Source of the DNA: Candidatus Latescibacterota bacterium | GTDB lineage: Bacteria > Latescibacterota > UBA2968 > UBA8231 | Direction of reading: 5' to 3' | Assembly (NCBI GenBank): GCA_965203355.1 | Contig: OZ241889.1 | Coordinates: forward strand, 3,136,001 to 3,200,000 | Length of the DNA stretch: 64,000 nucleotides | Part shown: piece after piece, positions 1 to 64,000 of the stretch | Layout of the letters: each line of letters opens with the position of its first letter | Numbering within the stretch: position 1 is the stretch's first letter | Notes under the pieces: generated by a model | Told to the model about the DNA's origin: nothing | The model's input: only the letters and a program-made list of their open reading frames with translations | The model's database searches: none | Position numbers and translations under genes: made by a program

Positions 1-2
1 AC

Positions 3-374
3 GACGGTGTCGCGGATGGGCCGGAGCCGGGCCAGAACACGATCGGGTTCTGTGGCGTCGTGGCGGCCGAGCAGACACGAATGCTCATCCGCTACCTGAT
101 CGGCGAGAATTGGTGGCACGACAGCGCACCTATCATCGGCCAATGGTCGTTTGAACACCGTTTCGTGGAGGCCCAAACCGAACCGTTCGAACACCCGGGT
201 CGGTGCGTCGCGAGTTGCGAGTTCTCGCGTGATCGCCAGGGGCTCGGTGAAGGCGGAAGGCCCAAATACCCGTTCGCAGAGGTACCACAAGAAGATTGGT
301 CTACCCTCATGAGGCGTCAATACCGGCAGGTTCGGACGAAGATGTGCCGAGCAATTGCAGCAGTACGATCCTGA
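3..374 (+). CDS. 3' end of a gene starting upstream of the window; possibly a ThiF/E1-like family C-terminus
   Basis: The frame is open from base 3 (DGVADGPEPGQNTIGFCGVVAAEQTRMLIRYL...RCVASCEF...GLGEGG). A helix followed by a CxxxC pair and GLG resembles ThiF-like tails; the diagnostic N-terminus is missing. Confidence 0.35.
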   Translation, partial: DGVADGPEPGQNTIGFCGVVAAEQTRMLIRYLIGENWWHDSAPIIGQWSFEHRFVEAQTEPFEHPGRCVASCEFSRDRQGLGEGGRPKYPFAEVPQEDWSTLMRRQYRQVRTKMCRAIAAVRS

Positions 375-923
375 CGCATCTGTTCGGAGTCCGCCTTGCC
401 ACTTCATTGTTGCTTCCTCTCCGACCCATCTTGATGCACTGTGGCCGGTGTAGCGCACCATCTATCTGGTGTTCACACAAAGCCTTTGTCAGAATCCGGG
501 AACAACGGAAACCATCAGAATCATAACAGATTGCGTGATACAGAAAGTTTCCTTCTTTCTGTGGCTGCTAGCTCTGAACCCACCTCAAAAGGCCTCTGGC
601 CTGACCAGTCGATTTCGCGCCGCCAGGCTCTTCGCTTCCGCCTCATCCAGAAGCCCAAGCCAGTCTCGCGTTCTCAACAGGCTGTTCGCAACATATTTTC
701 ACTAGGTTCGCAAATTGGCACGGCTCTTGAATACGGACTACTACGACCCTTCTTTAATGCTTTAACGGGTTGAATTTACTTTTTTAGAAAGGGCCAAATT
801 AAAAGGAACCAATGCGGTAATCAGCCATCTTTAGAGAAGGATCATTGCCCAAAAAAAGGGGCTTCATACATCTGCGCTCCTGCTATCTCTAAGCAGGGCT
901 AATTCATTGAAAGGAGGCACATC

Positions 924-2747
924 GTGCTGACTCGTTTAGTTCTATTCGCACTCGCTGTTAGTCTATGGGGCTGTGGAGACGACAGCGATCCGCCGCCCAC
1001 TGCGGCAGTCGTTGAGCCGACGGTTCTGCGGCCAAGCGGGGCGTTGCAACCTTGGGATCTGTCGCCCATTGTTCCGATTGACTCGGTTCGCTCCATGCCG
1101 GCGGGTACGACCGTATTCCTGCGCACGGAGTTTGCCCGCGGCGAACTGGCCGATCTCGAGATGACGCTTGTCCAAGTGGTCAATGATTTTTTGCCGCCCA
1201 TGCCGGTCTATATGCTCGAAGCCTCCGATCCCGTTTTGATACAGCTTGGGGGCATTGCTCAGGGGATGAGCGGTTCGCCCATTTTTACCGAGCAAGGCAC
1301 TTGGGGCGCCATTGCCTACGGATTTGATTCTCAAGACAGCCCGCCGTACTACTTTTTTGCCACCCCCATAGAATGGATGGTCGGCACGCGAGGCACGGTG
1401 CCAGCGGCCAAACCCATGGCTACCTGGGCTGGCAACCGCATTACCCCTTTGGAGATCCCCTTGTTGAGTGCGGGACTCAATCGGGTGCATCCGCGGCCTG
1501 AAGCAAGATCGTCCCTCCTAAGCAAAGCCAGCACCGCTAGTCTGACCCAAGAGCGCCAAGAGAGCTTTGAGGCCGGTCGCCCCTTGGTCGTTGGGTTGTT
1601 GCTCGGTGAGCATACGCTGGGTTCGCTGGGAACCATATCGTACGTCGATGGCGACCGGGTCTATGGATTTGGGCATCCTATGTCTAGTGCTGGGCCGGTG
1701 GAACTGCCCATTATAGAGGCACGGGTGCTCGGCGAAATTTCCAACTTGTCTGCCCCGTACAAGTTTGCAACCCTGAACCCAACGGTGCGGGGCACCCTGA
1801 CTGAAGACCGCTTGCCAGGGGTACGCGGCGTACTCAATGCGGAGCCTGCATTAGTACCTGTTAAGAGCGTCTATGCTTTTCCGTCGGGGGGCACGGTCGA
1901 ACTTACGCACCAGATGGCCGTCGGTCTCGAACCACATACCGTGACCGGTGTGGTCGCCAGTGCTTTTTTTGAGCCTTTGTTCAACCGACTTGACAACGAT
2001 CCCAATCACAGTATCCGCGTTACGACGGATGTTTCTTTTACCGGCTCTGATTCAACACTCACTCGCTCTCGGCTCTACTCCTCGTCAAGCGGACAACTTG
2101 TGAGAGCAATTGACAGTGCCTATGGCGACGTGTTAGACGCGCTTACGGAACTTACGACACGGAACGATTACGCCCTATATGTACGCGAGGCCGATGTGCA
2201 TGTCGAAGTGATTCCCGAGACTCGTTTTGCCACCGTGACAAAGATTGCGGCCGACACGGTTATCAGTCTTGGGAGTACGCTGGACATTACCACTTTGCTG
2301 CGCGTGGGAAGGGTCCGCGACCGGGAAGTCAAACTGGCCCTCAGCATACCGGATACGCTTCCCCCTGGCTTTTACCAACTCGAAGTGGGGGCCGCCGCAT
2401 CATTAGCGGACGCTGCCCTGTCGTTCGACAGCCCATCGTCGTCTGGCCTTTTTGGGGGCGAGGAAACGCTCGACGATGTTTTTGCGCGACTGAACAAACC
2501 CGCCGAAAATGTCGCCTTAAAAGCTCGCTTGACGTTTGTCGAGGCACGCAGAGAAGCTGAATTCTCCGATCCGTCGACTGATCTTGAAGGAGATGACGGC
2601 GAACCCACCGGAGATTTTAGTGATTTTTGGCCTCCGGACGCTTTCTCTTTCGACTCTTCTCCCGCGCCTATCTCTGCACAAGAAGACATCGATTTAGTGC
2701 TTGCAGGGACTCAAAGCCTTGCGATAGAAGTGGTAAAAGGAGAGTAG
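924..2747 (+). CDS. SpoIVB-like peptidase S55 domain lipoprotein
   Basis: Lipobox LWGC, S55 motif GGIAQGMSGSP, second-domain GFGHP motif and AGGAGG RBS upstream of the GTG start. Confidence 0.8.
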   Translation: MLTRLVLFALAVSLWGCGDDSDPPPTAAVVEPTVLRPSGALQPWDLSPIVPIDSVRSMPAGTTVFLRTEFARGELADLEMTLVQVVNDFLPPMPVYMLEASDPVLIQLGGIAQGMSGSPIFTEQGTWGAIAYGFDSQDSPPYYFFATPIEWMVGTRGTVPAAKPMATWAGNRITPLEIPLLSAGLNRVHPRPEARSSLLSKASTASLTQERQESFEAGRPLVVGLLLGEHTLGSLGTISYVDGDRVYGFGHPMSSAGPVELPIIEARVLGEISNLSAPYKFATLNPTVRGTLTEDRLPGVRGVLNAEPALVPVKSVYAFPSGGTVELTHQMAVGLEPHTVTGVVASAFFEPLFNRLDNDPNHSIRVTTDVSFTGSDSTLTRSRLYSSSSGQLVRAIDSAYGDVLDALTELTTRNDYALYVREADVHVEVIPETRFATVTKIAADTVISLGSTLDITTLLRVGRVRDREVKLALSIPDTLPPGFYQLEVGAAASLADAALSFDSPSSSGLFGGEETLDDVFARLNKPAENVALKARLTFVEARREAEFSDPSTDLEGDDGEPTGDFSDFWPPDAFSFDSSPAPISAQEDIDLVLAGTQSLAIEVVKGE

Positions 2748-2886
2748 CAGAGAGTCGTGGAGCCTTTGTCTGCATCGATCGCTTTTGCAGATGAAGGCTC
2801 CTTTCTCTGCTACTAGTCGGGATTATCCGGCCACTTAAGCTGCCGCACGCACGCCAGCCCCTCGGGCAACGACGCATATCCCTCCG

Positions 2887-3525
2887 CTAACGCCATTCCT
2901 CTGCGGTTGCGATCCGATTGACCGCTGTTGCCAGCCATTGGAATGCGGCTAATCTGTACAGAACACTAAAATCGTCAATCATTTCAGCCACGCGATGGAC
3001 ACTCGACCGCCAATTGAAGTGCTTTAGGCGACGCCCTTGTAGGCCGCTCGCCTGACTCAGAAGTTCGCGGATGCGTTTTTTGGGATCGGCTAACTCTTCA
3101 AGCCTTGTCACATCTGGCATGTCTAGGGGCTGAGTACCATTGGGATTGCCCGCAGCCCTTCTCAACGCAGCCTCGTTGATGAGCAACCACGCTTCCTGCA
3201 TCCGCACGGGCACCACGCAGACAACGCGTACCGAACCTTCCACGGAACTTTCCGCTAAAGCTCTACAAATTTCTGCCTCGCGCTCCTCGATTGAGTCACT
3301 CTCTGCGTCCCTATGCACAAAGAGCAGGTCGCAAGGATACAGTTCAACGCCTCTGTCAATGCGTTCAGAAAGTTTCCTAGGAGAGGGAGATAGACGGCGC
3401 AGGTCGGCAAACTCCGCTTGGATGGGAATCGCACCGCAGTACTGACGTAGCAGCCAAGTAAGAATCGGTAGAAGGGCACGGTCAGACGATCCGTCCGCCA
3501 CCAGCGTGTAGCGCAGTTCCTGCAT
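2887..3525 (-). CDS. TOPRIM-like (DUF4276-like) protein partnered with an ABC ATPase
   Basis: Motifs LVADGSSD, LFVHRDAE and VPVRMQEAWLL; starts 16 bp after the ATPase stop. Confidence 0.65.
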   Translation of the reverse strand: MQELRYTLVADGSSDRALLPILTWLLRQYCGAIPIQAEFADLRRLSPSPRKLSERIDRGVELYPCDLLFVHRDAESDSIEEREAEICRALAESSVEGSVRVVCVVPVRMQEAWLLINEAALRRAAGNPNGTQPLDMPDVTRLEELADPKKRIRELLSQASGLQGRRLKHFNWRSSVHRVAEMIDDFSVLYRLAAFQWLATAVNRIATAEEWR

Positions 3526-3541
3526 CCGGCACCAGATTTGC

Positions 3542-4990
3542 CTAGTAAAAAGACAGAAGAAGTTGCTGCATATCCTCCCTATCGACTACCCGCTTCTGTG
3601 TTGATGTCTCTATGTAATTCTTAGGCAGCACCGGGTTCAGATAAGGAAGCAGATCGCCGCGAGCGGCATCTTCGCTCACTTTGGCTCGCCAAGTATCGGA
3701 CAGGCCGAGAAAGTGAGCTTTTTTGCAGAGGCGTCCTTCCTCATCTATGGCCTCTCTTGCCTTTACAAATACGACGCTATCGTCCGGGACTTGTTGGAAT
3801 ACTGAAGGCGAGTGAGTATTGACGATCACTTGGCGTAGTGGATTGTCCTCTCCAACAGGCTCTTGGGTATCCACCGCAATATCCCTGAGCAGCTGCAGTA
3901 TAGCCGGGATCCGCGCCGGATGAATACCGTTTTCCGGTTCTTCCAAACAAATCACTCCCTGCATCTGCGGGTCGCTCTCCAAGACAGCCAAAGCGAGAAA
4001 GCGCAGGGTACCATCCGACAGGGCACGTGCCGGATGTAAGGTCCCCTCTTCGTTTTTTACATACAACGTCAATAGCTCCCGCTTCTCATCCCGCTCTATG
4101 TGAATATCATTCACACCCTCGATGAGTTCGGCCAAGCGGTTGGCGATCTGGCTATATACTTTTTGAGGGACCGAATCTACATGCCGCCCCAAGCGATACA
4201 ACGTAGCCGCCAGATAGCGACCATCCGCCTTTAAGTGAGTAGGAGCACCAAATTCATCGGGGCTTCTAAGTGCCGAAGGCTCCAGTTGCAACATTTGCCA
4301 AGATTCCATCTCTCGGCGAGCGACCAATGCCGTAGGGCTTTCCGCCGCATTGGCTGTGGAAAGCACGGTGCGCGGTAAATTAGCGGCGGATCGGGGCAAA
4401 GGACGCCCACTGCTGCCGCCATCCTGATGTAGTTTTATGACTCTGTTTTCTCCCTCGCCTGTAGTTGAAATGAAATAGGGGGCGTGGCGCTTGCCGTACA
4501 CGGCGGATTTGCGCCAGTCCTTTGCACTGTTGGGAAATAAGAGATGTCGCGGAGCATCACCGTGGGTGATATGGACTAATTCTTCTTTGACGATAGCGAG
4601 ATTACCTCGCACCAAGCTGTCGGCCGTCTCTCGGTAAGCAAGCTCTAGGGAATAGCGCAAAAATGTAATACTGGCCTTTGCCTCCTGCCCTAAGTCGTCA
4701 ATGGCCCACCGCGGCACGATCATCTCTGCCTCAAAGGTCATATGCTCAGCATAGTGGTCTCCCACGCGGTGAAAAAGGTCGCGCACATGTGCGGTGCGGC
4801 AGTCTTGATTGCGCACGGCGGCAGCGGCCTCCATGAGCGTGTGATTGGCCAATGCACTCAGAAACCGAATCGCGTCAAACAGGTTTGACTTACCCACCCC
4901 ATTCGGCCCAACTACACAGGTAAACGGACCGAGGTACAAATCCACATCCACCAGATTTTTGAAGTTAGCGACTTTCAGTCGAGTCAACAT
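3542..4990 (-). CDS. AAA_21/RecF-like ABC ATPase
   Basis: N-terminal NFKN, Walker A GPNGVGKSN, signature LSDGT, Walker B/D-loop LEEPENGIHP and H-loop THS. Confidence 0.88.
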   Translation of the reverse strand: MLTRLKVANFKNLVDVDLYLGPFTCVVGPNGVGKSNLFDAIRFLSALANHTLMEAAAAVRNQDCRTAHVRDLFHRVGDHYAEHMTFEAEMIVPRWAIDDLGQEAKASITFLRYSLELAYRETADSLVRGNLAIVKEELVHITHGDAPRHLLFPNSAKDWRKSAVYGKRHAPYFISTTGEGENRVIKLHQDGGSSGRPLPRSAANLPRTVLSTANAAESPTALVARREMESWQMLQLEPSALRSPDEFGAPTHLKADGRYLAATLYRLGRHVDSVPQKVYSQIANRLAELIEGVNDIHIERDEKRELLTLYVKNEEGTLHPARALSDGTLRFLALAVLESDPQMQGVICLEEPENGIHPARIPAILQLLRDIAVDTQEPVGEDNPLRQVIVNTHSPSVFQQVPDDSVVFVKAREAIDEEGRLCKKAHFLGLSDTWRAKVSEDAARGDLLPYLNPVLPKNYIETSTQKRVVDREDMQQLLLSFY

Positions 4991-5166
4991 AGGCCATCTC
5001 CTCAGTGGGAGGACTTACATCTCTTGGTTCGTCTACAACCACTCACTATGCCAGATGTCCAATAATAGGCAACCTCTTAAACCCCGGCTAATTTTCAGCA
5101 TTGGCTCTACCAAGCCCGCGTTCTTAGCTTAAACAAATCATCCGCACTTAACCGACAGGAGCTATC

Positions 5167-5901
5167 ATGGTCGAAACCAACGACATCCAACGCCCTCCCA
5201 AAGACCTCGTCGAGGCCCTCGCCTCCATTTCCAGCGCGACCGCGGCCGGCGAACTGGCTCGCTTGGGCATCCGCGATCCCCACATCCAAGGCCCGGTCGC
5301 CCGCATCCCGGGCAAACACGTCGTCGGCCCGGCCCTGACCTTGCAGTTCATGCCCAAGCGCGAAGACCAATACTCGGTTGATGAATACGCCGACCCAGAA
5401 AAGCAACTCCACCGCCACGCCCTGTACCACACCCAACCCGGCGACATCATCGTCGTCGATGCGCGCGGCGACATGCACAGCGGCGTCTTCGGCGAGATGA
5501 TGCTCACTTTCTTCATGGGGCGCGGCGGCATTGGCGCGGTCATCGACGGCTGCATCCGCGACTTTCCCAAGGTGGTCGAAGACCTCGACATCGGGCTTTG
5601 GCTGCGCGGCACCACCCCCAACTTCCACACCCAGACCAATATCTTCCCCTTCGCAGTCAACCAGCCCATCGCCTGCGGCAACACCCTCGTCATGCCCGGC
5701 GACATCATCGTCGCCGACGACGACGGCGCCACCGTCGTCCCAGCCCAACTCGCCCCCGAACTGACCGAAAAGGCCCAAGCCCACGCCGAGTGGGAGGACT
5801 TCAGCCGCATGAAGCTGGCCGCGGGCGGGCACTTGCGCCAATACTACCCTCTCAGCGAAGAAGCCCGCGCCGAGTACGAAACCTGGAAAAAGGAACAATG
5901 A
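5167..5901 (+). CDS. RraA/HMG aldolase family protein
   Basis: Motifs VVGPALT, GDIIVVDARG, GVFGEM, DGCIRD and PGDIIVADDDG; AGGAG RBS. Confidence 0.88.
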   Translation: MVETNDIQRPPKDLVEALASISSATAAGELARLGIRDPHIQGPVARIPGKHVVGPALTLQFMPKREDQYSVDEYADPEKQLHRHALYHTQPGDIIVVDARGDMHSGVFGEMMLTFFMGRGGIGAVIDGCIRDFPKVVEDLDIGLWLRGTTPNFHTQTNIFPFAVNQPIACGNTLVMPGDIIVADDDGATVVPAQLAPELTEKAQAHAEWEDFSRMKLAAGGHLRQYYPLSEEARAEYETWKKEQ

Positions 5902-7661
5902 ACCGCCGCCCCAACATCGTCTTCGTCCTCACCGACGACCAAGGCTACGGCGACTTGGGCTGTCACGGCAACAGCGCGATCCGCACACCGTGCCTCGACC
6001 GCTTCCACCAAGATGCCGTGCGCTTCACCGACTATCACGTCGGCTCCACCTGTGCCCCCACCCGCGCCGGCCTGCTCACCGGCCACTACTGCAACAGCGC
6101 TGGCGTTTGGCACACCATTGGCGGCCGCTCGCTGTTGCGTGCCAACGAGTGGACCCTTGCCGACGCGCTCACTGGCGCGGGCTATCGCACCGGGCACTTC
6201 GGCAAGTGGCATCTCGGCGACAGCCCGCCCTACCGCCCTCACGAGCGCGGCTTTGCCGAATCCGTGTACCACGCGGGCGGCGGCATTGGCAACACCGGCG
6301 ACCCTTGGGGCAACGACTACTTTGACGACACCTATTTCAAAAACGGCGTTCCCACCCCGTACGAGGGGTACTGCACGGACGTGTTCTTCCGCGAGGGGCG
6401 GCGCTTTATCGCGCAAAACGCCGACCGACCCTTCTTTTGTTACATCGCCACCAACGCGCCGCACGGGCCGCTCAACGTCGCGCCACACTACGTCGCGCCC
6501 TATCGCGACGCCACGCCACACGAAGACCGCGCCCGCTTCTACGGCATGATCGCCAACATCGACGAAAACTTCGGCCAGTTGCAGGCCACGCTCGACGAGT
6601 TGGGCATTGCCGACAACACCATCCTCATCTTTATGACCGACAACGGCACGGCCACCGGGGTCGAGCTAGACGACGATCAATTCCCCCGCGAAGGGCCGGG
6701 CAGTTACAACGCCGGTATGCGCGGCAAAAAAGGCTCCCAGTACGAAGGCGGTCACCGCGTGCCCTTCCTCATCCGCTACCCCAACGGACGCATCACTGGT
6801 GGCCGCGACATTGACGTGCTGACCAGCTACGTGGATTTCATGCCGACCCTGCTCGACTTGTGCGGAGTAAAAGTCCCGGCTGGCCGCACCTTCCACGGCC
6901 AGAGTCTAAGGCCGCTACTGCTCGGCGCAGGCAGTTCGGCTTGGACCGAGCGCGTCACCGTCTGCGACACCCAGCGCGTAGCTCGCCCGGTCAAATGGCG
7001 CAAGAGCGCGGTGATGAAGGACAAGTGGCGGCTCATCGACGGTCGCGCACTCTACGATCTCGGCGCGGACCCCGGCCAGCGTCAGGACCTGGCCGCTGAG
7101 CATCCCAAAATCGTCGCCGAGTTGCGCACGGCATACGATGAGTGGTGGGCACTCGTGTCCGAGCAATTCGACCGCGACGCACCAATCGCCCTCGGCGGGA
7201 GCGACCAACCCGTTAAGCTCACCACCCACGACCTCCGCAATGAGGCGTGTAGTGCCGTCTGGAATCAGCGCCAAGTCCGCGCCGGGCAGATCGCGAGTGG
7301 TTTTTGGGCGGTTGATGTCAAGGAGGCGGGACGCTACCAAATTGAACTGCGGCGCTGGCCCGAGGAAACCGGCTACGCGCTTGCTGCGGGGATTGAAGGC
7401 GACGATAGTGGCTGGTACCGCGCCGGTATTCAGCCGAAAAACGCGCCAGCCTACGAAGGCGGGCTGGCCCTCGCCCTCGGCTGGGCACAGCTAACCATCG
7501 GCGGTCAAAATCGCCAGCGAGAAGTCGATCCTGCCGCGACCAATACTTGCTTTGCGATTGACCTCGCCGCTGGCCCGGACCGACTCTACGCCTCGTTTCA
7601 CGATCGCACGGAGCGGACTATTGCTCCTTACTACGTGTACGTGCAGAAGTTTTCGGGATAG
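5898..7661 (+). CDS. arylsulfatase (formylglycine-dependent, family S1)
   Basis: The real start MNRRPNIVFVLTDDQG overlaps the previous stop (ATGA). Motifs CAPTRAGLLTG, GKWHLG, TDNG and GKKGSQYEGGHRVP. Confidence 0.92.
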   Translation: MNRRPNIVFVLTDDQGYGDLGCHGNSAIRTPCLDRFHQDAVRFTDYHVGSTCAPTRAGLLTGHYCNSAGVWHTIGGRSLLRANEWTLADALTGAGYRTGHFGKWHLGDSPPYRPHERGFAESVYHAGGGIGNTGDPWGNDYFDDTYFKNGVPTPYEGYCTDVFFREGRRFIAQNADRPFFCYIATNAPHGPLNVAPHYVAPYRDATPHEDRARFYGMIANIDENFGQLQATLDELGIADNTILIFMTDNGTATGVELDDDQFPREGPGSYNAGMRGKKGSQYEGGHRVPFLIRYPNGRITGGRDIDVLTSYVDFMPTLLDLCGVKVPAGRTFHGQSLRPLLLGAGSSAWTERVTVCDTQRVARPVKWRKSAVMKDKWRLIDGRALYDLGADPGQRQDLAAEHPKIVAELRTAYDEWWALVSEQFDRDAPIALGGSDQPVKLTTHDLRNEACSAVWNQRQVRAGQIASGFWAVDVKEAGRYQIELRRWPEETGYALAAGIEGDDSGWYRAGIQPKNAPAYEGGLALALGWAQLTIGGQNRQREVDPAATNTCFAIDLAAGPDRLYASFHDRTERTIAPYYVYVQKFSG

Positions 7662-7736
7662 GGCGCGTTTGCTCGGGTGTGGAGTTACGCTAGCGACGCT
7701 TGTGCGGCCGAAATTCTGCGGCAAACTGCGGTGCGA

Positions 7737-8357
7737 TTATCCTGCGCCCAGTTCCTCGTCGAATAGCCGTTTGGCTTCGGCTTTGGCCCATTGCTCGCAT
7801 GCACGTGCTGCTTGGGTGGTCGGCTCGCGAACGTCCTGGGGAGCCTGAAGGTTGAGCTTGTCGAGCGCACCTTCCACCGCTTTTTGGAGCTGTTGTTGCT
7901 TCCATCGCCATTCGTCGGAATTGAGATACAGAACGGGCCATGCCAGTACTTCCTTGCGGCCGTCAAGCAGCTTCTGCAAAACATCCCGCGATGCCTCACG
8001 ACGGTTGTATTCGAGGTCAAGCTCGTAGCAGAGCATCTCATCGCGGTAGGTTTCCACCCGCTCTTGGACGAAGGAACATTGCTCTTGGGATGGAGGGATG
8101 GGGCCTGGGCTTGGCGTACTTGGCTCGCCAACGCTCTGACGCCGCTTGCGCTTGTTACTTACAATGACGCCCGCGGTGAATCCAATGGCTATACCGGTGG
8201 CTATACCGGCTAGAAACCATGTTATTTCATTATTTTCTTCTACCGAATCTTTCGGTACAACAGCGGCTCCTGCAATGGCTCCTGAAGCGGCTCCTGCAAT
8301 GGCTCCTGCAATGACCGCCGTACCAGCGGCTAAAGACACAATACTCTTCGTACTCAT
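7737..8357 (-). CDS. hypothetical membrane protein (two Gly/Ala-rich hydrophobic helices plus helical C-terminus), last gene of the dynamin operon
   Basis: The start abuts the upstream stop (TAA-ATG). AGAIAGAASGAIAGAA and WFLAGIATGIAIGFTAGVIV segments are followed by a basic KRKRR stretch. Confidence 0.7.
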   Translation of the reverse strand: MSTKSIVSLAAGTAVIAGAIAGAASGAIAGAAVVPKDSVEENNEITWFLAGIATGIAIGFTAGVIVSNKRKRRQSVGEPSTPSPGPIPPSQEQCSFVQERVETYRDEMLCYELDLEYNRREASRDVLQKLLDGRKEVLAWPVLYLNSDEWRWKQQQLQKAVEGALDKLNLQAPQDVREPTTQAARACEQWAKAEAKRLFDEELGAG

Positions 8358-10367
8358 TTAGGCACTCCTCGCTTCGCTCGCTAGGTCATGGTCATATTCA
8401 GCTTTAAGTTCTTCTACTTGCAGTTTGCGCCGATCTAATTCCACAAGCTGATCGTCAATCTTTTGCTGCTCAACCTCATCTAACGAAGCTCCTTTTTCCA
8501 ACTCTTCTAAAAAATTCCGCTTCGCTCTGAAAATGTGCTGCAAACTACCTTCCATTGTATTAAGGGCCTCTAGTCCGAGCCGTTGCAACTCGGTGGCAAT
8601 TTTTTCAAATAATTCGTCAAAAGTTTCTCTCAGAAGCGATTCAAGTTCGTCTTCCAACGCCTTAGCAGCCTTCTTTTTGCCTAGTCCTGTACCACAGATC
8701 CTCTCCCACCAAGAAACTGCAGACCTCACAGCGTTCTCCAGAGTTTCTCGGTTAAGATCGTTTGTCAGCTCCGTTTCTGCATCCTTGCAAATTCTATAAG
8801 GCGGGAGGAGTAGTAAGTGATAGTTTGGTATATATGGTATATATATATCAATGGTCGATCCACTCGTTAGGAATATATCTGATAAATCACTCTCCGACTG
8901 ATTGAGGATGCGTTCGGTTTCTGCCACGATCTTCCTGATAGCTTCCACGAGAATAGAACGACTATCATACAGATGGCTCCCAATACTCATCGCTACTCCT
9001 GCCATATTGTCGATGCTAGGACAACTTTTAAGGTCATCTTCGATCTTTCTCATGATTTCACGAAGCGTTTCATTAATGCTCCTTTGCAGGGGATCTCTTG
9101 CTTCATCAAGAGCCTTCCTGAACTTCTTCATCGTGTTATCAACAACTAAATTTATCGAAACAAGGTTTTCTCTTGTCCGAGCGAAGTCTTTGCTGCGATT
9201 TTCCTGCGATAGGTTAATAGCATTGCGATTAGCCGTCAATATCGCCTTGTCTTGCGCGATGCTTTTATCGGCCTTTTCGAAGACGCTGTCCAAACGTGTT
9301 TGATGCGCCTCAATAATACCATCTCCTTTAGTCGCGATGATTTGTCGTTCAATGACATTGCGAAGTCGCTCAAGCCCATGTCTCTCTGGCTCTAGATAGC
9401 CCTTGCTTGATATTTCCCTCAAATTCCATGTCAAAACCTCAGGCAGGGGGCGACCTGCTTCTTGCATGGCGGAAACAAGCGCACCGAGACCGCTGACGAG
9501 TACGATCTGCTCGTCGTTTCCGAACAGTGCCTTTCCCCTCAAGTCTTCGCTATCTCGAGTTTTCCGAATGTGTCTCCGAATGGCTGCTTCGTCGGGCTGC
9601 GTATCGCACTTGTTCACCGCGATGATGCGCCGGCGAGGATCGATGTGTGTCAAGTACTTGTCAATAAACTTCACGTCATCCTCAGTCAGGCCTGCTTGCC
9701 CGGCAAAAGTGACGTACACCACAGCATCAGCGCGTTCGATCCACTCGCGGGTAATTTTGTCGCGCACCGGGTTCGGATCATTGGTTCCAGGGGTATCGGC
9801 TACTGTCACTTGATGCAGCCACGGACGATCGGCCCACAATTGCACCTGGTTGACATACGCGCTGTATATGCCACCGCTGTTACATACCGCCACAAACTGG
9901 CCGAGCTTATCAAGCCCATCCTCGGAAATGACGCACGGAGGGTTAGTAAGCAGATCGGATTCCCTAAGTCTTTCCGCACGAGCAGTCTCCCGTGCCTCTT
10001 CCAGGTCCTGCGCGGACCGTTCATCTAGCTTGCTAGCTTCCACCACCTCGCGAAATTCGTCAGGCGTGTACAACGTAGCCTCAACTCGCTCCGTTTCATC
10101 TCCTTCCATGAGTGCGATTTTGGCCGTCATAGTCGTAACGTGACTCGGCAACACCTCCTCGGAGAAAAGTAGGGCGTTAAGCAGGGTTGACTTCCCGTTG
10201 TTCATCTGGCCACAGACCGCGAGGATGAAGCGCTCTTCTTGTAGATTGGATTTTGCCTCCTGAAGTGCCTCCACGTCTGCCTTTAGCAATTCATGGTTTT
10301 CAACGACGCGGTCGTACCACTCGCAGAGGGTAGCTTTGTGCTTTTGGTGAATAGCTAGACCGTTCAT
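8358..10367 (-). CDS. bacterial dynamin-like GTPase (DLP 3)
   Basis: G1 GQMNNGKST, G2 TMTA, G3 DTPG, G4 NKCD and a long helical C-terminus. Confidence 0.88.
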   Translation of the reverse strand: MNGLAIHQKHKATLCEWYDRVVENHELLKADVEALQEAKSNLQEERFILAVCGQMNNGKSTLLNALLFSEEVLPSHVTTMTAKIALMEGDETERVEATLYTPDEFREVVEASKLDERSAQDLEEARETARAERLRESDLLTNPPCVISEDGLDKLGQFVAVCNSGGIYSAYVNQVQLWADRPWLHQVTVADTPGTNDPNPVRDKITREWIERADAVVYVTFAGQAGLTEDDVKFIDKYLTHIDPRRRIIAVNKCDTQPDEAAIRRHIRKTRDSEDLRGKALFGNDEQIVLVSGLGALVSAMQEAGRPLPEVLTWNLREISSKGYLEPERHGLERLRNVIERQIIATKGDGIIEAHQTRLDSVFEKADKSIAQDKAILTANRNAINLSQENRSKDFARTRENLVSINLVVDNTMKKFRKALDEARDPLQRSINETLREIMRKIEDDLKSCPSIDNMAGVAMSIGSHLYDSRSILVEAIRKIVAETERILNQSESDLSDIFLTSGSTIDIYIPYIPNYHLLLLPPYRICKDAETELTNDLNRETLENAVRSAVSWWERICGTGLGKKKAAKALEDELESLLRETFDELFEKIATELQRLGLEALNTMEGSLQHIFRAKRNFLEELEKGASLDEVEQQKIDDQLVELDRRKLQVEELKAEYDHDLASEARSA

Positions 10368-12253
10368 AGTGAATGCTCCTTCATATTATTGATCCGTTTT
10401 TGGAGTTTCGTGAGTTGTTCGGCTTTACTCTCAGCCTTTGATTGATTTCGTTCTGTGGTACTAATGATGGCTTTCTTTAGATCATCTATAATGATCTGAT
10501 CGATTATAATGATCTGATCGATATCTGGATCTGGTACCGAATTAAAACTTGAGACTATATACTCAAACCATCCGTCTCTAGTAGATTTATCCTCCTTGAA
10601 TTCGCCCTGCCAAATCCCTCTTTCAGATTTCCATCTCACATCATGTCGAAAATCTTTTCTCATTTCTTTGGCTACTTCGGAAATATTATTATCGAGAATC
10701 TCTTTCAGTTCTTCAACAACTTTCTCGGGTTTGGATGTAGATTCTATATTGATACCAAAGTACTTTTCTAGGTGAGAAAGTAACACTTCATATATAGAAT
10801 TAATACGAAACCAATTATCATCGTCCATTATATTAATATTATTTAAAGAAACACTAAATCTAACTGTATAATAGCTAGTGTGCGAAAAAATCCCCTTTTC
10901 AATTCGCTCGCCCTTAACAACTATATCCTGGCCAACTCTTTCACAAATCTCTCGGATACAATAGAGCGTATCGCTCTTCGCTTTCTCGATCCTTTTAAGA
11001 GCAGTTTTACGTTTGGTTTCATGATGACTATCACTGGAAGAATCGTTTAGTGCATGTTTCAGTCCCATATCCACCTCAGAAAGCGTCTTTTGCAAGTTTT
11101 CTCGCAGTTGCTGGGTATTCCGCTGAAATTGCCGTTGAAGCATAGAGTGTCGTTCGGCTAGAATTTTGTTCACGATCTCGATAAGTTCCTCGCGAGATAC
11201 CAGCTCAAAACCTGATGAGAGAGGCGCATCGTACACATTGCCGGTGATATCGAGCTGATAACTCTTTGTAGTTAGTTTAGCCGAGATATTTTCTCGAAAT
11301 GAATCGCGCCTCTTGTACGCTTCTCGCATGCGATCCATCATTCTGTCCAGCGCGTCGAGCGGTTCCGCGTCTTCGGATTCATTCAACTGCAACGCAGAAA
11401 CAAGCACGACATCGCGGAATAGATCGCCGTGCTTCTCCTTGCAGAAACACTTCAACTCCCTACGTTGCGGTGGTGGCAGATCCTCAGCCTTGTTGAGCAA
11501 GAGGAATGTGGGTGGGTTGGTCGAATCTTGTGACAGCTTATTCAACTCGTCCAACAGCGTACCTGATGGATTGCCCTTGTGAGCATCCGCGATTACAAAC
11601 AACACATCTGATTCTCTGACAGCTTGTTTGGTTACTTCAGTATCAATCTCATTTGGCGGCGGAGCATTAAACCCGGGTGTATCGACAAGTCGAATGTGAT
11701 CGAGAACCGGGGAGTTTATCGAGATGCGGAAGGTATGCGACTCGTTGTCGCCCTCTTTCTGATGGCTGGCCAATGCGCGGTACTTCGTTTTACCCAAAGA
11801 AACCCATTTTCTATCCGCTGATTCTTGCTCAATGCGTTCTTGGTCGCCATGGACAAAGTACGTTACCGATGCGGTCGTCGGCTCATCGCCTACCGGGCAC
11901 ATATCCATTCTCAATAGTGCATTGATGAATGTCGATTTACCTGCACTGAAGTCACCGACCACCGATACGGTCAAAAGACCGAAACCATCCTGAAGATTGC
12001 GCTCCTCGGCAAGGTGTTCAATCAAGCTCTTTTCCAAGGAAACTAACTTATCCGCTAGTTCGCCGGTCAAAAGATCGAGTTCGGCATCGGCAAATTGGTC
12101 GCGAACAGATCGCAAGTCGAGGAGACATTTAATCGTAGCGTTGTGACCGATTGGCCGGGTGTCTTCCTGTGGAGCCGATGAGGGTACATCTGTTTTTCGC
12201 GACGACATAGCCTTCTTCTTCGGAGTAGCCTTCTTCTTACGCTTACCGCTCAT
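10364..12253 (-). CDS. bacterial dynamin-like GTPase (DLP 2)
   Basis: G1 GDFSAGKST, G2 PTTA, G3 DTPG, G4 NKAE; ATGA overlaps with both neighbours. Confidence 0.88.
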   Translation of the reverse strand: MSGKRKKKATPKKKAMSSRKTDVPSSAPQEDTRPIGHNATIKCLLDLRSVRDQFADAELDLLTGELADKLVSLEKSLIEHLAEERNLQDGFGLLTVSVVGDFSAGKSTFINALLRMDMCPVGDEPTTASVTYFVHGDQERIEQESADRKWVSLGKTKYRALASHQKEGDNESHTFRISINSPVLDHIRLVDTPGFNAPPPNEIDTEVTKQAVRESDVLFVIADAHKGNPSGTLLDELNKLSQDSTNPPTFLLLNKAEDLPPPQRRELKCFCKEKHGDLFRDVVLVSALQLNESEDAEPLDALDRMMDRMREAYKRRDSFRENISAKLTTKSYQLDITGNVYDAPLSSGFELVSREELIEIVNKILAERHSMLQRQFQRNTQQLRENLQKTLSEVDMGLKHALNDSSSDSHHETKRKTALKRIEKAKSDTLYCIREICERVGQDIVVKGERIEKGIFSHTSYYTVRFSVSLNNINIMDDDNWFRINSIYEVLLSHLEKYFGINIESTSKPEKVVEELKEILDNNISEVAKEMRKDFRHDVRWKSERGIWQGEFKEDKSTRDGWFEYIVSSFNSVPDPDIDQIIIIDQIIIDDLKKAIISTTERNQSKAESKAEQLTKLQKRINNMKEHSL

Positions 12254-14028
12254 GGCCGACCAACCTTTTTAAGCCGCTCAATATCGTCTTGAATACGCGA
12301 CACCTTGGCGTTGCGCTCCTTGATATCGTTTCGTCGATCAGACTCAATCTGAGAAAGCACACTCTGCACTTCTTCAGACTCGCGCTTTAAGGGTTGAAAT
12401 ATTTCAGACTCGAAGTATGCCTCAATATCTCGGGCCGCTTGCTCCGAAACCTCCATGCAAATACGGTCCATTGGCTCGTCGATGCGCTCCTTTTTCAACC
12501 GCTCTCCAACCCAGACAGCGACAATGTTGATTATATTGACATCGTGCATAGTGGCAAGCATACTTTTTCCGACTTTCTTCAGCCCTTCGGCGGCTGCGCG
12601 TCTCGCCATTTTGGTGGATGCTTTGGCGGCCGCATGGCGCAATCCCGCACCGACCGTCGACTCTGCGGCAGTAGCAGCTACACCAGCACCAGGTAAGATC
12701 GCGGCAACCAGTGCGGCAGTAGTAATGGTTGCCGCCACGCTCATAATCTTGTTGGTGTCTTTCAACAAGCGTTTGATCTCCGCGTCAATCTCGCCAACAT
12801 GGTTATCCCGTTCTTGTCCCAGTCTCTTAAAATGCTCGCTAACCTTTGTTGCGAGTGCCGAGATGAATGCGCTACTGACCTGTTCTATGGTGATCTTGGC
12901 TGGTTGTTGATGATGGTCTAGTTGATCTTCATAGGTGAACTGTTCTATGGCGAGATCGTCTGACGCAGCGGCAAACCGACCCTTATAATCGGTGCATATT
13001 GCACTCACATCCCGGCGGAGATCATCGCGCGACTTATCGAAACGTTGCCGTTGCTGGTGTAGCTCTTGATCCAATCTTTCGCGTCGATCATTTGCCTCTT
13101 TCTGGCGCGACAAAAAATCTCCTTCCGACTCCAGTAAGCCACCCCGCATTTGCTCAAGCGTCGCGATTGCACCTGGCACCAAACGAACGCTGGCGCGATC
13201 TTGCCGTTCGGCCATAAGGGACGCCTTCCGCGCCTCGAACACCTCGTGGATAGCGGTGCGTAAAGTACTGACATCGCGCACTGCCGCCTCCGGACCAGCA
13301 CTTACGACCACAATGCGCCCCTCGGCTTCTGATTTGGCGCAGCCAATGGTCTGCGCCAGCGTGTCGGCAGTCTTCTCGGCGACCACCGCCCGCTCAGAAT
13401 CTGGCAATTGGTCGGCAAATGTGAGCGCGATGAGAAAGCGATGTTGTAGATGGCGAACGCCGGGAGAAGTAAGAAAATCGGTGACGGTACTCGTTAGCCC
13501 TCCCTTGCGGATATCCACGCAGATCATGGCTGCATCTACGAAGGGTAGCTTTCCCAAAGTGACCTCCGTGTGCTCTTGGAAAGCAGGCGTCGATAGTCCC
13601 GGCGTGTCGAGGAATACGAATCCTGCTGGAAACCCGGGCCGGGAGGGGAGGCGTACAAGTGGGCGGCCCGGCGTATGCCCGCGGGCGAGATCATCAAAAT
13701 CAGGACGACTGATTGCCGTCTGCTCATCCTCGTCGTCCACGCGAAAATACTCCGGCTCTTGGAGAGAAGGCGTCGAGATGACCTGTCCGGCCCGCGCTGT
13801 GCAAGGCTCGAGTTGCACTGGCATGAGGTCCTCCACGCCTACCAACTCGTTGATTAGCGTACTCTTGCCGCTACTGAAGTCCCCCAGAAAACCTATCTGC
13901 ACCGCATCATCACTCGTAAGGCTCTGGATATCGTCGGACAATCGGTCCAACTCCCACTGCGAGGCTACCTCGCGCAACACTTCCAACACTGTTGAATCAC
14001 CTTGTTCGGTCGTCACATTCCGCTCCAT
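12250..14028 (-). CDS. bacterial dynamin-like GTPase (DLP 1) with hydrophobic paddle
   Basis: G1 GDFSSGKST, G2 PCTA, G3 DTPG, atypical G4 TFAD, hydrophobic ITTAALVAAILPGAGVAA segment and AGGAGG RBS. Confidence 0.88.
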   Translation of the reverse strand: MERNVTTEQGDSTVLEVLREVASQWELDRLSDDIQSLTSDDAVQIGFLGDFSSGKSTLINELVGVEDLMPVQLEPCTARAGQVISTPSLQEPEYFRVDDEDEQTAISRPDFDDLARGHTPGRPLVRLPSRPGFPAGFVFLDTPGLSTPAFQEHTEVTLGKLPFVDAAMICVDIRKGGLTSTVTDFLTSPGVRHLQHRFLIALTFADQLPDSERAVVAEKTADTLAQTIGCAKSEAEGRIVVVSAGPEAAVRDVSTLRTAIHEVFEARKASLMAERQDRASVRLVPGAIATLEQMRGGLLESEGDFLSRQKEANDRRERLDQELHQQRQRFDKSRDDLRRDVSAICTDYKGRFAAASDDLAIEQFTYEDQLDHHQQPAKITIEQVSSAFISALATKVSEHFKRLGQERDNHVGEIDAEIKRLLKDTNKIMSVAATITTAALVAAILPGAGVAATAAESTVGAGLRHAAAKASTKMARRAAAEGLKKVGKSMLATMHDVNIINIVAVWVGERLKKERIDEPMDRICMEVSEQAARDIEAYFESEIFQPLKRESEEVQSVLSQIESDRRNDIKERNAKVSRIQDDIERLKKVGRP

Positions 14029-14040
14029 AGTACGCGCCTC

Positions 14041-14355
14041 CTAAAAAGATAGACTTAGGGATTTGATGGTTTTGGCCGGTGCCCCGAGATCGGTGGGACT
14101 TGCCAACGCGGCCGGGCAGAGCAATACCTCTTCCCGCTTCTGTTGAGGAAGGGGATCGAGGGGAATAGGCTGATAAATGAATCTAGAGAATGCCCGAGAA
14201 AATCGGGGGGGGGGGGGTAACTCATTGTTTTTTAACGACTTACGGCAAAAAATAAAGCTCGGTATTGGCGTTATTTTAAGCGTTGAATAAGGTACAGCCA
14301 TCGCATCAAGTACCGCTCTGCAATGGTATTCTTTTACTATCGACGCTGTATCCAT
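14041..14355 (-). CDS. putative poly-C-containing leader ORF (copy A, in frame)
   Basis: 104-aa ORF whose TAG overlaps the TAGGAGG RBS of DLP1; homologous to 33398-33879. Confidence 0.5.
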   Translation of the reverse strand: MDTASIVKEYHCRAVLDAMAVPYSTLKITPIPSFIFCRKSLKNNELPPPPRFSRAFSRFIYQPIPLDPLPQQKREEVLLCPAALASPTDLGAPAKTIKSLSLSF

Positions 14356-14388
14356 GTCCTGCTTAATCCGCCTAAGAGTGCCCGCAAG
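14090..14388. repeat. leader cassette copy A (diverged direct repeat of 33630-33910), with G13 tract at 14205-14217
   Basis: Shared blocks: ctcttcccgcttc, G-run plus taa..cattgttttttaacga, ggcgttat, ccatgtcctg, ttaatccg and ccgcaag. Confidence 0.85.
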
Positions 14389-14415
14389 CTAAGCTATCGG
14401 TTTAAGTTCAGCAAG

Positions 14416-14443
14416 AAACTATTACGCTATTTTTCTGTGTCAA
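14416..14443 (-). promoter_or_regulatory. possible sigma70 promoter for the leader/dynamin operon
   Basis: TTGACA-N16-TAGTTT on the minus strand. Confidence 0.35.
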
Positions 14444-14522
14444 TACAAAACTGGATTAGCTTCGTGATAACCTACAAAAACGCCGTCATACGCCTATCTT
14501 GTCAAGAGCAGCACACTGCCCC

Positions 14523-16907
14523 CTAGCGCACCAGCAGCAACTTGCGCGTCTGCCGCTCGCGGCCAGCCCGTAGCTGGTACAAATACAATCCCGAAGCAAG
14601 CGGACGTCCCTGCCCGTCGCGGCCATCCCAATGCAGCACGTGCCGGCCAGCCGGCCGCTGGCCACCAACCAGCGTCGCTACGTGCTGCCCGGTGAGCGTA
14701 TAGACTTTCAGTTCGACCTCTTGGGCGCGGTCGAGCGCATAGCGGATCGCGGTCTGGCCGTTGAACGGATTGGGGAAATTCTGCTCCAAACCGAAGGGCT
14801 GCGGCCTCGCGTCTTCACGCGCCTCGCGGACGGCGGTGGGCGCGGCAAACTCCGTGCGCACCAGCCGCAGATCGTCAATGTAAAAGTGCCCTTCGACATT
14901 GGCGGCAAAGCGCACGGTCTCTATCGGCTGGTCGAGATTGCCGAACGCGCTTAAGGGAATTTCTAGCACCTGCCATTCCTTGCGCCCCAAATCCAACTCA
15001 CCCGCTCCTTCGCCCAAAAGCACGACCCGCCGGAAGCCACCGCTCGCCAACACCACCTCGACCACATCGCCTTCGGCCGGCACCACATCGCCGGGATGGA
15101 TCGCCAGCCGCAGCGCCCGATAGCCCACCGTCTCGATAGGCGTTGGCGGTGCCAGGTCTAACTGCCAAGGCAACAGCCGCGTCAGGGGGGCGGCGGTCAG
15201 CACGCCGGCCATCGTGCCGGTAAAAACCGGGCCGCTTCCGTCAAAGTCAAAGCGATCCAAACCCAAACCGGCCTTGGCGGTCCAGCCCGCAGCCAACTCG
15301 TCATCCGCGATCGTCAAATCCTCAGCCGGCAGCACTACCAACGTGTGCATGAGCGCGATTTCAAACGGACCTTCCCCGGTATTTTGCACCACCTTCACCG
15401 CGATCGGCTTGCGGCCGTTGGCCTGTGCGCCCGCCAAGGTAGCCGCCAGCCGATAGCGTCCGTCGCCCAAGTCCGCAAGCGGCGTTTCGGCCTCGCCGCC
15501 CAAGGCACTCAGATCCGCGGTTACCACCGGCGGCGGCGCTCCCCGGTCAAAGCGCGTCAGCGCAATCGCCGCCGACAAGTCGAGGGCCTGACCAGCCAAG
15601 ACCGTATCCGGTGGCTCAACCTCCCACTGCCCCATCAACGGCCCCATCCGCACCCGAAAAACCGCTTGGGTCGCGTGATCGCTGGAAACGTAGAGTGCCC
15701 CTTGGGCATCGCTTGCCAAGCCCACCGGCTTGCCCCAAACCCGGTTGCTACTCGGATTGGGACGAAAGCCGGTGAGAAAATCGGCTACTTGGGCCTTTTG
15801 CCCGTCTGGATCGCTAAAAACCACCATCACCTTATAGCCTAAATCGTTGCCCCGCACACCAGCGCGCAGCGCGACAAAGGCTTGGTTGTGGTATTCGGCG
15901 GGAAATTGATCGCCGGTATAAAAGTGGATCGCCATCGGCGCCGTGTGAGCCGCGACCGTGGCAACCGGCCTCGCCATCCGCTCAACGTCAAGCGTATCCT
16001 CGCGCGTAAAAGGCGCGATCGAGCGAAAGTACTCGCCAATCTCAAAGTCAACCCACGCCTGATAGCCGTGCGCCAGCGGCCAGCCGTAGAATCCACCCTC
16101 GCGCACGATGACAATGGTCTCAGGAGGTACGTCGCGCCCATTGGGAAAGCGGTCGCGGTCGTGGCCGTTGTTGGTCGCCCACAATGCGCCGGTAAGCGGA
16201 TGCAGCGCCAAACCTATGGCATTGCGCAAGCCGCGGGCAAAAATGCGCCGTCCCATGCCGTCGAGGTTAAAGGCCAGTATAGTGGCGCGCTCGGGATCGC
16301 GCTCGCGGCACAAATCGCAGGAGGATCCTTGATGCACGTATATGCGCTCGTTGGCCGCGTCGAAGACGATGGTGTGCGTAACGTGCTCTGCGCCGCCTAA
16401 ACCGGGGATCCACGTCGCCAGATCCGGGATAAAGACCGCGCGCTCTTCGTAAAAGCCGTCGCCATCGCCGTCCCTGAAGCGCACGACCTCATCGGTATCG
16501 GCCACGTACATGGCCCCCTGATAAAAGGCCACGCTATTGGGCCACAGCAGATCGTCGGCCACCGTCCGCACTTCGTCGGCCCGCCCATCCCGGTCGCGGT
16601 CGGGCAACGCCACAACGCGCCCGGTGCGATTGGGATCGGCCCTCCACTCGCTATTGCCTCGGGTGCCCATGACCGCCACGTGCAACACGCTGTCTGGACT
16701 CCACGCCATCAGCCGCGCCTTGCCGAGATCCTCGGCGAACAATTCGACGACAAAACCGGGCGGGACGTTTAAGGTCCGACTCTCCAGCCCTGCTACCGGG
16801 ACCGGCTGGAGGTGGAGGTCGATTTTTGGCGTCAGATAGACTTCGCCGGGTGCTTGGGCATAGACGCTGCTGACGAAGAGGCCAAGGGCAACAAGCAAAC
16901 GCATCAT
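14523..16907 (-). CDS. PQQ-dependent glucose/sorbosone dehydrogenase family protein with C-terminal FlgD-Ig/T9SS type A-like domain
   Basis: Signal peptide; FARGLRNAIG, NNGHD, GGFYGWP, AHTAP, GKPVG and LYVSSD motifs; C-terminal QNFPNPFN...WDGRD...SGLYLY...KLLLVR. Confidence 0.85.
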   Translation of the reverse strand: MMRLLVALGLFVSSVYAQAPGEVYLTPKIDLHLQPVPVAGLESRTLNVPPGFVVELFAEDLGKARLMAWSPDSVLHVAVMGTRGNSEWRADPNRTGRVVALPDRDRDGRADEVRTVADDLLWPNSVAFYQGAMYVADTDEVVRFRDGDGDGFYEERAVFIPDLATWIPGLGGAEHVTHTIVFDAANERIYVHQGSSCDLCRERDPERATILAFNLDGMGRRIFARGLRNAIGLALHPLTGALWATNNGHDRDRFPNGRDVPPETIVIVREGGFYGWPLAHGYQAWVDFEIGEYFRSIAPFTREDTLDVERMARPVATVAAHTAPMAIHFYTGDQFPAEYHNQAFVALRAGVRGNDLGYKVMVVFSDPDGQKAQVADFLTGFRPNPSSNRVWGKPVGLASDAQGALYVSSDHATQAVFRVRMGPLMGQWEVEPPDTVLAGQALDLSAAIALTRFDRGAPPPVVTADLSALGGEAETPLADLGDGRYRLAATLAGAQANGRKPIAVKVVQNTGEGPFEIALMHTLVVLPAEDLTIADDELAAGWTAKAGLGLDRFDFDGSGPVFTGTMAGVLTAAPLTRLLPWQLDLAPPTPIETVGYRALRLAIHPGDVVPAEGDVVEVVLASGGFRRVVLLGEGAGELDLGRKEWQVLEIPLSAFGNLDQPIETVRFAANVEGHFYIDDLRLVRTEFAAPTAVREAREDARPQPFGLEQNFPNPFNGQTAIRYALDRAQEVELKVYTLTGQHVATLVGGQRPAGRHVLHWDGRDGQGRPLASGLYLYQLRAGRERQTRKLLLVR

Positions 16908-17061
16908 GGGCAACCTTTCTGCAAGTGGCGTAAAAACCTGTCTCTAAAAACGCACTCGCCCCCCATAAGAGCAAAACGCGCCCGCCGTGCGTTCCCAACA
17001 GATAGCGCGTTCATCCACCGCGTCTTATTTTTCCGCGCACACCTCACCCGGAGAATTCATC

Positions 17062-18063
17062 ATGCGCATCGGCATCATGGGCGTCCACTACGGTCACATC
17101 GGCGGCATGATCCAATCCGCCTTACAGGCGGCAAACGGCCAAATCGTCGGCTTGGTTGAAGAAGACGACGCACTCGGCGCACGCTATTCATCCATCCCCC
17201 GCTTCGCCACCTTAGAAGACATGATCGACCGCGCCCAGCCCGAGCTAATCCTCGAGGGCTTGATCCACCACGAAAAAGCCGCGCTCGTAGAAACCTGCAC
17301 CCGCGCTGGCATTCACTTGCTGCTCGACAAACCCCTGTGCCACTCGTTGGACGACTGGGAGCGCATGCGCCGCGCCGTGGCCGCCAGCCCAATCCACGTA
17401 TCCATGTGGTTCACCTCGCGCAGCTATCCGCCGTTTGTCGCCTTGCGCCAAGCCATTCTCAGCGGCGCGCTCGGGACCATCGCCAGCCTCATCTCCACCC
17501 ACCCGCACAAAATCCGCCGCGCCACGGCTCCGGCTTGGTATTTCGACCGAGCGCAATACACGGGCGCGTTCCACGACCTCGCTTGCCACGGCGTCGATCA
17601 AATCCGCTGGCTCACCGGGGCCGAATGCGTCGGCGTCCACGCCCTCACCACCTGCAAGCGGTTCACGGCCAAGCCGCGCTTAGACGACCACGTGCAGGCT
17701 TCCTTTGAGTTGTCCGACGGCGCGTTGGCAACCCTCACCGCCGACTGGCTCACGCCCCAAGCCGCGCCCTCGTTTGGCGACACTCGCTTCATCGTCATGG
17801 GCACGACCGGCTCGGCGCATCTGCGCGCCTATGCCGACGATCACCTACTCATAGCCACCAACGAGCGCGGCCCGTACTCACCCGATTTGCCCGCAGACCG
17901 CAGCGGCTCGTTCGTCGCCAACCTGATTGACGCCATTGAACGCGGCACCGACCTCTTCATCCCCACCCACTCGGTGTTCGCCACAGCCCAAGCCTGCCTG
18001 CTGGCCCAAGAATCCGCCCGGCAAGGGGGCGCATTTCTCCGCATTCCGCCGTTTGCGCTATAA
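17062..18063 (+). CDS. Gfo/Idh/MocA family oxidoreductase
   Basis: MRIGIMG start after GGAG; HLLLDKP and DLACHGVD motifs. Confidence 0.85.
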   Translation: MRIGIMGVHYGHIGGMIQSALQAANGQIVGLVEEDDALGARYSSIPRFATLEDMIDRAQPELILEGLIHHEKAALVETCTRAGIHLLLDKPLCHSLDDWERMRRAVAASPIHVSMWFTSRSYPPFVALRQAILSGALGTIASLISTHPHKIRRATAPAWYFDRAQYTGAFHDLACHGVDQIRWLTGAECVGVHALTTCKRFTAKPRLDDHVQASFELSDGALATLTADWLTPQAAPSFGDTRFIVMGTTGSAHLRAYADDHLLIATNERGPYSPDLPADRSGSFVANLIDAIERGTDLFIPTHSVFATAQACLLAQESARQGGAFLRIPPFAL

Positions 18064-18342
18064 GTGATAAATTTGGCACGGAGAACCTGCTGCAAGCCGA
18101 TCTTGGTCCATGGCGACACGCCCGCCAACATCGGCCCCGAGCCGAGCGTTGCCCTGACCGCGGGCGACTTGGACGGATTGGGCGGATGTTCCTCGGCAAA
18201 GATCAATCGGGGCTTGTCGTGGAATGGCCCGGTACTACCGACGACCGCGGATCGCGTTCTATCTATCCAAACCGCCAACGCAGCAAAATAGTGGAACTTT
18301 GGGACTGGCTTGTCGCCCTAGGCACTTTCCGGTTGCCCCCTT

Positions 18343-20292
18343 TCAGCGCACCAGCGTCATCTTCCCCGCCCGTATCGTTCCTGCCGCAATCATCCTATAC
18401 ACATACATGCCGCTGGCCGCGGCCCGGCCCTGCTCGTCCGTGCCGTCCCACTGCGCGGTGTGCCATCCGGCTGCGCGGACCTCATCAACCAAAGTCCGCA
18501 CGCGCTGACCGGCCATGTTATACACATCAATGAGCACCGCCCCAGCCGCTGGCACTGCATAGCCGATCGCGGTCGTCGCGTTAAACGGGTTGGGATAATT
18601 CGCGGCCAACGCCCAAGCGGCCGGCTGCGACGCTGCCTCGGCGAGCACGGCGGTCCGTTCCGGTCCCACAATCCGCAGTTCGTCAAACCAGAACTGGATT
18701 CCGTCTAAAGCGTGGTGCTCGGCCACGATGTCGAAGCGATCTATCTCCTGCCAATCGAACGCGCCCATCGGATCGAACCACTCATGCTCCCAAGCCCCGT
18801 GCTCGGCAAAGTCGCGCAAGGGGATGCGCACCGCGTGCCACCCACCATCCCACGGCACCACCTGCTCATCTATCGTATAGCGCACGCGCCAAGGGCGATC
18901 GGCCGGGTCGTCCGTATCCGTATCGACTAAGCGGATGTCAAACGACGATCCCGGCGTATCTCCCCGCACCCAAAACTCGACCGCATAGCCCATCGCAGCC
19001 AACGCCGACAAGTCCTTGAAAGGCTTGAAGTCGAAGCCAATGAACCCGTAGAGCGGCACCCCGGTCCATCGCATGCAGTAGCGGCCCACCGCTGGCGCCA
19101 CCTCGTCATAGTAATCGACCGTACCCGCACTGAGGTGGTTGGACGCGACCAAGTACAGGCCGAGAAAGTCGTCGTAGAGCACAAACCCCTGCTGGTCTGG
19201 CTCGGCGACAAAATCCCGTTGCGGCGGCACATTCAGCCCCAACGCCTCTAGCAACGGCACGTTCAGGTCAAAATCAAACAACTCGCTCGACCCGCGCTCG
19301 AACAGCCCAAAACCACCGCGATAGTCCCAAATGGTCCACGCGATGCCCCGGTCCTCCAAATGCTGCCGCACCACCTCGTACCACAAGACGCGGTCGCTGT
19401 TGGGGCTGTTCGGGCTGTACACCCCAAACTCCCCGCAAAATAGCGGCACCCTGCGCTCCTGCTGAAAGGCCGCCGCCTCGTCGATCCGTATGCGCACCTG
19501 CGTGATAGTGCCCTCTTGGCTGTACTTGCCCAGTGCCGTGCCGACCCACGTGCTCTGCAAGGGCGAGGGCAACGCCGGCATCCGCGCCCGCTCGTAGGGA
19601 AAGGGCACATCGCGCAGCGGGACTAGCGAGGGATTGGTCCAGCTAGCGCCTTGGTGGGTAAAGACAAACGGCTCGTAAAAATGAAAGGTGTATAGGAGGT
19701 TGTCATCGGCAAAAACTGGCATCCGGTTCAGGTTGCGAAAGCTGTTCCAGTTGGCCGGACCAACGACAATCGCGTGCTGCTGATCCACGTGCCGGATCGC
19801 GTCAATCACCTGCTGCTGAATCGCGTTCCAAGCCGCGTCGCTAATGCCGTGCGGCTCGTTGAGTATCTCGTAGTAGAGCGGGGCTGGATGCGCGGCAAAA
19901 TGCGCGGCGAGTTGGGTCCACACCGACACCAGCGCGTTGGCGATGCCTGGCGACGTGCTCTCCGCTGGATCAAACGTGTGGTTGTCCAAAATCAGATGCA
20001 GCCCTAACTCGTCGGCCCAATCCGCAATTGGATCGAGAAAGGCGTAGAGCAAGGGATCGATGCGATAGTCCGGCGGGCCGCTGGTCATGGCGTGTAAGTT
20101 GATCGGCAAGCGCACTACGTCGCAGCCGAGCTGTTGGATCTGCGCGAAATCGGTCCGGCCAAACTTGGCAAAATGCACGTGCTGCGCGCTGGACGCTTGC
20201 AGCCAATTGGTCATATTGACGCCCCGGCTAAACCGAGCCTCAGCACCCCACGCGGCGGAACACATCAATAAGAACACTGTTGATTTTAGCAT
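18343..20292 (-). CDS. GH5 glycoside hydrolase with carbohydrate-binding module and FlgD-Ig/T9SS type A-like tail
   Basis: RGVN, VRLP, LDNH, acid/base YEILNEP, TFHFY, nucleophile GEFG and WDY motifs; C-terminal NYPNPFN domain. Confidence 0.9.
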   Translation of the reverse strand: MLKSTVFLLMCSAAWGAEARFSRGVNMTNWLQASSAQHVHFAKFGRTDFAQIQQLGCDVVRLPINLHAMTSGPPDYRIDPLLYAFLDPIADWADELGLHLILDNHTFDPAESTSPGIANALVSVWTQLAAHFAAHPAPLYYEILNEPHGISDAAWNAIQQQVIDAIRHVDQQHAIVVGPANWNSFRNLNRMPVFADDNLLYTFHFYEPFVFTHQGASWTNPSLVPLRDVPFPYERARMPALPSPLQSTWVGTALGKYSQEGTITQVRIRIDEAAAFQQERRVPLFCGEFGVYSPNSPNSDRVLWYEVVRQHLEDRGIAWTIWDYRGGFGLFERGSSELFDFDLNVPLLEALGLNVPPQRDFVAEPDQQGFVLYDDFLGLYLVASNHLSAGTVDYYDEVAPAVGRYCMRWTGVPLYGFIGFDFKPFKDLSALAAMGYAVEFWVRGDTPGSSFDIRLVDTDTDDPADRPWRVRYTIDEQVVPWDGGWHAVRIPLRDFAEHGAWEHEWFDPMGAFDWQEIDRFDIVAEHHALDGIQFWFDELRIVGPERTAVLAEAASQPAAWALAANYPNPFNATTAIGYAVPAAGAVLIDVYNMAGQRVRTLVDEVRAAGWHTAQWDGTDEQGRAAASGMYVYRMIAAGTIRAGKMTLVR

Positions 20293-20402
20293 GGCAGGAA
20301 GTTAGGCGTACCGCCGCTCCCAAACAACGCGCCCGGGCATGGTCCTTTCATGCTGCGCCTGAATTGCAAACCTACGCAGAGGCACTTTTCCCCTACGTTT
20401 TC

Positions 20403-21839
20403 TTAGGGCAACGCCACCTCGTCTCCAGTTTCCACCTGCCAAGCGCGAATCCGCTCCCTCAGTTCATCAACTCGCGCTTGCTGCGTGCGCTGGTGGTACA
20501 AATTCTCCAGTTCGTGCGGGTCCGCGTTCAGGTCGTATAGCTCGCCTTGGCCCTTGCCGTACAGGTTGAGCTTCCAGCCATCGGCCGCGACAACGGTGCG
20601 AAGGGGATGCACCAAGCTGCGGTTCGGCTCGGCTTCGCCGATCGAGGCCGGCGGATGGCCGTCGGCACCGCTCCACTCGACAAATATGTCATGGGCCGTC
20701 AAGTCCTCGCGACCGCACAGCACCGGCACCCGGCTCTGCCCCGGCAAATGGTCTGGCACGGCTATCCCCAGCAAGTCGAGCAGCGTGGGCACCAAGTCGA
20801 TATGACTGAACTGGCCGCTGATTCTCCGTGGCGGCGCGTCCAGCATGGGCGCACGCAGCAGCATCGGCACCTTGATCGACTCCTCGTACATCAGGGTCTT
20901 GCCCAAAATCCCGTGATCGCCCATGAGCTCGCCGTGATCCGATGTAAAAATCACAATAGTATCATCGGCCTTGCCGCTTTCGTCTAGCGCCTGAAGGATC
21001 GTAGCCACCGAGCGATCCACCAGCGTCACATTGCCCCAATAGCGAGCCATCAACCCGCGCCAGCCAGCCTCGGTCTGCAAGTCCAACCCGTAGTTTTCCG
21101 AGGCCGAGTAAAAAGCCGCCATCAGCCGCACAAGCAAGGGCGCGTCGTCGGGCGGAGGCTGCCGAAAGCTCGGCCCGGTCGGCAGCGTCTCCGGGGCGTA
21201 GTACTCGTTGAGCGGCCCAGTGTGCGGCGGATGCGGCTCCAGATAGCTGACGCACAGCGCAAACGGCGCCGCACCGCTCTGGCGAATGTACTCCGCAGCC
21301 TGATCGCCTAAAAACGCCGCCTTAGTGTATTCTTCCGGCATGGACGCTTCGGCGTGGCGCGAGAACACGCACTGGCCGAGGCTTTCCGCGTCGGGCGCAA
21401 ACCCCTGCTCGACCAAGAAGTGGTGATACGGGCTGAGCGCGTCCAGCCGCTCCGGCGTGGAATAGCAACCCCGATACGAGTCTTCGCTGCCGACCCACGT
21501 ATCAAACCCATGCTGGGGAAAAATCTCATCCCCCAAGTGCCATTTGCCCATAAAAGCCGTCTGATACGCCGGCGGCAGCATCTCGGCAAAAGTCGGCACC
21601 GCGGCCCGGAGCGGCACATTGCACGCCGGCACCCCAGCGGTGTGCGGCCATAGTCCGGTCAGCATGGTGGCCCGCGCCGGACTGCACACGGGCTGGCTCA
21701 CATAGGCGTTTTCAAAGACAAAGCCGGCCGCGGCCAGCCTGTCGAGGGCCGGGGTCTCGATCTGCTCGTTGCCGTAGCAGCGCAGCGTATCCACGCGCTG
21801 CTGATCGGTAAAGATGTAGAGTAGGTTGGGATGTTTCAT
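20403..21839 (-). CDS. sulfatase (S1, choline-sulfatase-like)
   Basis: PNLLYIFTDQQR, CSPARATMLTG, GKWHLG, SDHGE and ELYDL..DPHE motifs. Confidence 0.92.
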   Translation of the reverse strand: MKHPNLLYIFTDQQRVDTLRCYGNEQIETPALDRLAAAGFVFENAYVSQPVCSPARATMLTGLWPHTAGVPACNVPLRAAVPTFAEMLPPAYQTAFMGKWHLGDEIFPQHGFDTWVGSEDSYRGCYSTPERLDALSPYHHFLVEQGFAPDAESLGQCVFSRHAEASMPEEYTKAAFLGDQAAEYIRQSGAAPFALCVSYLEPHPPHTGPLNEYYAPETLPTGPSFRQPPPDDAPLLVRLMAAFYSASENYGLDLQTEAGWRGLMARYWGNVTLVDRSVATILQALDESGKADDTIVIFTSDHGELMGDHGILGKTLMYEESIKVPMLLRAPMLDAPPRRISGQFSHIDLVPTLLDLLGIAVPDHLPGQSRVPVLCGREDLTAHDIFVEWSGADGHPPASIGEAEPNRSLVHPLRTVVAADGWKLNLYGKGQGELYDLNADPHELENLYHQRTQQARVDELRERIRAWQVETGDEVALP

Positions 21840-22885
21840 GGGCGTCCCTCGCGGTTGGCACGCGAGCGCGGCGTCAGGTCAAAATAGGTCTGATGGCCAG
21901 CGAAAAAGCGCTCTAGTTCATCGACCATGAGGCGAAAAAAATGCGGGTATGCGTCGCCTGTGCGCCCGGAAAAGTGCGGGGTCAAAAATACGTTGGGCAG
22001 GTCGATGATCTCGCTGTCGGCCGGGATCGGCTCCGGGTCGAAGACATCAAAGCCCGCGGCAATGTCGCCTCGCTTGAGACGCTCGATCAGGGCCGCCGAG
22101 TCGAAGATCGGCCCGCGCGATACATTCACCAAAACCGCGCCCGCTGGAATGAGTTCCAACTCGCGCTGGCCAATCATACCTTCGGTCTGCGGCGTCAGCG
22201 GCGCGACGCAGACAATCGCATCGCACTGCGACAGCACGTTGTCCAGCGACGTCAGCAGAAAGCCCAACGCCTCGGCGAGTTCCGGCGACAAGTACGGATC
22301 GCAGACCCACATCTCGACCTCAAAGGGCCGCAACAGTTTCATCAGCCGCCGCCCCATGTGGCCGCCGCCGATCAAACCCACCCGCTTGCCGGTGAGCATT
22401 CCAGCCATCGGCTCAATGATGGACCGCTCGGTATCCTTGGCGAGGATGCGGCGGAAGAGCGCACCGGCATTGCGCATGGCAATCAGCATCAACGCCAAGG
22501 CCCATTCGGCCACCGGATAGGACGAGCCATTGGTCGTATCGACCGTGCGGATGCCCCTTGCCCACGCCGCGTCCAAATCGATCCGCGTGGCAAAGCGGTC
22601 GCCTTCGAGTTCGCCGATAAATCGCAAGCGAGGGGCGGCGTCCAAGATCGCCGCATCAACCCTCGGCGCACCGTGGCAGACCACGAGCGCATCTACGCCA
22701 GCCAGTTCCCTGGCCAACCGCGCCCGGGCCGCGGCGTCTTCGCTGGCTTGGTATATGTTGCCGCCCTCGCTGGCAAACCACGCCCAATCGGCAATCTGCG
22801 CTAGGCGCGTCAACTCGGCTGGCGGCAGATAGCCGTGGCGCACCCGCTCGCTACAGGCGATGAGTACGTGCGGACGATTTCCCAT
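21836..22885 (-). CDS. D-2-hydroxyacid dehydrogenase family protein
   Basis: VAEWAL, GLIGGGHMG, NVSRG, DVFDPEP and LTPH motifs. Confidence 0.9.
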   Translation of the reverse strand: MGNRPHVLIACSERVRHGYLPPAELTRLAQIADWAWFASEGGNIYQASEDAAARARLARELAGVDALVVCHGAPRVDAAILDAAPRLRFIGELEGDRFATRIDLDAAWARGIRTVDTTNGSSYPVAEWALALMLIAMRNAGALFRRILAKDTERSIIEPMAGMLTGKRVGLIGGGHMGRRLMKLLRPFEVEMWVCDPYLSPELAEALGFLLTSLDNVLSQCDAIVCVAPLTPQTEGMIGQRELELIPAGAVLVNVSRGPIFDSAALIERLKRGDIAAGFDVFDPEPIPADSEIIDLPNVFLTPHFSGRTGDAYPHFFRLMVDELERFFAGHQTYFDLTPRSRANREGRP

Positions 22886-22972
22886 TGATTCCTCCCTGGA
22901 TGGATGACAGCGGTTGGCACCGCACCGCCCTAAATAGCATATTTATCCCCGCCCCACAACAGTGGAGATCTT

Positions 22973-23782
22973 ATGCTCGACCTCGAACCTGTTACACCGA
23001 AAACAAGTTTCGGCGTGCGAAGCGTTGCACCAGACGCCATCGACCGCGCCGCCGCCCTCTTTCACCGCGACGGTTTTGCCGTGGTCGCCGAGGCCCTGAC
23101 TGACGAACAATTTGCCTATCTCAAGCAAGGCGCGCACCGGGTCGTGGCCGAGCAGACCGCCGCCGTGCCGCTCGCTAAAGCCAATAGGGGCTTTGCGCGC
23201 TATTCTTTTGGCTCGCAGATCCACCATCCCGAGTGGGCCATGCTCGTGGACTTGCCGACCGTTTTACCCATCGTCGAAGCCATTTTTGCCAGCGATCAGT
23301 TCACGTGCAGCGGTGGTGGCGGCGATTATTCCCTGCCCGGCGCGAAAATCCAGCCACTACACCGCGACATGCCCGACCTGATCAACGACCCCGAACAGCG
23401 CGTCACCATCATGGACCTGCCCACGCCCTTTGTCGTGGTCAACTTTCCCATGATTGATTTTAGCGTGGAAAACGGAGCCACGCGCTTCATCCGCGGCACC
23501 CACCGCTCGCGCCATCCCATCCCCAGCCTCGCAGACGAACCCGCTTGGATGCAGCAATCGATCGCCTGTGTGCCGATTCGCTCAGCCCTCATTCGGGACG
23601 TGCGCTGCTGGCACGGCGGCACGGCCAACACATCCACAGCGGTGCGCATTATGACGAGCGTCGGCTATTACGCGCCTTGGTTTCGTCGGCCCAAAAAAGA
23701 TGGGGAAATGCCCCGCGCCCGGTACGACGCCCTTTCAGAGCGCGGCAAGACGCTGTGCCGTTATCTTGCGGCGTTAGATTAG
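22973..23782 (+). CDS. phytanoyl-CoA dioxygenase (PhyH) family protein
   Basis: FHRDGF, HxD (LHRD), ENGATRFIRGTH and WHGG motifs. Confidence 0.88.
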   Translation: MLDLEPVTPKTSFGVRSVAPDAIDRAAALFHRDGFAVVAEALTDEQFAYLKQGAHRVVAEQTAAVPLAKANRGFARYSFGSQIHHPEWAMLVDLPTVLPIVEAIFASDQFTCSGGGGDYSLPGAKIQPLHRDMPDLINDPEQRVTIMDLPTPFVVVNFPMIDFSVENGATRFIRGTHRSRHPIPSLADEPAWMQQSIACVPIRSALIRDVRCWHGGTANTSTAVRIMTSVGYYAPWFRRPKKDGEMPRARYDALSERGKTLCRYLAALD

Positions 23783-23943
23783 CCGGGAGCCGGCAATCCC
23801 GCGGCTGGCGTTCTCCCCACAAGCGACGCAGAGCCAGCGTATAGCGAGGCACATTCCTCGATCCAATCCGCGCTTGCCTCGCATACCCGGCCCTTGTTAT
23901 TGTAGAAACAACACACCCATCGCCCACCCATCGGAGGAAAACC

Positions 23944-24951
23944 ATGCCCGCGCTCACTCCCAGCCAACTCGACCACTTTGCCCGCGAAGGCTACGTCGTC
24001 GTCAAAGGCGTTCTCGATCCGGTCCATACCCTCGACCCGGTCATCGACGAATACGCCGCCGTCCTCGACCGCTTGGCCGACGCGCTCTACGCTCAAGGCG
24101 AAATCACCTCGCGTTACGAAGCACTCGATTTTGGCGACCGCTACATCCAAATTTGCGTTGAAACCGGCCGCGTCCACAGCCAGTACTTCGACTTCTCACT
24201 GCCCTTTCAAAACGTCCAGCCCGACACCCCCTTCTGGGCCGGACCAGCCGTCTTCCGCGCCTTTACCGACCCGAACCTGCTCGACGTCGTCGAGTCGCTG
24301 ATTGGCCCAGAAATCTACTCCAATCCCGTCCAACACGTGCGCATCAAGCCGCCCGAGCACTACCTGCCCAAGAACCAGTTCGGCAACGCCATCCTCGGCG
24401 CGACCCAATGGCATCAAGACCACGGCGTCGTCACCGAAGAAGCAGACGACACCCAGATGCTGACCGTGTGGTTCTCACTCCAAGACACCCCCATCGAAAA
24501 AGGTCCGCTGATGGTCGTGCCCGGCTCGCACCAAAGCGGATTGCTGCCGCACTGCCCGAACTACATGGACAACGCACCCCAGTTCGCGGGCGCGGCCCAA
24601 ATCCCGGAAAAACTCTTTGCGGCCGATCAGGCCATTCCCTTGCCGGTCGAGCGCGGCGACGTCATCTGCGTCCACAAGCAGACCGTCCATGGGTCCTATC
24701 CCAACGTCAGCGACGAGGTCCGCTGGAGCTTTGACCTGCGCTACAATCCCACCGACCAGCCCACCGGGCGCATCGCCTTCCCCGGGTTTATCGCCCGCAG
24801 CCGCCGCGAGCCAAACAGCGCACTGCGCGACCCGGCCGAGTGGCACCGACTGTGGCTGGAAGCACGCGCGAGCATGTCCACGCTCAACCAAGACGGCCAG
24901 ACTGACGTCCCCTTCCGCCGCGCCTCAATGGCGCATCCCCTGTGCGCCTAA
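23944..24951 (+). CDS. phytanoyl-CoA dioxygenase (PhyH) family protein
   Basis: FAREGY, WHQD, GPLMVVPGSH, HGSYPN and RWSFDLRY motifs; GGAGG RBS. Confidence 0.9.
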   Translation: MPALTPSQLDHFAREGYVVVKGVLDPVHTLDPVIDEYAAVLDRLADALYAQGEITSRYEALDFGDRYIQICVETGRVHSQYFDFSLPFQNVQPDTPFWAGPAVFRAFTDPNLLDVVESLIGPEIYSNPVQHVRIKPPEHYLPKNQFGNAILGATQWHQDHGVVTEEADDTQMLTVWFSLQDTPIEKGPLMVVPGSHQSGLLPHCPNYMDNAPQFAGAAQIPEKLFAADQAIPLPVERGDVICVHKQTVHGSYPNVSDEVRWSFDLRYNPTDQPTGRIAFPGFIARSRREPNSALRDPAEWHRLWLEARASMSTLNQDGQTDVPFRRASMAHPLCA

Positions 24952-24956
24952 ACGCC

Positions 24957-25985
24957 ATGCAGCCATTCGATAGCTACGCCGACCTGCTCACCCATATCCA
25001 AGACAACGGCCACACCCCGCACTTCCTCGGCCGCGCACCCGACGGACAGCCCATTGTCGCGGTCAAAAGCGGCGGCGACAAAACACCGGCCATTTTCATC
25101 AGCGCCGGTAGCCATGCCACCGAGCAAGCGGGCGTCAGTGCGGCCTGCGCCCTTATCGACGAGATCGAGACTGAGCACCAACTCTACACCATGCCCAGCC
25201 GCGACCCCATCGGCATGAACGGCTTGGCCTACGCGCTCGGCCTAAGCCTAGACGAAGCCCCAGCCCTCGGCGGCCTCGACGACGTCGCCCCCTTGCTCAA
25301 AAAGCGCGGCCAAGTCCTCTATGAAAAAGGCGATACCGCGGTCGCCATCATCGGCGAGTACGGCTACGCGACCCACAACTTGTACCACCGATCGGTGGCG
25401 GCTTGGATCGAGGCACTCAAGGGCCGTCGGCTCTACTTTGCCGCCAGCAATCCCGGCGTCAACCGCGCGTACACGCTGGTAATCAACCCCGCTGGCGAAG
25501 TCCTCCACCTCAACCGCTTTCACGACACTTCTTGGGCACCCGTCGAGTCGCGCTGTACCCGCGACCTAATGGCCGTCATCCAGCCCGGTTTGACGCTCGA
25601 CCTCCACGAGCACGGGGGCGACTTCTTCTGGTTTTCGGCGCGGCATCAGCGCACGCCCAGCGACCAAGAGTGGGAAGAGCGCATGGCCGACGCTATGATC
25701 GCCGCCGTCGCCGCCTCGGGCGCCGCCCTGCCACCAGCCGACTATGTACCTGGCGCGTTTTTTACCCGAGGGCCGCACGGGGTCTTCTGGCTCAACGCGG
25801 CCCAGCGCGGCGAAGGACTCAACCTCGCCGACTTCGCGGCTCGTACCTACGGCCCCGCATTCACCATTGAAACCGGCATGGCCCTGAGCTTTGCCGACCG
25901 AGTCCATGCCTCCAAGCTAGCGGCGAAAAAGGCCGTAGAGGTGTTTGCAGAGCACCACGCCGGATGCCGGTCGGCCACGCCCTAA
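24957..25985 (+). CDS. M14 zinc carboxypeptidase/deacylase-like protein
   Basis: HxxE (GSHATE), LNR, DLHE and catalytic FTIET motifs. Confidence 0.7.
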   Translation: MQPFDSYADLLTHIQDNGHTPHFLGRAPDGQPIVAVKSGGDKTPAIFISAGSHATEQAGVSAACALIDEIETEHQLYTMPSRDPIGMNGLAYALGLSLDEAPALGGLDDVAPLLKKRGQVLYEKGDTAVAIIGEYGYATHNLYHRSVAAWIEALKGRRLYFAASNPGVNRAYTLVINPAGEVLHLNRFHDTSWAPVESRCTRDLMAVIQPGLTLDLHEHGGDFFWFSARHQRTPSDQEWEERMADAMIAAVAASGAALPPADYVPGAFFTRGPHGVFWLNAAQRGEGLNLADFAARTYGPAFTIETGMALSFADRVHASKLAAKKAVEVFAEHHAGCRSATP

Positions 25986-27223
25986 GCCGCTTTCGGCTGC
26001 GGGAATTCAACCGCAATGTCCGGCTGTTCTTCGCTTTTGGCACCTCAATCAACGCCGGCATGGCGCTTTTTTCTCTGCTGTACAATCTCTATCTACTGCG
26101 CCTGAGCTACCAAGAGGACTTCATCGGCCAAGTCGCCAGCATGGCACCGCTGGCGACCGGCCTATTGGCCCTACCCACCGGCATCCTGAGCGACCGCCTC
26201 GGCCGCCGCCCCTTCCTCATAGCCTCGGGGCTGCTGCTGGCTATCTCCCAGTTGGGCCTGTGCTTGACCACGGCGTCGGGCGCACTGCTGGCGTTTTCGT
26301 TTGTCGGCGGCGTGGCCATGGCCTTCGTCTGGGTCAACCACGTGCCCTTCCTCTCGGACAACGCCCACCCAGCGCGCCGCGCCGAAGCCCTCGCCATCTG
26401 GTCGGCCCTGCAAATAGTCGTCCGCATGCTCTTAAGCCTAATCGGCGGCTTCATGCCCGGGGTCATGGGCTACTTTCTCGGCCTTTCCACCGAGGCCCCC
26501 GCGCCCTTCCGCTACGCGCTGCTACTCGGCGCGGCGTGTTCGCTCATCGCCATCGTGCCGCTATTATACGCATCCGGTCAAGCCCGCCGCGCCAGAACAC
26601 CCGCGTCAGCCCGAGCGCCAGAGGCGGACGCGCCGACAGCCCCACCGTGGCGCGTCTTTGCCGCTATCACCGCCTTGAGCGGCACGCGCGGCTTCTCCAT
26701 GGGGCTGACGTACCCGTTCTTCAATGTGTTCTTCGAGGCTGAGTTAGGGGTCGGTCCGGCCGCGATCGGCGCCATTTTCTTCCTCAGCCAACTCGCCGGC
26801 CTACCAGCGACCTTTGCCGCGCCAACGCTGGTGCGCCGCTTCGGTCCGACGCTGACCATCCTTCCATCCCGCATTATGGGCGGCAGTGCCCTCGGGGTCA
26901 TGGGGGCCTTTATCAGCCTGCCGTTGGCCGTATCCATGTTCCTGCTCGTGCGCATCGGCGAAGTCATCGACAACCCGTCCGATCAGCACTTCTCCACCCA
27001 AGTGCTGCCCCGGCGCTTCTGGGCGCGCATCCAGGGCCTCCGCGTTTGTGGCTTCCAGCTTATGAACTTCCTCGGCAGCCTCATCGGCGGCATACTCATT
27101 CTCGACTATGGCTACGGGGCCGTTTTTGGCTTGGCTTGCGCGTCTCGTATTGCGAGCGGCCTGATCATGGCGGCTTTCTTCGGGCTGCGGCCAACGCGCT
27201 CCCTCGCAAGCGAACACCCATAG
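25964..27223 (+). CDS. MFS transporter
   Basis: About 12 hydrophobic segments and MFS motif A GILSDRLGRR. Confidence 0.9.
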   Translation: MPVGHALSRFRLREFNRNVRLFFAFGTSINAGMALFSLLYNLYLLRLSYQEDFIGQVASMAPLATGLLALPTGILSDRLGRRPFLIASGLLLAISQLGLCLTTASGALLAFSFVGGVAMAFVWVNHVPFLSDNAHPARRAEALAIWSALQIVVRMLLSLIGGFMPGVMGYFLGLSTEAPAPFRYALLLGAACSLIAIVPLLYASGQARRARTPASARAPEADAPTAPPWRVFAAITALSGTRGFSMGLTYPFFNVFFEAELGVGPAAIGAIFFLSQLAGLPATFAAPTLVRRFGPTLTILPSRIMGGSALGVMGAFISLPLAVSMFLLVRIGEVIDNPSDQHFSTQVLPRRFWARIQGLRVCGFQLMNFLGSLIGGILILDYGYGAVFGLACASRIASGLIMAAFFGLRPTRSLASEHP

Positions 27224-27264
27224 TTGAAACGCGCTTTTACCGCAAAAAATAAGATAGTGGTACG

Positions 27265-27384
27265 TTTTGAGATTTAGCTTTACTCCCGTTGCACGGGTCG
27301 CTCTCGCTCTGCCTGAACCCCGGCGACCCAAGCCCGACCTCAACCGGACCGCGACAATTGGAGATTGCAAAACGCATCACGACC
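27265..27384. repeat. direct repeat copy 1 (pairs with 34008-34109)
   Basis: Identical ttagctttactcccgttg block and a 46-bp block cccaagcccg...gattgcaaaa with one mismatch. Confidence 0.85.
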
Positions 27385-27429
27385 GAATGATTTGGTCTAA
27401 TCCCGCTTTGGCAGTACAGGGTAGTTGCC

Positions 27430-27568
27430 GACATGGACAATAGAAATGGGACCCGGCGTCGTGGACGGCGGGCAAACCTGTGCGCTGTCTAATTCCTAGC
27501 ATGGACAATAGACAGTGCGTTGTCTAATTCCCGACATGGACATCCCAGAACATTGAGGTCCCATTTCC
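27430..27568. repeat. nested short repeats and hairpins (catggacaataga; gcg.tgtctaattcc; gaaatgggacc/ggtcccatttc)
   Basis: Direct and inverted copies read directly from the sequence; related to the hairpin at 27682-27717. Confidence 0.7.
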
Positions 27569-27596
27569 ATAACTCGCCAACATCGTGCCGTGTATG

Positions 27597-27651
27597 CTAC
27601 TTGAGCAGCAGCATCTTGACGGCGAGGAAATCACCGCCCGCTTGCAAGCGG
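27597..27651 (-). pseudogene. remnant 3' end of a paralogous surface-protein gene (RLQAGGDFLAVKMLLLK*)
   Basis: Near-duplicate of the last codons and downstream flank of 27740..33394 (RLQAGGDFLDIKKMLLLK*). Confidence 0.8.
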
Positions 27652-27681
27652 TCCTCTAGGCTGTCGATCTGACGTTCATAA

Positions 27682-27717
27682 GAAAATGGGACCCCAGAAA
27701 ACTAAGGTCCCATTTTC
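27682..27717 (-). terminator. hairpin downstream of the surface-protein gene
   Basis: Perfect 12-bp stem GAAAATGGGACC/GGTCCCATTTTC 22 bp after the stop; weak U-tail. Confidence 0.6.
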
Positions 27718-27739
27718 GTAACTTGCGGTGCCGCGTATG

Positions 27740-30700
27740 CTACTTGAGCAGCAGCATCTTCTTGATGTCGAGGAAGTCGCCGCCCGCCTGCAAGCGGTAG
27801 AAGTACATCCCGGACGACACGCTCTGGCCACTATCGTTGGTCGCGTCCCACTCCACCGCATAGCGACCCGCCGCCTGATGCTCGGCGACCAGCGTCCGAA
27901 TCGGCTGACCCAGTACATTATACACGGTCAGCCCCACGTCCGCCGCCTGCGGCAACGCATACTGAATCGTTGTCTGCGGATTGAACGGGTTGGGATAGTT
28001 AGCTGCCAATGAGAACACGGCCGGGCGCGTCTGTAACGACACCGGCGCGGGCAATGCCAGTCGGTTGAAGCCCAACGCCCGGTCATACGTCTGGCTGTCG
28101 GTGATTTCGAGAGTCGTGTGTGCAATCTCGGTCGTCGGACGGAAGACCAAGCGCAATATCAACTCGCCGTCCGAAACGACGTCACCGTGGGCGGCTACCG
28201 TCAACACGCCAGCCTGATCGGCCAGCACCTGCGGCGTAGCAAACGCGCTCCCGCCCAGCGGCTGATCGGTCCGCGCCTCGACGAAGGTTAGCTGGTCGGC
28301 GTCATAGGCTATCTGCAAGCCGTAGCCTTTGACCGCCACGAAGTCGGCTAACCGCACATTAACGATGAACTCTTCTCCCACGCTCGGCAGTTCTGTCGGC
28401 GCGTCCAGATACAGCCGCGCGTCCCCGTTCAGCCCGGTCCGCAGCGGCACCGGCTTGCCCGCCGCAGCCACGCTGCGACCGAAATGGTCGGCCAACACGA
28501 AGAAGTCGTCGAAGTCAATCGTCCCATTCGGGGCCAAGTCAAACGCTGGATCAAAACCCGCGTCGCCTGCCGTCAAGCCGAAGCGGTCGGCCAACACGAA
28601 GAAGTCGTCGAACCCGATACGATGGTCGGCGCCGAACAGCCCCAACAGAGCCTGCCCTTGGCTATCGGCCACCCGGTTGCGCACGGCCAACGCGGTATGC
28701 TCAACCGAATCGGTCTCGTTGTCTAAGTCGAAAGGCCGCACCTGATAGGTGTAATGCACCCCATGCTGCGCCGTCTCATCGACGAAGGACGCTACCCCAG
28801 ACGACACCTCGGCGACCACGGAAAACGCTTCTTCCCCGACCGCCCGGCGATAGATGCGGTAGCCATGCACACCGACGACCGGCTCGACTGGCGCCGGGCC
28901 TAGTGCTCCGGCCACGACCCCTTGCAGCACCTGATCCGACGGCGACAGCGTCCACGTCAGCGCGATGCGACCGCCCTGATCGTCCGGTGCATCCAACACC
29001 TGCAACGCCGACACGGCCAACGGCGCGATGTCGTCAGTCGCCCGCACAGCCTCGGCCGTCCAAGTAATCGACGAACTCAGCACACTACTGACGACATTCA
29101 GCTTCGGTGCCACGCCGCGAGCGTAAGCCAATGCGTCCGGCAGCAACGATGCCAACACCGGCCCCTCACCGCCCTGCGCGGCGGTGCGGCTGGCTTGCAG
29201 CGTCTTCGCCATCTGCGCGTAAGGCTGCGTCAAATCACCCGCCTCGACGAACACGGCTTTGGCCGCATGATGCGTGGTGCGCCCCCCGCGCTCGGCGGCA
29301 ATGCCCCAGCGCGTCGAGACGTTGTCCAGCGTCGCCACGATAGCGCGGCCCATCGCCACGCCAGGCACGGCATCCACGTGCGCCCACGGCACCATCTCAT
29401 TTTCCAGCACCGGCAAGGCGCGGAAAATGCGATAGCCGTCCAGTGACTTATGATCAGCCGATAGTTCCCAAGACAGCATCACGAAACCGCCTTGGTCGCC
29501 TTGGCCGTCCGCACCTTTGTAGTCCTCGGCGACCAGGTTGGTCGGCGCCGACAGCGGCGGCTCCACCACCGCCATGCTCAACGGCAGGGACTGACTCGCG
29601 CCGCTGGCATCTACGACCGTGTAGGCCGCAACCGTCTCGCCCATCGTCGTCGGCGTCCCCGAAATCGTCCGGGTGGCCGGGTCAAACGACAGACCCGCTG
29701 GCAAACCCGACACGCTATACGTCAGCGGCGGGGTGCCCCCGGAGACCGCCGGCAACGTCAGGTTTGCTGGCACACCGACGGTGAATTGAATCATGTTGTC
29801 GGTGTGCGAATCGGCCGGATTGGCCTTGCCAGCACCGCTGTTGAGACCGAACAACGAACTCAGGTCGCCAAAGTCCAGCATCGCGTTGACTGTAATCGTG
29901 AACGTCAGCGAGACGCTTTCGGTGCCAGCCATCGCCGTGTAGGTGACCTCAACGGCCCCATCGGTCGCCGCGTCCGGTGTGCCGGAAATCGTCCGGGTCG
30001 CCGCGTCAAACGACAGCCCGGTCGGTAGCCCCGACACGCTATACGTGATGGCCCCCTCGCCGCCCAACGCCACCGGCAGGACCAACGGCGTAATCGCCGT
30101 GCCCGCCGTATAGGCATGTGCGGCAATCGAAGTGCCCTCGACGAAAGACAAGGGGATCATCGTCTCCCTATCGCCGTCATTATCGTCCATCATCCCGCTG
30201 TCTGTGTCGGTCAGCACCAGCGTCGCCGAACCCGCCGTCAAGCCCGGCAGCATCGCGTTGAGCACCACCGTCTCGTCGCCTTCGGCCATGCCGTCGGCCG
30301 TCGGATCGATCAGCAGGCGCGTCGAACCCATAATCGAACCGGCGGCAATGGTAATCGTCGGATTGAACAGCGCCGAGTAGTCCAAATCGCGCGCGGCACT
30401 CGAAGCCTCGTCAATCGAGACGGAGACCGTCGCGGCCTCGGCCAACGGCTTGCCGTCCAGCGCGGCCATGACCATCACTTCCGTCAATTCCGCCGACTCG
30501 CTGAGCGCGCTCGGCATCACCGACAGCACCAAAGACGTGCTCGGCGTCTCGTCGTCGGAAATCCGCAGGTCCACCTGCCCCCAGCCGCCCGAAGCCGCCG
30601 CCCGAACCCCCAAGTGCTTATGACCATCCGCCGAAGCGTTGTCGATGGGCGACAGGAAAAGCGTCGTCCAACCCATCGTCTCGCCAGCCGCAATGGTGAT

Positions 30701-33394
30701 CGTCCCCGCTAATGTCGCGGTGTAATCCACGTCGCGGGTGGCCGCCGCTCCGCTGGCCGGCGGCACAATCGTGAAGCGGACCCGCTCGGCGGCTGGAGCC
30801 GCGCCCGACAAGGTCGCTGTAATTCGGATTTCAGCCGTCTCGCCGTTTTCGCGCACGGCCGATTGCGAAGCCATCACGCTGGCGACGCCCACAGTGACCG
30901 GCGCGGCTTCACTCACCGTGATGGTGAAGGTCTTTGCGCCGCTGTCGCCATCGCTATCGACCGCCACATAGAGGACCGAGGCCATGCCCGCCAGCGTCGG
31001 CGTACCCGAAATCGTCCGGGTCGCCGCGTCAAACGACAGACCCAGCGGCAGGTCCGACGAGACCTTGTACATCAGCGTTCCTTGCCCGCCCGTGGCCGCG
31101 GGCAAAACCTCGCTAAACGCTTGACCCACCGTCGCTTCAAAGGCTAACGCGGCAGTGCCGAAACTCGGCCTTCCCGTGTCCGCGGTCGTATCCGAAGAAC
31201 CAGAATCATCCATCTTCGCCGCGTCTTTCAGCGTGATCTTCGTGGTACTGACCGCGATCTTGTCGTCGTCTTGGTTCTTGAGATTGTCCGTGAGCTGCTT
31301 GATCGTGATCGTCTCGTCGTTGTCGTCTTTCCCGTCGTTGACCGGCGTGACCGTGATCGTCGTCGAGCCGGTGATCTCGCCGCGCGGAATTGTCAGCGAG
31401 CTAAGCACCGCCGTGTAATCCACGTCCCGCGTTGCCGACTTGTCCGGTGTGCGATCCACGACCAACGTGATAGTCGCCGCCGCGTCGAGCACCTTGCCGT
31501 CTAACGTGCCGGTCACCGTCACCGTCGTCGCCCCGGCGTCCTCTTTGATTTCGCTCGGATTGACCGACAGCGTGATGTTCTCGCTCAGCGTCTCATCGTC
31601 CGTGATCTTGAACTCCACCGTATCCATCTGAGACGCTTCGGTGCCGACCTTCGCTATCACATCGAACGTCCACGGATTATTCACACCGCTGTTGTTCACC
31701 GGCGCGACCCGCAGCGTCGCCGTGCCTTTGGTGTCGCCGGCCGGGATCGTCAAGCCCTCAATGACCTCCACCTCGTAATTCACATCGCGCGTCCCCTCAC
31801 CCGCCACGATCTGAAAGTCCACCGCCTTCGCGCCGGTTAAGGCTTTCTCCAATTCAACCGTCATCGCAATGTCCCTCGTCCCCCCTTCCTCGCGGATCAT
31901 CTTCGGACTCAGCGTAAAGTCCTTGATCTGCGCAACCGCAACGTCCTCAATCGTGATTTTGCCGGGGTTGACCTTAACCTGAAAGGCAAAAGAGTCCACA
32001 TACTTTATGACATCACCAGCAGTGTAGATATCTTCAAAGTCTCCATCACCGTTAAAATCAATACGGCCGGGAAAATTATAACTGCTGGCGAAGTGGTTCA
32101 CTTGTTCCCTTAAGTCCCCTTTACCCGAGGGCACCACATAGGTATCCAAATAATCGCCATCCCAGGTAAAGTCGATCCCCAAGTCTTTTTCCACCAAGAC
32201 GGTCCCCGGCGCGAGGTTGTCGTTTATATCCCCATCGCCGTTGAGATCAAATCCGAACCCTACGTCGTCGTTCCCGCCTCTTCCGCCTCGTTCTTTGATG
32301 GTAACGCCGGCGGGTACGATAAATCCATCGCCGTCGAAGGTACCATCCCGGTTAAGGTCTATCCGGACCTGCTTATCCTTATTCATCCGTTTCTTGACCA
32401 CCCCCCTCACGGTCTCACTACCGACCCCCAGCTCGATCGTGCCCGCCTTATTATCCGGATCGAGGGTGAACGTCGTCTTCCCAGAAATCTTCCGCTTCGG
32501 AACGGTCAGAGTACCCAACCCCCTAAGCGAGTAATCCACATCGCGCGTCAAATCACCGCCAGAAACAACCAATTGGTATTTAAGGTCTGAGCTCGTCAAC
32601 GCGCCGCCATCCACCGTCGCCGTCACTTCAATCGAAGTCGCATCCGCCTGCTTGCTGAGCTTGGAAGGCGAAAAAGAGAGATCTATGTCCGTCGGCAAAT
32701 GATCGTCGTCAATGATCTCGATAAATGCGTCACATCCAACACTACCTTTAGGTTCATGACAGAGCCGATCATTCTTCTTTAGGTTTACGTTCGATTCTGT
32801 ACCTGGAGGGTGACTCAGCCTAAACATGAAAAGAGTATTAGGTAGTTTTTCTTGATCAACTACCGAACTGGGATCCGAGTTAAATGTCTGTGCTCCCCCC
32901 CTTGCGTTATAACCCACGACGGCGAATGTATCCTTATCAACCGACACTGTCGCTTTGTCTGGGGCTGGGCCAGTTCCGATATAATCGTTGTCTATCGGGG
33001 TTATGGTTATAGTCCCGGTCGCCTTTTTCTCACCCTTCTTAATCGTCAAAGTGGGTAAGACTGCTGTGAATAACACATTGAGATATTTTCTGGAGAGCGC
33101 ACGCGTAGGGTTAGCTACTCGATCTGTTGCATGGGCACTCGAGTCTGAGAGAACCGCATGAAACTGAACATCTTTATCCGCCGCAGTGCCATCACAGGTT
33201 TCGACTGTAAGCACAACATCTTGCGCCCCACCGTCCTCGCGGATGAACTGCCGGTCCACAGAATACAAGTACTTATAGGTGTTACAGTTCTGAGCCGCAG
33301 CCTCCCCGGCCCAGCCCAACACCAAACTGGCCGCCAGCAAAAAAGGCACAAAAGCCAAGCGCGGCATCGGCACGAACAACTTCGCATGTATCAT
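27740..33394 (-). CDS. 1884-aa secreted surface protein: Calx-beta-like repeats, He_PIG Ig domains, FN3-like, EF-hand/dockerin-like pair, cohesin-like and FlgD-Ig/T9SS type A-like tail
   Basis: Signal peptide (AAA-Q), repeated ATRDVDY modules, three LP.GLSFD.ATRTISGTP modules, FDDFFVLAD.FG twice and a NYPNPFN C-terminal domain. Confidence 0.85.
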   Translation of the reverse strand: MIHAKLFVPMPRLAFVPFLLAASLVLGWAGEAAAQNCNTYKYLYSVDRQFIREDGGAQDVVLTVETCDGTAADKDVQFHAVLSDSSAHATDRVANPTRALSRKYLNVLFTAVLPTLTIKKGEKKATGTITITPIDNDYIGTGPAPDKATVSVDKDTFAVVGYNARGGAQTFNSDPSSVVDQEKLPNTLFMFRLSHPPGTESNVNLKKNDRLCHEPKGSVGCDAFIEIIDDDHLPTDIDLSFSPSKLSKQADATSIEVTATVDGGALTSSDLKYQLVVSGGDLTRDVDYSLRGLGTLTVPKRKISGKTTFTLDPDNKAGTIELGVGSETVRGVVKKRMNKDKQVRIDLNRDGTFDGDGFIVPAGVTIKERGGRGGNDDVGFGFDLNGDGDINDNLAPGTVLVEKDLGIDFTWDGDYLDTYVVPSGKGDLREQVNHFASSYNFPGRIDFNGDGDFEDIYTAGDVIKYVDSFAFQVKVNPGKITIEDVAVAQIKDFTLSPKMIREEGGTRDIAMTVELEKALTGAKAVDFQIVAGEGTRDVNYEVEVIEGLTIPAGDTKGTATLRVAPVNNSGVNNPWTFDVIAKVGTEASQMDTVEFKITDDETLSENITLSVNPSEIKEDAGATTVTVTGTLDGKVLDAAATITLVVDRTPDKSATRDVDYTAVLSSLTIPRGEITGSTTITVTPVNDGKDDNDETITIKQLTDNLKNQDDDKIAVSTTKITLKDAAKMDDSGSSDTTADTGRPSFGTAALAFEATVGQAFSEVLPAATGGQGTLMYKVSSDLPLGLSFDAATRTISGTPTLAGMASVLYVAVDSDGDSGAKTFTITVSEAAPVTVGVASVMASQSAVRENGETAEIRITATLSGAAPAAERVRFTIVPPASGAAATRDVDYTATLAGTITIAAGETMGWTTLFLSPIDNASADGHKHLGVRAAASGGWGQVDLRISDDETPSTSLVLSVMPSALSESAELTEVMVMAALDGKPLAEAATVSVSIDEASSAARDLDYSALFNPTITIAAGSIMGSTRLLIDPTADGMAEGDETVVLNAMLPGLTAGSATLVLTDTDSGMMDDNDGDRETMIPLSFVEGTSIAAHAYTAGTAITPLVLPVALGGEGAITYSVSGLPTGLSFDAATRTISGTPDAATDGAVEVTYTAMAGTESVSLTFTITVNAMLDFGDLSSLFGLNSGAGKANPADSHTDNMIQFTVGVPANLTLPAVSGGTPPLTYSVSGLPAGLSFDPATRTISGTPTTMGETVAAYTVVDASGASQSLPLSMAVVEPPLSAPTNLVAEDYKGADGQGDQGGFVMLSWELSADHKSLDGYRIFRALPVLENEMVPWAHVDAVPGVAMGRAIVATLDNVSTRWGIAAERGGRTTHHAAKAVFVEAGDLTQPYAQMAKTLQASRTAAQGGEGPVLASLLPDALAYARGVAPKLNVVSSVLSSSITWTAEAVRATDDIAPLAVSALQVLDAPDDQGGRIALTWTLSPSDQVLQGVVAGALGPAPVEPVVGVHGYRIYRRAVGEEAFSVVAEVSSGVASFVDETAQHGVHYTYQVRPFDLDNETDSVEHTALAVRNRVADSQGQALLGLFGADHRIGFDDFFVLADRFGLTAGDAGFDPAFDLAPNGTIDFDDFFVLADHFGRSVAAAGKPVPLRTGLNGDARLYLDAPTELPSVGEEFIVNVRLADFVAVKGYGLQIAYDADQLTFVEARTDQPLGGSAFATPQVLADQAGVLTVAAHGDVVSDGELILRLVFRPTTEIAHTTLEITDSQTYDRALGFNRLALPAPVSLQTRPAVFSLAANYPNPFNPQTTIQYALPQAADVGLTVYNVLGQPIRTLVAEHQAAGRYAVEWDATNDSGQSVSSGMYFYRLQAGGDFLDIKKMLLLK

Positions 33395-33397
33395 TAC

Positions 33398-33879
33398 TCA
33401 ACCTCCTGAAGGAGAGCATCGCCCAAGGGCGAAAGGGAAAGGGTAGAAGGAAATGGACTTAGCCGTAGAAATAAGCCGTTGTGTTCCTGCGTTTTTGCTA
33501 CCGTTGAGCAAGACGAATCCCGCGCGGCGAGCGCTCGGGCTACGACGTCGCCGGCCGATAACCGCGAGGCTATCGAGGATGGGTTTCGTTTGTGATGTGG
33601 ATGGGTGGTCAGTGGCCAGTGGCCAGTGGTCGGTGGGGCTTACCGACGCGGCCGGGCATAGCAAGGCCTCTTCCCGCTTCCGTAGAGGAAGGGAAGCGAG
33701 GCGAATAGGTTGGCGAGTGAAGCTAGGGCTTAATGCCCAAGAAATTCGGGGAGGGGGGGGGGGGGTAAATCATTGTTTTTTAACGATTTATGGCGATTAA
33801 GTCTCGGCGTTATCGCAAGTGTAGAACAAGGCACCGCTCCCGGCGATAGTGTTCTTTGTGCTATTGACGTTGTGCCCAT
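33398..33879 (-). other. putative poly-C leader ORF (copy B, frameshifted at the G13 tract 33753-33765)
   Basis: ATG 33879 reads MGTTSIA...KSLKNNDLPPPPLPEFLGH* and stops at 33730. One extra C would join it to the open frame ending at 33398, just before the surface-protein ATG. Confidence 0.55.
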
Positions 33880-33910
33880 GTCCTGTTAATCCGATTAAGA
33901 AGGCCGCAAG
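33630..33910. repeat. leader cassette copy B (diverged direct repeat of 14090-14388)
   Basis: Same block order as copy A. Confidence 0.85.
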
Positions 33911-33963
33911 AGGCGGGGGTCTATACCCCAAACGCGCCGCTGTGCGTTGTGAATTTCATATCT

Positions 33964-33993
33964 AATATACAACATCAGCTAAAAGTTTGTCAA
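33964..33993 (-). promoter_or_regulatory. possible sigma70 promoter for leader B/surface protein
   Basis: TTGACA-N18-TATATT on the minus strand. Confidence 0.5.
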
Positions 33994-34007
33994 ATGTAGG
34001 TCGTGGT

Positions 34008-34109
34008 TTTTGAAACTTAGCTTTACTCCCGTTGGATCGCCCCGGCTCAACCCCAAGCCCGACCTCAACCGTACCGCGACAATTGGAGATTGCAAAATGT
34101 ACCACGACC
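34008..34109. repeat. direct repeat copy 2 (pairs with 27265-27384)
   Basis: Matches copy 1; lies immediately downstream of the tRNA terminator. Confidence 0.85.
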
Positions 34110-34142
34110 AAAAATAAAGCCCCTGATTGCTCAGGGGCTTTT
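34110..34142 (-). terminator. intrinsic terminator of tRNA-Val
   Basis: AAAGCCCCTGA-gcaa-TCAGGGGCTTT followed by ATTTTT on the minus strand. Confidence 0.85.
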
Positions 34143-34146
34143 GGCG

Positions 34147-34223
34147 TGGTGGGCGATCCCAGACTCGAACTGGGGACATCCTGCTTGTAAGGCAGGCGCT
34201 CTGACCAACTGAGCTAACCGCCC
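34147..34223 (-). tRNA. tRNA-Val (TAC)
   Basis: GGGCGGTTAGCTCAGTTGGTCAGAGCG CCTGC-CTTACAA-GCAGG ATGTCCCCAGTTCGAGTCTGGGATCGCCCACCA; 77 nt with encoded CCA. Confidence 0.97.
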
Positions 34224-34272
34224 GGCCTTTAAGCATAACCATTCCAGCTTTTGGGTGCAAAATGAGCGACGT

Positions 34273-35667
34273 TCATTTCTGCTCATCAGCCGCGACCATT
34301 CGTTCATACTGGGCCATGGCCGCTCCGGCCTCAGCGTCCAACCCTTGTTCCCTATAGACCAAGGCAAGCCCGTAATACGCATCGGCATAGTCTGGGCGAA
34401 TTCGCAGGGCGCGTTGGTAGTACGCCAGGGCCTGATGCGGTTGGCCGTGGCGGAGCTGGGCACTCCCCAAATTGTTGTAGGCCAGCGCGTACGCCGTGTC
34501 AATGCGGACGGCGACCTCGTACATCGCAATGGCTTTGCCAGTATCTCCGAGGCGCAAATACGCATTGCCGAGATTGTTGTAGGCGGGCGCGTAATCCGGC
34601 CGCACGGCGAGACAGCTTCTCAGCGCTCTGATTGCCAAGGCGGGCCTGTTTAGTTTGGCGTATATCCCGGCCAAAGCGTAATGAGCCAGCGCGTTATCCG
34701 GCGCGCGCCGCAGCCGCTCTCTGAGCTGAACCAGATCGTCAGCATGGGGGGCCAACTCTTCAAAGCGGCCCAAGTATTGTTGGGCTTTCCCTTTTTCCCC
34801 CTGCCTGACGTAGAGCGTCCCGAGCTTGAAATAGGGCCGCGCCCGCACCGGATCCAAAGCAATGGCGCGCAGGTAATGCGCCTCGGCGAGCGTCTCGGCG
34901 CGTCGGCGCTCCTCGGCCAACCCCAAGCCTACGTGGGCTTGGGCCGCCTTCGGGTCCAGCGCGAGGGCCGCACCAAAAGCCGCTATGGCTGCATCCACTT
35001 GACCCGCCTTCAGCAGGGCGTGGCCTAGACCTATCTGTGCGCGAGGCCAGTCCGCTCTCAGCGCTATGGCCCGCCTAAACGCCGCAATACCTGCTGGGTA
35101 CTCGCCGAGCCGCTCGGCGTAAACCTGGCCTAGGGCGTAAAATGCCAAACTGTAGCCCGTATCAATACGAGTAGCCTGTTGCAGGGCTGTAATCGCCTCG
35201 TAGTACGCCTTGAGCTTGATGTACGCCAAAGCGAGATTGTAGAACGCTCCAGCATTGTCTGGATCGAGTGTCAGGGCCTGTCGATACCCATCGCGGCTGA
35301 GGGCGTATTCCCCTTGCTCCAGCGACAAACTGGCTAAGTGGCACCAGGCTCCCACGTGCTCGTCGTCCAGCGAGAGGGCGCGGCGGAAGTGGGCTTCAGC
35401 CTGCTCGTACAGCCCCTGTTTGCCGAAGATGTTTCCCAACCCGACCCAAGCGTCCGCCGTCAGCGGATCGATGCTCAAGGCCGTGCGATAGTGATACTCG
35501 GCCCCTTGGTAGTCGCGCGCTTGCAAGAGCAGATCGGCCAGTTGCCCATGGGCTTGGCTATCCTGCGGATGCCGCTCCAGCCACGTTTGATAGTCAGTTT
35601 GGGTCGTGGGGGGACGCTCGCACGCGACCAGCGTGGCCAACACGATCCCCAAGAGAGCACTACCCAT
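34273..35667 (-). CDS. TPR-repeat lipoprotein
   Basis: LVAC lipobox and many 34-aa repeats (AYNNLG.AY, A.YNLA). Confidence 0.9.
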   Translation of the reverse strand: MGSALLGIVLATLVACERPPTTQTDYQTWLERHPQDSQAHGQLADLLLQARDYQGAEYHYRTALSIDPLTADAWVGLGNIFGKQGLYEQAEAHFRRALSLDDEHVGAWCHLASLSLEQGEYALSRDGYRQALTLDPDNAGAFYNLALAYIKLKAYYEAITALQQATRIDTGYSLAFYALGQVYAERLGEYPAGIAAFRRAIALRADWPRAQIGLGHALLKAGQVDAAIAAFGAALALDPKAAQAHVGLGLAEERRRAETLAEAHYLRAIALDPVRARPYFKLGTLYVRQGEKGKAQQYLGRFEELAPHADDLVQLRERLRRAPDNALAHYALAGIYAKLNRPALAIRALRSCLAVRPDYAPAYNNLGNAYLRLGDTGKAIAMYEVAVRIDTAYALAYNNLGSAQLRHGQPHQALAYYQRALRIRPDYADAYYGLALVYREQGLDAEAGAAMAQYERMVAADEQK

Positions 35668-35674
35668 CGCTCTA

Positions 35675-38311
35675 TTAGCGCAAGCCGGCGAAGATGGTTA
35701 CAAACGTGAGGAAATTGGTCTCATCGCCTTGTTGCAACGCCCGGCGTTGCCAGCGTACGCCGATCTTGGTAGAAAGTGCGTAGCCTTGATACTCGGAACT
35801 GTTGGTGAATTGAGTGGCCAAGGTCAGGGTCGTGAAATCCTCGACAAAGGTCGGTGGCCGCGGATCGGGCGCTTGCCGTAGATTCCGAAAGACCTCCCAT
35901 TCGATGCCCGACTCCCAGACGAGCTGGCCCGGGATGAGATCACACGTCCCGATTAAGAAAAAAATCTCCGACAGCTCATCGCGCCGCAGCACCAAGGGAT
36001 CCGTCGGGGTTTGGCGGATGTACTGCTGCTTCCACTTGGGCGAAACGGCAATCCCGGCAAACGGCTCGTAGAAGTACTCCGCTCTCAGGATAGCGCCGAG
36101 AAAACTCTCGTTGCGATTTTCCCGCGCCTGATCGCCGCGTTGAAAATAATGGTCCCACTTGACTTTGCCAGACACATTCAGCGGTCGCAGGCGATGCACG
36201 GCGAAGTCGAGGTACGATGTGTTGATCATCGTATGCTGGGCTATCAAGCGGTCCGGCACATCCTGTAACCCCCCGGCCGAAAAGGGAGACTGGACCCACT
36301 GGATCAGCGCATCGGGAATATCGTCGCGGGCGAAGCGCAAAAACTCCATGAAGCGAAACTTAAAGCCGCGCAATGGCAGGTCTTCCTGCCAAGTAAAAAG
36401 CCCATAGCTGGTCTGGTTGCGCCGGGCACTGCCGATCAACCACTCGCGTAGATGCCCGACCACGACCTTAGAACCGGGCTGCATTTCAGCGCCCACGTAG
36501 AGATTGTAGCCCCGGTGGTCGCGTTTGTAGGGATAATCGGGTTCGGTGTCGTTTTCGAGGCGGTCTACGACGGTGTTGTTGTTCATGTCGGTGCCAAAGA
36601 GAAATTCGGGCGGATCGACATTGTAGCGCAGAAAAGGTTCGACGTAATCGGGCTGCAAATTGTCGTTTTGGTTAAAGTCGTTGACCAAATCGTTGTTCTC
36701 GTCGAGGCCGGGAAACACCTCGACATCGGCGGCGCGGGTCGTCTGCTGCCCCGGCACAAAACCGCCCCCGGTAACGCGCCGCCGCCAGTCGGGAAAGCGA
36801 TCTTGGTCGTCGTTGTCCTCGACAAATTCATAGGTAAAATTGAGCTCATCCTCGTAGTCGATAAAACCGCGCTGGTCGGGAATGACCATGGAAGTGCCGT
36901 AGTTCGGATCCATGGAGAAGGCCTCGCCATAGGCAAACCAAGGATAGGCCAAGCGCGAGGCGGTGACGTAAAAAGCCTCGGCGCGATCAGACGCTAGCGC
37001 CTGCCTCTTGACGATATTCTGATTGGGAAACTTGCGGTGGTGGCGGTTGACGTTGAATTCGGAGCGGAGATTGAATCCGGCGAGTTCGGAAACTTCAAAC
37101 GTAAAACCCATGATCTCGTTGGCCGTCGGCAGGCCGTACTGGAAGCGGACGACCTGTTGATTGGAGCCATCGCTGATATTGCCAGGGCTGCGCTTGACCG
37201 GCAAGAAAACCGTCTCGCCGGTGAAGTTAGTCTGCATGTTGGACGTTACCTCTATGCGAAAATCATTGGCCACCACCAGCTCGATATCGATTTTGCGGGC
37301 TTCTTTGAAATCGCCGATCTGATCCTGTACACCCGGGACAAAATCGCGCTCGATGTCGTAACTGAGCGTCAGGACATCGCCGCCGTTGGCTTCGAGCAAG
37401 CCCTGCCGCCGCGTCCCTCCGTCGATCGAAGGTTTTATTTCCGGGTGCTCGACATCGTCGACGAAGATCCGCTCGCGGAACAGCAGCGCACCGCCGGTAT
37501 TGTCGGCGGGCGAGTCGTCGCTGAGACGGACGACGATGCGGCGGACGTTTTCCGCATTCAAGCGCCCGCCCAAGACGCCCTTGAGCGAATTCTCCTCAAA
37601 GCTCAAGCGGCTGTTGCCGTGGTTGGCATTGACATACGTCAATCCCAGCGTGGCAAAATCGCCGACTTGGGCGACGCCGCGCAAGCCGTACAAATTGGTA
37701 AAGACCGTCTCTCTCGCTTCGGAGATTTCGCTGTCGAGACGCTGGACGGCCGGATTGTCAATGCGCGAAGCAATGAAGGTCAAAGCGTATTTATCGGACT
37801 GCATATCCCACTGGATACCGTCGAAGAGCGGCTTCGAAAAAGTCATCGGCGTCAGCGTCGTCCGCAGTTGTTCGCCGACGGTCAGGGCGGTATAAAATTG
37901 CCCTTTGGCAGCCGAGGATATCAGGACGCGGTTAAACCAACTATTGAAGCGGGGGTTTTTGAAAATACTGCTGCCGAAATCGAGCGGGTGTTCCTGACGC
38001 CAGTCGTAGATGCGCCAACCGCGGGTGATGTAGTTGCCGTACAAATCGTAATAGCGATCGCCTTCCAAGAAGAGGTTCACGTAGCGCTGGTAGTTGTCCC
38101 GGGCGTAGTTGGTGTACTCGTAGGTCTTCCAGCCATAGAGATAAAGCAGCGTCTGGGGCACGTACCACTTGCGCAGCACCGGACTCAGCGACTCAAAATC
38201 GACCGGCGTTCCGGTCGCTCGGTACGGATTGAAGAATCCGCTCTGCAAGTCGGCTTTGAGCGCCAAGGGCAAGAGAGCGAGAAAGACCAAAGACCAAATG
38301 ATTTTATTCAT
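35675..38311 (-). CDS. large exported protein, probable outer-membrane beta-barrel with acidic DxD/N loop motifs
   Basis: Start MNKIIWSL after GGGAG, with signal peptide; DNDDQD, GLDENND and DMNNN motifs; alternating beta-strand pattern in the C-terminal third. Confidence 0.6.
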   Translation of the reverse strand: MNKIIWSLVFLALLPLALKADLQSGFFNPYRATGTPVDFESLSPVLRKWYVPQTLLYLYGWKTYEYTNYARDNYQRYVNLFLEGDRYYDLYGNYITRGWRIYDWRQEHPLDFGSSIFKNPRFNSWFNRVLISSAAKGQFYTALTVGEQLRTTLTPMTFSKPLFDGIQWDMQSDKYALTFIASRIDNPAVQRLDSEISEARETVFTNLYGLRGVAQVGDFATLGLTYVNANHGNSRLSFEENSLKGVLGGRLNAENVRRIVVRLSDDSPADNTGGALLFRERIFVDDVEHPEIKPSIDGGTRRQGLLEANGGDVLTLSYDIERDFVPGVQDQIGDFKEARKIDIELVVANDFRIEVTSNMQTNFTGETVFLPVKRSPGNISDGSNQQVVRFQYGLPTANEIMGFTFEVSELAGFNLRSEFNVNRHHRKFPNQNIVKRQALASDRAEAFYVTASRLAYPWFAYGEAFSMDPNYGTSMVIPDQRGFIDYEDELNFTYEFVEDNDDQDRFPDWRRRVTGGGFVPGQQTTRAADVEVFPGLDENNDLVNDFNQNDNLQPDYVEPFLRYNVDPPEFLFGTDMNNNTVVDRLENDTEPDYPYKRDHRGYNLYVGAEMQPGSKVVVGHLREWLIGSARRNQTSYGLFTWQEDLPLRGFKFRFMEFLRFARDDIPDALIQWVQSPFSAGGLQDVPDRLIAQHTMINTSYLDFAVHRLRPLNVSGKVKWDHYFQRGDQARENRNESFLGAILRAEYFYEPFAGIAVSPKWKQQYIRQTPTDPLVLRRDELSEIFFLIGTCDLIPGQLVWESGIEWEVFRNLRQAPDPRPPTFVEDFTTLTLATQFTNSSEYQGYALSTKIGVRWQRRALQQGDETNFLTFVTIFAGLR

Positions 38312-38363
38312 CGCGCGGATCTCCCGTATTGATAGCCGCTTGGCCCGGCGACGCCCGGCCCGC

Positions 38364-40691
38364 CTAATAGACCACGTGGATGATGCGCTGACGCCGCTCG
38401 GTTGTAGCATCGGTCGCTAGTTTGGCGTCCAGAATGTACATACCGGGCGGCAACAATAGACCGCTCTCATCCAGCCCGTCCCACTCATAGCGCGTCTGCT
38501 CCACCTGTTCGGCGTTAGCGACTAGCGCACCACTCAAGTCGTAGATCGCGACCGTGGGTTGGGCCGTGGTTTTTACCACCAGCAGGCGTAGCTGCAATCT
38601 ATCGTTGATGCCGTCTCCATTGGGCGAGATCGCGGCCGCGGGCATCTCCAGGGCGCGGATGAGGTGCTTTTCCTGGGCGATCTCGGGCACGAACACGGTC
38701 AAAGCACCTAGGGCTTCTGGCTGAATCCCTTGGCGAATGTCGGGCTGCGTCGTAGTGCTGACCCAAGCGTCAAAAGCAGCCGCATCGGTCAGCAGGCGCA
38801 GCGGCAGCTCAACTTCGATGCGGTCCCCGCGGACCGGTTCGGGCAAGTCGATCGCGACCGCATCCCCGCTGGCCTCCACCTGCAAGGGCTCAACGCGGCG
38901 ATCCCCTATCCGCAACAACACCTCGCCTTCAAGGGCACTCGGCAAATCGAACGCGAGGCGGTTAAAACCCCGATCAGCCGGTCTAGCGCGACCGCTGAGG
39001 CGGAAGGTAAAAACCGTCAGCGAATCGAGGGCCGCCTCGCGCGGCGAGATGCTGGCGAAAACCCCGCCGCCGATGAGCGGATCGTCAAAGTCGAGGGCTA
39101 GCTCGCGCAGCGTCGGGGCGACCGCGGGATTTTCGGTCTGTAGGCGCACCTCCATTTGGACGAATCGCCGCGGCGTGGGCGAGCGGAAAACTTCCCCAGA
39201 TTCCTGGTAGGCCGAGCTCCACGCGCTCCAGTCGGCCCCCGCTTTCGGCACTATTACTTCGGGCAACTTCTGGCTAGCCGGCAGTTTGTCCCAACGTCCT
39301 TTGGGAACCTCGCGACCATTTTTGTCGTAATAGAATATCTCCTCGTCGAGCGTATTGCCGGTGCGCGTGCGAATTGCTAGGCGCGTCTCGGCTGTTGTGT
39401 CCGCCTCCCAGCGCAGCCGGCGCAGGCTTTTGGCCCCTTCCAGATCGATAAAATTCGAGGTCATTGCCACCTCGGCTGGATGGCCGGCCCCGTAGAGGAA
39501 AATCTCGAACAAATGGAAAACGGTTTGCCTGTTGAGCGGAGATTCGTGGTGATAGAACAGATAGCGCACCTTGCGCGCGGGAAAGCGGAAATCAAAATTG
39601 CGGTTTCTCGTGCCCGCACTGCTCAGGGTTTCGTTATCGACGAAGCTGAGCAACTGGTAATCGACCGGACTCTGAAGCCGCTCTTCCCCTTGGGTGGGAA
39701 TCGGCGTTCCGTCTGAGGTCAAGAGTTCAAAACTGGACTGATTCCGGTACGAATTCACCCCCAGCGTGGCAAATCCCGGCGGCGGCTCCACCATCGTCAA
39801 TTGATCGATCCAGAAGGTGGCTCCCAGATCCCATTCAAACCAATCGCCTTTAGCGCGCCAGTCGAGGTCGCCCCGCGAAGTCAAGGTCCACCACGTGGCC
39901 GCCGTTCCGTCCATGATGTTGGCGATAGTGCGCGGGTCGCGTCCAGTCCGTATGGCGCCGCCCCGCTCGATAGTCCCCGGGGCCATGTTGTCGCCTATGG
40001 CCTCGACCGCGACCGCAGCCAGTGCCGCATCCAGACTTTTAGCGTGCGCGACGACGCGCACGTACTGGATGGACCGATACGCCAAGGTATCGCTGGTCGC
40101 CAAATACGCGCCGGTGGCGTTGCCCAATTCCGGCGTCGCCAGGTCGTACTCTACCACCGTCTCCCGGCTGGGCTGGGTCGTGCCGCCCACTCGATCGTAG
40201 CGGAAAACGTCCTCGCCGGTGAGAAAAGACGTTCCCTCGGTGACGAAAACGGAAAACTCGCGCAAAGGCCGCGCCCCCTCGGTATCGGGAAAGATCAGTC
40301 GGATCTTTTTAGCTTGGACGAGGCGCCCCAAATCGACTTCGATCCACCAATCGTCGAGTGGGGCCGCTTGGCTGGGTTGCCACCAAGTAGTGGCCGCGCC
40401 ATCGAGAATGTGGGGGGCTTGGTCCAGGTGGGTACCCGCACCGCGAATTCCTCCCTGCACCAATTGCCCCTTGGCATTTGGATGGAAGAATTCGGCCGCG
40501 TTGGCAACGGCATCTATATCGCGGCGAAAACGCCTCAGCCCCACGCTGCCATCGGCCGCCAGCGCTAGCACCCCTTGGGGAAAAGCCCATTGCCGCCACT
40601 GGTCTTGGCTGTTTATAAGCAGCGTTCCAGCCTCTATTTCCCCGCCGGGGAAAAGCACCAACAGCGTCAACCAGTACGTCCGTGGCAACAT
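38364..40691 (-). CDS. exported protein with discoidin-like domains and C-terminal FlgD-Ig (SPNGDGIND-type) domain
   Basis: Signal peptide; ILDG...TWW, WIEVDLG and WFEWDLG motifs; tail SPNGDGIND...WDGLD...PPGMY. Confidence 0.7.
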   Translation of the reverse strand: MLPRTYWLTLLVLFPGGEIEAGTLLINSQDQWRQWAFPQGVLALAADGSVGLRRFRRDIDAVANAAEFFHPNAKGQLVQGGIRGAGTHLDQAPHILDGAATTWWQPSQAAPLDDWWIEVDLGRLVQAKKIRLIFPDTEGARPLREFSVFVTEGTSFLTGEDVFRYDRVGGTTQPSRETVVEYDLATPELGNATGAYLATSDTLAYRSIQYVRVVAHAKSLDAALAAVAVEAIGDNMAPGTIERGGAIRTGRDPRTIANIMDGTAATWWTLTSRGDLDWRAKGDWFEWDLGATFWIDQLTMVEPPPGFATLGVNSYRNQSSFELLTSDGTPIPTQGEERLQSPVDYQLLSFVDNETLSSAGTRNRNFDFRFPARKVRYLFYHHESPLNRQTVFHLFEIFLYGAGHPAEVAMTSNFIDLEGAKSLRRLRWEADTTAETRLAIRTRTGNTLDEEIFYYDKNGREVPKGRWDKLPASQKLPEVIVPKAGADWSAWSSAYQESGEVFRSPTPRRFVQMEVRLQTENPAVAPTLRELALDFDDPLIGGGVFASISPREAALDSLTVFTFRLSGRARPADRGFNRLAFDLPSALEGEVLLRIGDRRVEPLQVEASGDAVAIDLPEPVRGDRIEVELPLRLLTDAAAFDAWVSTTTQPDIRQGIQPEALGALTVFVPEIAQEKHLIRALEMPAAAISPNGDGINDRLQLRLLVVKTTAQPTVAIYDLSGALVANAEQVEQTRYEWDGLDESGLLLPPGMYILDAKLATDATTERRQRIIHVVY

Positions 40692-40706
40692 GCTATCCTC
40701 GAATGC

Positions 40707-42719
40707 TCAATACGCTACCGACACTGCGTGCAATTGCGCTGCTTTTTCCCTATCGGCATCTACCTTTATGTGCAGGAGGTAGATGCCCGGCGGGACCAAC
40801 GCCCCTTGGTCGTCGCGCCCATCCCATTGCTCGGTGTAAAAACCCTTGTTGAACTTCCCGCGCACCAAGGCCCTGACCCGCTGGCCTGTAAGGGTATAGA
40901 CTCCGATCTCAGTGGCGGTATCTTCCACGCCCAGCAGCGTAAACGCCATGTTGAGCTCGTCGTTGATGCGGTCGCCGTTGGGCGTCAAAAACCGCGAATC
41001 CAACGCAATCGCGGAAAGCACTTCTAGGGCGGTCCCGGTGGCAAAGACGCGGATGTCGTCGCTCTGAAGTGCTGCACTCGCGTCGCCCGGATCAATCGAC
41101 TGGGGCAAGTTTTCTCCCGTCAATTCCAACACCTCGCCGAGAAAGTAGGTAGTAAAATCCAACAAGGCCGTGCGAAAGGTCAGCCGCAGATGTTCCTCGC
41201 CATCAGCGCGCACGACCTTATGCGCGGGAAAATACACGGCTAAAACCCCGGCGGCGAAGCGGACGCTGTCCGGGATTACTTCCGCGCGCGGCTGGCCAAT
41301 CTCCAGCTTGACGAATTCGGCTTTAGCTCCAGTATTGAGTTTGATCGCATCAAAACCGAGCTGACCGTCGGTGCCAAAACTAGCCAAGACATCGTAGACA
41401 AATGTCGTTTCTTGGCCGGCCGGCACTTCGGGCACCCGGCCTCCGCCCCCAGCCAACCCCACCTCGCCAACGAGGGATTCCACGAGGAGCGGCGAGTATT
41501 CAATCGCCACGGATTTCACCCGACCGAAAGTGTGGAAATCCTCAGCCGCCATGTTAAACTGAAGCTGCATGTAACGCCGTGCATCCGGCGAACGGAGCAA
41601 CTGGCCGGAAAGATCGTAGGGCGTCGACCAAGAACTCCAGTTTTGCTCGTCGAGCTTGATCGACGATTTGTCGCCGGGGCGATCGCCCTCGACAAAGGGC
41701 GATTGCTCCAGGGCCTTGTTGTAAATCGCTTCCGCTACTTGCCGTTCCGCCCCCATGTCGCTGATGATGTAGTACGCCTTGGGGGTATCGTCCTTGCCGG
41801 TGCGCGTTTCCAACACCAAGCTAACAGGCGCGTCTGGAGCCGGCAGGGGCTCTGGTGCGCCCGGGGTTTTGCGAAACTTTTCAAACTGCCAAAAAATGCG
41901 CCCAAAATTCACCGGTGTTCCCAAGTCGATAACCGCTGTGCGATAACTGGTCTCTGGCGCAAATCCCTCGCCGTACACTTCAATCTCGCTCAGCATGTAC
42001 ACCTGTGCGATCAGATTGAAGGCGATGCGCAAAAAACGCAGCGTCTGCGTGGGAAAGCGGACATCTATAACGCGGTCGGAGTTGACAAAGGTGCGCGATA
42101 GTACCTGCGCTAGGGTGTGCGGCCGGTCTTCTTCGCTGAGCAGGAGAAAATCCACCGGGTCTCTGGCACCCGACATTTCATACGCCCGGGGGAAGCGCTG
42201 CTTTCTCAAGCCTCCGCCTTCGTCCAGTCCGGTCGCCGGCGGATAGAATACCACGCGGTTTATGGGAATGGGAAACGCAAAGTCAAACGTATATATATCT
42301 TCCCGGCGACCCCCACCCACTACAGACCAGCGCAGCTTGGTCACCGTAGCGAGATCCCCGTCGATGACCTGAAAAGGGGCCGTGTGGTAGAGCGGCAGAA
42401 TACTGGTCCAGAAACGAGGCGTTACCCCCAGTTCAAAATCGTCCCTTTTGGGTTGCTTGCCTAGCTGCCAAGTGCTACCCAGAATCGTGGTATATTCGCC
42501 GCTTTCCGTGCGGGGACCGGCGATGATATTCTGCTGCGGCAAGAGCTCAAGGGGCTGTAGGCCCTCATCGACGGAGACCATCTCCAAGCCGACGACTCGC
42601 TCACCCAGTTCGTCCCATGGGACCCCGCCCGGTCCGAGGACCAAGGTGTGGACCTCGGCCCGCAGCGGCTCGATACCGCCCAACAACACCGCCGCAACGG
42701 CAATGAAAGTACTTTTCAT
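40707..42719 (-). CDS. exported protein with discoidin-like domain and C-terminal FlgD-Ig domain (paralog)
   Basis: IDGD..T, SEIEVYGEGF, TRTG.DDTP and WSSWS motifs; tail TPNGDRIND...WDGRD...PPGIY...VSVAY. Confidence 0.7.
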   Translation of the reverse strand: MKSTFIAVAAVLLGGIEPLRAEVHTLVLGPGGVPWDELGERVVGLEMVSVDEGLQPLELLPQQNIIAGPRTESGEYTTILGSTWQLGKQPKRDDFELGVTPRFWTSILPLYHTAPFQVIDGDLATVTKLRWSVVGGGRREDIYTFDFAFPIPINRVVFYPPATGLDEGGGLRKQRFPRAYEMSGARDPVDFLLLSEEDRPHTLAQVLSRTFVNSDRVIDVRFPTQTLRFLRIAFNLIAQVYMLSEIEVYGEGFAPETSYRTAVIDLGTPVNFGRIFWQFEKFRKTPGAPEPLPAPDAPVSLVLETRTGKDDTPKAYYIISDMGAERQVAEAIYNKALEQSPFVEGDRPGDKSSIKLDEQNWSSWSTPYDLSGQLLRSPDARRYMQLQFNMAAEDFHTFGRVKSVAIEYSPLLVESLVGEVGLAGGGGRVPEVPAGQETTFVYDVLASFGTDGQLGFDAIKLNTGAKAEFVKLEIGQPRAEVIPDSVRFAAGVLAVYFPAHKVVRADGEEHLRLTFRTALLDFTTYFLGEVLELTGENLPQSIDPGDASAALQSDDIRVFATGTALEVLSAIALDSRFLTPNGDRINDELNMAFTLLGVEDTATEIGVYTLTGQRVRALVRGKFNKGFYTEQWDGRDDQGALVPPGIYLLHIKVDADREKAAQLHAVSVAY

Positions 42720-42909
42720 TCGTCCAAACCTTTGGGCGCGGTGAATCCGCGAGTGCGTAGCTTATGTTGAGATGTAGGCGACAGAATATACGGCAGCACA
42801 ACGGTGCTATAAACCCTCGCGCTCAAGGGAAATCACTTGTCGCGGTTCATGTTCTGCCCTAGAATAAATTTTTATGCTAATGGCTGCCCCAGACTAGCGA
42901 TAACACACC

Positions 42910-44466
42910 ATGCCTAACGCCACCCACGCCCTGCTGCTTCCCAACCAAGTTGACGAGACCCTCGCCACGCACTTTGCCGAACTCGGCGTTGGCACAATCG
43001 CCGCCTACAAGCTCTGGTGTCATCGGCACGGCCGGAGCACGGCGTTGGACAAAACGCCGCAAGAGCGGGCCGAGGAGCGGGCGCTTTTCGCCGCGTTGCA
43101 GCCCTCAGTAGATCCAGCCGCGAGCAAGGAACACGACCCGCGCCGCGCCGCGCTGATTGGCCGGCTATTCAACGGCGAGCTAGCAGGCGAAAAGCTCAAC
43201 GACCTACTCTCGCGGCTCCGCGTTGAACGCAACGCGCTGGCCAGCGACCCAGCCGCCCAAAAGGCCCTAGGGCAACTCGTGCTGCACGTTGAAAAATACG
43301 GCCACTTGCTGCGGCCCATGCCCGTGCTCAAACGCCTCGGGGCCAACCGCGCCAACACCTATATCGCCGCCTTGGGGCAACTAGCGCGGCATCACCGCGA
43401 CTGGTTGCGGCCCGTGGCGGCGTGGCGGCCCGACACGGCGAAAGAGCGGCCGCAGTTCCAGTCGCTAGCGCGGCACCTGCTCGCCCGCTACGAGGTTCCC
43501 GCCCCCATGGACACCGCTTGGCTCCAAGGGCATACCGAGGAAGCCCATCAGCATCAGGAGTGGTTCAAGCACGTAGCCGGGGGGCAAAACCTGCGCACCG
43601 CCGGGGTGCCGATGCAGGTCACCAAACGCATGGCGCATATCTTCATGCAGATAAAGCATCCGCATCATACGCTGCTTCAGGCGCTGCGCATGGCCCAAGT
43701 GGAGGCCCTCGGCGGCGACACCCATGCCGCTTGGTACGCAGCGGCCACGCCGCTGGGCGACTCGTTGGAAAACGAGGACTTCTGGATCTCGGTCGTCCAC
43801 TTCTACGTCAACAACCACCCCATGCTACACCGCAGCTATTTCCTGCCGGTCTACGACTACATCCGCCATCAGAAGTACCTGCCCCAGCAGATCACCCAGC
43901 CCGACGGCACCCAAATCGCCGGGCCACCGCCGCAGCCCAACTTCTGCATGAAGGGTCGCAGTGCGGCCAAGCTGCTCAACCAAGTTGATGAATGGCACGA
44001 GACGTTGTCGGGCGCCGAAGACGTGCCGCTCAAGACGTGGGCGGCCACGGGTTTGGCTGGTTTCCATCTCGAAGAATACGACGCGCAGCTTAGGTGTAAC
44101 CTCGTCTGGACCATCTACGAACTCTGCACCTCACAACAGCTCCAAGCCGAAGGCCGCATCATGGGCCACTGCGTCTTTTCTTACACCCAGCGCTGCCTTG
44201 CTGGCGACATCTCGATCTGGTCGCTGCGGGCGCTCAACGCCGACGCCGAAGAGGCCCTCGAAAAGCGCGTCCTCACCATCGCCGTTGACAACCGCCAGCG
44301 GGCCGTCACCCAAGCCCGAGGCAAGTTCAACATGGCGCTCAATCAGCGGGAGCGGCTCGAAAAGAGACGCCTAGCGGGGTCCACATACGTGCATTTGTTG
44401 CGCGAGTCAGCGCGAATTTTGCGCTCGTGGAGCGATAGAGCGGGGTTAATCAATAAAAGCACGTAG
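42910..44466 (+). CDS. PcfJ-like domain protein
   Basis: C-terminal WTIYEL...L.AEG..MGHCV.SY...SIWSL...LTIAV...Q.RG pattern. Confidence 0.75.
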   Translation: MPNATHALLLPNQVDETLATHFAELGVGTIAAYKLWCHRHGRSTALDKTPQERAEERALFAALQPSVDPAASKEHDPRRAALIGRLFNGELAGEKLNDLLSRLRVERNALASDPAAQKALGQLVLHVEKYGHLLRPMPVLKRLGANRANTYIAALGQLARHHRDWLRPVAAWRPDTAKERPQFQSLARHLLARYEVPAPMDTAWLQGHTEEAHQHQEWFKHVAGGQNLRTAGVPMQVTKRMAHIFMQIKHPHHTLLQALRMAQVEALGGDTHAAWYAAATPLGDSLENEDFWISVVHFYVNNHPMLHRSYFLPVYDYIRHQKYLPQQITQPDGTQIAGPPPQPNFCMKGRSAAKLLNQVDEWHETLSGAEDVPLKTWAATGLAGFHLEEYDAQLRCNLVWTIYELCTSQQLQAEGRIMGHCVFSYTQRCLAGDISIWSLRALNADAEEALEKRVLTIAVDNRQRAVTQARGKFNMALNQRERLEKRRLAGSTYVHLLRESARILRSWSDRAGLINKST

Positions 44467-44472
44467 CTACAT

Positions 44473-44862
44473 TTACAATTTGAAGAGAAGCGTACCCATC
44501 ATCGACAGCCAAGTAGTAATAACCAAGCCGATAACCAAGTTAAATTTGCCGTTGAACTCGCGGCGTAGTTCGCGTATTTCGACCTCAATCTTGCCTTCCA
44601 TTTTGCCATCGAGCGCGTCAATCTTGCCCGCAAATTCGCGAGCGAGCGCGTCGAACTTGTCTTCCATTTTGCTATCGAGCGCGTCGAGCTGGCCCGCAAA
44701 TTCGCGAGCGAGCGCGTCAATCTCGCCGGCGACTTTGCTATCGAGCGCGTCGATCTTGGCATTGTTTTCGCGCACATCCATCTCGATCAGACTCAGGCGA
44801 TGGTCGATCTGCTGCAAAACATCGCGGGTGGTGAACTCGGGCGAGGATTGTGGGGTAGACAT
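44473..44862 (-). CDS. small coiled-coil protein with 11-aa repeats and C-terminal membrane anchor (DUF1640/CCDC90-like)
   Basis: Five IDAL-containing 11-residue units (33-bp repeats at ~44594-44758) followed by LVIGLVITTWLSMMGTLLF. Confidence 0.75.
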   Translation of the reverse strand: MSTPQSSPEFTTRDVLQQIDHRLSLIEMDVRENNAKIDALDSKVAGEIDALAREFAGQLDALDSKMEDKFDALAREFAGKIDALDGKMEGKIEVEIRELRREFNGKFNLVIGLVITTWLSMMGTLLFKL

Positions 44863-45066
44863 GGTGGGATCCTTTCGCATTGGGTTAAAGATAATCGGCT
44901 ACCTAGCGTATGCAAAATGCAGGCCAAGCCGTTTTAAGCTGAATAATGGTGCTTTGTCGGCGATACGGTGTAGCATGATCGAAACAGACCTGTTGCGATT
45001 CTGCCACGGTCAGGGGGGCGACCTTTTCTATTCGCAGCGATCCGATGTGAGCCATTTGACTGAAGG

Positions 45067-46983
45067 TTAATAGGCCACACCGAGCGTCCTAACCAACACC
45101 TCTTCCCCGGATTCGGTCTCAGCCGCAATACGCGCGATGTAAGCCCCTGGCGACACCAACTCACCGGTCGCATCGCGGCCATCCCAAGTGTGCTCGTAGG
45201 CTCCGGCCGACAAGGCGTCGAAAAATAGCTGGCGCACCCGGCGTCCAGCCAAATCGTATATGCCGAGCGAACAATCCACTTCTCGCACTAGGCGTAGTAC
45301 TTGGAACGCAATGCGACTCTCTTCGTTGACGCCATCTCCATTGGGCGTACACACCGCCGGTACAATCTGCATCGCCGATAAAATCCCCCCTCCGGCGGCG
45401 TTAGAGAAAAAGACCCGATTGGTGTTGGTGCCCACACTCGGACTAGCATCGCCGGCCGCGACCGGCTGGGGCAAACGGCCCCCAGAGTCAATTAGGTGGC
45501 TCACCAAATCAGTGGCATAGACCAGAATAGCCGTGCGAAAGGTAACGCGCAGCGGCTGATTGTTGCTCGGCGTGACCCGGTTCGATGGAAAGTACAGCCT
45601 CAGCCCCTGTGCATCCGCGGACACGCTGTCGGGCGTCACTTCGACGAGCGGCGTGCCCCGCTCGAACTTGAGCAACGTCGGTTCGGTCGGGGTCGCAATG
45701 TGCAAACCATCGAACCCAACCTGCGCGTCGCTGCCAAACTCCGCCCGGATGTCGTAGGTAAAAAGGGTATCGCGACCGGCTGGCACTGCGACGATACCGC
45801 TTGGGGGAAATGGGTCTGCGACAACAGCTATCTCGCCGACGGCGCGGTCCGCGAGCGGCAGCGAATAGCTGATAGCCAGGCTCTCTATCTGAACGAGGTC
45901 GGTAGAAGTGCCGCGAAAAAAGAGCTGGAAATCAAAATACTTCCTTGGGCCGGGCAGTTCGAGGGGATAGATAAAAGTCCCGGTCGAATCAATGCGGATC
46001 GGATTCTTCCAAGTCCAGTTTTCGGCATCGTCGAGGATGGAACCGCGAAAATCTTCCGCCAGCTTGGCATAGGCGTCGGCCGTTGTGGGCTGTTCTGAGC
46101 CGGTTTCGCGATCGACGATTGCAAAATGGACCAAAGGGGTCTCGTCAGCGCCGTTGCGCAAGGTCAGGTCCACAAACGCGGCCGCCGCCGGGGTCGGCAA
46201 TAGCACACCGTCCGGCTGTCGGCGCAACTTGGTGGCTTTGATCGAGAGCGTACCGAGCAGTGCGGCCGTGGGCAGTTCAATGAGCTTGGAATGGTACGTG
46301 CCCACGGGCACGAACCCGGCACCAAAGGCTTGGATTTCCGCTATTTCAAACGGATTGGGCGACAGGACGCGCAGCCGGATAAAGCGAATTAGCTGCACTG
46401 GAAAGTCGATTATCGTCCTCGGCTCGGGCTGCAAGTCAACGCGCTTTAAGACTTGATAGCGCGGCTCTCCTTGCTGGGTATAGTCGCGCCCATCGCTTAC
46501 GGAAAGTTCAAAAGCCCTGGGGAAGGCGTCGGGAAAGGAGGGGCGCGGGAAGTAGATCAGGCGATTGACCGGAAAGGAAACCCCCAAGTCTAAAAAAAAG
46601 ATGCGTCCAGTCTGATCGGTCCCCAGCCCTTTGAAGCGGTCGCCGGAGGAAGTCTGCTCATCGCCATCGACCAAGGCAGCGGCCGAGCCTTCGATCGCGG
46701 CATTGTCCCAGATGTGGGCGCGGCCTTCGGCGACAAAGTCCAACGTGGGTGCGTCGCTCCAATCGAGCGAGCCGAGGATGTTGTCGGTTGCGACCAAGCC
46801 GATGGGATGGATCAGAGCCGGATCTTGCAAATCTACTCCTCCGACCACCGCGGCCTGGGAACCCCAAGCAAGCCCGTCCTCCCCAACCCTATAGCTTTCG
46901 ACCTGTGCTGCAAGCGGCACGCTCAGCCAACAGACCCCCCACAAAGTGAGCCCGCTCGCCAGCCGTCTCATTCCGGCACCCAC
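45067..46983 (-). CDS. exported protein with discoidin-like domain and C-terminal FlgD-Ig domain (paralog)
   Basis: LVDGD, LDLG and EIAEIQAFG.GF motifs; tail TPNGDGVNE...WDGRD...PGAY...LGVAY. The start may be 46971. Confidence 0.7.
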   Translation of the reverse strand: MGAGMRRLASGLTLWGVCWLSVPLAAQVESYRVGEDGLAWGSQAAVVGGVDLQDPALIHPIGLVATDNILGSLDWSDAPTLDFVAEGRAHIWDNAAIEGSAAALVDGDEQTSSGDRFKGLGTDQTGRIFFLDLGVSFPVNRLIYFPRPSFPDAFPRAFELSVSDGRDYTQQGEPRYQVLKRVDLQPEPRTIIDFPVQLIRFIRLRVLSPNPFEIAEIQAFGAGFVPVGTYHSKLIELPTAALLGTLSIKATKLRRQPDGVLLPTPAAAAFVDLTLRNGADETPLVHFAIVDRETGSEQPTTADAYAKLAEDFRGSILDDAENWTWKNPIRIDSTGTFIYPLELPGPRKYFDFQLFFRGTSTDLVQIESLAISYSLPLADRAVGEIAVVADPFPPSGIVAVPAGRDTLFTYDIRAEFGSDAQVGFDGLHIATPTEPTLLKFERGTPLVEVTPDSVSADAQGLRLYFPSNRVTPSNNQPLRVTFRTAILVYATDLVSHLIDSGGRLPQPVAAGDASPSVGTNTNRVFFSNAAGGGILSAMQIVPAVCTPNGDGVNEESRIAFQVLRLVREVDCSLGIYDLAGRRVRQLFFDALSAGAYEHTWDGRDATGELVSPGAYIARIAAETESGEEVLVRTLGVAY

Positions 46984-47681
46984 TGATACCCCCTGAAAAC
47001 CTCGCGCTGGAAGCGATACGCCAGTGCTATGGTCTCGATGGGTTGCTGCCTGAAGTCGAAGCGAATCGCCACGTCGCTGAGGTGAACGGTGAACGCATTG
47101 ATATCGTGAGGTAAGGCGGGAAACACCACATACCCCTCGACTTCTTGGCCGCTGAAAACGGCTTCGTCTGGATACATCGTGCGGGTCAGAATCTCCCGGC
47201 GCTCTTGGAAGACGCTGTAGGCATTACCCGCATATCCGGGGATCATAGAAGCATAGAATTCGAGAATATCCCTTCTGTTGAGCGGATCGTACTCGCGGCC
47301 AGCCTGTTGGGAGACGAGCGTTATGCGAGCGGGGTCCAGATGCACCTTGGGATATTCGTAGTTTTTCACCTGAACCGAAAAGACGGTGTACTTGGGTGGC
47401 GTGTAGGTATCGCCCAGCGGCTTCCAGTTGCCAAAGGTATATGGATTCTTGGAGTTGGCACCCGCCATTGAGTAGTCGGCGAATTGACGGTTCAGCTCTT
47501 CGTCCGTCATGGGACGCAGGGAAATTTCGAGGCGGTTAAAAACGGCCACAATGGTCCCGTCGTCCTCAACCGAAGCATAGGCTTCTTGGCTTTTTTCGGG
47601 TGCGGGTTGGATCGGCCCGGGGAAATAGCGACCACAACCGACCAGCACCAGCAGCACCAAGCCCCCCAAGTATGGACTCAT
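46968..47681 (-). CDS. hypothetical lipoprotein
   Basis: MSPYLGGLVLLVLVGC lipobox after GGGGAG; V.VKN and GYVVFP Ig-like strands. Confidence 0.7.
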   Translation of the reverse strand: MSPYLGGLVLLVLVGCGRYFPGPIQPAPEKSQEAYASVEDDGTIVAVFNRLEISLRPMTDEELNRQFADYSMAGANSKNPYTFGNWKPLGDTYTPPKYTVFSVQVKNYEYPKVHLDPARITLVSQQAGREYDPLNRRDILEFYASMIPGYAGNAYSVFQERREILTRTMYPDEAVFSGQEVEGYVVFPALPHDINAFTVHLSDVAIRFDFRQQPIETIALAYRFQREVFRGYQWVPE

Positions 47682-47777
47682 GGCAAAGCACTCCCCAACA
47701 TCCGACAAAACGCGCAAGCGGGGGAGTAGAGATAGGCCCATCTCCCCTCCCCCGCTGTGCAATAAAGTGGAGAAATT

Positions 47778-48686
47778 TTACTCGTCGAAAGTCGCCTTAA
47801 TTTTTCCCCAAGTGCTGCCTTCGACCGCCGTGCCAACATCGCTGCCCCGGGTGTACTCACCTACGGTCAATAGGGTAAAGTCAGAAGCGAAATCCTGGTC
47901 TCGATGCGCTCCGTTGACGTCCCCGGTGACCAACTGGTGCGTCCGGGCGGCCCCTTCGGCCGGAGTCGTATCGGCTTCGTTGAGCTGATAGGTGAGACCA
48001 ATGGTCATTCCCGGCTGCAAGACCACGCGCTCTGTAGAGGCCTCGTCGTTTTCTAGGTTGACCCACAGCGGCATGGCGAACTCATAGCCGAGGGTGACAT
48101 TGGTCGATCCATGCGTAGCACCAGGCGGGCTGAGGCCGACGTCGCTCTCAATGTAGGCCGTGGCCCACTGCTTGGCCGGATCGGCGTCTTTGCGCAACCA
48201 AGTCGTGCCGTTGCCGTAGGGCGTCGAATACCCACCGGGCACCTGCACGTGCATGGTCCACTGCTGCGCGTTCACTTGATTCGGATCGCGGTACGGACCC
48301 CCGCTGTGGTCGCCATCGGTAATGATTTCGAGATCGTCCTCATACCATCCATTTTCCGGATCCGTTTCGGCCGCGTGCAGCGAATCGTCCGTCACTCGCA
48401 CAAAGCCATAGATGCGGTTGTCCGGGGCCTGCGTCCAAGCGGTCCTGATGGAAACATCGATATCGCTCTTGTCTGGAATCACCTGCTGTACGACCTCGCC
48501 CATTTCGTCGGGCGTGACGATGAAATTGGGATCGTACCACGCCCAATCTCCGTCCTCACCATCGGCGACGTACGTCACATCCGTCGGCCATTCCAAAGCG
48601 AAATACCCAAAACCATTGGCGTTGCTGTGCGCCAAGCACGCGCTCGCAGCCAATAGCAAAACGCCAAAAACAGCAAAAATTCTCAT
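47778..48686 (-). CDS. exported CBM9/DOMON-like protein with C-terminal TAVE.STWGKIK motif
   Basis: AGGAGG RBS and signal peptide; DG...DW, V.DD, DDLEI..DGDHSGG, YEF and NEAD motifs. Confidence 0.65.
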   Translation of the reverse strand: MRIFAVFGVLLLAASACLAHSNANGFGYFALEWPTDVTYVADGEDGDWAWYDPNFIVTPDEMGEVVQQVIPDKSDIDVSIRTAWTQAPDNRIYGFVRVTDDSLHAAETDPENGWYEDDLEIITDGDHSGGPYRDPNQVNAQQWTMHVQVPGGYSTPYGNGTTWLRKDADPAKQWATAYIESDVGLSPPGATHGSTNVTLGYEFAMPLWVNLENDEASTERVVLQPGMTIGLTYQLNEADTTPAEGAARTHQLVTGDVNGAHRDQDFASDFTLLTVGEYTRGSDVGTAVEGSTWGKIKATFDE

Positions 48687-48865
48687 GGTGATCCTCCTTT
48701 TAGAGAGTAGGTTGGCTGTTTTATCCGTCCGATACGCTCTTTCTACCAAGCTAAAACCTCCTTTTTGACGAGTTATAACCTGCGCCCTTTTGCCCGTTCA
48801 AGGTATTTAATAGCATAGTGAATGAGCACAGTGAATGTCAACTTTACGACGATTGGTACAACACC

Positions 48866-50599
48866 ATGCTTAACTACGTGCTGAGCGGCTTGCTCGCCTG
48901 CGGCCTACTCTCTGCCTGCGGTGGCGATGGCAACGACAAAGCGGCCGTCCCCCGCAACCGCTCGCTCATAATGAACTGCACACCGCCTAACACCTGCGCC
49001 GGCCAGATCCAAGACTACGATTCCTTCAACCCATTTCTCCCCGGCAGCATCTCCAGCACCGGCCACAACTTCCTCTACGAACCCCTCTACTTCTACAACC
49101 CCTATGGCAAAGACCCAAACCTCATACCCTGGATCGCAACCAGCCACGAGTACAACGACGACTTCACTGAAGTAACTATCCACCTCAGAGAAGGAGTAAA
49201 ATGGAGCGACGGCACTCCTTGGACCGCGGCCGATCTGGTATTCACAATCGACATGCTCAAAAAGAACGCCCCGGTCCTCAACGCCTCGGTGGATATGGAG
49301 CTATGGGTCGCCGAGGCCCGCGTCGTGGACGACTTGCAGGCGAAAATCGCGCTAAAATCGCCCAATCCGCGCTTCGTATTCGAGTATTTGACCAACCACT
49401 TCGGCAACGGCATCCCCATTGTCCCTAAGCATATCTGGGCGGGGCAAGACGCCAAAACCTTTGCCAACTTAGATCGCCAACGCGGCTGGCCCGTAGTCAG
49501 CGGCCCCTACCGGCTCGTCCTTTCCGAGCCTCAGCAACGGATCTGGGATCTGCGGCCCGACTGGTGGGCGGCTGAGACGGGTTTTCGCCGACTCCCCCGC
49601 GTACAACGCCTGATCTACCTGCCCTACATGGACGAAGACAAAAGGGTGCAATTACTGATCAGCAACCAAATGGACACCTGTCTGGACCTGCGCCCGTCCA
49701 ATATCAAGACCATTCTCGACCAAAATCCCGCTGTATCTACGTGGACTGGCCGCCACCCCCCCTACGGCTACCTCGATTGGTGGCCCATCGCCTTGGGCTT
49801 TAACAATCTCGAAGCTCCTTTTGCCGATGCGGAAATCCGCTGGGCCATCAACTACGCCATTGACCGGCAGCAACTCGTCGCAGTCGGGTGGCAGGGCGCG
49901 GGGACCTATTCGCTGCTGCCCTTCCCAGATTTCCCGGCCCTGCGCCGTTTCACCGGCCCGATCGCGGATCTGCTCGCTCGCTATCCGGTCGGCACGTACG
50001 ACCCGGCCAAGACTGCGGAGATCATGCAACGCCGAGGCTGGTCCCGCGAAAAAGGCATCTGGACCAAGGAAGGCGAGCCGTTCAAAATTACCATTGATCT
50101 GCATCCGAATCTCCACGACATCGCCCCCGTGCTGGTCGAACAGCTACGCCGCGCTGGCTTTGATGCCGGCTTCAGAATGACTTCCGATTATTATACGCGC
50201 ATGACCGTGGGCGACGCCCGGGCCTTCCTGATCGGCAATGCGGGCAGCGTACGCGACCCGTATTTCACCCTCAGACTCTATCACAGCCGCTACGTGCAAC
50301 CGACCGGCACCGCCGCTATCTACTTCTGGCGCTGGCAAAACGCCCACTTCGATCAGTTCCTCGATCGCATGGCTGGCACGGCCCCGGACGATCCGCAACT
50401 GCTCGAACACTTTCGGCAAGCCATGGAAATCTGGCTGCGCGAACTGCCCTCCATTCCACTGCTCCAGTGGTACCACAGAATCCCCCACAACGAAACCTAC
50501 TGGCAGAACTGGCCGACCGCTGAGACGCCCTATATCAACAGTGCCTACTGGGCGCGCACTTGGCTACTGGTTCTCCTCGAACTCGAACCGGTGCAATAA
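48866..50599 (+). CDS. ABC transporter substrate-binding lipoprotein, family 5 (peptide/oligosaccharide)
   Basis: LSAC lipobox; YEPL, PWIA.S, LREGVKWSDGTPWTAADLVFT, GPY and IRWAINYAIDR motifs. Confidence 0.92.
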   Translation: MLNYVLSGLLACGLLSACGGDGNDKAAVPRNRSLIMNCTPPNTCAGQIQDYDSFNPFLPGSISSTGHNFLYEPLYFYNPYGKDPNLIPWIATSHEYNDDFTEVTIHLREGVKWSDGTPWTAADLVFTIDMLKKNAPVLNASVDMELWVAEARVVDDLQAKIALKSPNPRFVFEYLTNHFGNGIPIVPKHIWAGQDAKTFANLDRQRGWPVVSGPYRLVLSEPQQRIWDLRPDWWAAETGFRRLPRVQRLIYLPYMDEDKRVQLLISNQMDTCLDLRPSNIKTILDQNPAVSTWTGRHPPYGYLDWWPIALGFNNLEAPFADAEIRWAINYAIDRQQLVAVGWQGAGTYSLLPFPDFPALRRFTGPIADLLARYPVGTYDPAKTAEIMQRRGWSREKGIWTKEGEPFKITIDLHPNLHDIAPVLVEQLRRAGFDAGFRMTSDYYTRMTVGDARAFLIGNAGSVRDPYFTLRLYHSRYVQPTGTAAIYFWRWQNAHFDQFLDRMAGTAPDDPQLLEHFRQAMEIWLRELPSIPLLQWYHRIPHNETYWQNWPTAETPYINSAYWARTWLLVLLELEPVQ

Positions 50600-50651
50600 A
50601 TTGCAAACCTCGCCCGGCACCCGCACCCTCCTAAACTGTGGAGAAGTTATA

Positions 50652-52331
50652 GTGCTAATCACCGTCCTTTTGCTCCTCTTGGGATGCGCGGAAAACCATT
50701 CTGTCGCAGCGCGGATCGCCGATCGCACCGTCTCGCTCGAGCAGGTGGAGCGGGTCTGGGACAAGCTGCCGCCGGAGCAAAAACAATCAAAGCAAGCGGT
50801 CCTAGAAACGCTTATCAACCGCGAATTGCTGTTCGTAGAAGCCAAGCATAGGAACCTAGATGAAAGCGCGCAGGTCATAGCCAACTTAGAGCGCGTCCGC
50901 CAACAACGAGCCGTAGAACGCCTCATTGAAAGGGAGGTCAAAAGCCATATAGCGATCTCGGACGAAGAAATCAGGACCTATTACGCAAACAGCGATCTGC
51001 GCACCAAGCGCGAGGTGCGCGGGCGGCATATCATGGTAAAAACAGCGGCCGAAGCGCAAACGCTCTACCAAGCACTCCGAGACGGCGAAAACTTCGCCGA
51101 ACTGGCCCGTCGTTTCTCCCTCGACCAACAGACCGCTGATAAAGGAGGCGACCTAGGCTATTGGGACGAGTCTTTGATGGTCGGCCCCGTCAGCAAGGTG
51201 CTCTTCTCCCTGCCGCTCGGCGAGCTATCTGAGCCTTTCCAAGGCCGCGAGGGCTACTTCCACATCGTGCGCGTGGAAGACGAGCGCCCGCTGCCCTATG
51301 CGTCCTTAAAAAAGAGGATCAAAGATCGGCTCTACGCCGATCGCCTGGCCGGGCGCACGGCGGCGTTGCGCGCGAACCTCAGAAAACAGTTCAATTTGCG
51401 GCTAGTTGAAGCAACCTCGTTGCAACTGGTCAAGCTGGGCAAAACCGCCTCGCACGGCATACCTGAGTTCGACCGGGACGCACCATTGGCAAGGCCGCTA
51501 CTGCGCTACCAAGGAGGCCAGGTTTCACTCGAGCAGTACCGACAATGGCTTGTAGCGACTTCACCACAACGGCGTCCCGTAACCGTTGACACAGCGAGCA
51601 TCGCTCGGTACGCCAGCCGCACGGCCGTAGATTCCGTCCTGTTGCCGCTAGCCGCTCAACAGGCCGGGCTAGCCGACGACGACGAGATGCAGCGCTATCT
51701 GGAAAAGCACCGAATGGTGCTAATGATCGAAGAATTGCGCCGCCTAGCAGCAGAAGCACCCATTGTCAACGAAACGGCTATGCGGGCCTATTACGAGGAG
51801 CATCTATCTTGGTTTACCGAGCCCGATCTGCTCATCTACGAGGCCATCTTGCTCCACCGCGAAGCAGATGCACTCGACGTGGCCGAAAAAGTGCGCCAAG
51901 GAGCCGACATGTGGACTTTGGCCCAAGGTTATCCGCGCTTTCACGACGCTTGGTTCCACTACAACATTTACCACATCCACCGCGAGCAAGACGAGCAACA
52001 CGCCCACACCCCGCACACCATGTCGGCCGTGTTGGCAGCCGTCCGCAAAACGCCGGTGGGACAAGTCGGCGGGCCTTTCTTGGTGCATTTCCAGCCGCGC
52101 GAAAAAATCTGGCCGGGATACATCGCGTTTCGCACGCTGGAGCAACGCCCGGCCCGATTGCTGCCTTTTGCCCATCCCGCGGTTCAGCAAACCTTAAAAA
52201 AGATGGTGCGATCGGCCCATGGTCAGCGCATTGAGGAACGCTTTGAAGCTTTTCTGGCCCAACTGCGAAAAACGTACGCCGATCAAATTGAAATATACCC
52301 CGAGCGTCTCGCAGCCAAACCAGCCTTATAA
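50652..52331 (+). CDS. PpiC-type peptidyl-prolyl isomerase lipoprotein (PrsA/SurA-like)
   Basis: GTG start after GGAG with LLGC lipobox; RHIMV, FAELARRFS.D, KGGDLG and FHIV motifs; second degenerate parvulin domain. Confidence 0.85.
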   Translation: MLITVLLLLLGCAENHSVAARIADRTVSLEQVERVWDKLPPEQKQSKQAVLETLINRELLFVEAKHRNLDESAQVIANLERVRQQRAVERLIEREVKSHIAISDEEIRTYYANSDLRTKREVRGRHIMVKTAAEAQTLYQALRDGENFAELARRFSLDQQTADKGGDLGYWDESLMVGPVSKVLFSLPLGELSEPFQGREGYFHIVRVEDERPLPYASLKKRIKDRLYADRLAGRTAALRANLRKQFNLRLVEATSLQLVKLGKTASHGIPEFDRDAPLARPLLRYQGGQVSLEQYRQWLVATSPQRRPVTVDTASIARYASRTAVDSVLLPLAAQQAGLADDDEMQRYLEKHRMVLMIEELRRLAAEAPIVNETAMRAYYEEHLSWFTEPDLLIYEAILLHREADALDVAEKVRQGADMWTLAQGYPRFHDAWFHYNIYHIHREQDEQHAHTPHTMSAVLAAVRKTPVGQVGGPFLVHFQPREKIWPGYIAFRTLEQRPARLLPFAHPAVQQTLKKMVRSAHGQRIEERFEAFLAQLRKTYADQIEIYPERLAAKPAL

Positions 52332-52382
52332 AACTCCATTGACGCGATATATCGCGCCTACCAATCAACAGGAAAACACGCT

Positions 52383-53726
52383 ATGGCTCTGACCCCGTGG
52401 ATACGCATCGGCCAGCCCTTAGAGGCGGTCATGTCCGACTACGAACGCATTTTCGCCGCCTGGGACCAAGGCGGCATCCGCGGCCTTGTCTTTGGCCGCC
52501 TGCTGTTTGCCGACGCGCAAGGCCAGAGTACCATCCCCGCATTCAAGGGCAATCCCGCTCCCTACCAAAAGCGCGGCCTCAAAGCCCAACGGCGCGACGT
52601 GCCCCTGCAACCCGACAAGGAAAAGCGCCTACACGACATGCTGGCCAGCGCCAAAAGGCGCGGTTGGACCGTGATGATATTCTCTCCGGCCTCTGGCACC
52701 ATGGCCGCCGAGGGCTTGCCGCTGGCAGAAGACCCCTACGGCACCCAGCTACACGCCGCGTCTTGGGAGGACGTCTTTGCCGCGTTCCCAGAAGCCGACG
52801 GCGGCATTGTCGATGGCTGGACCGAGTCGCCCTACGAGCTCGCGTATCACCACGGCAACGCGGTTTTCCACCCGCTCAACGACGGCCAGCGCCGAGCAGC
52901 AACGGCTAGGGGTTACGACGCTGAGCGTTTGGATCGGGGCCGCCAGCATATGCACCAGCGCTTCCAGCGCTTCACCCCTGCCGAAGTGGACTACTATGGC
53001 GACTACGGCGTACTATCGGAGATGAACCTCTTCGACATCAACGAAGACGCGCTCTACTGGCTGCGCTGGCGACGCGAAGACGGCATTCGCCAAGGCCGAG
53101 CCTTTCGCCAAGCCATCGACGAATTGCCGCGCCAACTGCTCTTGGGCAACGGCCCGCGCTCGGCCGCGTTTTCCGGCATGACCGCGCTCGACTTCCACGC
53201 TTGGGGACAAATCGTGGATTTGCTGCTGGTCAAGCATTATTTCTGGCATCGCGGCTTTGACGGGCTGTACGGCACGGTCGCCCGCTGGGTGCAACAGATT
53301 CAGCAGTGGAATCCGGTGTTGAGCGAGGCCCAGTGCTGGACGGTCCTGCGCGCCTGGCTCGGCATCCGCCTGCCCGAGGTGGCGTGTCTAGCCGACATGG
53401 AATTGGGATTTCCGGCGGCGTTTTTCGACGAAGTGGTGCAAGAAGAGACGCGCCGCGCCATCGCCGCGGTCGGCGACCCGCAAAAGATCCTGCCTTGGGT
53501 CGATACCGGGCGCATGCCTCACGGCGGCGACCCCATGACTTCCGGCGATCTCTACCGCATCCTCCAAGCCTCGGAAGCGGCCGGACTCCAGCGCTTCCTC
53601 TTCCACAATCACGCCCATCTGACCGCGGCCGAATGGGCGGTCATCTCGCGGCTGTGCGGCACGGCGTGGGACGAAGATCCCGACGGCTACTGGCCGCCGG
53701 CCACGCCCAAACCTTCGACGTTTTAA
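52383..53726 (+). CDS. hypothetical protein (possibly TIM-barrel enzyme)
   Basis: 447-aa ORF with host-like codon usage and AGGA RBS; no motif recognised. Confidence 0.7.
   Translation: MALTPWIRIGQPLEAVMSDYERIFAAWDQGGIRGLVFGRLLFADAQGQSTIPAFKGNPAPYQKRGLKAQRRDVPLQPDKEKRLHDMLASAKRRGWTVMIFSPASGTMAAEGLPLAEDPYGTQLHAASWEDVFAAFPEADGGIVDGWTESPYELAYHHGNAVFHPLNDGQRRAATARGYDAERLDRGRQHMHQRFQRFTPAEVDYYGDYGVLSEMNLFDINEDALYWLRWRREDGIRQGRAFRQAIDELPRQLLLGNGPRSAAFSGMTALDFHAWGQIVDLLLVKHYFWHRGFDGLYGTVARWVQQIQQWNPVLSEAQCWTVLRAWLGIRLPEVACLADMELGFPAAFFDEVVQEETRRAIAAVGDPQKILPWVDTGRMPHGGDPMTSGDLYRILQASEAAGLQRFLFHNHAHLTAAEWAVISRLCGTAWDEDPDGYWPPATPKPSTF
53598..53726 (+). repeat. 129-bp direct repeat copy 1 (3' end of the 447-aa gene)
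   Basis: Ungapped match to 55923-56051. Confidence 0.9.
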
Positions 53727-53964
53727 AGCTCCTTCAAGACCTCCTGCGAGCGCACCTCATTGGCCACTAGTGAATGTCCATCCCATGAGGGCCATCGCCG
53801 CCCGGACGAGTCGGACTCGATCCGTCGCTAGCTAGTCGGGAATAGGTTGACAGATTATCTAACAGTGCCTTATTAGACGTATATCGCTAAGGAACTCCAA
53901 AGAGGCGGGATGTGGTATTGTAGAGCTCGTCTTAATGGGCAAGCACTGAGGCCAAGGTAACGGA

Positions 53965-54639
53965 ATGAAAGCGTCATTTGCTGGGATGGAAGTCGGATAT
54001 CGGGCCGACTTCGCCGTCCCGTTGTTCGATGTGATACCCCAAGCACCAGAACTTCAAGCACGCATTTATACAGGCGTACGGGGTCTCTATCCCTACGCAT
54101 TAAACATAGACGATATACATGTTGTGACAAGTGGAATGCAATCGGACACCGGGCTACAGATCAAGATGTTTGGTGGTAAAGCATCGATCAATCTGACACC
54201 GGTGCGGTTGGCCATAGACTTTTCCAACTTGAACGCGAACGATGTCGAGATTTGCAAGAAATGTATCGACCTGATCACTGTGGCTCTGAACGAGACATGC
54301 GCTGCTGTGGACGTTGTCGATGAGACGATCAGCATCTTTCTCAAATTGAGTGGAGAAGGCGATGCCGCCGGACACCTTGGAAGAATTTCCGCCGCGAATG
54401 TCCGCGTAGATCCGTTTCAGTTTGGAGCAACAGAGGAGCACCCTGTCGTCACCATCGCTCTCGGCAATCCGACAGATGGCTGGAGATCGTCGACCGAAAT
54501 CTCTGCTGACCAAGATGAATTTACGATATCCTGCCAAAGCCATTATGGTAGTAGCCAAAAATCGGTCAGTGATCGCATTGATGCACAATATCGCCTGATA
54601 GGTGGTATCCTGTCGCGGATTCAGGTGGAACTAACATGA
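53965..54639 (+). CDS. hypothetical protein, first gene of the lower-GC islet
   Basis: 224-aa ORF with an ATGA overlap with the next gene. Confidence 0.65.
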   Translation: MKASFAGMEVGYRADFAVPLFDVIPQAPELQARIYTGVRGLYPYALNIDDIHVVTSGMQSDTGLQIKMFGGKASINLTPVRLAIDFSNLNANDVEICKKCIDLITVALNETCAAVDVVDETISIFLKLSGEGDAAGHLGRISAANVRVDPFQFGATEEHPVVTIALGNPTDGWRSSTEISADQDEFTISCQSHYGSSQKSVSDRIDAQYRLIGGILSRIQVELT

Positions 54640-55259
54640 CGACTGCAACAGAAGTGTTGGGACCGGCTCTTGGAGAAGGTCTTTTGATGCCGAAGTCCAG
54701 CTACGACAGGCCATCCGAAGTCGGTTTCGACAATTCTCAAGACTTACATGAAATCTATCTTTATCAGATGAAGCCGAGACCTGTCCTTTCTCCATTCGCC
54801 GGCGGTCCGTCTACGTATGAGTTGCATTTAGGGCTTACCGCAGGTCACTCTTCAGATGTCGCTCCTGATATTGCGAGTTGGAAATCGATTATCTATGCGC
54901 CGAATCGGATCAGCGGACCGATTCAGTTTGTCTTGAAATTACTTGATAGTTGGCGCTTGAACAGAGACGATGCGGTCTTCCTATTGGGATTCGATCAGGA
55001 GAACAACGGTTTTGTGCAAGCTGTTTTGACAGGAGCCGCCGACCTGCACGGCCGAGACGCTCGCGATCGGATTGCCCATCTTTTCCACATTAGGCAGACG
55101 CTGTCATCACTCTTTCGCGATCTGGATGTCGAAAACGACTGGCTGCGCGAACCGCACACCTTGCTGGATGACCAAGAGCCGTTGAAGCTGCTATTGGGCG
55201 GCTCCATGGAAGACCTTCTTTTGGTGAAAGAGTACGTGGATGCTGCTGCAGGACGATGA
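54636..55259 (+). CDS. Xre/MbcA/ParS-type antitoxin
   Basis: C-terminal L..LF...WLREPH..L....PL.LLL.G....L..V..Y pattern. Confidence 0.8.
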   Translation: MTTATEVLGPALGEGLLMPKSSYDRPSEVGFDNSQDLHEIYLYQMKPRPVLSPFAGGPSTYELHLGLTAGHSSDVAPDIASWKSIIYAPNRISGPIQFVLKLLDSWRLNRDDAVFLLGFDQENNGFVQAVLTGAADLHGRDARDRIAHLFHIRQTLSSLFRDLDVENDWLREPHTLLDDQEPLKLLLGGSMEDLLLVKEYVDAAAGR

Positions 55260-55947
55260 CGTGCAGAAATCCCAACAATCGGTTGACAACCTGCTTGACG
55301 AGATTCCTACTGTACGCAGCCATTGGCGAATATATCGCTTGGCCACCTTGCCTCGGAATGACCAATTCCTTGCAGAGTTGAAACTAGACTCATCTAGCGA
55401 ACAGGAATTGAGAGCACTACTCGTAGCTGCTGGCTACGAAACTTCTCCCGAAGAACTTTGTGATGCCCCATTTCGCCCGAAACGCCGTCTGAAAAGGAAG
55501 ACGAGGTATTCGGATGGCTCCTATCCTGTCTTTTACAGTTCCCTTGATCCCAAAACAGCCGAGGCGGAAGTCGCGCATTGGTTCAGAAAGGGTTTTGGAG
55601 GTAGTCCCCAAGGTCAACGCAGTGCCTACTATCAGCGTTTTACCTGTTTGTTTCAAGGCGGAGAAAAGGACCTCCGAGGCAAGCAGAGCGAGTGGCCGGA
55701 CCTAGTGCATGATAGTGATTACACGTTCTGTAATCGGATTGGCACGGAAGCAGTCCGGTTGGAATTGGACGGTTTAGTCGTTCCTTCTGCACGCCAGGAG
55801 AATGGTTCCAACCTACCAGTTTTCAAGCGGCCTGCAATCCGTGCCCCGGAGTCTCAGGACGTGGTAAAGATTACGCTCGATCCTCGGACTGGTGAGATAG
55901 ATATAGCAAGTGTATCGGCAAACTCTTCCACAACCACATCCACCTGA
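55240..55947 (+). CDS. RES domain toxin
   Basis: TRYSDG.YPVFY.S....TAEAE, DLR, DY and DGLVVPSAR...G.N motifs. The start may be GTG 55261. Confidence 0.85.
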   Translation: MLLQDDDVQKSQQSVDNLLDEIPTVRSHWRIYRLATLPRNDQFLAELKLDSSSEQELRALLVAAGYETSPEELCDAPFRPKRRLKRKTRYSDGSYPVFYSSLDPKTAEAEVAHWFRKGFGGSPQGQRSAYYQRFTCLFQGGEKDLRGKQSEWPDLVHDSDYTFCNRIGTEAVRLELDGLVVPSARQENGSNLPVFKRPAIRAPESQDVVKITLDPRTGEIDIASVSANSSTTTST

Positions 55948-56051
55948 CCTCGGACGAATGGGCGGTCATCTCGCGGATGTGTGGCACGGCGTGGGACTAA
56001 GCTTCCGACGGCTACTGGCCCCCGGCAACGCCTAAATCCGGGACGTTCTAA
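55923..56051 (+). repeat. 129-bp direct repeat copy 2 (degenerate gene end with internal stop)
   Basis: Reads LFHNHIHLTSDEWAVISRMCGTAWD*ASDGYWPPATPKSGTF* versus LFHNHAHLTAAEWAVISRLCGTAWDEDPDGYWPPATPKPSTF*. Confidence 0.9.
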
Positions 56052-56083
56052 GTGCCCCTATAGATCGATCAAACTGCCTTCAC

Positions 56084-56805
56084 TTGAGGTTAATAATGAG
56101 CAGAACAGCCTTTACCGAATACAAAGACGCTCGTATTCAGCAAACAACTCAGAATGACGCACGCCGTATCCGAACTAGGGTACAGGCCGCTCAGAACTCG
56201 GCTCGCGCTGGCGTCCAGTGGCGATGGCCCTTTGAGCTTATACAGAACGCTCATGACGCTGGACCACGTAACGGCAACGACCAATTCAGGGTAAAGTTCG
56301 TCTTGCAGGACAAAAGGCTAAAAGTATCGCACACGGGAAAGTCCTTCACTGCTCAGGAATTGGCTGCGCTACTATTTGGAGGTTCCAGTAAGGAATTTGA
56401 CAGCGAAGAAACTACAGGACGTTTCGGTACTGGGTTCCTAGTGACTCATGCGCTATCGACACGCGTGGACGTCGCCGGTGTACTAACAACGCAAGAAGGT
56501 TGTGAATCTTTTCACATCGAACTCACTCGGGATGGTGACGAGGATTCGATTAAGGACAACATCGATCTGGCCAACAAAGCACTAGGGGAAGGTGGGAGCC
56601 GTCAGAAATCGCACCGTTCGCTAAAATTGTCACTGACATGGGTACAGATGTAATTGACGTTTTTACCGAAGTAGAAGGGTTATCGTCACCCGATAAATCA
56701 GTACGTTTGCGTAATGAACAAATGCTTCGTTACGGAGTGTCCCTAGATCTATGGCAAAATGGGATTTCAATTGACGAGTGGGTACAGACCTTGAAGGCTG
56801 ATTAG
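56084..56805 (+). pseudogene. sacsin-like GHKL ATPase gene with probable large internal deletion
   Basis: N-terminal WPFELIQNAHDA, SSK and GRFGTGFLVTH motifs. Near 56590 a second frame continues for ~70 codons (WEPSEIAPF...GISIDEWVQTLKAD*). Confidence 0.7.
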
Positions 56806-56920
56806 TATCTCGTAGTCGCACAGAAGACACCGCCGTATCGGGGACATCGGGGACACCAAGGCTCGTATTATAAGAGAATTTTGAAAAGGCATCCTATATA
56901 TCAATACGCAGGATCGAACC

Positions 56921-58177
56921 ATGGCCAAAAAACGCGGTAAACAACGTCCCATCCGCGTCGGCGTAGTCGGCGTTGGGCGCGGCCGCTCCTTTATGCAGGC
57001 GGCGGCGACCGGCATGGAACTGGTCGCCATTTGCGACATTTGGGAAGAGCGCCTCAGGGCCGAAGGCAAGGCACTCAACGTCCCGACATTCGTCGATTAC
57101 GACGAATTCCTCGGTTGCAACATGGATGCGGTCGTGCTGGCCAACTACTTCCACCAGCACGCGCCCTTTGCCATCAAAGCACTCAAAGCCGACAAACACG
57201 TAATGAGCGAAACCGCGGCCTGTCACACCTTAGGCGAAGGCGTGGCATTGGCGCGAGCAGTCGAAAAAAGCGGCAAAACCTACCTGTTCGCCGAGAACTA
57301 CCCCTACATGGTCTTCAACCAAGAAATGAAGCGGCTCTACCAACAGGGCCGCGTCGGCGAGTTCAAATACGGCGAGGGCGAGTACGTCCATCCCGACCCA
57401 CCCCAAGTGAAACTGGCGCGTAGTTGCGGGGGCGACCACTGGCGCAACTGGATCCCGGCCACGTACTACTGCACCCACTCCATCGCCCCGGTCGTGTACA
57501 TCACCGACACTCGGCCCACCAAAGTAAACGGCTTTGTCATCTCCTTTGACTTCGCTGACCCCACCCAAACGCGGCACATGAACCGCAGCGACACCGCCGC
57601 CGTGATCATCTGCCGGATGGATAACGACGCGGTGATGAAGTCGCTGCACGGCGCCCTGCGCGGCCACGGCAACTACGTCCGCATCCACGGCAATAAAGGG
57701 GTGATGGAAAACTGCCGCCACGGCGACAAACAGCGGCTGCGCGTGTGGTACGAGCCGTGGGAAAAGCGCAAGAGCGATCCGGTCGAAACGGTGTACAAGC
57801 CCGACTTCCCCGTACACCATGCCCAAGCCACGCGCACCGGCCACGGCGGCGGCGACTTTTTTACCAGCTATCACTTTGCCGCAGCTATCCGCACCGGCGA
57901 GCCACCCTATCTCGACGTGTATCGCGGCATCGACATGAGCATCGCCGGGATCCAAGCCTGGCGTTCGGCACTGAACGACTCAGCACCGATGGACGTGCCC
58001 GACTTCCGCCGCGAATCAGTGCGTAAAAAATACGCCAGCGACGACTGGTCGCCCGACCCCGAGCGCAAAAAAAAGGGACAGCCGCCAAGCAGTGTTTTGG
58101 GTGCTATCGAACCGGACGCCGAGGCGAAAAAGCTGGCGCGAACAGTCTGGACAGCACAAGGTTATCTCGGCGATTGA
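56921..58177 (+). CDS. Gfo/Idh/MocA family oxidoreductase
   Basis: IRVGVVGVGRG, HVMSE, AENY, EGEYVH, YCTHS and GHGGGD motifs. Confidence 0.9.
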   Translation: MAKKRGKQRPIRVGVVGVGRGRSFMQAAATGMELVAICDIWEERLRAEGKALNVPTFVDYDEFLGCNMDAVVLANYFHQHAPFAIKALKADKHVMSETAACHTLGEGVALARAVEKSGKTYLFAENYPYMVFNQEMKRLYQQGRVGEFKYGEGEYVHPDPPQVKLARSCGGDHWRNWIPATYYCTHSIAPVVYITDTRPTKVNGFVISFDFADPTQTRHMNRSDTAAVIICRMDNDAVMKSLHGALRGHGNYVRIHGNKGVMENCRHGDKQRLRVWYEPWEKRKSDPVETVYKPDFPVHHAQATRTGHGGGDFFTSYHFAAAIRTGEPPYLDVYRGIDMSIAGIQAWRSALNDSAPMDVPDFRRESVRKKYASDDWSPDPERKKKGQPPSSVLGAIEPDAEAKKLARTVWTAQGYLGD

Positions 58178-58200
58178 TTCCCGACAACGCACGCTTGGAA

Positions 58201-58229
58201 TTGACGGCAAGATAGGGCGCCGTTATATT
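58201..58229 (+). promoter_or_regulatory. sigma70 promoter of the tyrS leader
   Basis: TTGACG-N17-TATATT. Confidence 0.7.
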
Positions 58230-58245
58230 GTTGCACGGAGAATAA

Positions 58246-58308
58246 ATGATGCAGGCTCTACGCACGGATCGCCACTATTACCATACCCCGATTCATAGGC
58301 AGGGGTAG
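58246..58308 (+). CDS. putative tyrS leader peptide (MMQALRTDRHYYHTPIHRQG)
   Basis: GGAG RBS and tandem Tyr codons TAT TAC at 58276-58281; lies between the promoter and the terminator. Confidence 0.7.
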   Translation: MMQALRTDRHYYHTPIHRQG

Positions 58309-58339
58309 TGCGTTCGCTTTATCGTCTCAACCGATTTAC

Positions 58340-58367
58340 AAGCCCCTGATTAACAGGGGCTTTTTTT
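58340..58367 (+). terminator. attenuator terminator upstream of tyrS
   Basis: AAGCCCCTG-attaa-CAGGGGC followed by T7, 19 bp before the tyrS ATG. Confidence 0.85.
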
Positions 58368-58386
58368 ATGCCCACAAGGAAATGCG

Positions 58387-59634
58387 ATGAACATCATACC
58401 CGATCTGCAATTTCGCGGCTTGATCTACCAAATAACCGACCTCGACCGCCTCGCCGAGCGGCTCGCAGCCGGTCCGATCGCGCTCTACAATGGCTTCGAC
58501 CCGACCGCCGACAGCCTGACGGTGGGCAACCTCGTGCCAATCCTGCTCCTGCGTCGCTTCCAGCGCGCCGGCCACCAGGTCATCGCCTTGGCTGGCGGCG
58601 GCACCGGCCTGATCGGCGATCCCGGCGGCAAGGCCGAGGAGCGCGCGCTCAACGCCACCGATGTCGTGGCCGAGTGGACGCAGAAGGTCAAAGCCCAGTT
58701 AGAGCGCTTCCTCGAGTTCGACGGGCCCAACCCGGCGATCATGGTCGATAACCACGACTGGCTTGGCCAACTCGCGGCCATCGACTTTATGCGCGACGTC
58801 GGCAAGCACTTTCCCGTCCCCTACATGCTGGCCAAGGACTCGGTTGCCTCGCGCCTCGAAACGGGCATTTCCTACACTGAGTTCAGCTACATGGCACTAC
58901 AGGCGTATGACTTCTTAGTCCTCAATAGAGAATACAGCTGCGAGTTGCAGACCGGCGGCTCTGACCAGTGGGGCAATATCACCGCTGGCACCGACCTGAT
59001 CCGCCGCTCCACCGGCAAGCGAGCCTTTGGCCTGACCTGTCCGCTAGTGACCAAAGCAGACGGCACCAAGTTCGGCAAAACCGAGGCGGGCACGGTCTGG
59101 CTCGACGCGGCGAAGACCTCGGCGTACCAATTTTACCAGTTCTGGATCAATGCCGAGGACCAGAAAGTCGTCGATCACCTGAAAACGTACACCTTCCTGG
59201 AACAGGATGCGATCCGCCAACTCGCCGAAACCGTCCGCGACCAACCCGCACGGCGCGAGGCCCAGCGCACTCTCGCGGCCGAGGCAACGACCCTCGTGCA
59301 CGGAAAAGACGCGGCGCGCCGAGCCGAACGCATCTCACACGCGCTTTTTTACGGAAAGTTTCAAGAGCTATCCGAGGACGAAATCCTCGAAGGCTTTGAC
59401 GACGTGCCAACGCACGCGATGGGTCAGGCGGAATTGGGACTGGTCGATCTGCTCGTCGCGGCCGGCGTATCGTCCTCTAAACGCCAAGCCCGCCAAGATG
59501 TACAAAACGGCTCAATCTACATCAACGGCGCGCGCTGCACGGACATGGCGCGGCGCATGCGGTGCCGCGAGGGCCTACACGGCAAATACCTAATCGTGCG
59601 CCGCGGCAAGAAGCAGTACACCCTCGTCTGCTGA
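58387..59634 (+). CDS. tyrS: tyrosine--tRNA ligase
   Basis: LYNGFDPTADSL(TVGN), GGGTGLIGDP, EFSY..LQAYDF, QTGGSDQWGNI, KFGKT and C-terminal S4 domain RRGKK. Confidence 0.97.
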   Translation: MNIIPDLQFRGLIYQITDLDRLAERLAAGPIALYNGFDPTADSLTVGNLVPILLLRRFQRAGHQVIALAGGGTGLIGDPGGKAEERALNATDVVAEWTQKVKAQLERFLEFDGPNPAIMVDNHDWLGQLAAIDFMRDVGKHFPVPYMLAKDSVASRLETGISYTEFSYMALQAYDFLVLNREYSCELQTGGSDQWGNITAGTDLIRRSTGKRAFGLTCPLVTKADGTKFGKTEAGTVWLDAAKTSAYQFYQFWINAEDQKVVDHLKTYTFLEQDAIRQLAETVRDQPARREAQRTLAAEATTLVHGKDAARRAERISHALFYGKFQELSEDEILEGFDDVPTHAMGQAELGLVDLLVAAGVSSSKRQARQDVQNGSIYINGARCTDMARRMRCREGLHGKYLIVRRGKKQYTLVC

Positions 59635-59794
59635 GCTACTCAGGTCGCAAAAGCGCTAGAAACCGCTCAAAGTCCTGCGCGAAAGCGCGCTGGATGTGCG
59701 CTGCTTTGGCCGCCAAATCGGCCACTTTGTCGGGAATCAATTCCGCGGTGTATGCGTGGCGAAAAAAATGGCGGAAGCGCCGCAATTCATCTAA

Positions 59795-60722
59795 GAAGCG
59801 TTTTTAAAATTCATTTTTTTTAGCGATTCGCTTGAGTATCAAATGGATCATCGCGATTTGGATAAAGGCTTCACTATTGCAAGTTAGGTGCTCGTAGTCT
59901 TTGGCATGGACTCGATAGTTGAGTAGCCAAGCAAACGTTCGTTCGACGACCCAACGACGAGGGAGCACCTCAAAGCCGGAGCCTTGTCTGGATACGACTT
60001 CAAGGTCTATTTTGTGCGTTTTTTTTTTGAGCCACCCATTGCCTAAGCGGCGCGCCTTTATAGGCTCCATCCACCCACAGCTTGCGTAACCTTTGTACCG
60101 TGGGTGAAAAGTAGGTTTTCAACAAGGTCTTCAAGCCGTCGGCATCCGAGGTCGAAGCAGCGGTCACCACACACTCAATCAGACGACCCTCGGTGTCGAC
60201 CAACAGATGGCGTTTGCGTCCTTTAACCTTCTTGCCGGCATCGTATCCAACACTTTTACCTTGGGTGGCCGTGGTAACGCTCTGCGCGTCCACGATCCCC
60301 GCCGACGGGGTCGGTGCCCGGCCGTGCTGGATGCGATCCTGCCTGGTTAGGGCGTCGAGTATCTGTGGCCAAACCCCTTGTTGACGCCAGCGATTGAAGT
60401 AGCCATACACCGTTTGCCAAGGCCCAAAACACCGCGGCAGCATCGGCCAAGGACACCCGGTTTTAGCCCGATACAGTAGACCATTCATCACCAAACGCAC
60501 CGCCCGAGGTGGCCGACCCGGACCCCCTTGACGCCAACGGCCCCGAGGCAGCAGACGAGCAAGTAACAGCCATTGTGCATCGGTCAAATCCGTCGCATAT
60601 TCTACACCGGGCGTACCCATATATAACCCCCCTTTCAGGCTTTGTGATGAAACCTAAAGGTCGGTTCATGGGTACGTCCTTTCAAGGGAAAATCAACTAA
60701 AAGTGAATTTTAAAAAGGCTTC
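59795..60722 (-). mobile_element. IS5-family insertion sequence (IS1031-like), 928 bp
   Basis: Terminal inverted repeats GAAGC(G/C)TTTTTAAAATTCA (19 bp, one mismatch); 3-bp target duplication TAA at 59792-59794 and 60723-60725. Confidence 0.92.
59804..60620 (-). pseudogene. IS5-family transposase, frameshifted at an A10 run (60019-60028)
   Basis: YATDLTDAQW, KTGCPW, DAQSV, GYDAGKKVKGRKRH and DGAY in ORF1; [11 protein letters not shown] in ORF2. Confidence 0.88.
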
Positions 60723-61023
60723 TAAGGCAGAAGCGGTCTCTGTGGACAGGAGTGCCGGGCGGATGCCTTGGATTGCGAGCTGCATTCGCCTAATCATATC
60801 TGCGTGATACCTTGCGTCGTCGATTTGATTCTCAAAAAATCGCGCTACTTCCTCAAACAACGGCTCAAACGCGCCATAGAGATTGTGGAGTTGGTACCCC
60901 ATGCTGTCCACCCCTTCGGCACTATGGGCAAACGCGTCTAGGCGTTCCTCGATGCGGCCGCCGATAAGCCTGATGTCCCAAGCACGCGCTCGCAACTCGG
61001 CTTCGAGAACGGCAAAAGCCTCC

Positions 61024-61362
61024 TTATCCATACACCTTGACTCCAGATCGGGCAAAGGATTGAGACGAAGGATGGCGGTCGAGATCAATTACGTCCACCA
61101 CCTTGCCGGTAGCGTCCTCCAATGCTTTCATCAGCTCAAGCACAATAGGCGAGCAACCTGCCACGGCCACGTCAATGTCGGACGACTCCCGCCAAGAATC
61201 AGGCGACCGCAGCGATCCCACAATGTACGCGGCCTCAATACCGAGCGATTCCCGCAGCGCCCACAGGGTGTGCCGAACTCGGGCGAGCAACTCGGCCTGC
61301 TCGGCCGCCAGCCGCTGGCGTCGAGTTCTCATGGCTTCGTCGAGGATACTGGTGTCAAACAT
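61024..61362 (-). CDS. MNT nucleotidyltransferase antitoxin (MntA-like)
   Basis: YIVGS........SDIDVAV...VDVIDL; overlaps the HEPN start. Confidence 0.88.
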   Translation of the reverse strand: MFDTSILDEAMRTRRQRLAAEQAELLARVRHTLWALRESLGIEAAYIVGSLRSPDSWRESSDIDVAVAGCSPIVLELMKALEDATGKVVDVIDLDRHPSSQSFARSGVKVYG

Positions 61363-61379
61363 ACTTTCGCCGCCTGCTC

Positions 61380-63185
61380 TCACTCCCACTCCACCGTGCC
61401 CGGCGGCTTGTGGGTAATATCGTAGAAAACCGCTTCAATGCCCGCTAGTGCCAGCAGCCGATCGCACACGTCGTCCAAAAACGCCGGCGGCAATGGGCAA
61501 AAGCGCGCGGTCATAAAGTCGGAAGTCGCAATCGGCCGCAGCACCACGCTTTCTTGCACCCCATCCGACGATAGCGGCAGCAGTACGGTCGGCATCTGGG
61601 TTACTTCCTGCATTAGCCCGTGGCGCTCCAACGCCTCCATGCTGATGGCATCGGCCCGACGCAGGCAATCGAGCCGATCGCGGGTCAGGTAGCCCGCTTT
61701 GATGCTTTGCTGCGGCCGCGGCGTTGGGCCCAGCAGGTAGATCACTCGATTGATCGCCGGAAAGTGATTGGTCAACTCGGTGGACAGTGCCTCTAGCGCC
61801 TTCCAATCGCTCGGGCCGGTAACTACCGCTGGATGCGCGTAGGTCCGCGAATCGCCCTGTACGCCAACGCTGCGCAACGGCAACACATCGAGCGCCAGAC
61901 CGAATGTCGCCGCCACCTTCTGCGCTTCGGCAACCGTCTCAAGCGACAAACCAGCGTCAGCGTTGTCTGCGTCCGGCCCCTCATTACACAACACCCTCAC
62001 CGCCAGCCCCGGCCCTGGGAATGGATGCCGCCAGACCAAGTGGTGCGGCAAGCCGAGCATCTCGCCCAAGGTGCGCACCTCGTCCTTGTAGAGCTGGTCC
62101 AGCGGCTCGACGACCTTGCCCTCGGCCAACAGCTGATCGAGGACCCCGACGCGATTGTGGTGGGTCTTGATGAGCGCGGCGTTTTCTGTGCCGCCGGACT
62201 CGATGGTATCCGTGTAGAGCGTCCCTTGGCCCAACAGCCATTCGTCCGGGTCCAGCGCCAGCGCCGCCAACGCTCGGTCGCGGACGCGGAGGAACTCCTC
62301 GCCAATCCGCCGCCGCTTTTCCTCCGGGTCGGCAATGCCGGCCGTAGCGGCGAGGAATGCTGCGCTGGCATCCACTACCTCCAGATTGTGCAGGCCCGCC
62401 CCCTTCATCAACCGCTCGACCAGCGCGGTCTCGCCCTCGCGCATAAAGCCGTTGTCAATGTGCAAGCCCAGCACTCGCTCGGCACCCAAGGCGCGGTTGA
62501 GCAGGAGAAATGCCACGGACGAATCAACCCCACCGCTGACGAACAAAAAGACGTTGCGCCCCTGCGCCTGCTGTTGGATCCGCTCGATGGTCTCCTCGGT
62601 GTAGTGCTCCATCGTCCAAGTCCGCTCGGCACCACACAGCGCGACGAAGTTATCTAGGATGTCCATGCCGCGGACGGTGTGCGTCACTTCTGGATGGAAC
62701 TGCAAGCCGTATATCTTGCGCTCGGCGTCGCCCATGGCCGCCACCGGGCAGGCCTCGGTCGCGCCCAAGACGACAAACCGGGGCGGCAGAGACGCGACGT
62801 GGTCCCGATGGCTCATCCACACCCGCTCGCACGCGCCCAGCCCGGCCAGCACCCCTTCTGCCTTGTGGACGTGCAAATCGGCCGCGCCAAACTCGTGCGT
62901 CGTTCCCCTATCGACTTGGCCGCCCAAGCGGTGGCAGAGCAGTTGGTGGCCATAGCACAAGCCCAGCATCGGCTTGCCCATCGCCAAAATTTCGGGATTG
63001 TACGCTGGCGCTTGCGGGTCATAGACGCTGGCCGGTCCGCCCGACAGAATCAGCCCGTCGGCGTCTTGCAGCTCGGCAATCGCCGTCTCGGGCGAGCGGA
63101 TCTCAGCGTGGACGCGGAGGTGGCGAATGCGGTTGGCGATCAAGTGGGCGTACTGCCCGCCGAAGTCGAGAACGACGATGCTCAA
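61380..63185 (-). CDS. guaA: GMP synthase (glutamine-hydrolysing), long form
   Basis: VLDFGGQY, LSGGP.SV, GLCYGHQ, QFHPEV, SGGVDS, IKTHHN, RHPFPGPGL and KPPGTVEWE motifs. Confidence 0.97.
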   Translation of the reverse strand: MSIVVLDFGGQYAHLIANRIRHLRVHAEIRSPETAIAELQDADGLILSGGPASVYDPQAPAYNPEILAMGKPMLGLCYGHQLLCHRLGGQVDRGTTHEFGAADLHVHKAEGVLAGLGACERVWMSHRDHVASLPPRFVVLGATEACPVAAMGDAERKIYGLQFHPEVTHTVRGMDILDNFVALCGAERTWTMEHYTEETIERIQQQAQGRNVFLFVSGGVDSSVAFLLLNRALGAERVLGLHIDNGFMREGETALVERLMKGAGLHNLEVVDASAAFLAATAGIADPEEKRRRIGEEFLRVRDRALAALALDPDEWLLGQGTLYTDTIESGGTENAALIKTHHNRVGVLDQLLAEGKVVEPLDQLYKDEVRTLGEMLGLPHHLVWRHPFPGPGLAVRVLCNEGPDADNADAGLSLETVAEAQKVAATFGLALDVLPLRSVGVQGDSRTYAHPAVVTGPSDWKALEALSTELTNHFPAINRVIYLLGPTPRPQQSIKAGYLTRDRLDCLRRADAISMEALERHGLMQEVTQMPTVLLPLSSDGVQESVVLRPIATSDFMTARFCPLPPAFLDDVCDRLLALAGIEAVFYDITHKPPGTVEWE

Positions 63186-63333
63186 GGTTTATACCGGCCC
63201 TTTTAAGCTGCTCCACAAATGATAAGTACTATTAAAGAGGCTTTAAGCGTATCGTCAAGGCGCGTCCGCTCTCGCGCTTCCGGCACAACAGCCAAACAGG
63301 ACGCGCACACGCCGCTAGACTATATTTGCTCGC

Positions 63334-64000
63334 ATGACTTCCACACCCAACCCATCCGCACGCCTGCGTCCCGAGTTGGAGCTGGTCGGCACCATCGCCC
63401 TCGGCTTGGGTTCGATCGTCGGCACGGGTGTCTTTGTCAGCCTTGGTATTGGCGCGGGTATCGCTGGCCCGGCCGTGCTCGTCGCCATAGCCATCGGGGC
63501 GTTGGTCGCGCTCTGCAACGGCTTGTCCAGCGCCCAGCTAGCGGCCAGTCATCCGCTCAGCGGCGGCACGTACCAATACGGCTATGAGTACGCTTCACCC
63601 GCCCTCGGCTTTACCGCCGGGTGGATGTTTCTATGCGCCAAGAGCGCGACCGCAGCCACCGCGGCGATGGGGCTAGCCGGTTACCTGCTCAATGCACTGG
63701 ATCAGACCGCATCTATCACCCCCGTCGCCTTGGCGGCCGTGCTCGTGCTCACCCTCATTGCCCTCCTAGGCATCAACCGCACCAACAAGATCAACATCGC
63801 CATCGTCGCCGCGACGCTTTGCTCGCTGATCGCCTTCATCGTCGCGGGGGTGCCCGCCGCCCGGCACAACCTGCATCTAACCCCTTTCTTAGGCGACTCA
63901 GACTGGTCGGCCCTGTTGCAAGCCAGCGCTTTGATGTTCGTCGCCTATACGGGCTACGGTCGGATCGCCACACTCGGCGAAGAAGTGCGTCAACCCCGCA
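63334..64000 (+). CDS. APC family amino acid permease (runs off the window end)
   Basis: ATG 63334 reads MTSTPN...LGLGSIVGTGVF...AGP...P.SGGTY.Y...FVAYTGYGRIATLGEEV; open to the end. Confidence 0.88.
   Translation, partial: MTSTPNPSARLRPELELVGTIALGLGSIVGTGVFVSLGIGAGIAGPAVLVAIAIGALVALCNGLSSAQLAASHPLSGGTYQYGYEYASPALGFTAGWMFLCAKSATAATAAMGLAGYLLNALDQTASITPVALAAVLVLTLIALLGINRTNKINIAIVAATLCSLIAFIVAGVPAARHNLHLTPFLGDSDWSALLQASALMFVAYTGYGRIATLGEEVRQPR

Follow-up and report, generated by a model that had tools for sequence, protein, structure and literature searches.

A four-gene cassette of three dynamin-like GTPases and a small membrane protein, possibly an Eleos-related defence module, at a variable site in a Latescibacterota genome

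Roles in membrane repair or remodelling, or roles involving vesicles, have been proposed for bacterial dynamin-like proteins (DLPs) such as mycobacterial IniA/IniC and LeoABC of enterotoxigenic Escherichia coli (ETEC). IniA in particular has been described as mediating membrane fission. The Eleos system (formerly 'Dynamins') is presented as a two-gene set of LeoA and LeoBC (10.1101/2022.12.12.520048), and a two-gene dynamin system is reported to protect Bacillus subtilis from jumbo phages, with both P-loops required, and to adjoin other defence systems in 60% of cases (10.1101/2022.05.11.491447). In the account of the ETEC proteins, one GTPase is split after its P-loop and before G3: LeoC is its N-terminal half, ending in a transmembrane anchor, and LeoB is the rest. 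LeoA was initially reported as a virulence factor, and in leo deletion strains vesicle-associated Tat-GFP and OmpA fall by half (PMC4159319). The Campylobacter jejuni DLP pair is described as a 2:2 tetramer that tethers liposomes, in which Cj-DLP1 needs a 119-aa N-terminal assembly domain to bind DLP2, clamping helix 1 of the DLP2-type partner; cj0411 is cited in the same work as a colonisation factor (PMC6104087).

The locus described here lies in a window of 64,000 nucleotides (the whole stretch of DNA that was analysed) and comprises four coupled minus-strand open reading frames (ORFs), at 7737..14028, encoding three full-length DLPs and a 206-aa membrane protein. The cassette and its surroundings are as follows.

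5598..7661, plus strand: sulfatase gene, one flank of the variable segment.
7662..14522, no strand: variable segment of 6.9 kb containing the entire cassette, delimited by comparison with close relatives.
7737..8357, minus strand: small membrane-anchored protein, 206 aa, of no known family.
8358..10367, minus strand: DLP3, 669 aa, dynamin-like GTPase whose G1-G4 motifs are canonical (G4 = NKCD).
10364..12253, minus strand: DLP2, 629 aa, dynamin-like GTPase whose N-terminus has a Lys-rich tail and a conserved helix (G4 = NKAE).
12250..14028, minus strand: DLP1, 592 aa, full-length bacterial dynamin-like GTPase with a hydrophobic hairpin (G4 = TFAD).
14029..14522, minus strand: non-coding leader of 494 nt, presumed from its sequence to be the operon promoter region.
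14523..16913, minus strand: DUF7133/GSDH-like gene, the other flank of the variable segment.

An earlier note on this DNA had proposed a single operon of three full-length DLPs and a membrane protein, and both the ORFs and the Pfam Dynamin_N scores bear this out, with DLP1 (37.5 bits), DLP2 (78.1 bits) and DLP3 (71.0 bits) all passing the gathering score of 27 bits. The junctions along the operon read exactly as described there (ATGA, ATGA and TAA-ATG, with start and stop overlapping or abutting), and the lower GC content is real, at 49.9% in the cassette vs 64.0% and 63.4% in the two flanking genes. An AGGAGG motif at the end of the leader, 8 nt upstream of the first ATG, forms the ribosome-binding site of DLP1. 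The leader also includes, at about 14120..14330, a copy of a dispersed repeat of about 170 nt with a 13-C tract, a second copy of which lies at 33670..33880; a consensus promoter scan of the leader did not rise above shuffled sequences, and the leader gave no Rfam match.

The G1 (GxxxxGKS/T) and G3 (DTPG) motifs are canonical in each of the three DLPs, every protein carrying its own set, and are invariant across orthologs with the sole exception of DMPG for DTPG in one DLP2 copy. G4 is canonical only in DLP3 and deviates both in DLP1, as had been noticed, and in DLP2, as had not. These deviations are nevertheless conserved, each G4 being invariant among its orthologs (TFAD in 6/6 for DLP1, NKAE in 5/5 for DLP2 and NKCD in 6/6 for DLP3); in a 53-sequence alignment of the DLP1 family the motif is T-x-A-D, with T and D at least 90% conserved. 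In profile-profile comparisons the three DLPs align with one another only over the GTPase domain (165-201 columns, about 24% identity), and are therefore old paralogues rather than recent duplicates.

The hydrophobic paddle had seemed clearest in DLP1, and DLP1 is in fact the sole DLP with strongly hydrophobic 19-mers, which lie at residues 428 and 490 (Kyte-Doolittle means 1.98 and 1.36); no 19-mer in DLP2 or DLP3 exceeds a mean of 1.2. The resulting hairpin (about residues 428-508) is thus found in DLP1 alone among the three. Although a sequence search with DLP1 returned no solved chain at E 0.01, its AF2 model (pLDDT 84.1, pTM 0.72) gave as best Foldseek matches IniA (6j72, E 1e-12) and BDLP (2j69, E 3.9e-12), and its alignments to IniA, BDLP, the C. 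jejuni DLP pair and mitofusins span 630-690 columns. The model thus predicts a full BDLP-type architecture for DLP1, in which a GTPase domain is combined with helical bundles (neck and trunk) and a tip that inserts in the membrane. IniA, of the mycobacterial iniBAC operon, and Nostoc BDLP1, its best whole-length structural matches, differ from it in that the DLP1 family has the T-x-A-D form of G4 and in their operon partners.

DLP2 and DLP3 find their nearest solved relatives, by sequence, in the C. jejuni pair (PDB 5owv, 5oxf). DLP2 is closest to C. jejuni DLP2 (5owv_C, E 1.8e-9), with EHD ATPases next, and DLP3 to C. jejuni DLP1 (5owv_A, E 7.5e-12, query residues 34-257 on chain residues 150-363). 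The two pairs also share adjacent genes with overlapping stop and start, and DLP2 has a conserved N-terminal helix like the one described for Cj-DLP2. However, the gene order is reversed in the cassette, the similarity is limited to the GTPase domains, and the cassette has one more DLP as well as a membrane protein. Furthermore, because DLP3 residue 34 aligns to residue 150 of 5owv_A and its GTPase domain begins at about residue 45, DLP3 lacks the N-terminal assembly domain of about 119 aa described for Cj-DLP1.

The fourth gene encodes a protein with an N-terminal transmembrane segment, a basic stretch, a Pro/Ser linker and a conserved helical domain of about 120 aa. It matches no Pfam, PADLOC or NCBIfam family at threshold, and its relatives (31 by single-sequence search, 70 clusters by profile search) are all unnamed or 'hypothetical'. 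In an alignment of the family (A1), 38 of the 39 invariant columns fall within residues 97-200, and the AF2 model has block means of 83-98 pLDDT for residues 91-206. The two Gly/Ala helices claimed for this gene are real in the window, but a single transmembrane helix at the N-terminus is the rule among the aligned members (16 of 18); the second helix of the window's protein comes from an insertion of about 45 aa that includes four tandem 12-nt repeats (8262..8320). The term 'glycine zipper' consequently does not suit the family, since the Gly/Ala zipper is specific to the window and the conserved part consists of the C-terminal ~120 residues and one helix. A cluster of Arg and Lys after the helix predicts that the conserved domain faces the cytoplasm.

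The order DLP1-DLP2-DLP3-small gene recurs without exception in 10 loci, the window included, from 9 genomes in three phyla. Contig ends truncate three of these loci, and the other seven are complete; the order holds in the window and in 6/6 further loci with enough DNA, and is compatible in the 3/3 at contig ends. As to whether the 206-aa gene accompanies DLP triples at all, it directly follows the triple in those same six loci, is consistent with this position in the other three and, counting the window, is present in 9/9 loci that reach far enough, with its start coupled to the stop of DLP3. Each copy is a single full-length tblastn alignment devoid of stops, and the genes appear to be intact and under selection. 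The hosts are metagenome-assembled genomes of Latescibacterota, Poribacteria and Spirochaetia, and a DLP1 ortholog was found in just 4/167 Latescibacterota genomes, 1/401 sampled Spirochaetota and 0/176 genomes of the phylum of the Poribacteria locus. L003 and L004 are copies at separate sites in one and the same genome. Together with the lower GC content, this pattern indicates that the four-gene set travels as a unit between distant bacteria and is, judging from these comparisons, horizontally mobile.

The site of insertion varies among close relatives. Five of the six examined have an empty site, with the flanking genes only about 0.5-0.9 kb apart, and homology to the window ends at 14519-14521 on one side and at 7668-7703 on the other. 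In the sixth relative the same site is occupied by ORFs that match the PADLOC profile for Type IIG restriction-methyltransferases at 595.7 and 207.9 bits. The cassette edges show no terminal repeats, integrase or tRNA. The candidate pair HEC-01A/B (344 and 84 bits), itself variably present in relatives, lies 2.7 kb from the cassette in both the window and L002. In L007 the cassette is followed directly by a PDC-S15 gene (206 bits), with a HEC-03B gene (499 bits) nearby and a PspA/IM30 and a YbjN-like gene about 2 kb away. Other neighbours include a WYL/WCX regulator downstream (L006) and an adjoining SocA/Panacea protein (L005); no recognised defence gene stands beside the cassette in L001, L003 or L044, the last of which adjoins purL. 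It should be noted that this raw tally covers about 7 independent contexts and that HEC and PDC are only candidate systems in PADLOC-DB.

Further DLP triples occur in cassette-bearing and related genomes. The L013 triple, whose third DLP has 12 ankyrin-repeat matches, is surrounded by housekeeping genes. Because of this placement, a DLP triple by itself is no signature of defence.

Since this mobile set occupies a position where a close relative has a restriction enzyme, kinship to dynamin-based anti-phage systems is probable, which would make it an undescribed relative of these. With roughly even confidence, we regard the cassette as an Eleos-related, membrane-acting module of a new architectural variant, most likely serving anti-phage or anti-invader defence, an idea that is strengthened by the genomic context. 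It is also possible, though we hold this more tentatively, that it is a device of membrane maintenance, which would mend or reshape the cytoplasmic membrane during envelope stress or release vesicles, with the small protein as receptor. The structural matches of DLP1 to IniA and BDLP, the fission attributed to IniA, the vesicle phenotype reported for leo deletions (PMC4159319), the three contexts that have no defence neighbour and the additional triples, including the one among housekeeping genes, are all in line with such a role; the PspA/IM30 and YbjN-like genes of L007 fit membrane-stress repair as well as they fit defence. However, a core membrane role would not be expected in so few genomes of the phylum, although an accessory stress function could show this pattern, and further points against it are the foreign GC content and the location, a site left unoccupied in five close relatives and taken by a restriction enzyme in the sixth.

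The DLPs match the Leo proteins weakly. On the PADLOC profiles, DLP1 scores 69.9 bits with LeoA (E 5.7e-20, profile positions 103-557 of 559), DLP2 58.6 bits with LeoA and 49.1 bits with LeoBC, and DLP3 47.4 bits with LeoBC and 40.6 bits with LeoA, the LeoBC matches of the latter two being at about E 1e-13; the alignments of DLP2 and DLP3 extend to residues 498-547 of 629-669. No PADLOC family other than LeoA and LeoBC matches the three DLPs along most of their length, and these two are the cassette's best matches in the defence library, but the Eleos scoring suggested in the earlier note yields weak matches (40-70 bits). On the NCBIfam LeoA/HP0731 model DLP1 and DLP2 reach 19.1 and 18.4 bits vs a cut-off of 325 (about 17-fold short) and DLP3 has no match, and among 18 sampled DLP1 relatives LeoA scores are at most 60.6 bits, with 5/18 giving no match at E 1e-8. 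Likewise, among the structural matches of the DLP1 model LeoA (4aur) comes at rank 37, far below IniA and BDLP (E 1.8e-7 vs 1e-12).

Eleos and ETEC LeoC-LeoB-LeoA share with the cassette adjacent, co-directional dynamin-like GTPases with intact P-loops, an accessory and patchy distribution and, at some of the cassette's loci, placement beside defence genes. In both, one component appears to supply the membrane anchor, which is the transmembrane helix at the end of LeoC as described and a separate small protein here. The cassette differs, however, in encoding three complete DLPs where those systems have two, or one whole and one split, and in carrying its anchor on a non-GTPase protein with a conserved domain of its own, so that it has neither the two-gene nor the LeoC/LeoB-split architecture. 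A one-to-one mapping onto LeoA, LeoB and LeoC, which the earlier note had left to be checked, is ruled out, as all three large genes encode complete DLPs with P-loop and DTPG and the fourth shows neither a GTPase motif nor a match to a Leo profile. We consider it unlikely that the cassette is a plain Eleos copy (LeoA + LeoBC) with one DLP duplicated and an unrelated passenger as its fourth gene: the exclusive LeoA/LeoBC matches would agree with this, but the DLPs are old paralogues, the NCBIfam cut-off is missed widely, the DLP1 relatives score low on LeoA, and the fourth gene is constant and coupled to DLP3. It is very improbable that the cassette is a symbiosis or inter-microbial conflict factor acting on foreign membranes (of a host or competitor) rather than on its own, a role that transfer between unrelated lineages, the colonisation and virulence functions cited for cj0411 (PMC6104087) and originally for LeoA (PMC4159319) and the ankyrin-repeat DLP ending another triple in a related genome might suggest, but against which stand the lack of an N-terminal hydrophobic stretch on DLP1, DLP2 or DLP3 (from translations and a segment scan), the absence of a secretion-system gene beside the cassette in the window and the charge distribution of the small protein, which in the alignment places its conserved domain in the cytoplasm.

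Under the Eleos-related reading, the three DLPs would act as one complex. DLP1 would be inserted in the cytoplasmic membrane via its hydrophobic hairpin, and DLP2 and DLP3, which have no hydrophobic paddle, would pair heterotypically in the manner of C. jejuni DLP2/DLP1. The small protein would display its cytoplasmic helical domain at the membrane as a receptor, assembly factor or regulator for these soluble DLPs. Binding and hydrolysis of GTP by the hetero-oligomer may then tether, seal or remodel the membrane once infection disturbs it, an action that would resemble that of B. subtilis DynA, or of Eleos, in which the P-loops of both DLPs are needed.

A cassette of four genes on the minus strand of the window (7737..14028), encoding three dynamin-like proteins (DLPs) and a small protein, is a conserved, mobile dynamin module. 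Its genes are arranged as follows.

12250..14028, minus strand: DLP1, ORF of 592 codons
10364..12253, minus strand: DLP2, ORF of 629 codons
8358..10367, minus strand: DLP3, ORF of 669 codons
7737..8357, minus strand: small protein, ORF of 206 codons

Successive genes overlap by ATGA at two junctions and abut as TAA-ATG at the third, an AGGAGG motif lies upstream of DLP1, and the GC content of the cassette is 49.9%, versus 64.0% for the sulfatase gene and 63.4% for the DUF7133/GSDH-like gene on either side. All three DLPs exceed the Pfam Dynamin_N cut-off and each carries its own P-loop and DTPG motif, in agreement with the earlier note, which had described three full-length, translationally coupled DLPs. 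A consensus scan of the cassette for promoters and terminators gave matches not above those in shuffles, and an Rfam search of the non-coding DNA gave none. A 104-aa ORF (14041..14355) was taken as non-coding, since it has no family match in Pfam, PADLOC or NCBIfam and overlaps a dispersed repeat.

Scanning one genome per species with an alignment of the small protein located seven loci in MAGs of Latescibacterota, Poribacteria and Spirochaetia. By tblastn, the order DLP1-DLP2-DLP3-small gene was found in all five loci with enough upstream DNA, and DLP3 and the small gene were found together in both loci cut by contig ends. A DLP1 search of the phylum added one complete cassette (L044) and one locus in which the contig ends inside DLP3 (L045). 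With the window included, seven complete loci of identical gene order and three truncated loci are known from nine genomes, one of which has two cassette copies at different places. There are no exceptions, and the small gene thus accompanies the DLP triple, as had been proposed from the window alone.

The three DLPs align with one another only within the GTPase domain in profile-profile comparison and are old paralogues. Their G4 motifs differ in a consistent manner. In alignments with orthologs from the related loci, DLP1 has TFAD (6/6 sequences), DLP2 has NKAE at residues 254-257 instead of NKxD (5/5), and DLP3 has NKCD (6/6). Across 53 aligned sequences of the wider DLP1 family, the T and D of the motif reach a conservation of at least 90%, indicating that T-x-x-D is a family trait and not decay. 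The sequence of DLP1 has no match among solved structures at E 0.01. Its AlphaFold2 model (pLDDT 84.1, pTM 0.72) displays the complete bacterial dynamin architecture and matches IniA (E 1e-12), Nostoc BDLP (3.9e-12), the C. jejuni pair and mitofusins, with LeoA at rank 37 (E 1.8e-7). Strong hydrophobicity is confined, among the three DLPs, to two segments of DLP1, at residues 428 and 490, one on each side of the tip that the model predicts with low confidence. Among solved structures, the sequence of DLP2 is closest to C. jejuni DLP2, with EHD ATPases next. This relationship, along with the invariant NKAE, suggests that the nucleotide specificity of DLP2 may differ from GTP. The best match of DLP3 is C. 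jejuni DLP1, with an alignment that starts at chain residue 150. C. jejuni DLP1 is described as carrying an N-terminal assembly domain (PMC6104087), whereas the start of this alignment indicates that DLP3 lacks such a domain. The broader DLP1 family comprises 109 clusters at E<=1e-30, and the 10 clusters looked up were all unnamed metagenome proteins; a metagenome scan with the DLP1 alignment returned four weak loci and no orthologs.

The small protein has no family match in Pfam, PADLOC or NCBIfam, and its relatives (31 from a single-sequence search, 70 clusters from a profile search) carry no informative names. In the layout of the family, an Arg-rich segment and a Ser/Pro linker join the helix to a C-terminal domain that is strongly conserved, and 38 of the 39 invariant alignment columns fall within residues 97-200. 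A single N-terminal hydrophobic helix is present in 16 of 18 aligned members; the second helix is an insertion found in the protein from the window and in one other copy. In the window, this insertion includes the following feature.

8262..8320, within the small gene: four tandem 12-nt units encoding the Gly/Ala-rich first helix

These units are a lineage-specific expansion within an ancestral transmembrane helix. Hence, the glycine zipper noted previously is present in the copy from the window, but is a local feature and not a trait of the family. The conserved element is a helical domain held by an anchor, with a model pLDDT of about 90 or more. Judging by the basic residues that follow the helix, this domain would point into the cytoplasm, the compartment of the DLPs. 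Searches with the fold yielded a best E of 0.22 against the PDB (Foldseek), a best Z of 5.5 against 48,161 chains (VIA-align), which is inside the noise range for helical models, and a best E of 0.071 against BFVD viral structures; a profile search of the PDB reached E 0.049 and the ESM Atlas gave no usable matches. The small protein is therefore without an assignable fold, which is not proof of a new one. No fusions of its domain into longer proteins were found among 587 candidates scored, which is weak evidence. A three-chain complex prediction (DLP3, DLP2 35-95 and small protein 80-206) scored 0.00 against a mark of 0.32; controls were not folded, and the result argues neither for nor against an interaction.

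The distribution of the cassette is patchy. A DLP1 ortholog is present in 4 of 167 Latescibacterota genomes, and the query genome is the 1 carrier among 401 sampled Spirochaetota. None was found in 176 genomes from the phylum to which the Poribacteria locus belongs; the sole carrier there has a cut contig. Orthologs of the flanking DUF7133 gene (87-91% identical) are present in 16 Latescibacterota genomes, and the DNA downstream of this gene was compared in six of these, all on long contigs. In five of the six, the DUF7133 and sulfatase genes are adjacent with a spacer of 0.5-0.9 kb, compared to 6.86 kb in the window, and similarity to the window stops at the stop codons of the two genes. No terminal direct or inverted repeats, integrase or nearby tRNA were found at the cassette ends, and searches of viral contigs for relatives of the small protein and DLP3 found none.

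Known or candidate defence genes are found at this site in the sixth relative (genome G149, locus L041), next to it in the window, and beside the Spirochaetia copy of the cassette (L007).

L041, 5766..8878, minus strand: Type IIG restriction-methyltransferase at the cassette site (profile 595.7 and 207.9 bits)
Window, 2887..4990, minus strand: candidate HEC-01A/B pair, an AAA_21/AAA_15 ATPase of 482 aa and a 212-aa partner (PADLOC 344 and 84 bits)
L007, 10459..14916, directly downstream of the cassette: PDC-S15 pentapeptide-repeat/FRG gene (206 bits), PspA/IM30 with a YbjN/CesT-like gene, and HEC-03B ATPase (499 bits)

The Type IIG gene is read as two overlapping ORFs of 735 and 338 aa that jointly cover the profile, which may reflect a frameshift or a misassembly. 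The HEC-01A/B pair (lower GC, 53.8%) sits two genes beyond the cassette; in the six close relatives, A and B are both present in one, A alone was detected in another, and four lack the pair. Given the restriction enzyme and the variable pair, the cassette lies in one of two neighbouring sites that vary in content and carry defence genes elsewhere. Near other copies, a WYL/WCX regulator (L006) and a Panacea-domain protein (L005) are neighbours, and no recognisable defence genes lie beside the cassette in L001, L003 and L044. The genes downstream of the Spirochaetia copy mix defence with membrane stress. An accessory membrane-stress or vesicle function for the cassette is a less likely alternative to defence.

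A dispersed repeat of ~170 nt, which contains a conserved A-rich box with a run of 13 C after it, occurs twice in the window.

~14120..14330, minus strand: repeat copy 1, ~180 nt upstream of DLP1
~33670..33880, minus strand: repeat copy 2, ~360 nt upstream of the ORF at 27740..33394

This ORF (1884 codons, minus strand) adjoins tRNA-Val (34147..34223), the sole tRNA gene in the window. A similar box and C tract precede DLP1 in L004; DLP1 has no such preceding element in L002 or in L003, which belongs to the same genome as L004. The ~50-nt core of the repeat is present on many other contigs of the public run, with a higher summed depth and tract lengths that differ by 1-2 bases. The repeat has no Rfam match and may be a regulatory or phase-variable element.

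By definition, the dynamin-based anti-phage system Eleos comprises two genes, LeoA and LeoBC (10.1101/2022.12.12.520048). The original report describes a two-gene operon with activity against jumbo phages that requires both P-loops; it lies beside defence systems in 60% of cases, and its first gene is split in some genomes (10.1101/2022.05.11.491447). In ETEC, LeoC (206 aa) is reported to comprise the P-loop half of a GTPase and a C-terminal anchor, with LeoB as the remainder (PMC4159319). The length shared by LeoC and the small protein is a coincidence, as the small protein has no GTPase motif. With three DLPs that each have a P-loop and DTPG, the cassette does not map one-to-one onto LeoA/B/C, a mapping that would have refuted the earlier note. 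LeoA and LeoBC are the sole defence profiles covering all three DLPs, yet they score just 40-70 bits; the NCBIfam LeoA model is far under its cut-off, and LeoA scores are no higher for 18 proteins sampled from the broader DLP1 family. On these scores, the module is best placed beside Eleos and not within it, and an ordinary Eleos with a duplicate DLP is very unlikely. Other roles take up the small probability that remains. An anti-phage defence role is supported by the variable site shared with a restriction enzyme, the candidate defence neighbours, the patchy distribution and the kinship with Eleos, and we give it about an even chance of being correct.

Bacterial dynamin work assumes that DLPs occur as pairs or fused pairs. 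Previous work describes most bacterial DLPs as side-by-side pairs, with up to 8 in some cyanobacteria suggesting larger heterotypic complexes (PMC6104087), and an H. pylori island with 'three DLP' proteins has been mentioned (PMC8935386). A literature search returned nothing that describes three full DLPs and such a partner in one bacterial operon; supplementary tables of preprints might list variants. A Dynamin_N search of related genomes (G001, G002, G004) uncovered further triples (L012-L016; L008), with only 22-30% identity between L012-L016 and the window DLPs in the GTPase domain. These represent at least two further, distantly related operon types. The L012/L014 type encodes proteins of 738, 784 and 802 aa, and the L013/L015/L016 type displays position-wise orthology between a Latescibacterota genome and a Spirochaetia genome. 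One of the triples follows a WYL regulator, and another lies amid housekeeping genes and has ~12 ankyrin repeats in its third DLP. The existence of these types, one of them orthologous position by position across phyla, suggests that DLP triples may be common in poorly studied phyla.

By analogy with solved DLP pairs, and given the gene coupling, the products of the cassette would form a heteromeric membrane machine. A more specific, speculative proposal, which we think unlikely to be right in full, is that three-DLP operons are an unrecognised, recurrent class of such machines. The orphan ~120-aa domain of the small protein would be a free-standing, membrane-anchored assembly domain, taking the place of two built-in elements, the anchor of LeoC and the assembly domain of C. 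jejuni DLP1. From it, a supercomplex of DLP1, DLP2 and DLP3 would nucleate on the inner membrane and act as an anti-phage effector, in which DLP2 may use a nucleotide other than GTP.

The strictly conserved set of three DLPs and a dedicated membrane subunit, structurally confident but unclassified, lends itself to asking how heterotypic dynamin assemblies beyond pairs arise and how soluble DLPs reach the membrane. A single locus is either empty, occupied by a Type IIG restriction-modification gene or occupied by the cassette, and this clean contrast allows a direct test of the defence hypothesis.

Follow-up and report, generated by a model that had tools for sequence, protein, structure and literature searches.

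Why does the same short element, built around an unbroken run of thirteen identical bases, stand in front of two loci as different as a series of dynamin-like GTPase genes and the gene of a very large surface protein? The question arises in a stretch of 64,000 nucleotides from a Latescibacteria genome (the window), in which a first-pass annotation had described one ~300-bp element in two diverged copies, referred to here as copy A and copy B. Alignment of the two copies, both on the minus strand, yields a single element of about 300 nt, and two repeat families join the same regions (D4, 14073-14186 and 33613-33726, 81%; D10, 14205-14246 and 33753-33794, 93%). The details given at the time were reproduced: both copies share the start, caggacATG, the distance from ATG to tract is 138 nt in copy A and 114 nt in copy B, translation returns the quoted peptide blocks common to both leaders, and each copy carries G13 on the plus strand (Table 1). 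On the coding strand, copy B contains a CCCCT that has no counterpart in copy A. An Rfam search of positions 13000-35000 returned tRNA only.

Table 1. Positions, within the window, of the two cassette copies and the genes that follow them
Feature	Position	Strand	Remark
Copy A leader ORF, 104 codons	14041..14355	-	ATG 14355, stop TAG 14043-14041; through-reading (predicted ON) frame with C13
Copy A conserved pre-tract 25-nt motif, TAAGTCGTTAAAAAACAATGAGTTA	14218..14242	-	Leader frame K S L K N N E L
Copy A homopolymer tract	14205..14217	-	C13 on the coding strand (G13 on the plus strand), Pro codons
TAGGAGG	14037..14043	-	Copy A leader stop overlapping the Shine-Dalgarno sequence of dynamin-like gene 1 (ATG 14028)
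Three dynamin-family GTPase genes downstream of copy A	8358..14028	-	12250-14028, 10364-12253, 8358-10367
Sigma-70-like promoter, TTGACA-18-TATATT, upstream of the copy B leader ATG	33964..33993	-	11/12 matches; from a consensus scan only
Copy B leader ORF as assembled	33730..33879	-	ATG 33879, early stop TAA 33732-33730; predicted OFF frame
Copy B conserved 25-nt motif, TAAATCGTTAAAAAACAATGATTTA	33766..33790	-	
Copy B tract	33748..33765	-	C13 (33753-33765; G13 on the plus strand), then T, then C4
Copy B post-tract leader	33398..33747	-	Frame with one more C open for 352 nt, ending at TGA 33400-33398
1884-aa surface protein	27740..33394	-	He_PIG Ig-like repeats, C-terminal T9SS sorting domain

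In copy A the leader frame reads through the tract and, as the first-pass annotation had it, stops on the ribosome-binding site (RBS) of the dynamin-like genes, with its TAG 13 nt upstream of the first ATG. Taken singly, copy A is not statistically convincing; a second post-tract frame is open nearly as long (147 vs 161 nt), and the coincidence of stop and RBS alone is not significant (shuffle P 0.17-0.49). Copy B stops early, and one extra C opens the frame that ends in the junction GGAGGT-TGA-GTA-ATG, whose TGA lies 3 nt before the ATG of the surface protein, again as had been claimed; the remaining two frames stop 20 and 27 nt past the tract. The predicted promoter of copy B lies about 190 nt upstream of the tract and before the leader ATG, so that the tract would be part of the transcript. 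The Shine-Dalgarno sequences of the leader ATGs are weak or absent; the annotation had already conceded a poor RBS spacing for the leader. As assembled, the dynamin-like operon would be ON, copy A being in its through-reading frame, and the surface protein would be OFF by a single C, which agrees with the states assigned earlier. Assembled contigs from two sequencing runs (X1 and X4) both have G13 at copy A and the contig of a third (X5) ends at 14206; none of the sequencing-run contigs listed bridges the copy B tract, and no RNA run is listed among those containing the stretch.

Both window copies are members of a dispersed family. The 25-nt motif TAAGTCGTTAAAAAACAATGAnTTA followed by a poly-C tract was found by a mismatch-tolerant search in 11 of the 167 genomes of the phylum, with 71 matches, and the reversed pattern gave 0 matches in all genomes of the phylum, so that the repeat is far beyond chance; exact-pattern scans of genome contigs and of metagenome contigs gave one locus each. 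The set analysed below holds 76 distinct copies, namely 70 of the 71 phylum matches, the BLAST hits in genome G001, one metagenome contig and the window. A long same-strand ORF lies downstream in all 76, a single genome can carry the module at as many as 22 loci, and copies in either orientation are found all along the chromosomes. The downstream genes, a list of which had been proposed as a check, are mutually unrelated (LRR lipoproteins, GT2, GSDH/fn3, M23, PQQ, HlyD and others); they are mostly secreted, lipoprotein or glycosyltransferase genes, including LRR and Ig-like surface proteins, and by analogy these classes resemble those of known contingency loci. The claim of portability in front of two unrelated loci stands for copy A and fails for copy B: the leader and signal peptide of the 1884-aa surface protein are common to 12 paralogues in genome G133, so that the copy B cassette continues into the conserved signal peptide of a paralogue family and true portability is confined to copy A.

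Across the family, 72 of the 76 copies have a single reading frame open through the motif. Frame 0 is the sole open frame in 68 of them, 65 of which have an in-frame ATG 33-420 nt upstream, and the motif of copy A has stops in both non-leader frames. Four copies (L017, L025, L034 and L042) have the homologous upstream ORF in frame 1, and there a motif substitution removes the frame-1 TAA, thereby making frame 1 the sole open frame. Nucleotide conservation of the motif goes further than the peptide would require, with AAAAAAC, T0 and TTA invariant; an invariant A AAA AAC heptamer stands in frame just upstream of the tract, and conserved sequence follows the tract (…ATTCT…GCACTAAGCNCTA…). An RNA hairpin within the motif was considered and rejected, with pair 5-19 complementary in 20 of 48 unique cores and pair 3-21 in 31 of 48; the whole-leader fold z-scores are -0.87 and -2.36. 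The same holds for a motif-internal ATG as start codon, for which the G at position 19 is present in only 23 of 60 unique cores.

Two layouts are found past the tract. In the fused layout (16 copies) one post-tract frame continues for over 900 nt into the coding sequence of a signal-peptide protein or a GT2 enzyme, and these genes have no start codon of their own after the tract. Together with the 72 open motif frames, these startless genes suggest that the tract lies within a translated frame. The leader layout, seen in 59 copies (both window copies and 57 others), has a C-rich leader ORF of 190-450 nt and a separately initiated downstream gene. Whether one frame always ends at the next RBS or start was among the checks proposed: the longest post-tract frame stops between -25 and +20 nt from the start predicted by its Shine-Dalgarno sequence in 38 of the 59 leader copies, with ATGA overlaps of leader stop and next start in several families, and the frame end is not near the predicted start in the remaining 21. 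When each of the 17 families is represented by one copy picked blindly, 8 match, against 1.89 expected from dinucleotide shuffles (P = 1e-4). Both other frames are closed within 40 nt in 36 of the 76 copies, compared with 17% at control positions. A conserved leader peptide was discarded as the reason for the open frame. Substitutions among the 12 paralogues show no codon-position bias (11/21/13 upstream of the tract and 28/26/31 downstream), and the leader peptide has no Pfam match and no homologue among 5.8 billion proteins, which argues that the open frame is kept and not the peptide.

The tract is 3-24 nt long (median 14) and reaches at least 9 nt in 59 of the 76 copies; the C13 of both window copies exceeds the length of about 8 nt from which homopolymers are prone to slippage. 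These lengths are read from assembled contigs, in which homopolymer length is error-prone. Invariance across strains would have spoken against a switch, and near-identical loci of different genomes in fact differ: C14 in L018 vs C12 in L028, with flanks 91-97.5% identical, C12 in L023 vs C15 in L043, and C13 in L017 vs C8 in L029. Among fused-layout paralogues of the same gene some are in frame and others out of frame, the ORFs being intact in either state (L027 vs L072, L082 vs L044). One-third of the copies (24 of 76) are in the predicted ON frame, a share that fits random switching and equally an irrelevant frame. The motif in relatives, the frame ends and the differing tract lengths support the view, put forward in the annotation, that the element may act as a reusable upstream-ORF switch.

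How the leader frame could act on the next gene was approached through base composition and structure. The leaders have C 0.326 and G 0.240, with C minus G at +0.087 vs -0.022 in the downstream coding sequences, and C exceeds G in 51 of 56 leaders vs 21 of 56 downstream coding sequences. A rho gene is encoded in all five cassette-bearing genomes searched (Rho_RNA_bind above cut-off). The involvement of Rho is suggested by these two observations, rut-like C-rich and G-poor leaders and an encoded Rho in related genomes. Sequestration of the Shine-Dalgarno site found no support as a basis of coupling: the downstream genes have strong sites of their own, which in 13 of 15 representatives are not more sequestered than in shuffles, so that structural unmasking is unsupported. 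As to intrinsic terminators in the window leaders, copy A has 0 sites and copy B has 2 weak ones, no more than shuffles. Some families have small GC hairpins with C/U-rich sequence behind them, and no convincing covarying helix emerged from a consensus structure of the leader 3' ends.

The reading preferred here, with a probability of roughly 0.7, is that the cassette brings about slipped-strand translational phase variation through a leader ORF in this clade of Latescibacteria, by translational coupling, Rho-dependent polarity or both. The cassette would open with a start codon and a non-conserved N-terminal part, either short or of ~40 codons. The 25-nt motif, which would let only one reading frame pass, would come next, followed by a hypermutable poly-C tract translated into polyproline; about half of the copies also have early stops in both other frames. 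Replication slippage would alter the length of the tract and with it the frame. In the fused layout the correct frame would continue directly into the signal peptide or enzyme, and in the leader layout it would carry ribosomes over the C-rich, G-poor leader to the next RBS or start. Translation of the leader may then shield the transcript from premature termination, most likely Rho-dependent, and/or hand ribosomes over by termination and reinitiation. With the tract out of frame, the poly-C and leader RNA would be left naked and the gene silenced.

A switch at the level of transcription, in which the motif, with its A-tract and imperfect palindrome, would act as an activator site or UP-like element and the length of the poly-C would set its phasing to a core promoter just downstream, would account for the conservation of the motif beyond codon needs. 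Promoter-like hexamers could be contained in the conserved post-tract sequence, and some copies have -10-like ATAAT strings just upstream of the motif. It is very unlikely, given that 16 genes lack a start codon after the tract, that 72 of 76 copies keep a single frame open through the motif, four of them by means of compensating mutations in it, and that leader frames stop where the next gene starts; moreover, the sigma-70-like promoter of copy B lies far upstream of its tract, and L016 leaves 27 nt between the tract and the gene ATG. Promoter spacers of the type of Bordetella fim and Neisseria opc/porA fit badly as well, the tracts lying inside ORFs past their start codons. Heritable switching would also be dispensable if control were exerted on the RNA or the ribosome, either by slippage of polymerase or ribosome on the C run or by polyproline stalling, so that every cell mixes frames or gives a graded output (for example, dependent on EF-P or CTP) and DNA lengths drift neutrally. 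Tracts of up to 24 nt, far beyond what a DNA switch needs, a C run that encodes polyproline in all frames and the invariant heptamer just upstream speak for this possibility, and attenuation that depends on an upstream ORF and on Pro codons and is coupled to Rho is described in a review (PMC12360218). The differences in DNA tract length between near-identical loci speak against it, as does the stop (T18-R19-A20) into which a -1 shift at the heptamer would usually run, and it is judged unlikely. Regulation at the RNA or ribosome level and switching at the DNA level can coexist.

Copy A at least could be an inert dispersed repeat or decaying relic, a 5' piece of a paralogue copied in front of the dynamin-like genes. 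Its frame coincidence is not significant alone, and the orthologues of dynamin-like gene 1 in genomes G133 (79% identity) and G140 (73%) have neither the motif nor a C or G run of at least 6 within 700 nt upstream; TAGGAGG is present in G133, where the cassette is absent, and in run X6 a related strain carries 528 different letters where the window has 14142-14332. That copy A is intact throughout, with its ATG, motif, unbroken C13 and a frame open up to the RBS, and that the family as a whole is under constraint make such a relic quite improbable. A further proposal, that the motif is a site of recombination or mobility, with 9-bp imperfect inverted arms around an asymmetric 7-bp spacer, which moves or swaps the 5' ends of genes, draws on the invariance of the spacer AAAAAAC next to variable arms and on the spread of the cassette to unrelated genes. 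This is extremely improbable, since copies lie chromosome-wide in both orientations and recombination between them would rearrange the genome; the arms are often unpaired (pair 5-19, as given above), and no recombinase was seen beside the copies examined.

Beyond phase variation through a leader ORF, a more far-reaching and doubtful proposal is that the cassette is a movable switch module in which poly-C serves as a ribosome-gated entry for Rho, a single slippage event thereby switching transcription of whatever gene follows the leader, and the motif is read by a dedicated trans factor. Jointly with this, the factor, a protein or a G-rich small RNA, might set the slippage rate or co-regulate 20 or more loci, forming a centrally governed 'phasome' in a possibly sponge-associated phylum, with cytoplasmic dynamin-like GTPases among its targets.

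To our knowledge, nearly all known cases of phase variation by slippery repeats come from host-adapted pathogens, and the link of a DNA repeat to a separate gene through a leader ORF has been shown experimentally only for the pili of Streptococcus gallolyticus; a search for literature on Latescibacteria with phase variation gave nothing but incidental mention. In the present case the phylum is uncultured and environmental, and a single switch module seems to be shared by as many as 22 genes per genome. Metagenomes could be searched for such switches by the conserved motif and the arrangement of stops in two frames, and the compact module is a candidate portable stochastic switch. A phase-variable dynamin-like operon would, if true, be a new kind of target.

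In Neisseria, Haemophilus, Campylobacter and Helicobacter, poly-G or poly-C tracts just after the start codons of surface-protein and glycosyltransferase genes toggle the reading frame, and the 16 fused copies look exactly like these contingency loci. On the other hand, we know of no flanking motif common to unrelated genes at the tracts of those host-adapted pathogens, whereas the copies described here share one and come from an uncultured environmental phylum. The 'C-stretch' in the fim promoters of Bordetella pertussis acts on transcription initiation; it is likewise a conserved cassette with about 13-15 C's reused before several surface-protein genes, but the C run described here appears to lie inside a translated frame and not in a promoter.

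For the polarity step, Rho-dependent intracistronic termination was reportedly found by Lavitola and colleagues in 1999 at the poly-C tract of Neisseria meningitidis siaD. In Rho termination gated by an upstream ORF, such as tnaC, halted translation exposes RNA to Rho, according to the review cited above (PMC12360218). The step proposed here is the same, with a frameshift or halted translation exposing RNA and Rho ending transcription early; unlike in siaD and tnaC, polarity would start in a dedicated, non-coding-like leader ORF and affect a separate gene. Another known system is S. gallolyticus pil1/pil3, where a GCAGA pentanucleotide repeat lies in a leader-peptide ORF, and longer translation of the leader leads to less premature termination at an intrinsic stem-loop and to more pilus expression (Danne et al. 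2014, PMC3894217). In both cases a repeat within an upstream leader ORF sets, or is proposed to set, how far ribosomes travel. The differences are that no significant intrinsic terminator was found in the window leaders, that a C homopolymer, up to 24 nt long and preceded by a conserved 25-nt motif, takes the place of the pentanucleotide, that the leader ORF spans 190-450 nt as far as the next start codon, and that one genome can contain the module at as many as 22 loci.

Both copies of the cassette are carried on the minus strand of the window, where about 300-330 nt can be aligned between them (repeat families D4 and D10), and each is arranged in the same order: caggacATG, about 40 non-identical codons, the motif TAA(G/A)TCGTTAAAAAACAATGA(G/T)TTA and a C13 run, which in copy B is followed by an extra TCCCC. 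The leader of copy A, with three dynamin-family GTPase genes downstream, ends in a TAG that sits within TAGGAGG, 13 nt ahead of the first GTPase ATG. In copy B, one additional C gives a frame that is open for 352 nt; its TGA (33400-33398) precedes by 3 nt the ATG of the gene for an 1884-aa surface protein (He_PIG, T9SS-sorted). No sigma-70-like site passed the promoter scan at copy A, and Rfam gave no match in 13000-35000 apart from a tRNA-Val. The first-pass annotation had recognized a single element in two copies; this is confirmed, and all its figures for both copies were reproduced.

Coordinates of the cassette copies and neighboring features in the window
Feature	Position	Strand	Description	Basis
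Copy A tract	14205-14217	minus	C13 (G13 on + strand)	
Copy B tract	33753-33765	minus	C13 (G13 on + strand)	
Copy A leader ORF	14355-14041	minus	single 104-codon ORF	translated
Copy B leader stop as assembled	33732-33730	minus	early stop	
Sigma-70-like site	33993-33964		TTGACA-18-TATATT, upstream of copy B leader ATG	promoter scan
tRNA-Val	34147-34223	minus		Rfam

Exact matches to the motif core were found in one species genome (a MAG of an uncultured Latescibacteria bacterium) and one metagenome contig, and by BLAST the recurrence of copy A in that MAG was limited to the ~40-nt core plus the C run. When 3 mismatches were tolerated, 71 matches appeared in 11 of 167 genomes of the phylum, at 1 to 22 per genome, while the reversed pattern used as a control gave 0 matches in the same 167 genomes. 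A set of 76 distinct copies was assembled from 70 of these 71 matches (one from genome G145 was omitted), divergent matches in genome G001, a tandem second motif at locus L060, contig L016 and the two window copies. A long same-strand ORF lies downstream of all 76, and the products, as judged from 33 representative proteins, are mostly secreted proteins or lipoproteins, including LRR proteins, fn3/GSDH, PEGA, M23 peptidase, WD40 propeller, PQQ dehydrogenase, dockerin/LDL-repeat, Calx-beta and HlyD-type proteins, as well as GT2 glycosyltransferases.

Some loci show local histories of their own. In G145, sixteen copies among L069-L086 share the identical core TAAGTCCTTGAAAAACAACGACTTA, and those that were scanned or inspected lie ahead of LRR lipoprotein paralogues carrying the lipobox ...GCSDSAP; one switched gene family seems to have expanded recently here. 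The leader of L060 (genome G140) holds two motifs 58 nt apart, a full one with C20-21 and then a degenerate one, TAAGTCTTTAAAAAACAGTAAGTTA, followed by TCCC; the switch core is here duplicated in tandem. At L005 (G001), an insertion seems to have come between the cassette and its gene: the long leader frame terminates as ATGA on a short overlapping ORF, and the product of this ORF is similar to the C-terminal region of a DDE transposase (...YGQRWTLETTF...).

The motif places stops in two frames and leaves open frame 0, which would read K S L K N N x L and then Pro codons. Frame 0 is the sole frame open across the motif in 68 of the 76 copies, and 65 of these have an in-frame ATG 33-420 nt upstream, commonly at 42 nt (with a GGAG RBS) or 126-132 nt, so that the poly-C tract is predicted to lie in a translated frame. 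At four loci (L017, L025, L034 and L042) the homologous upstream ORF is in frame 1, and the frame-1 TAA position is substituted in their motifs, leaving frame 1 alone open; this compensation argues that selection maintains a continuous reading frame rather than the KSLKNN peptide. Core variation in frame-0 copies is mostly synonymous (TCG/TCA/TCC/TCT, AAG/AAA, TTA/TTG, AAT/AAC), and the invariance of AAAAAAC, the first T and TTA points to an additional constraint at the nucleotide level. A hairpin in the motif is unsupported, since only 20 of 48 unique cores have complementary bases at pair 5-19. The leader peptide itself is not the conserved feature: substitutions among 12 paralogues in genome G133 are spread evenly over codon positions (11/21/13 upstream and 28/26/31 downstream of the tract), and the product of copy A matched nothing in Pfam and had no relative in a set of 5.8 billion predicted proteins.

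Two layouts follow the tract. In the leader layout (60 copies, both window copies among them), the following gene is equipped with an SD and ATG of its own, and one of the post-tract frames is open over 190-450 nt and ends at the start of that gene, either in an ATGA or GTGA overlap (the G133 family, L023/L043, L034, L035, L083 and L017), as TGAcccATG, or inside or just before the SD. With starts picked automatically by SD score, the leader stop falls within -25 to +20 nt of the predicted start in 38 of the 59 copies that received one. After clustering of leaders, with the first member per family taken regardless of outcome, 8 of 17 families match versus 1.89 expected from dinucleotide shuffles (P = 1e-4). 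Both other frames are closed within 40 nt in 36/76 copies versus 17% at control positions. In the fused layout (16 copies), one frame continues for more than 900 nt and leads directly from the tract into a signal peptide, a lipobox or a GT2 domain, without any start codon intervening; paralogues occur both in and out of frame with intact ORFs, as for L027 (C13, ON, its tract giving the through-reading frame) versus L072 (C9, OFF), whose downstream sequences are 95.5% identical. This is a classical contingency-gene design.

The poly-C tract is hypervariable, ranging from 3 to 24 nt (median 14; at least 9 nt in 59/76 copies), and it differs between genomes at loci with 91-99% identical flanks (L018 C14 versus L028 C12, L023 C12 versus L043 C15, L017 C13 versus L029 C8). 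The layout definitions used put 24 of the 76 copies in the ON state, close to the third that would be ON if consensus lengths bore no relation to frame. At copy A, G13 is reproduced without difference in contigs from two studies (sequencing runs X1 and X4; assembled contigs only), and a contig of run X5 terminates inside the tract. In X6 (labelled as a sponge metagenome), in a strain 90-95% related, 528 other letters replace 14142-14332, the part of copy A that holds motif and tract, between matching flanks.

The two window copies differ in origin. Copy B belongs to a multigene family of surface proteins that share a switch: its entire leader and the opening ~20 codons of its gene have homologues at 12 paralogous G133 loci. 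The homology of copy A is confined to its first ~300 nt, and the dynamin-like orthologues in G133 (79% identity) and G140 (73%) have neither motif nor C/G run upstream, so the cassette was gained ahead of the dynamin-like operon within the window's lineage, which supports portability. The cassette-less G133 orthologue already has ...tctatcttttaTAGGAGG, and thus the stop of copy A on the RBS was not built for the purpose; that coincidence alone is not significant (P 0.17-0.49).

The comparative evidence supports the earlier interpretation of the cassette as a putative reusable upstream-ORF switch. As to how the leader would act on the gene, base pairing at the SD sites does not exceed that in shuffled contexts for 13 of 15 representatives, and therefore unmasking of a hidden RBS is unsupported. 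No significant intrinsic terminator was found in the two window leaders, and no covarying helix in the leader family alignments. In composition, the leaders are rich in C and poor in G (C 0.326, G 0.240); C exceeds G in 51/56 of them, compared with 21/56 for the downstream CDS and 12/56 for the sequence upstream of the motif, and rho was found in 5/5 cassette-bearing genomes searched. Unstructured C-rich RNA is where Rho loads, and ribosomes that translate the RNA block it (review PMC12360218). Taken together, these observations point to ribosome-gated Rho polarity as the putative main link, and termination-reinitiation at ATGA overlaps may provide a second, compatible one.

Other features of the window were also recorded. 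A 61-nt direct repeat (92% identical; 27327-27387 and 34052-34112) brackets the surface-protein gene and copy B, its upstream member adjoining the tRNA-Val; it could mark an insertion or recombination scar, with no integrase in between. A duplicate of the surface-protein gene's 3' end lies 143 nt downstream (33 nt, 97%; 27585-27617 and 27728-27760), and X1 and X5 contigs skip or repeat parts at joints within 27439-27727, which points to rearrangement among paralogue 3' ends. Summed contig depth over 27310-31971 is 10-40 times that of the flanks in X1, X5 and X6, which means that those samples contain the 1884-aa protein's repeat domains in very many copies. Directly after a tyrosyl-tRNA-synthetase-like gene, 45-nt inverted repeats 846 nt apart (59791-60726) enclose a pair of overlapping ORFs on the minus strand (60000-60620 and 59804-60070), which resemble an IS-type transposase with a frameshift. 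Four tandem 33-nt units (44585-44771; 72-83% identical), inside coding-looking sequence, would encode an 11-residue repeat.

Among known systems, the fused copies resemble ordinary homopolymer contingency genes, whose design they match. In meningococcal siaD, polarity following a poly-C frameshift has reportedly been seen. In full-text searches, Latescibacteria turned up together with phase variation in a single paper and only incidentally, and no description of the present design was found on homopolymeric phase variation with translational coupling and an upstream ORF. The nearest published mechanism is the leader-peptide switch of S. gallolyticus pil1, which uses GCAGA repeats and an intrinsic terminator (PMC3894217), whereas the Latescibacteria cassette uses a poly-C tract. 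What is new is the occurrence in a phylum in which nothing of the sort was described, the shared 25-nt motif, the long start-to-start leader ORF, the two layouts derived from one module, and the many loci per genome, with a dynamin-like operon among the targets.
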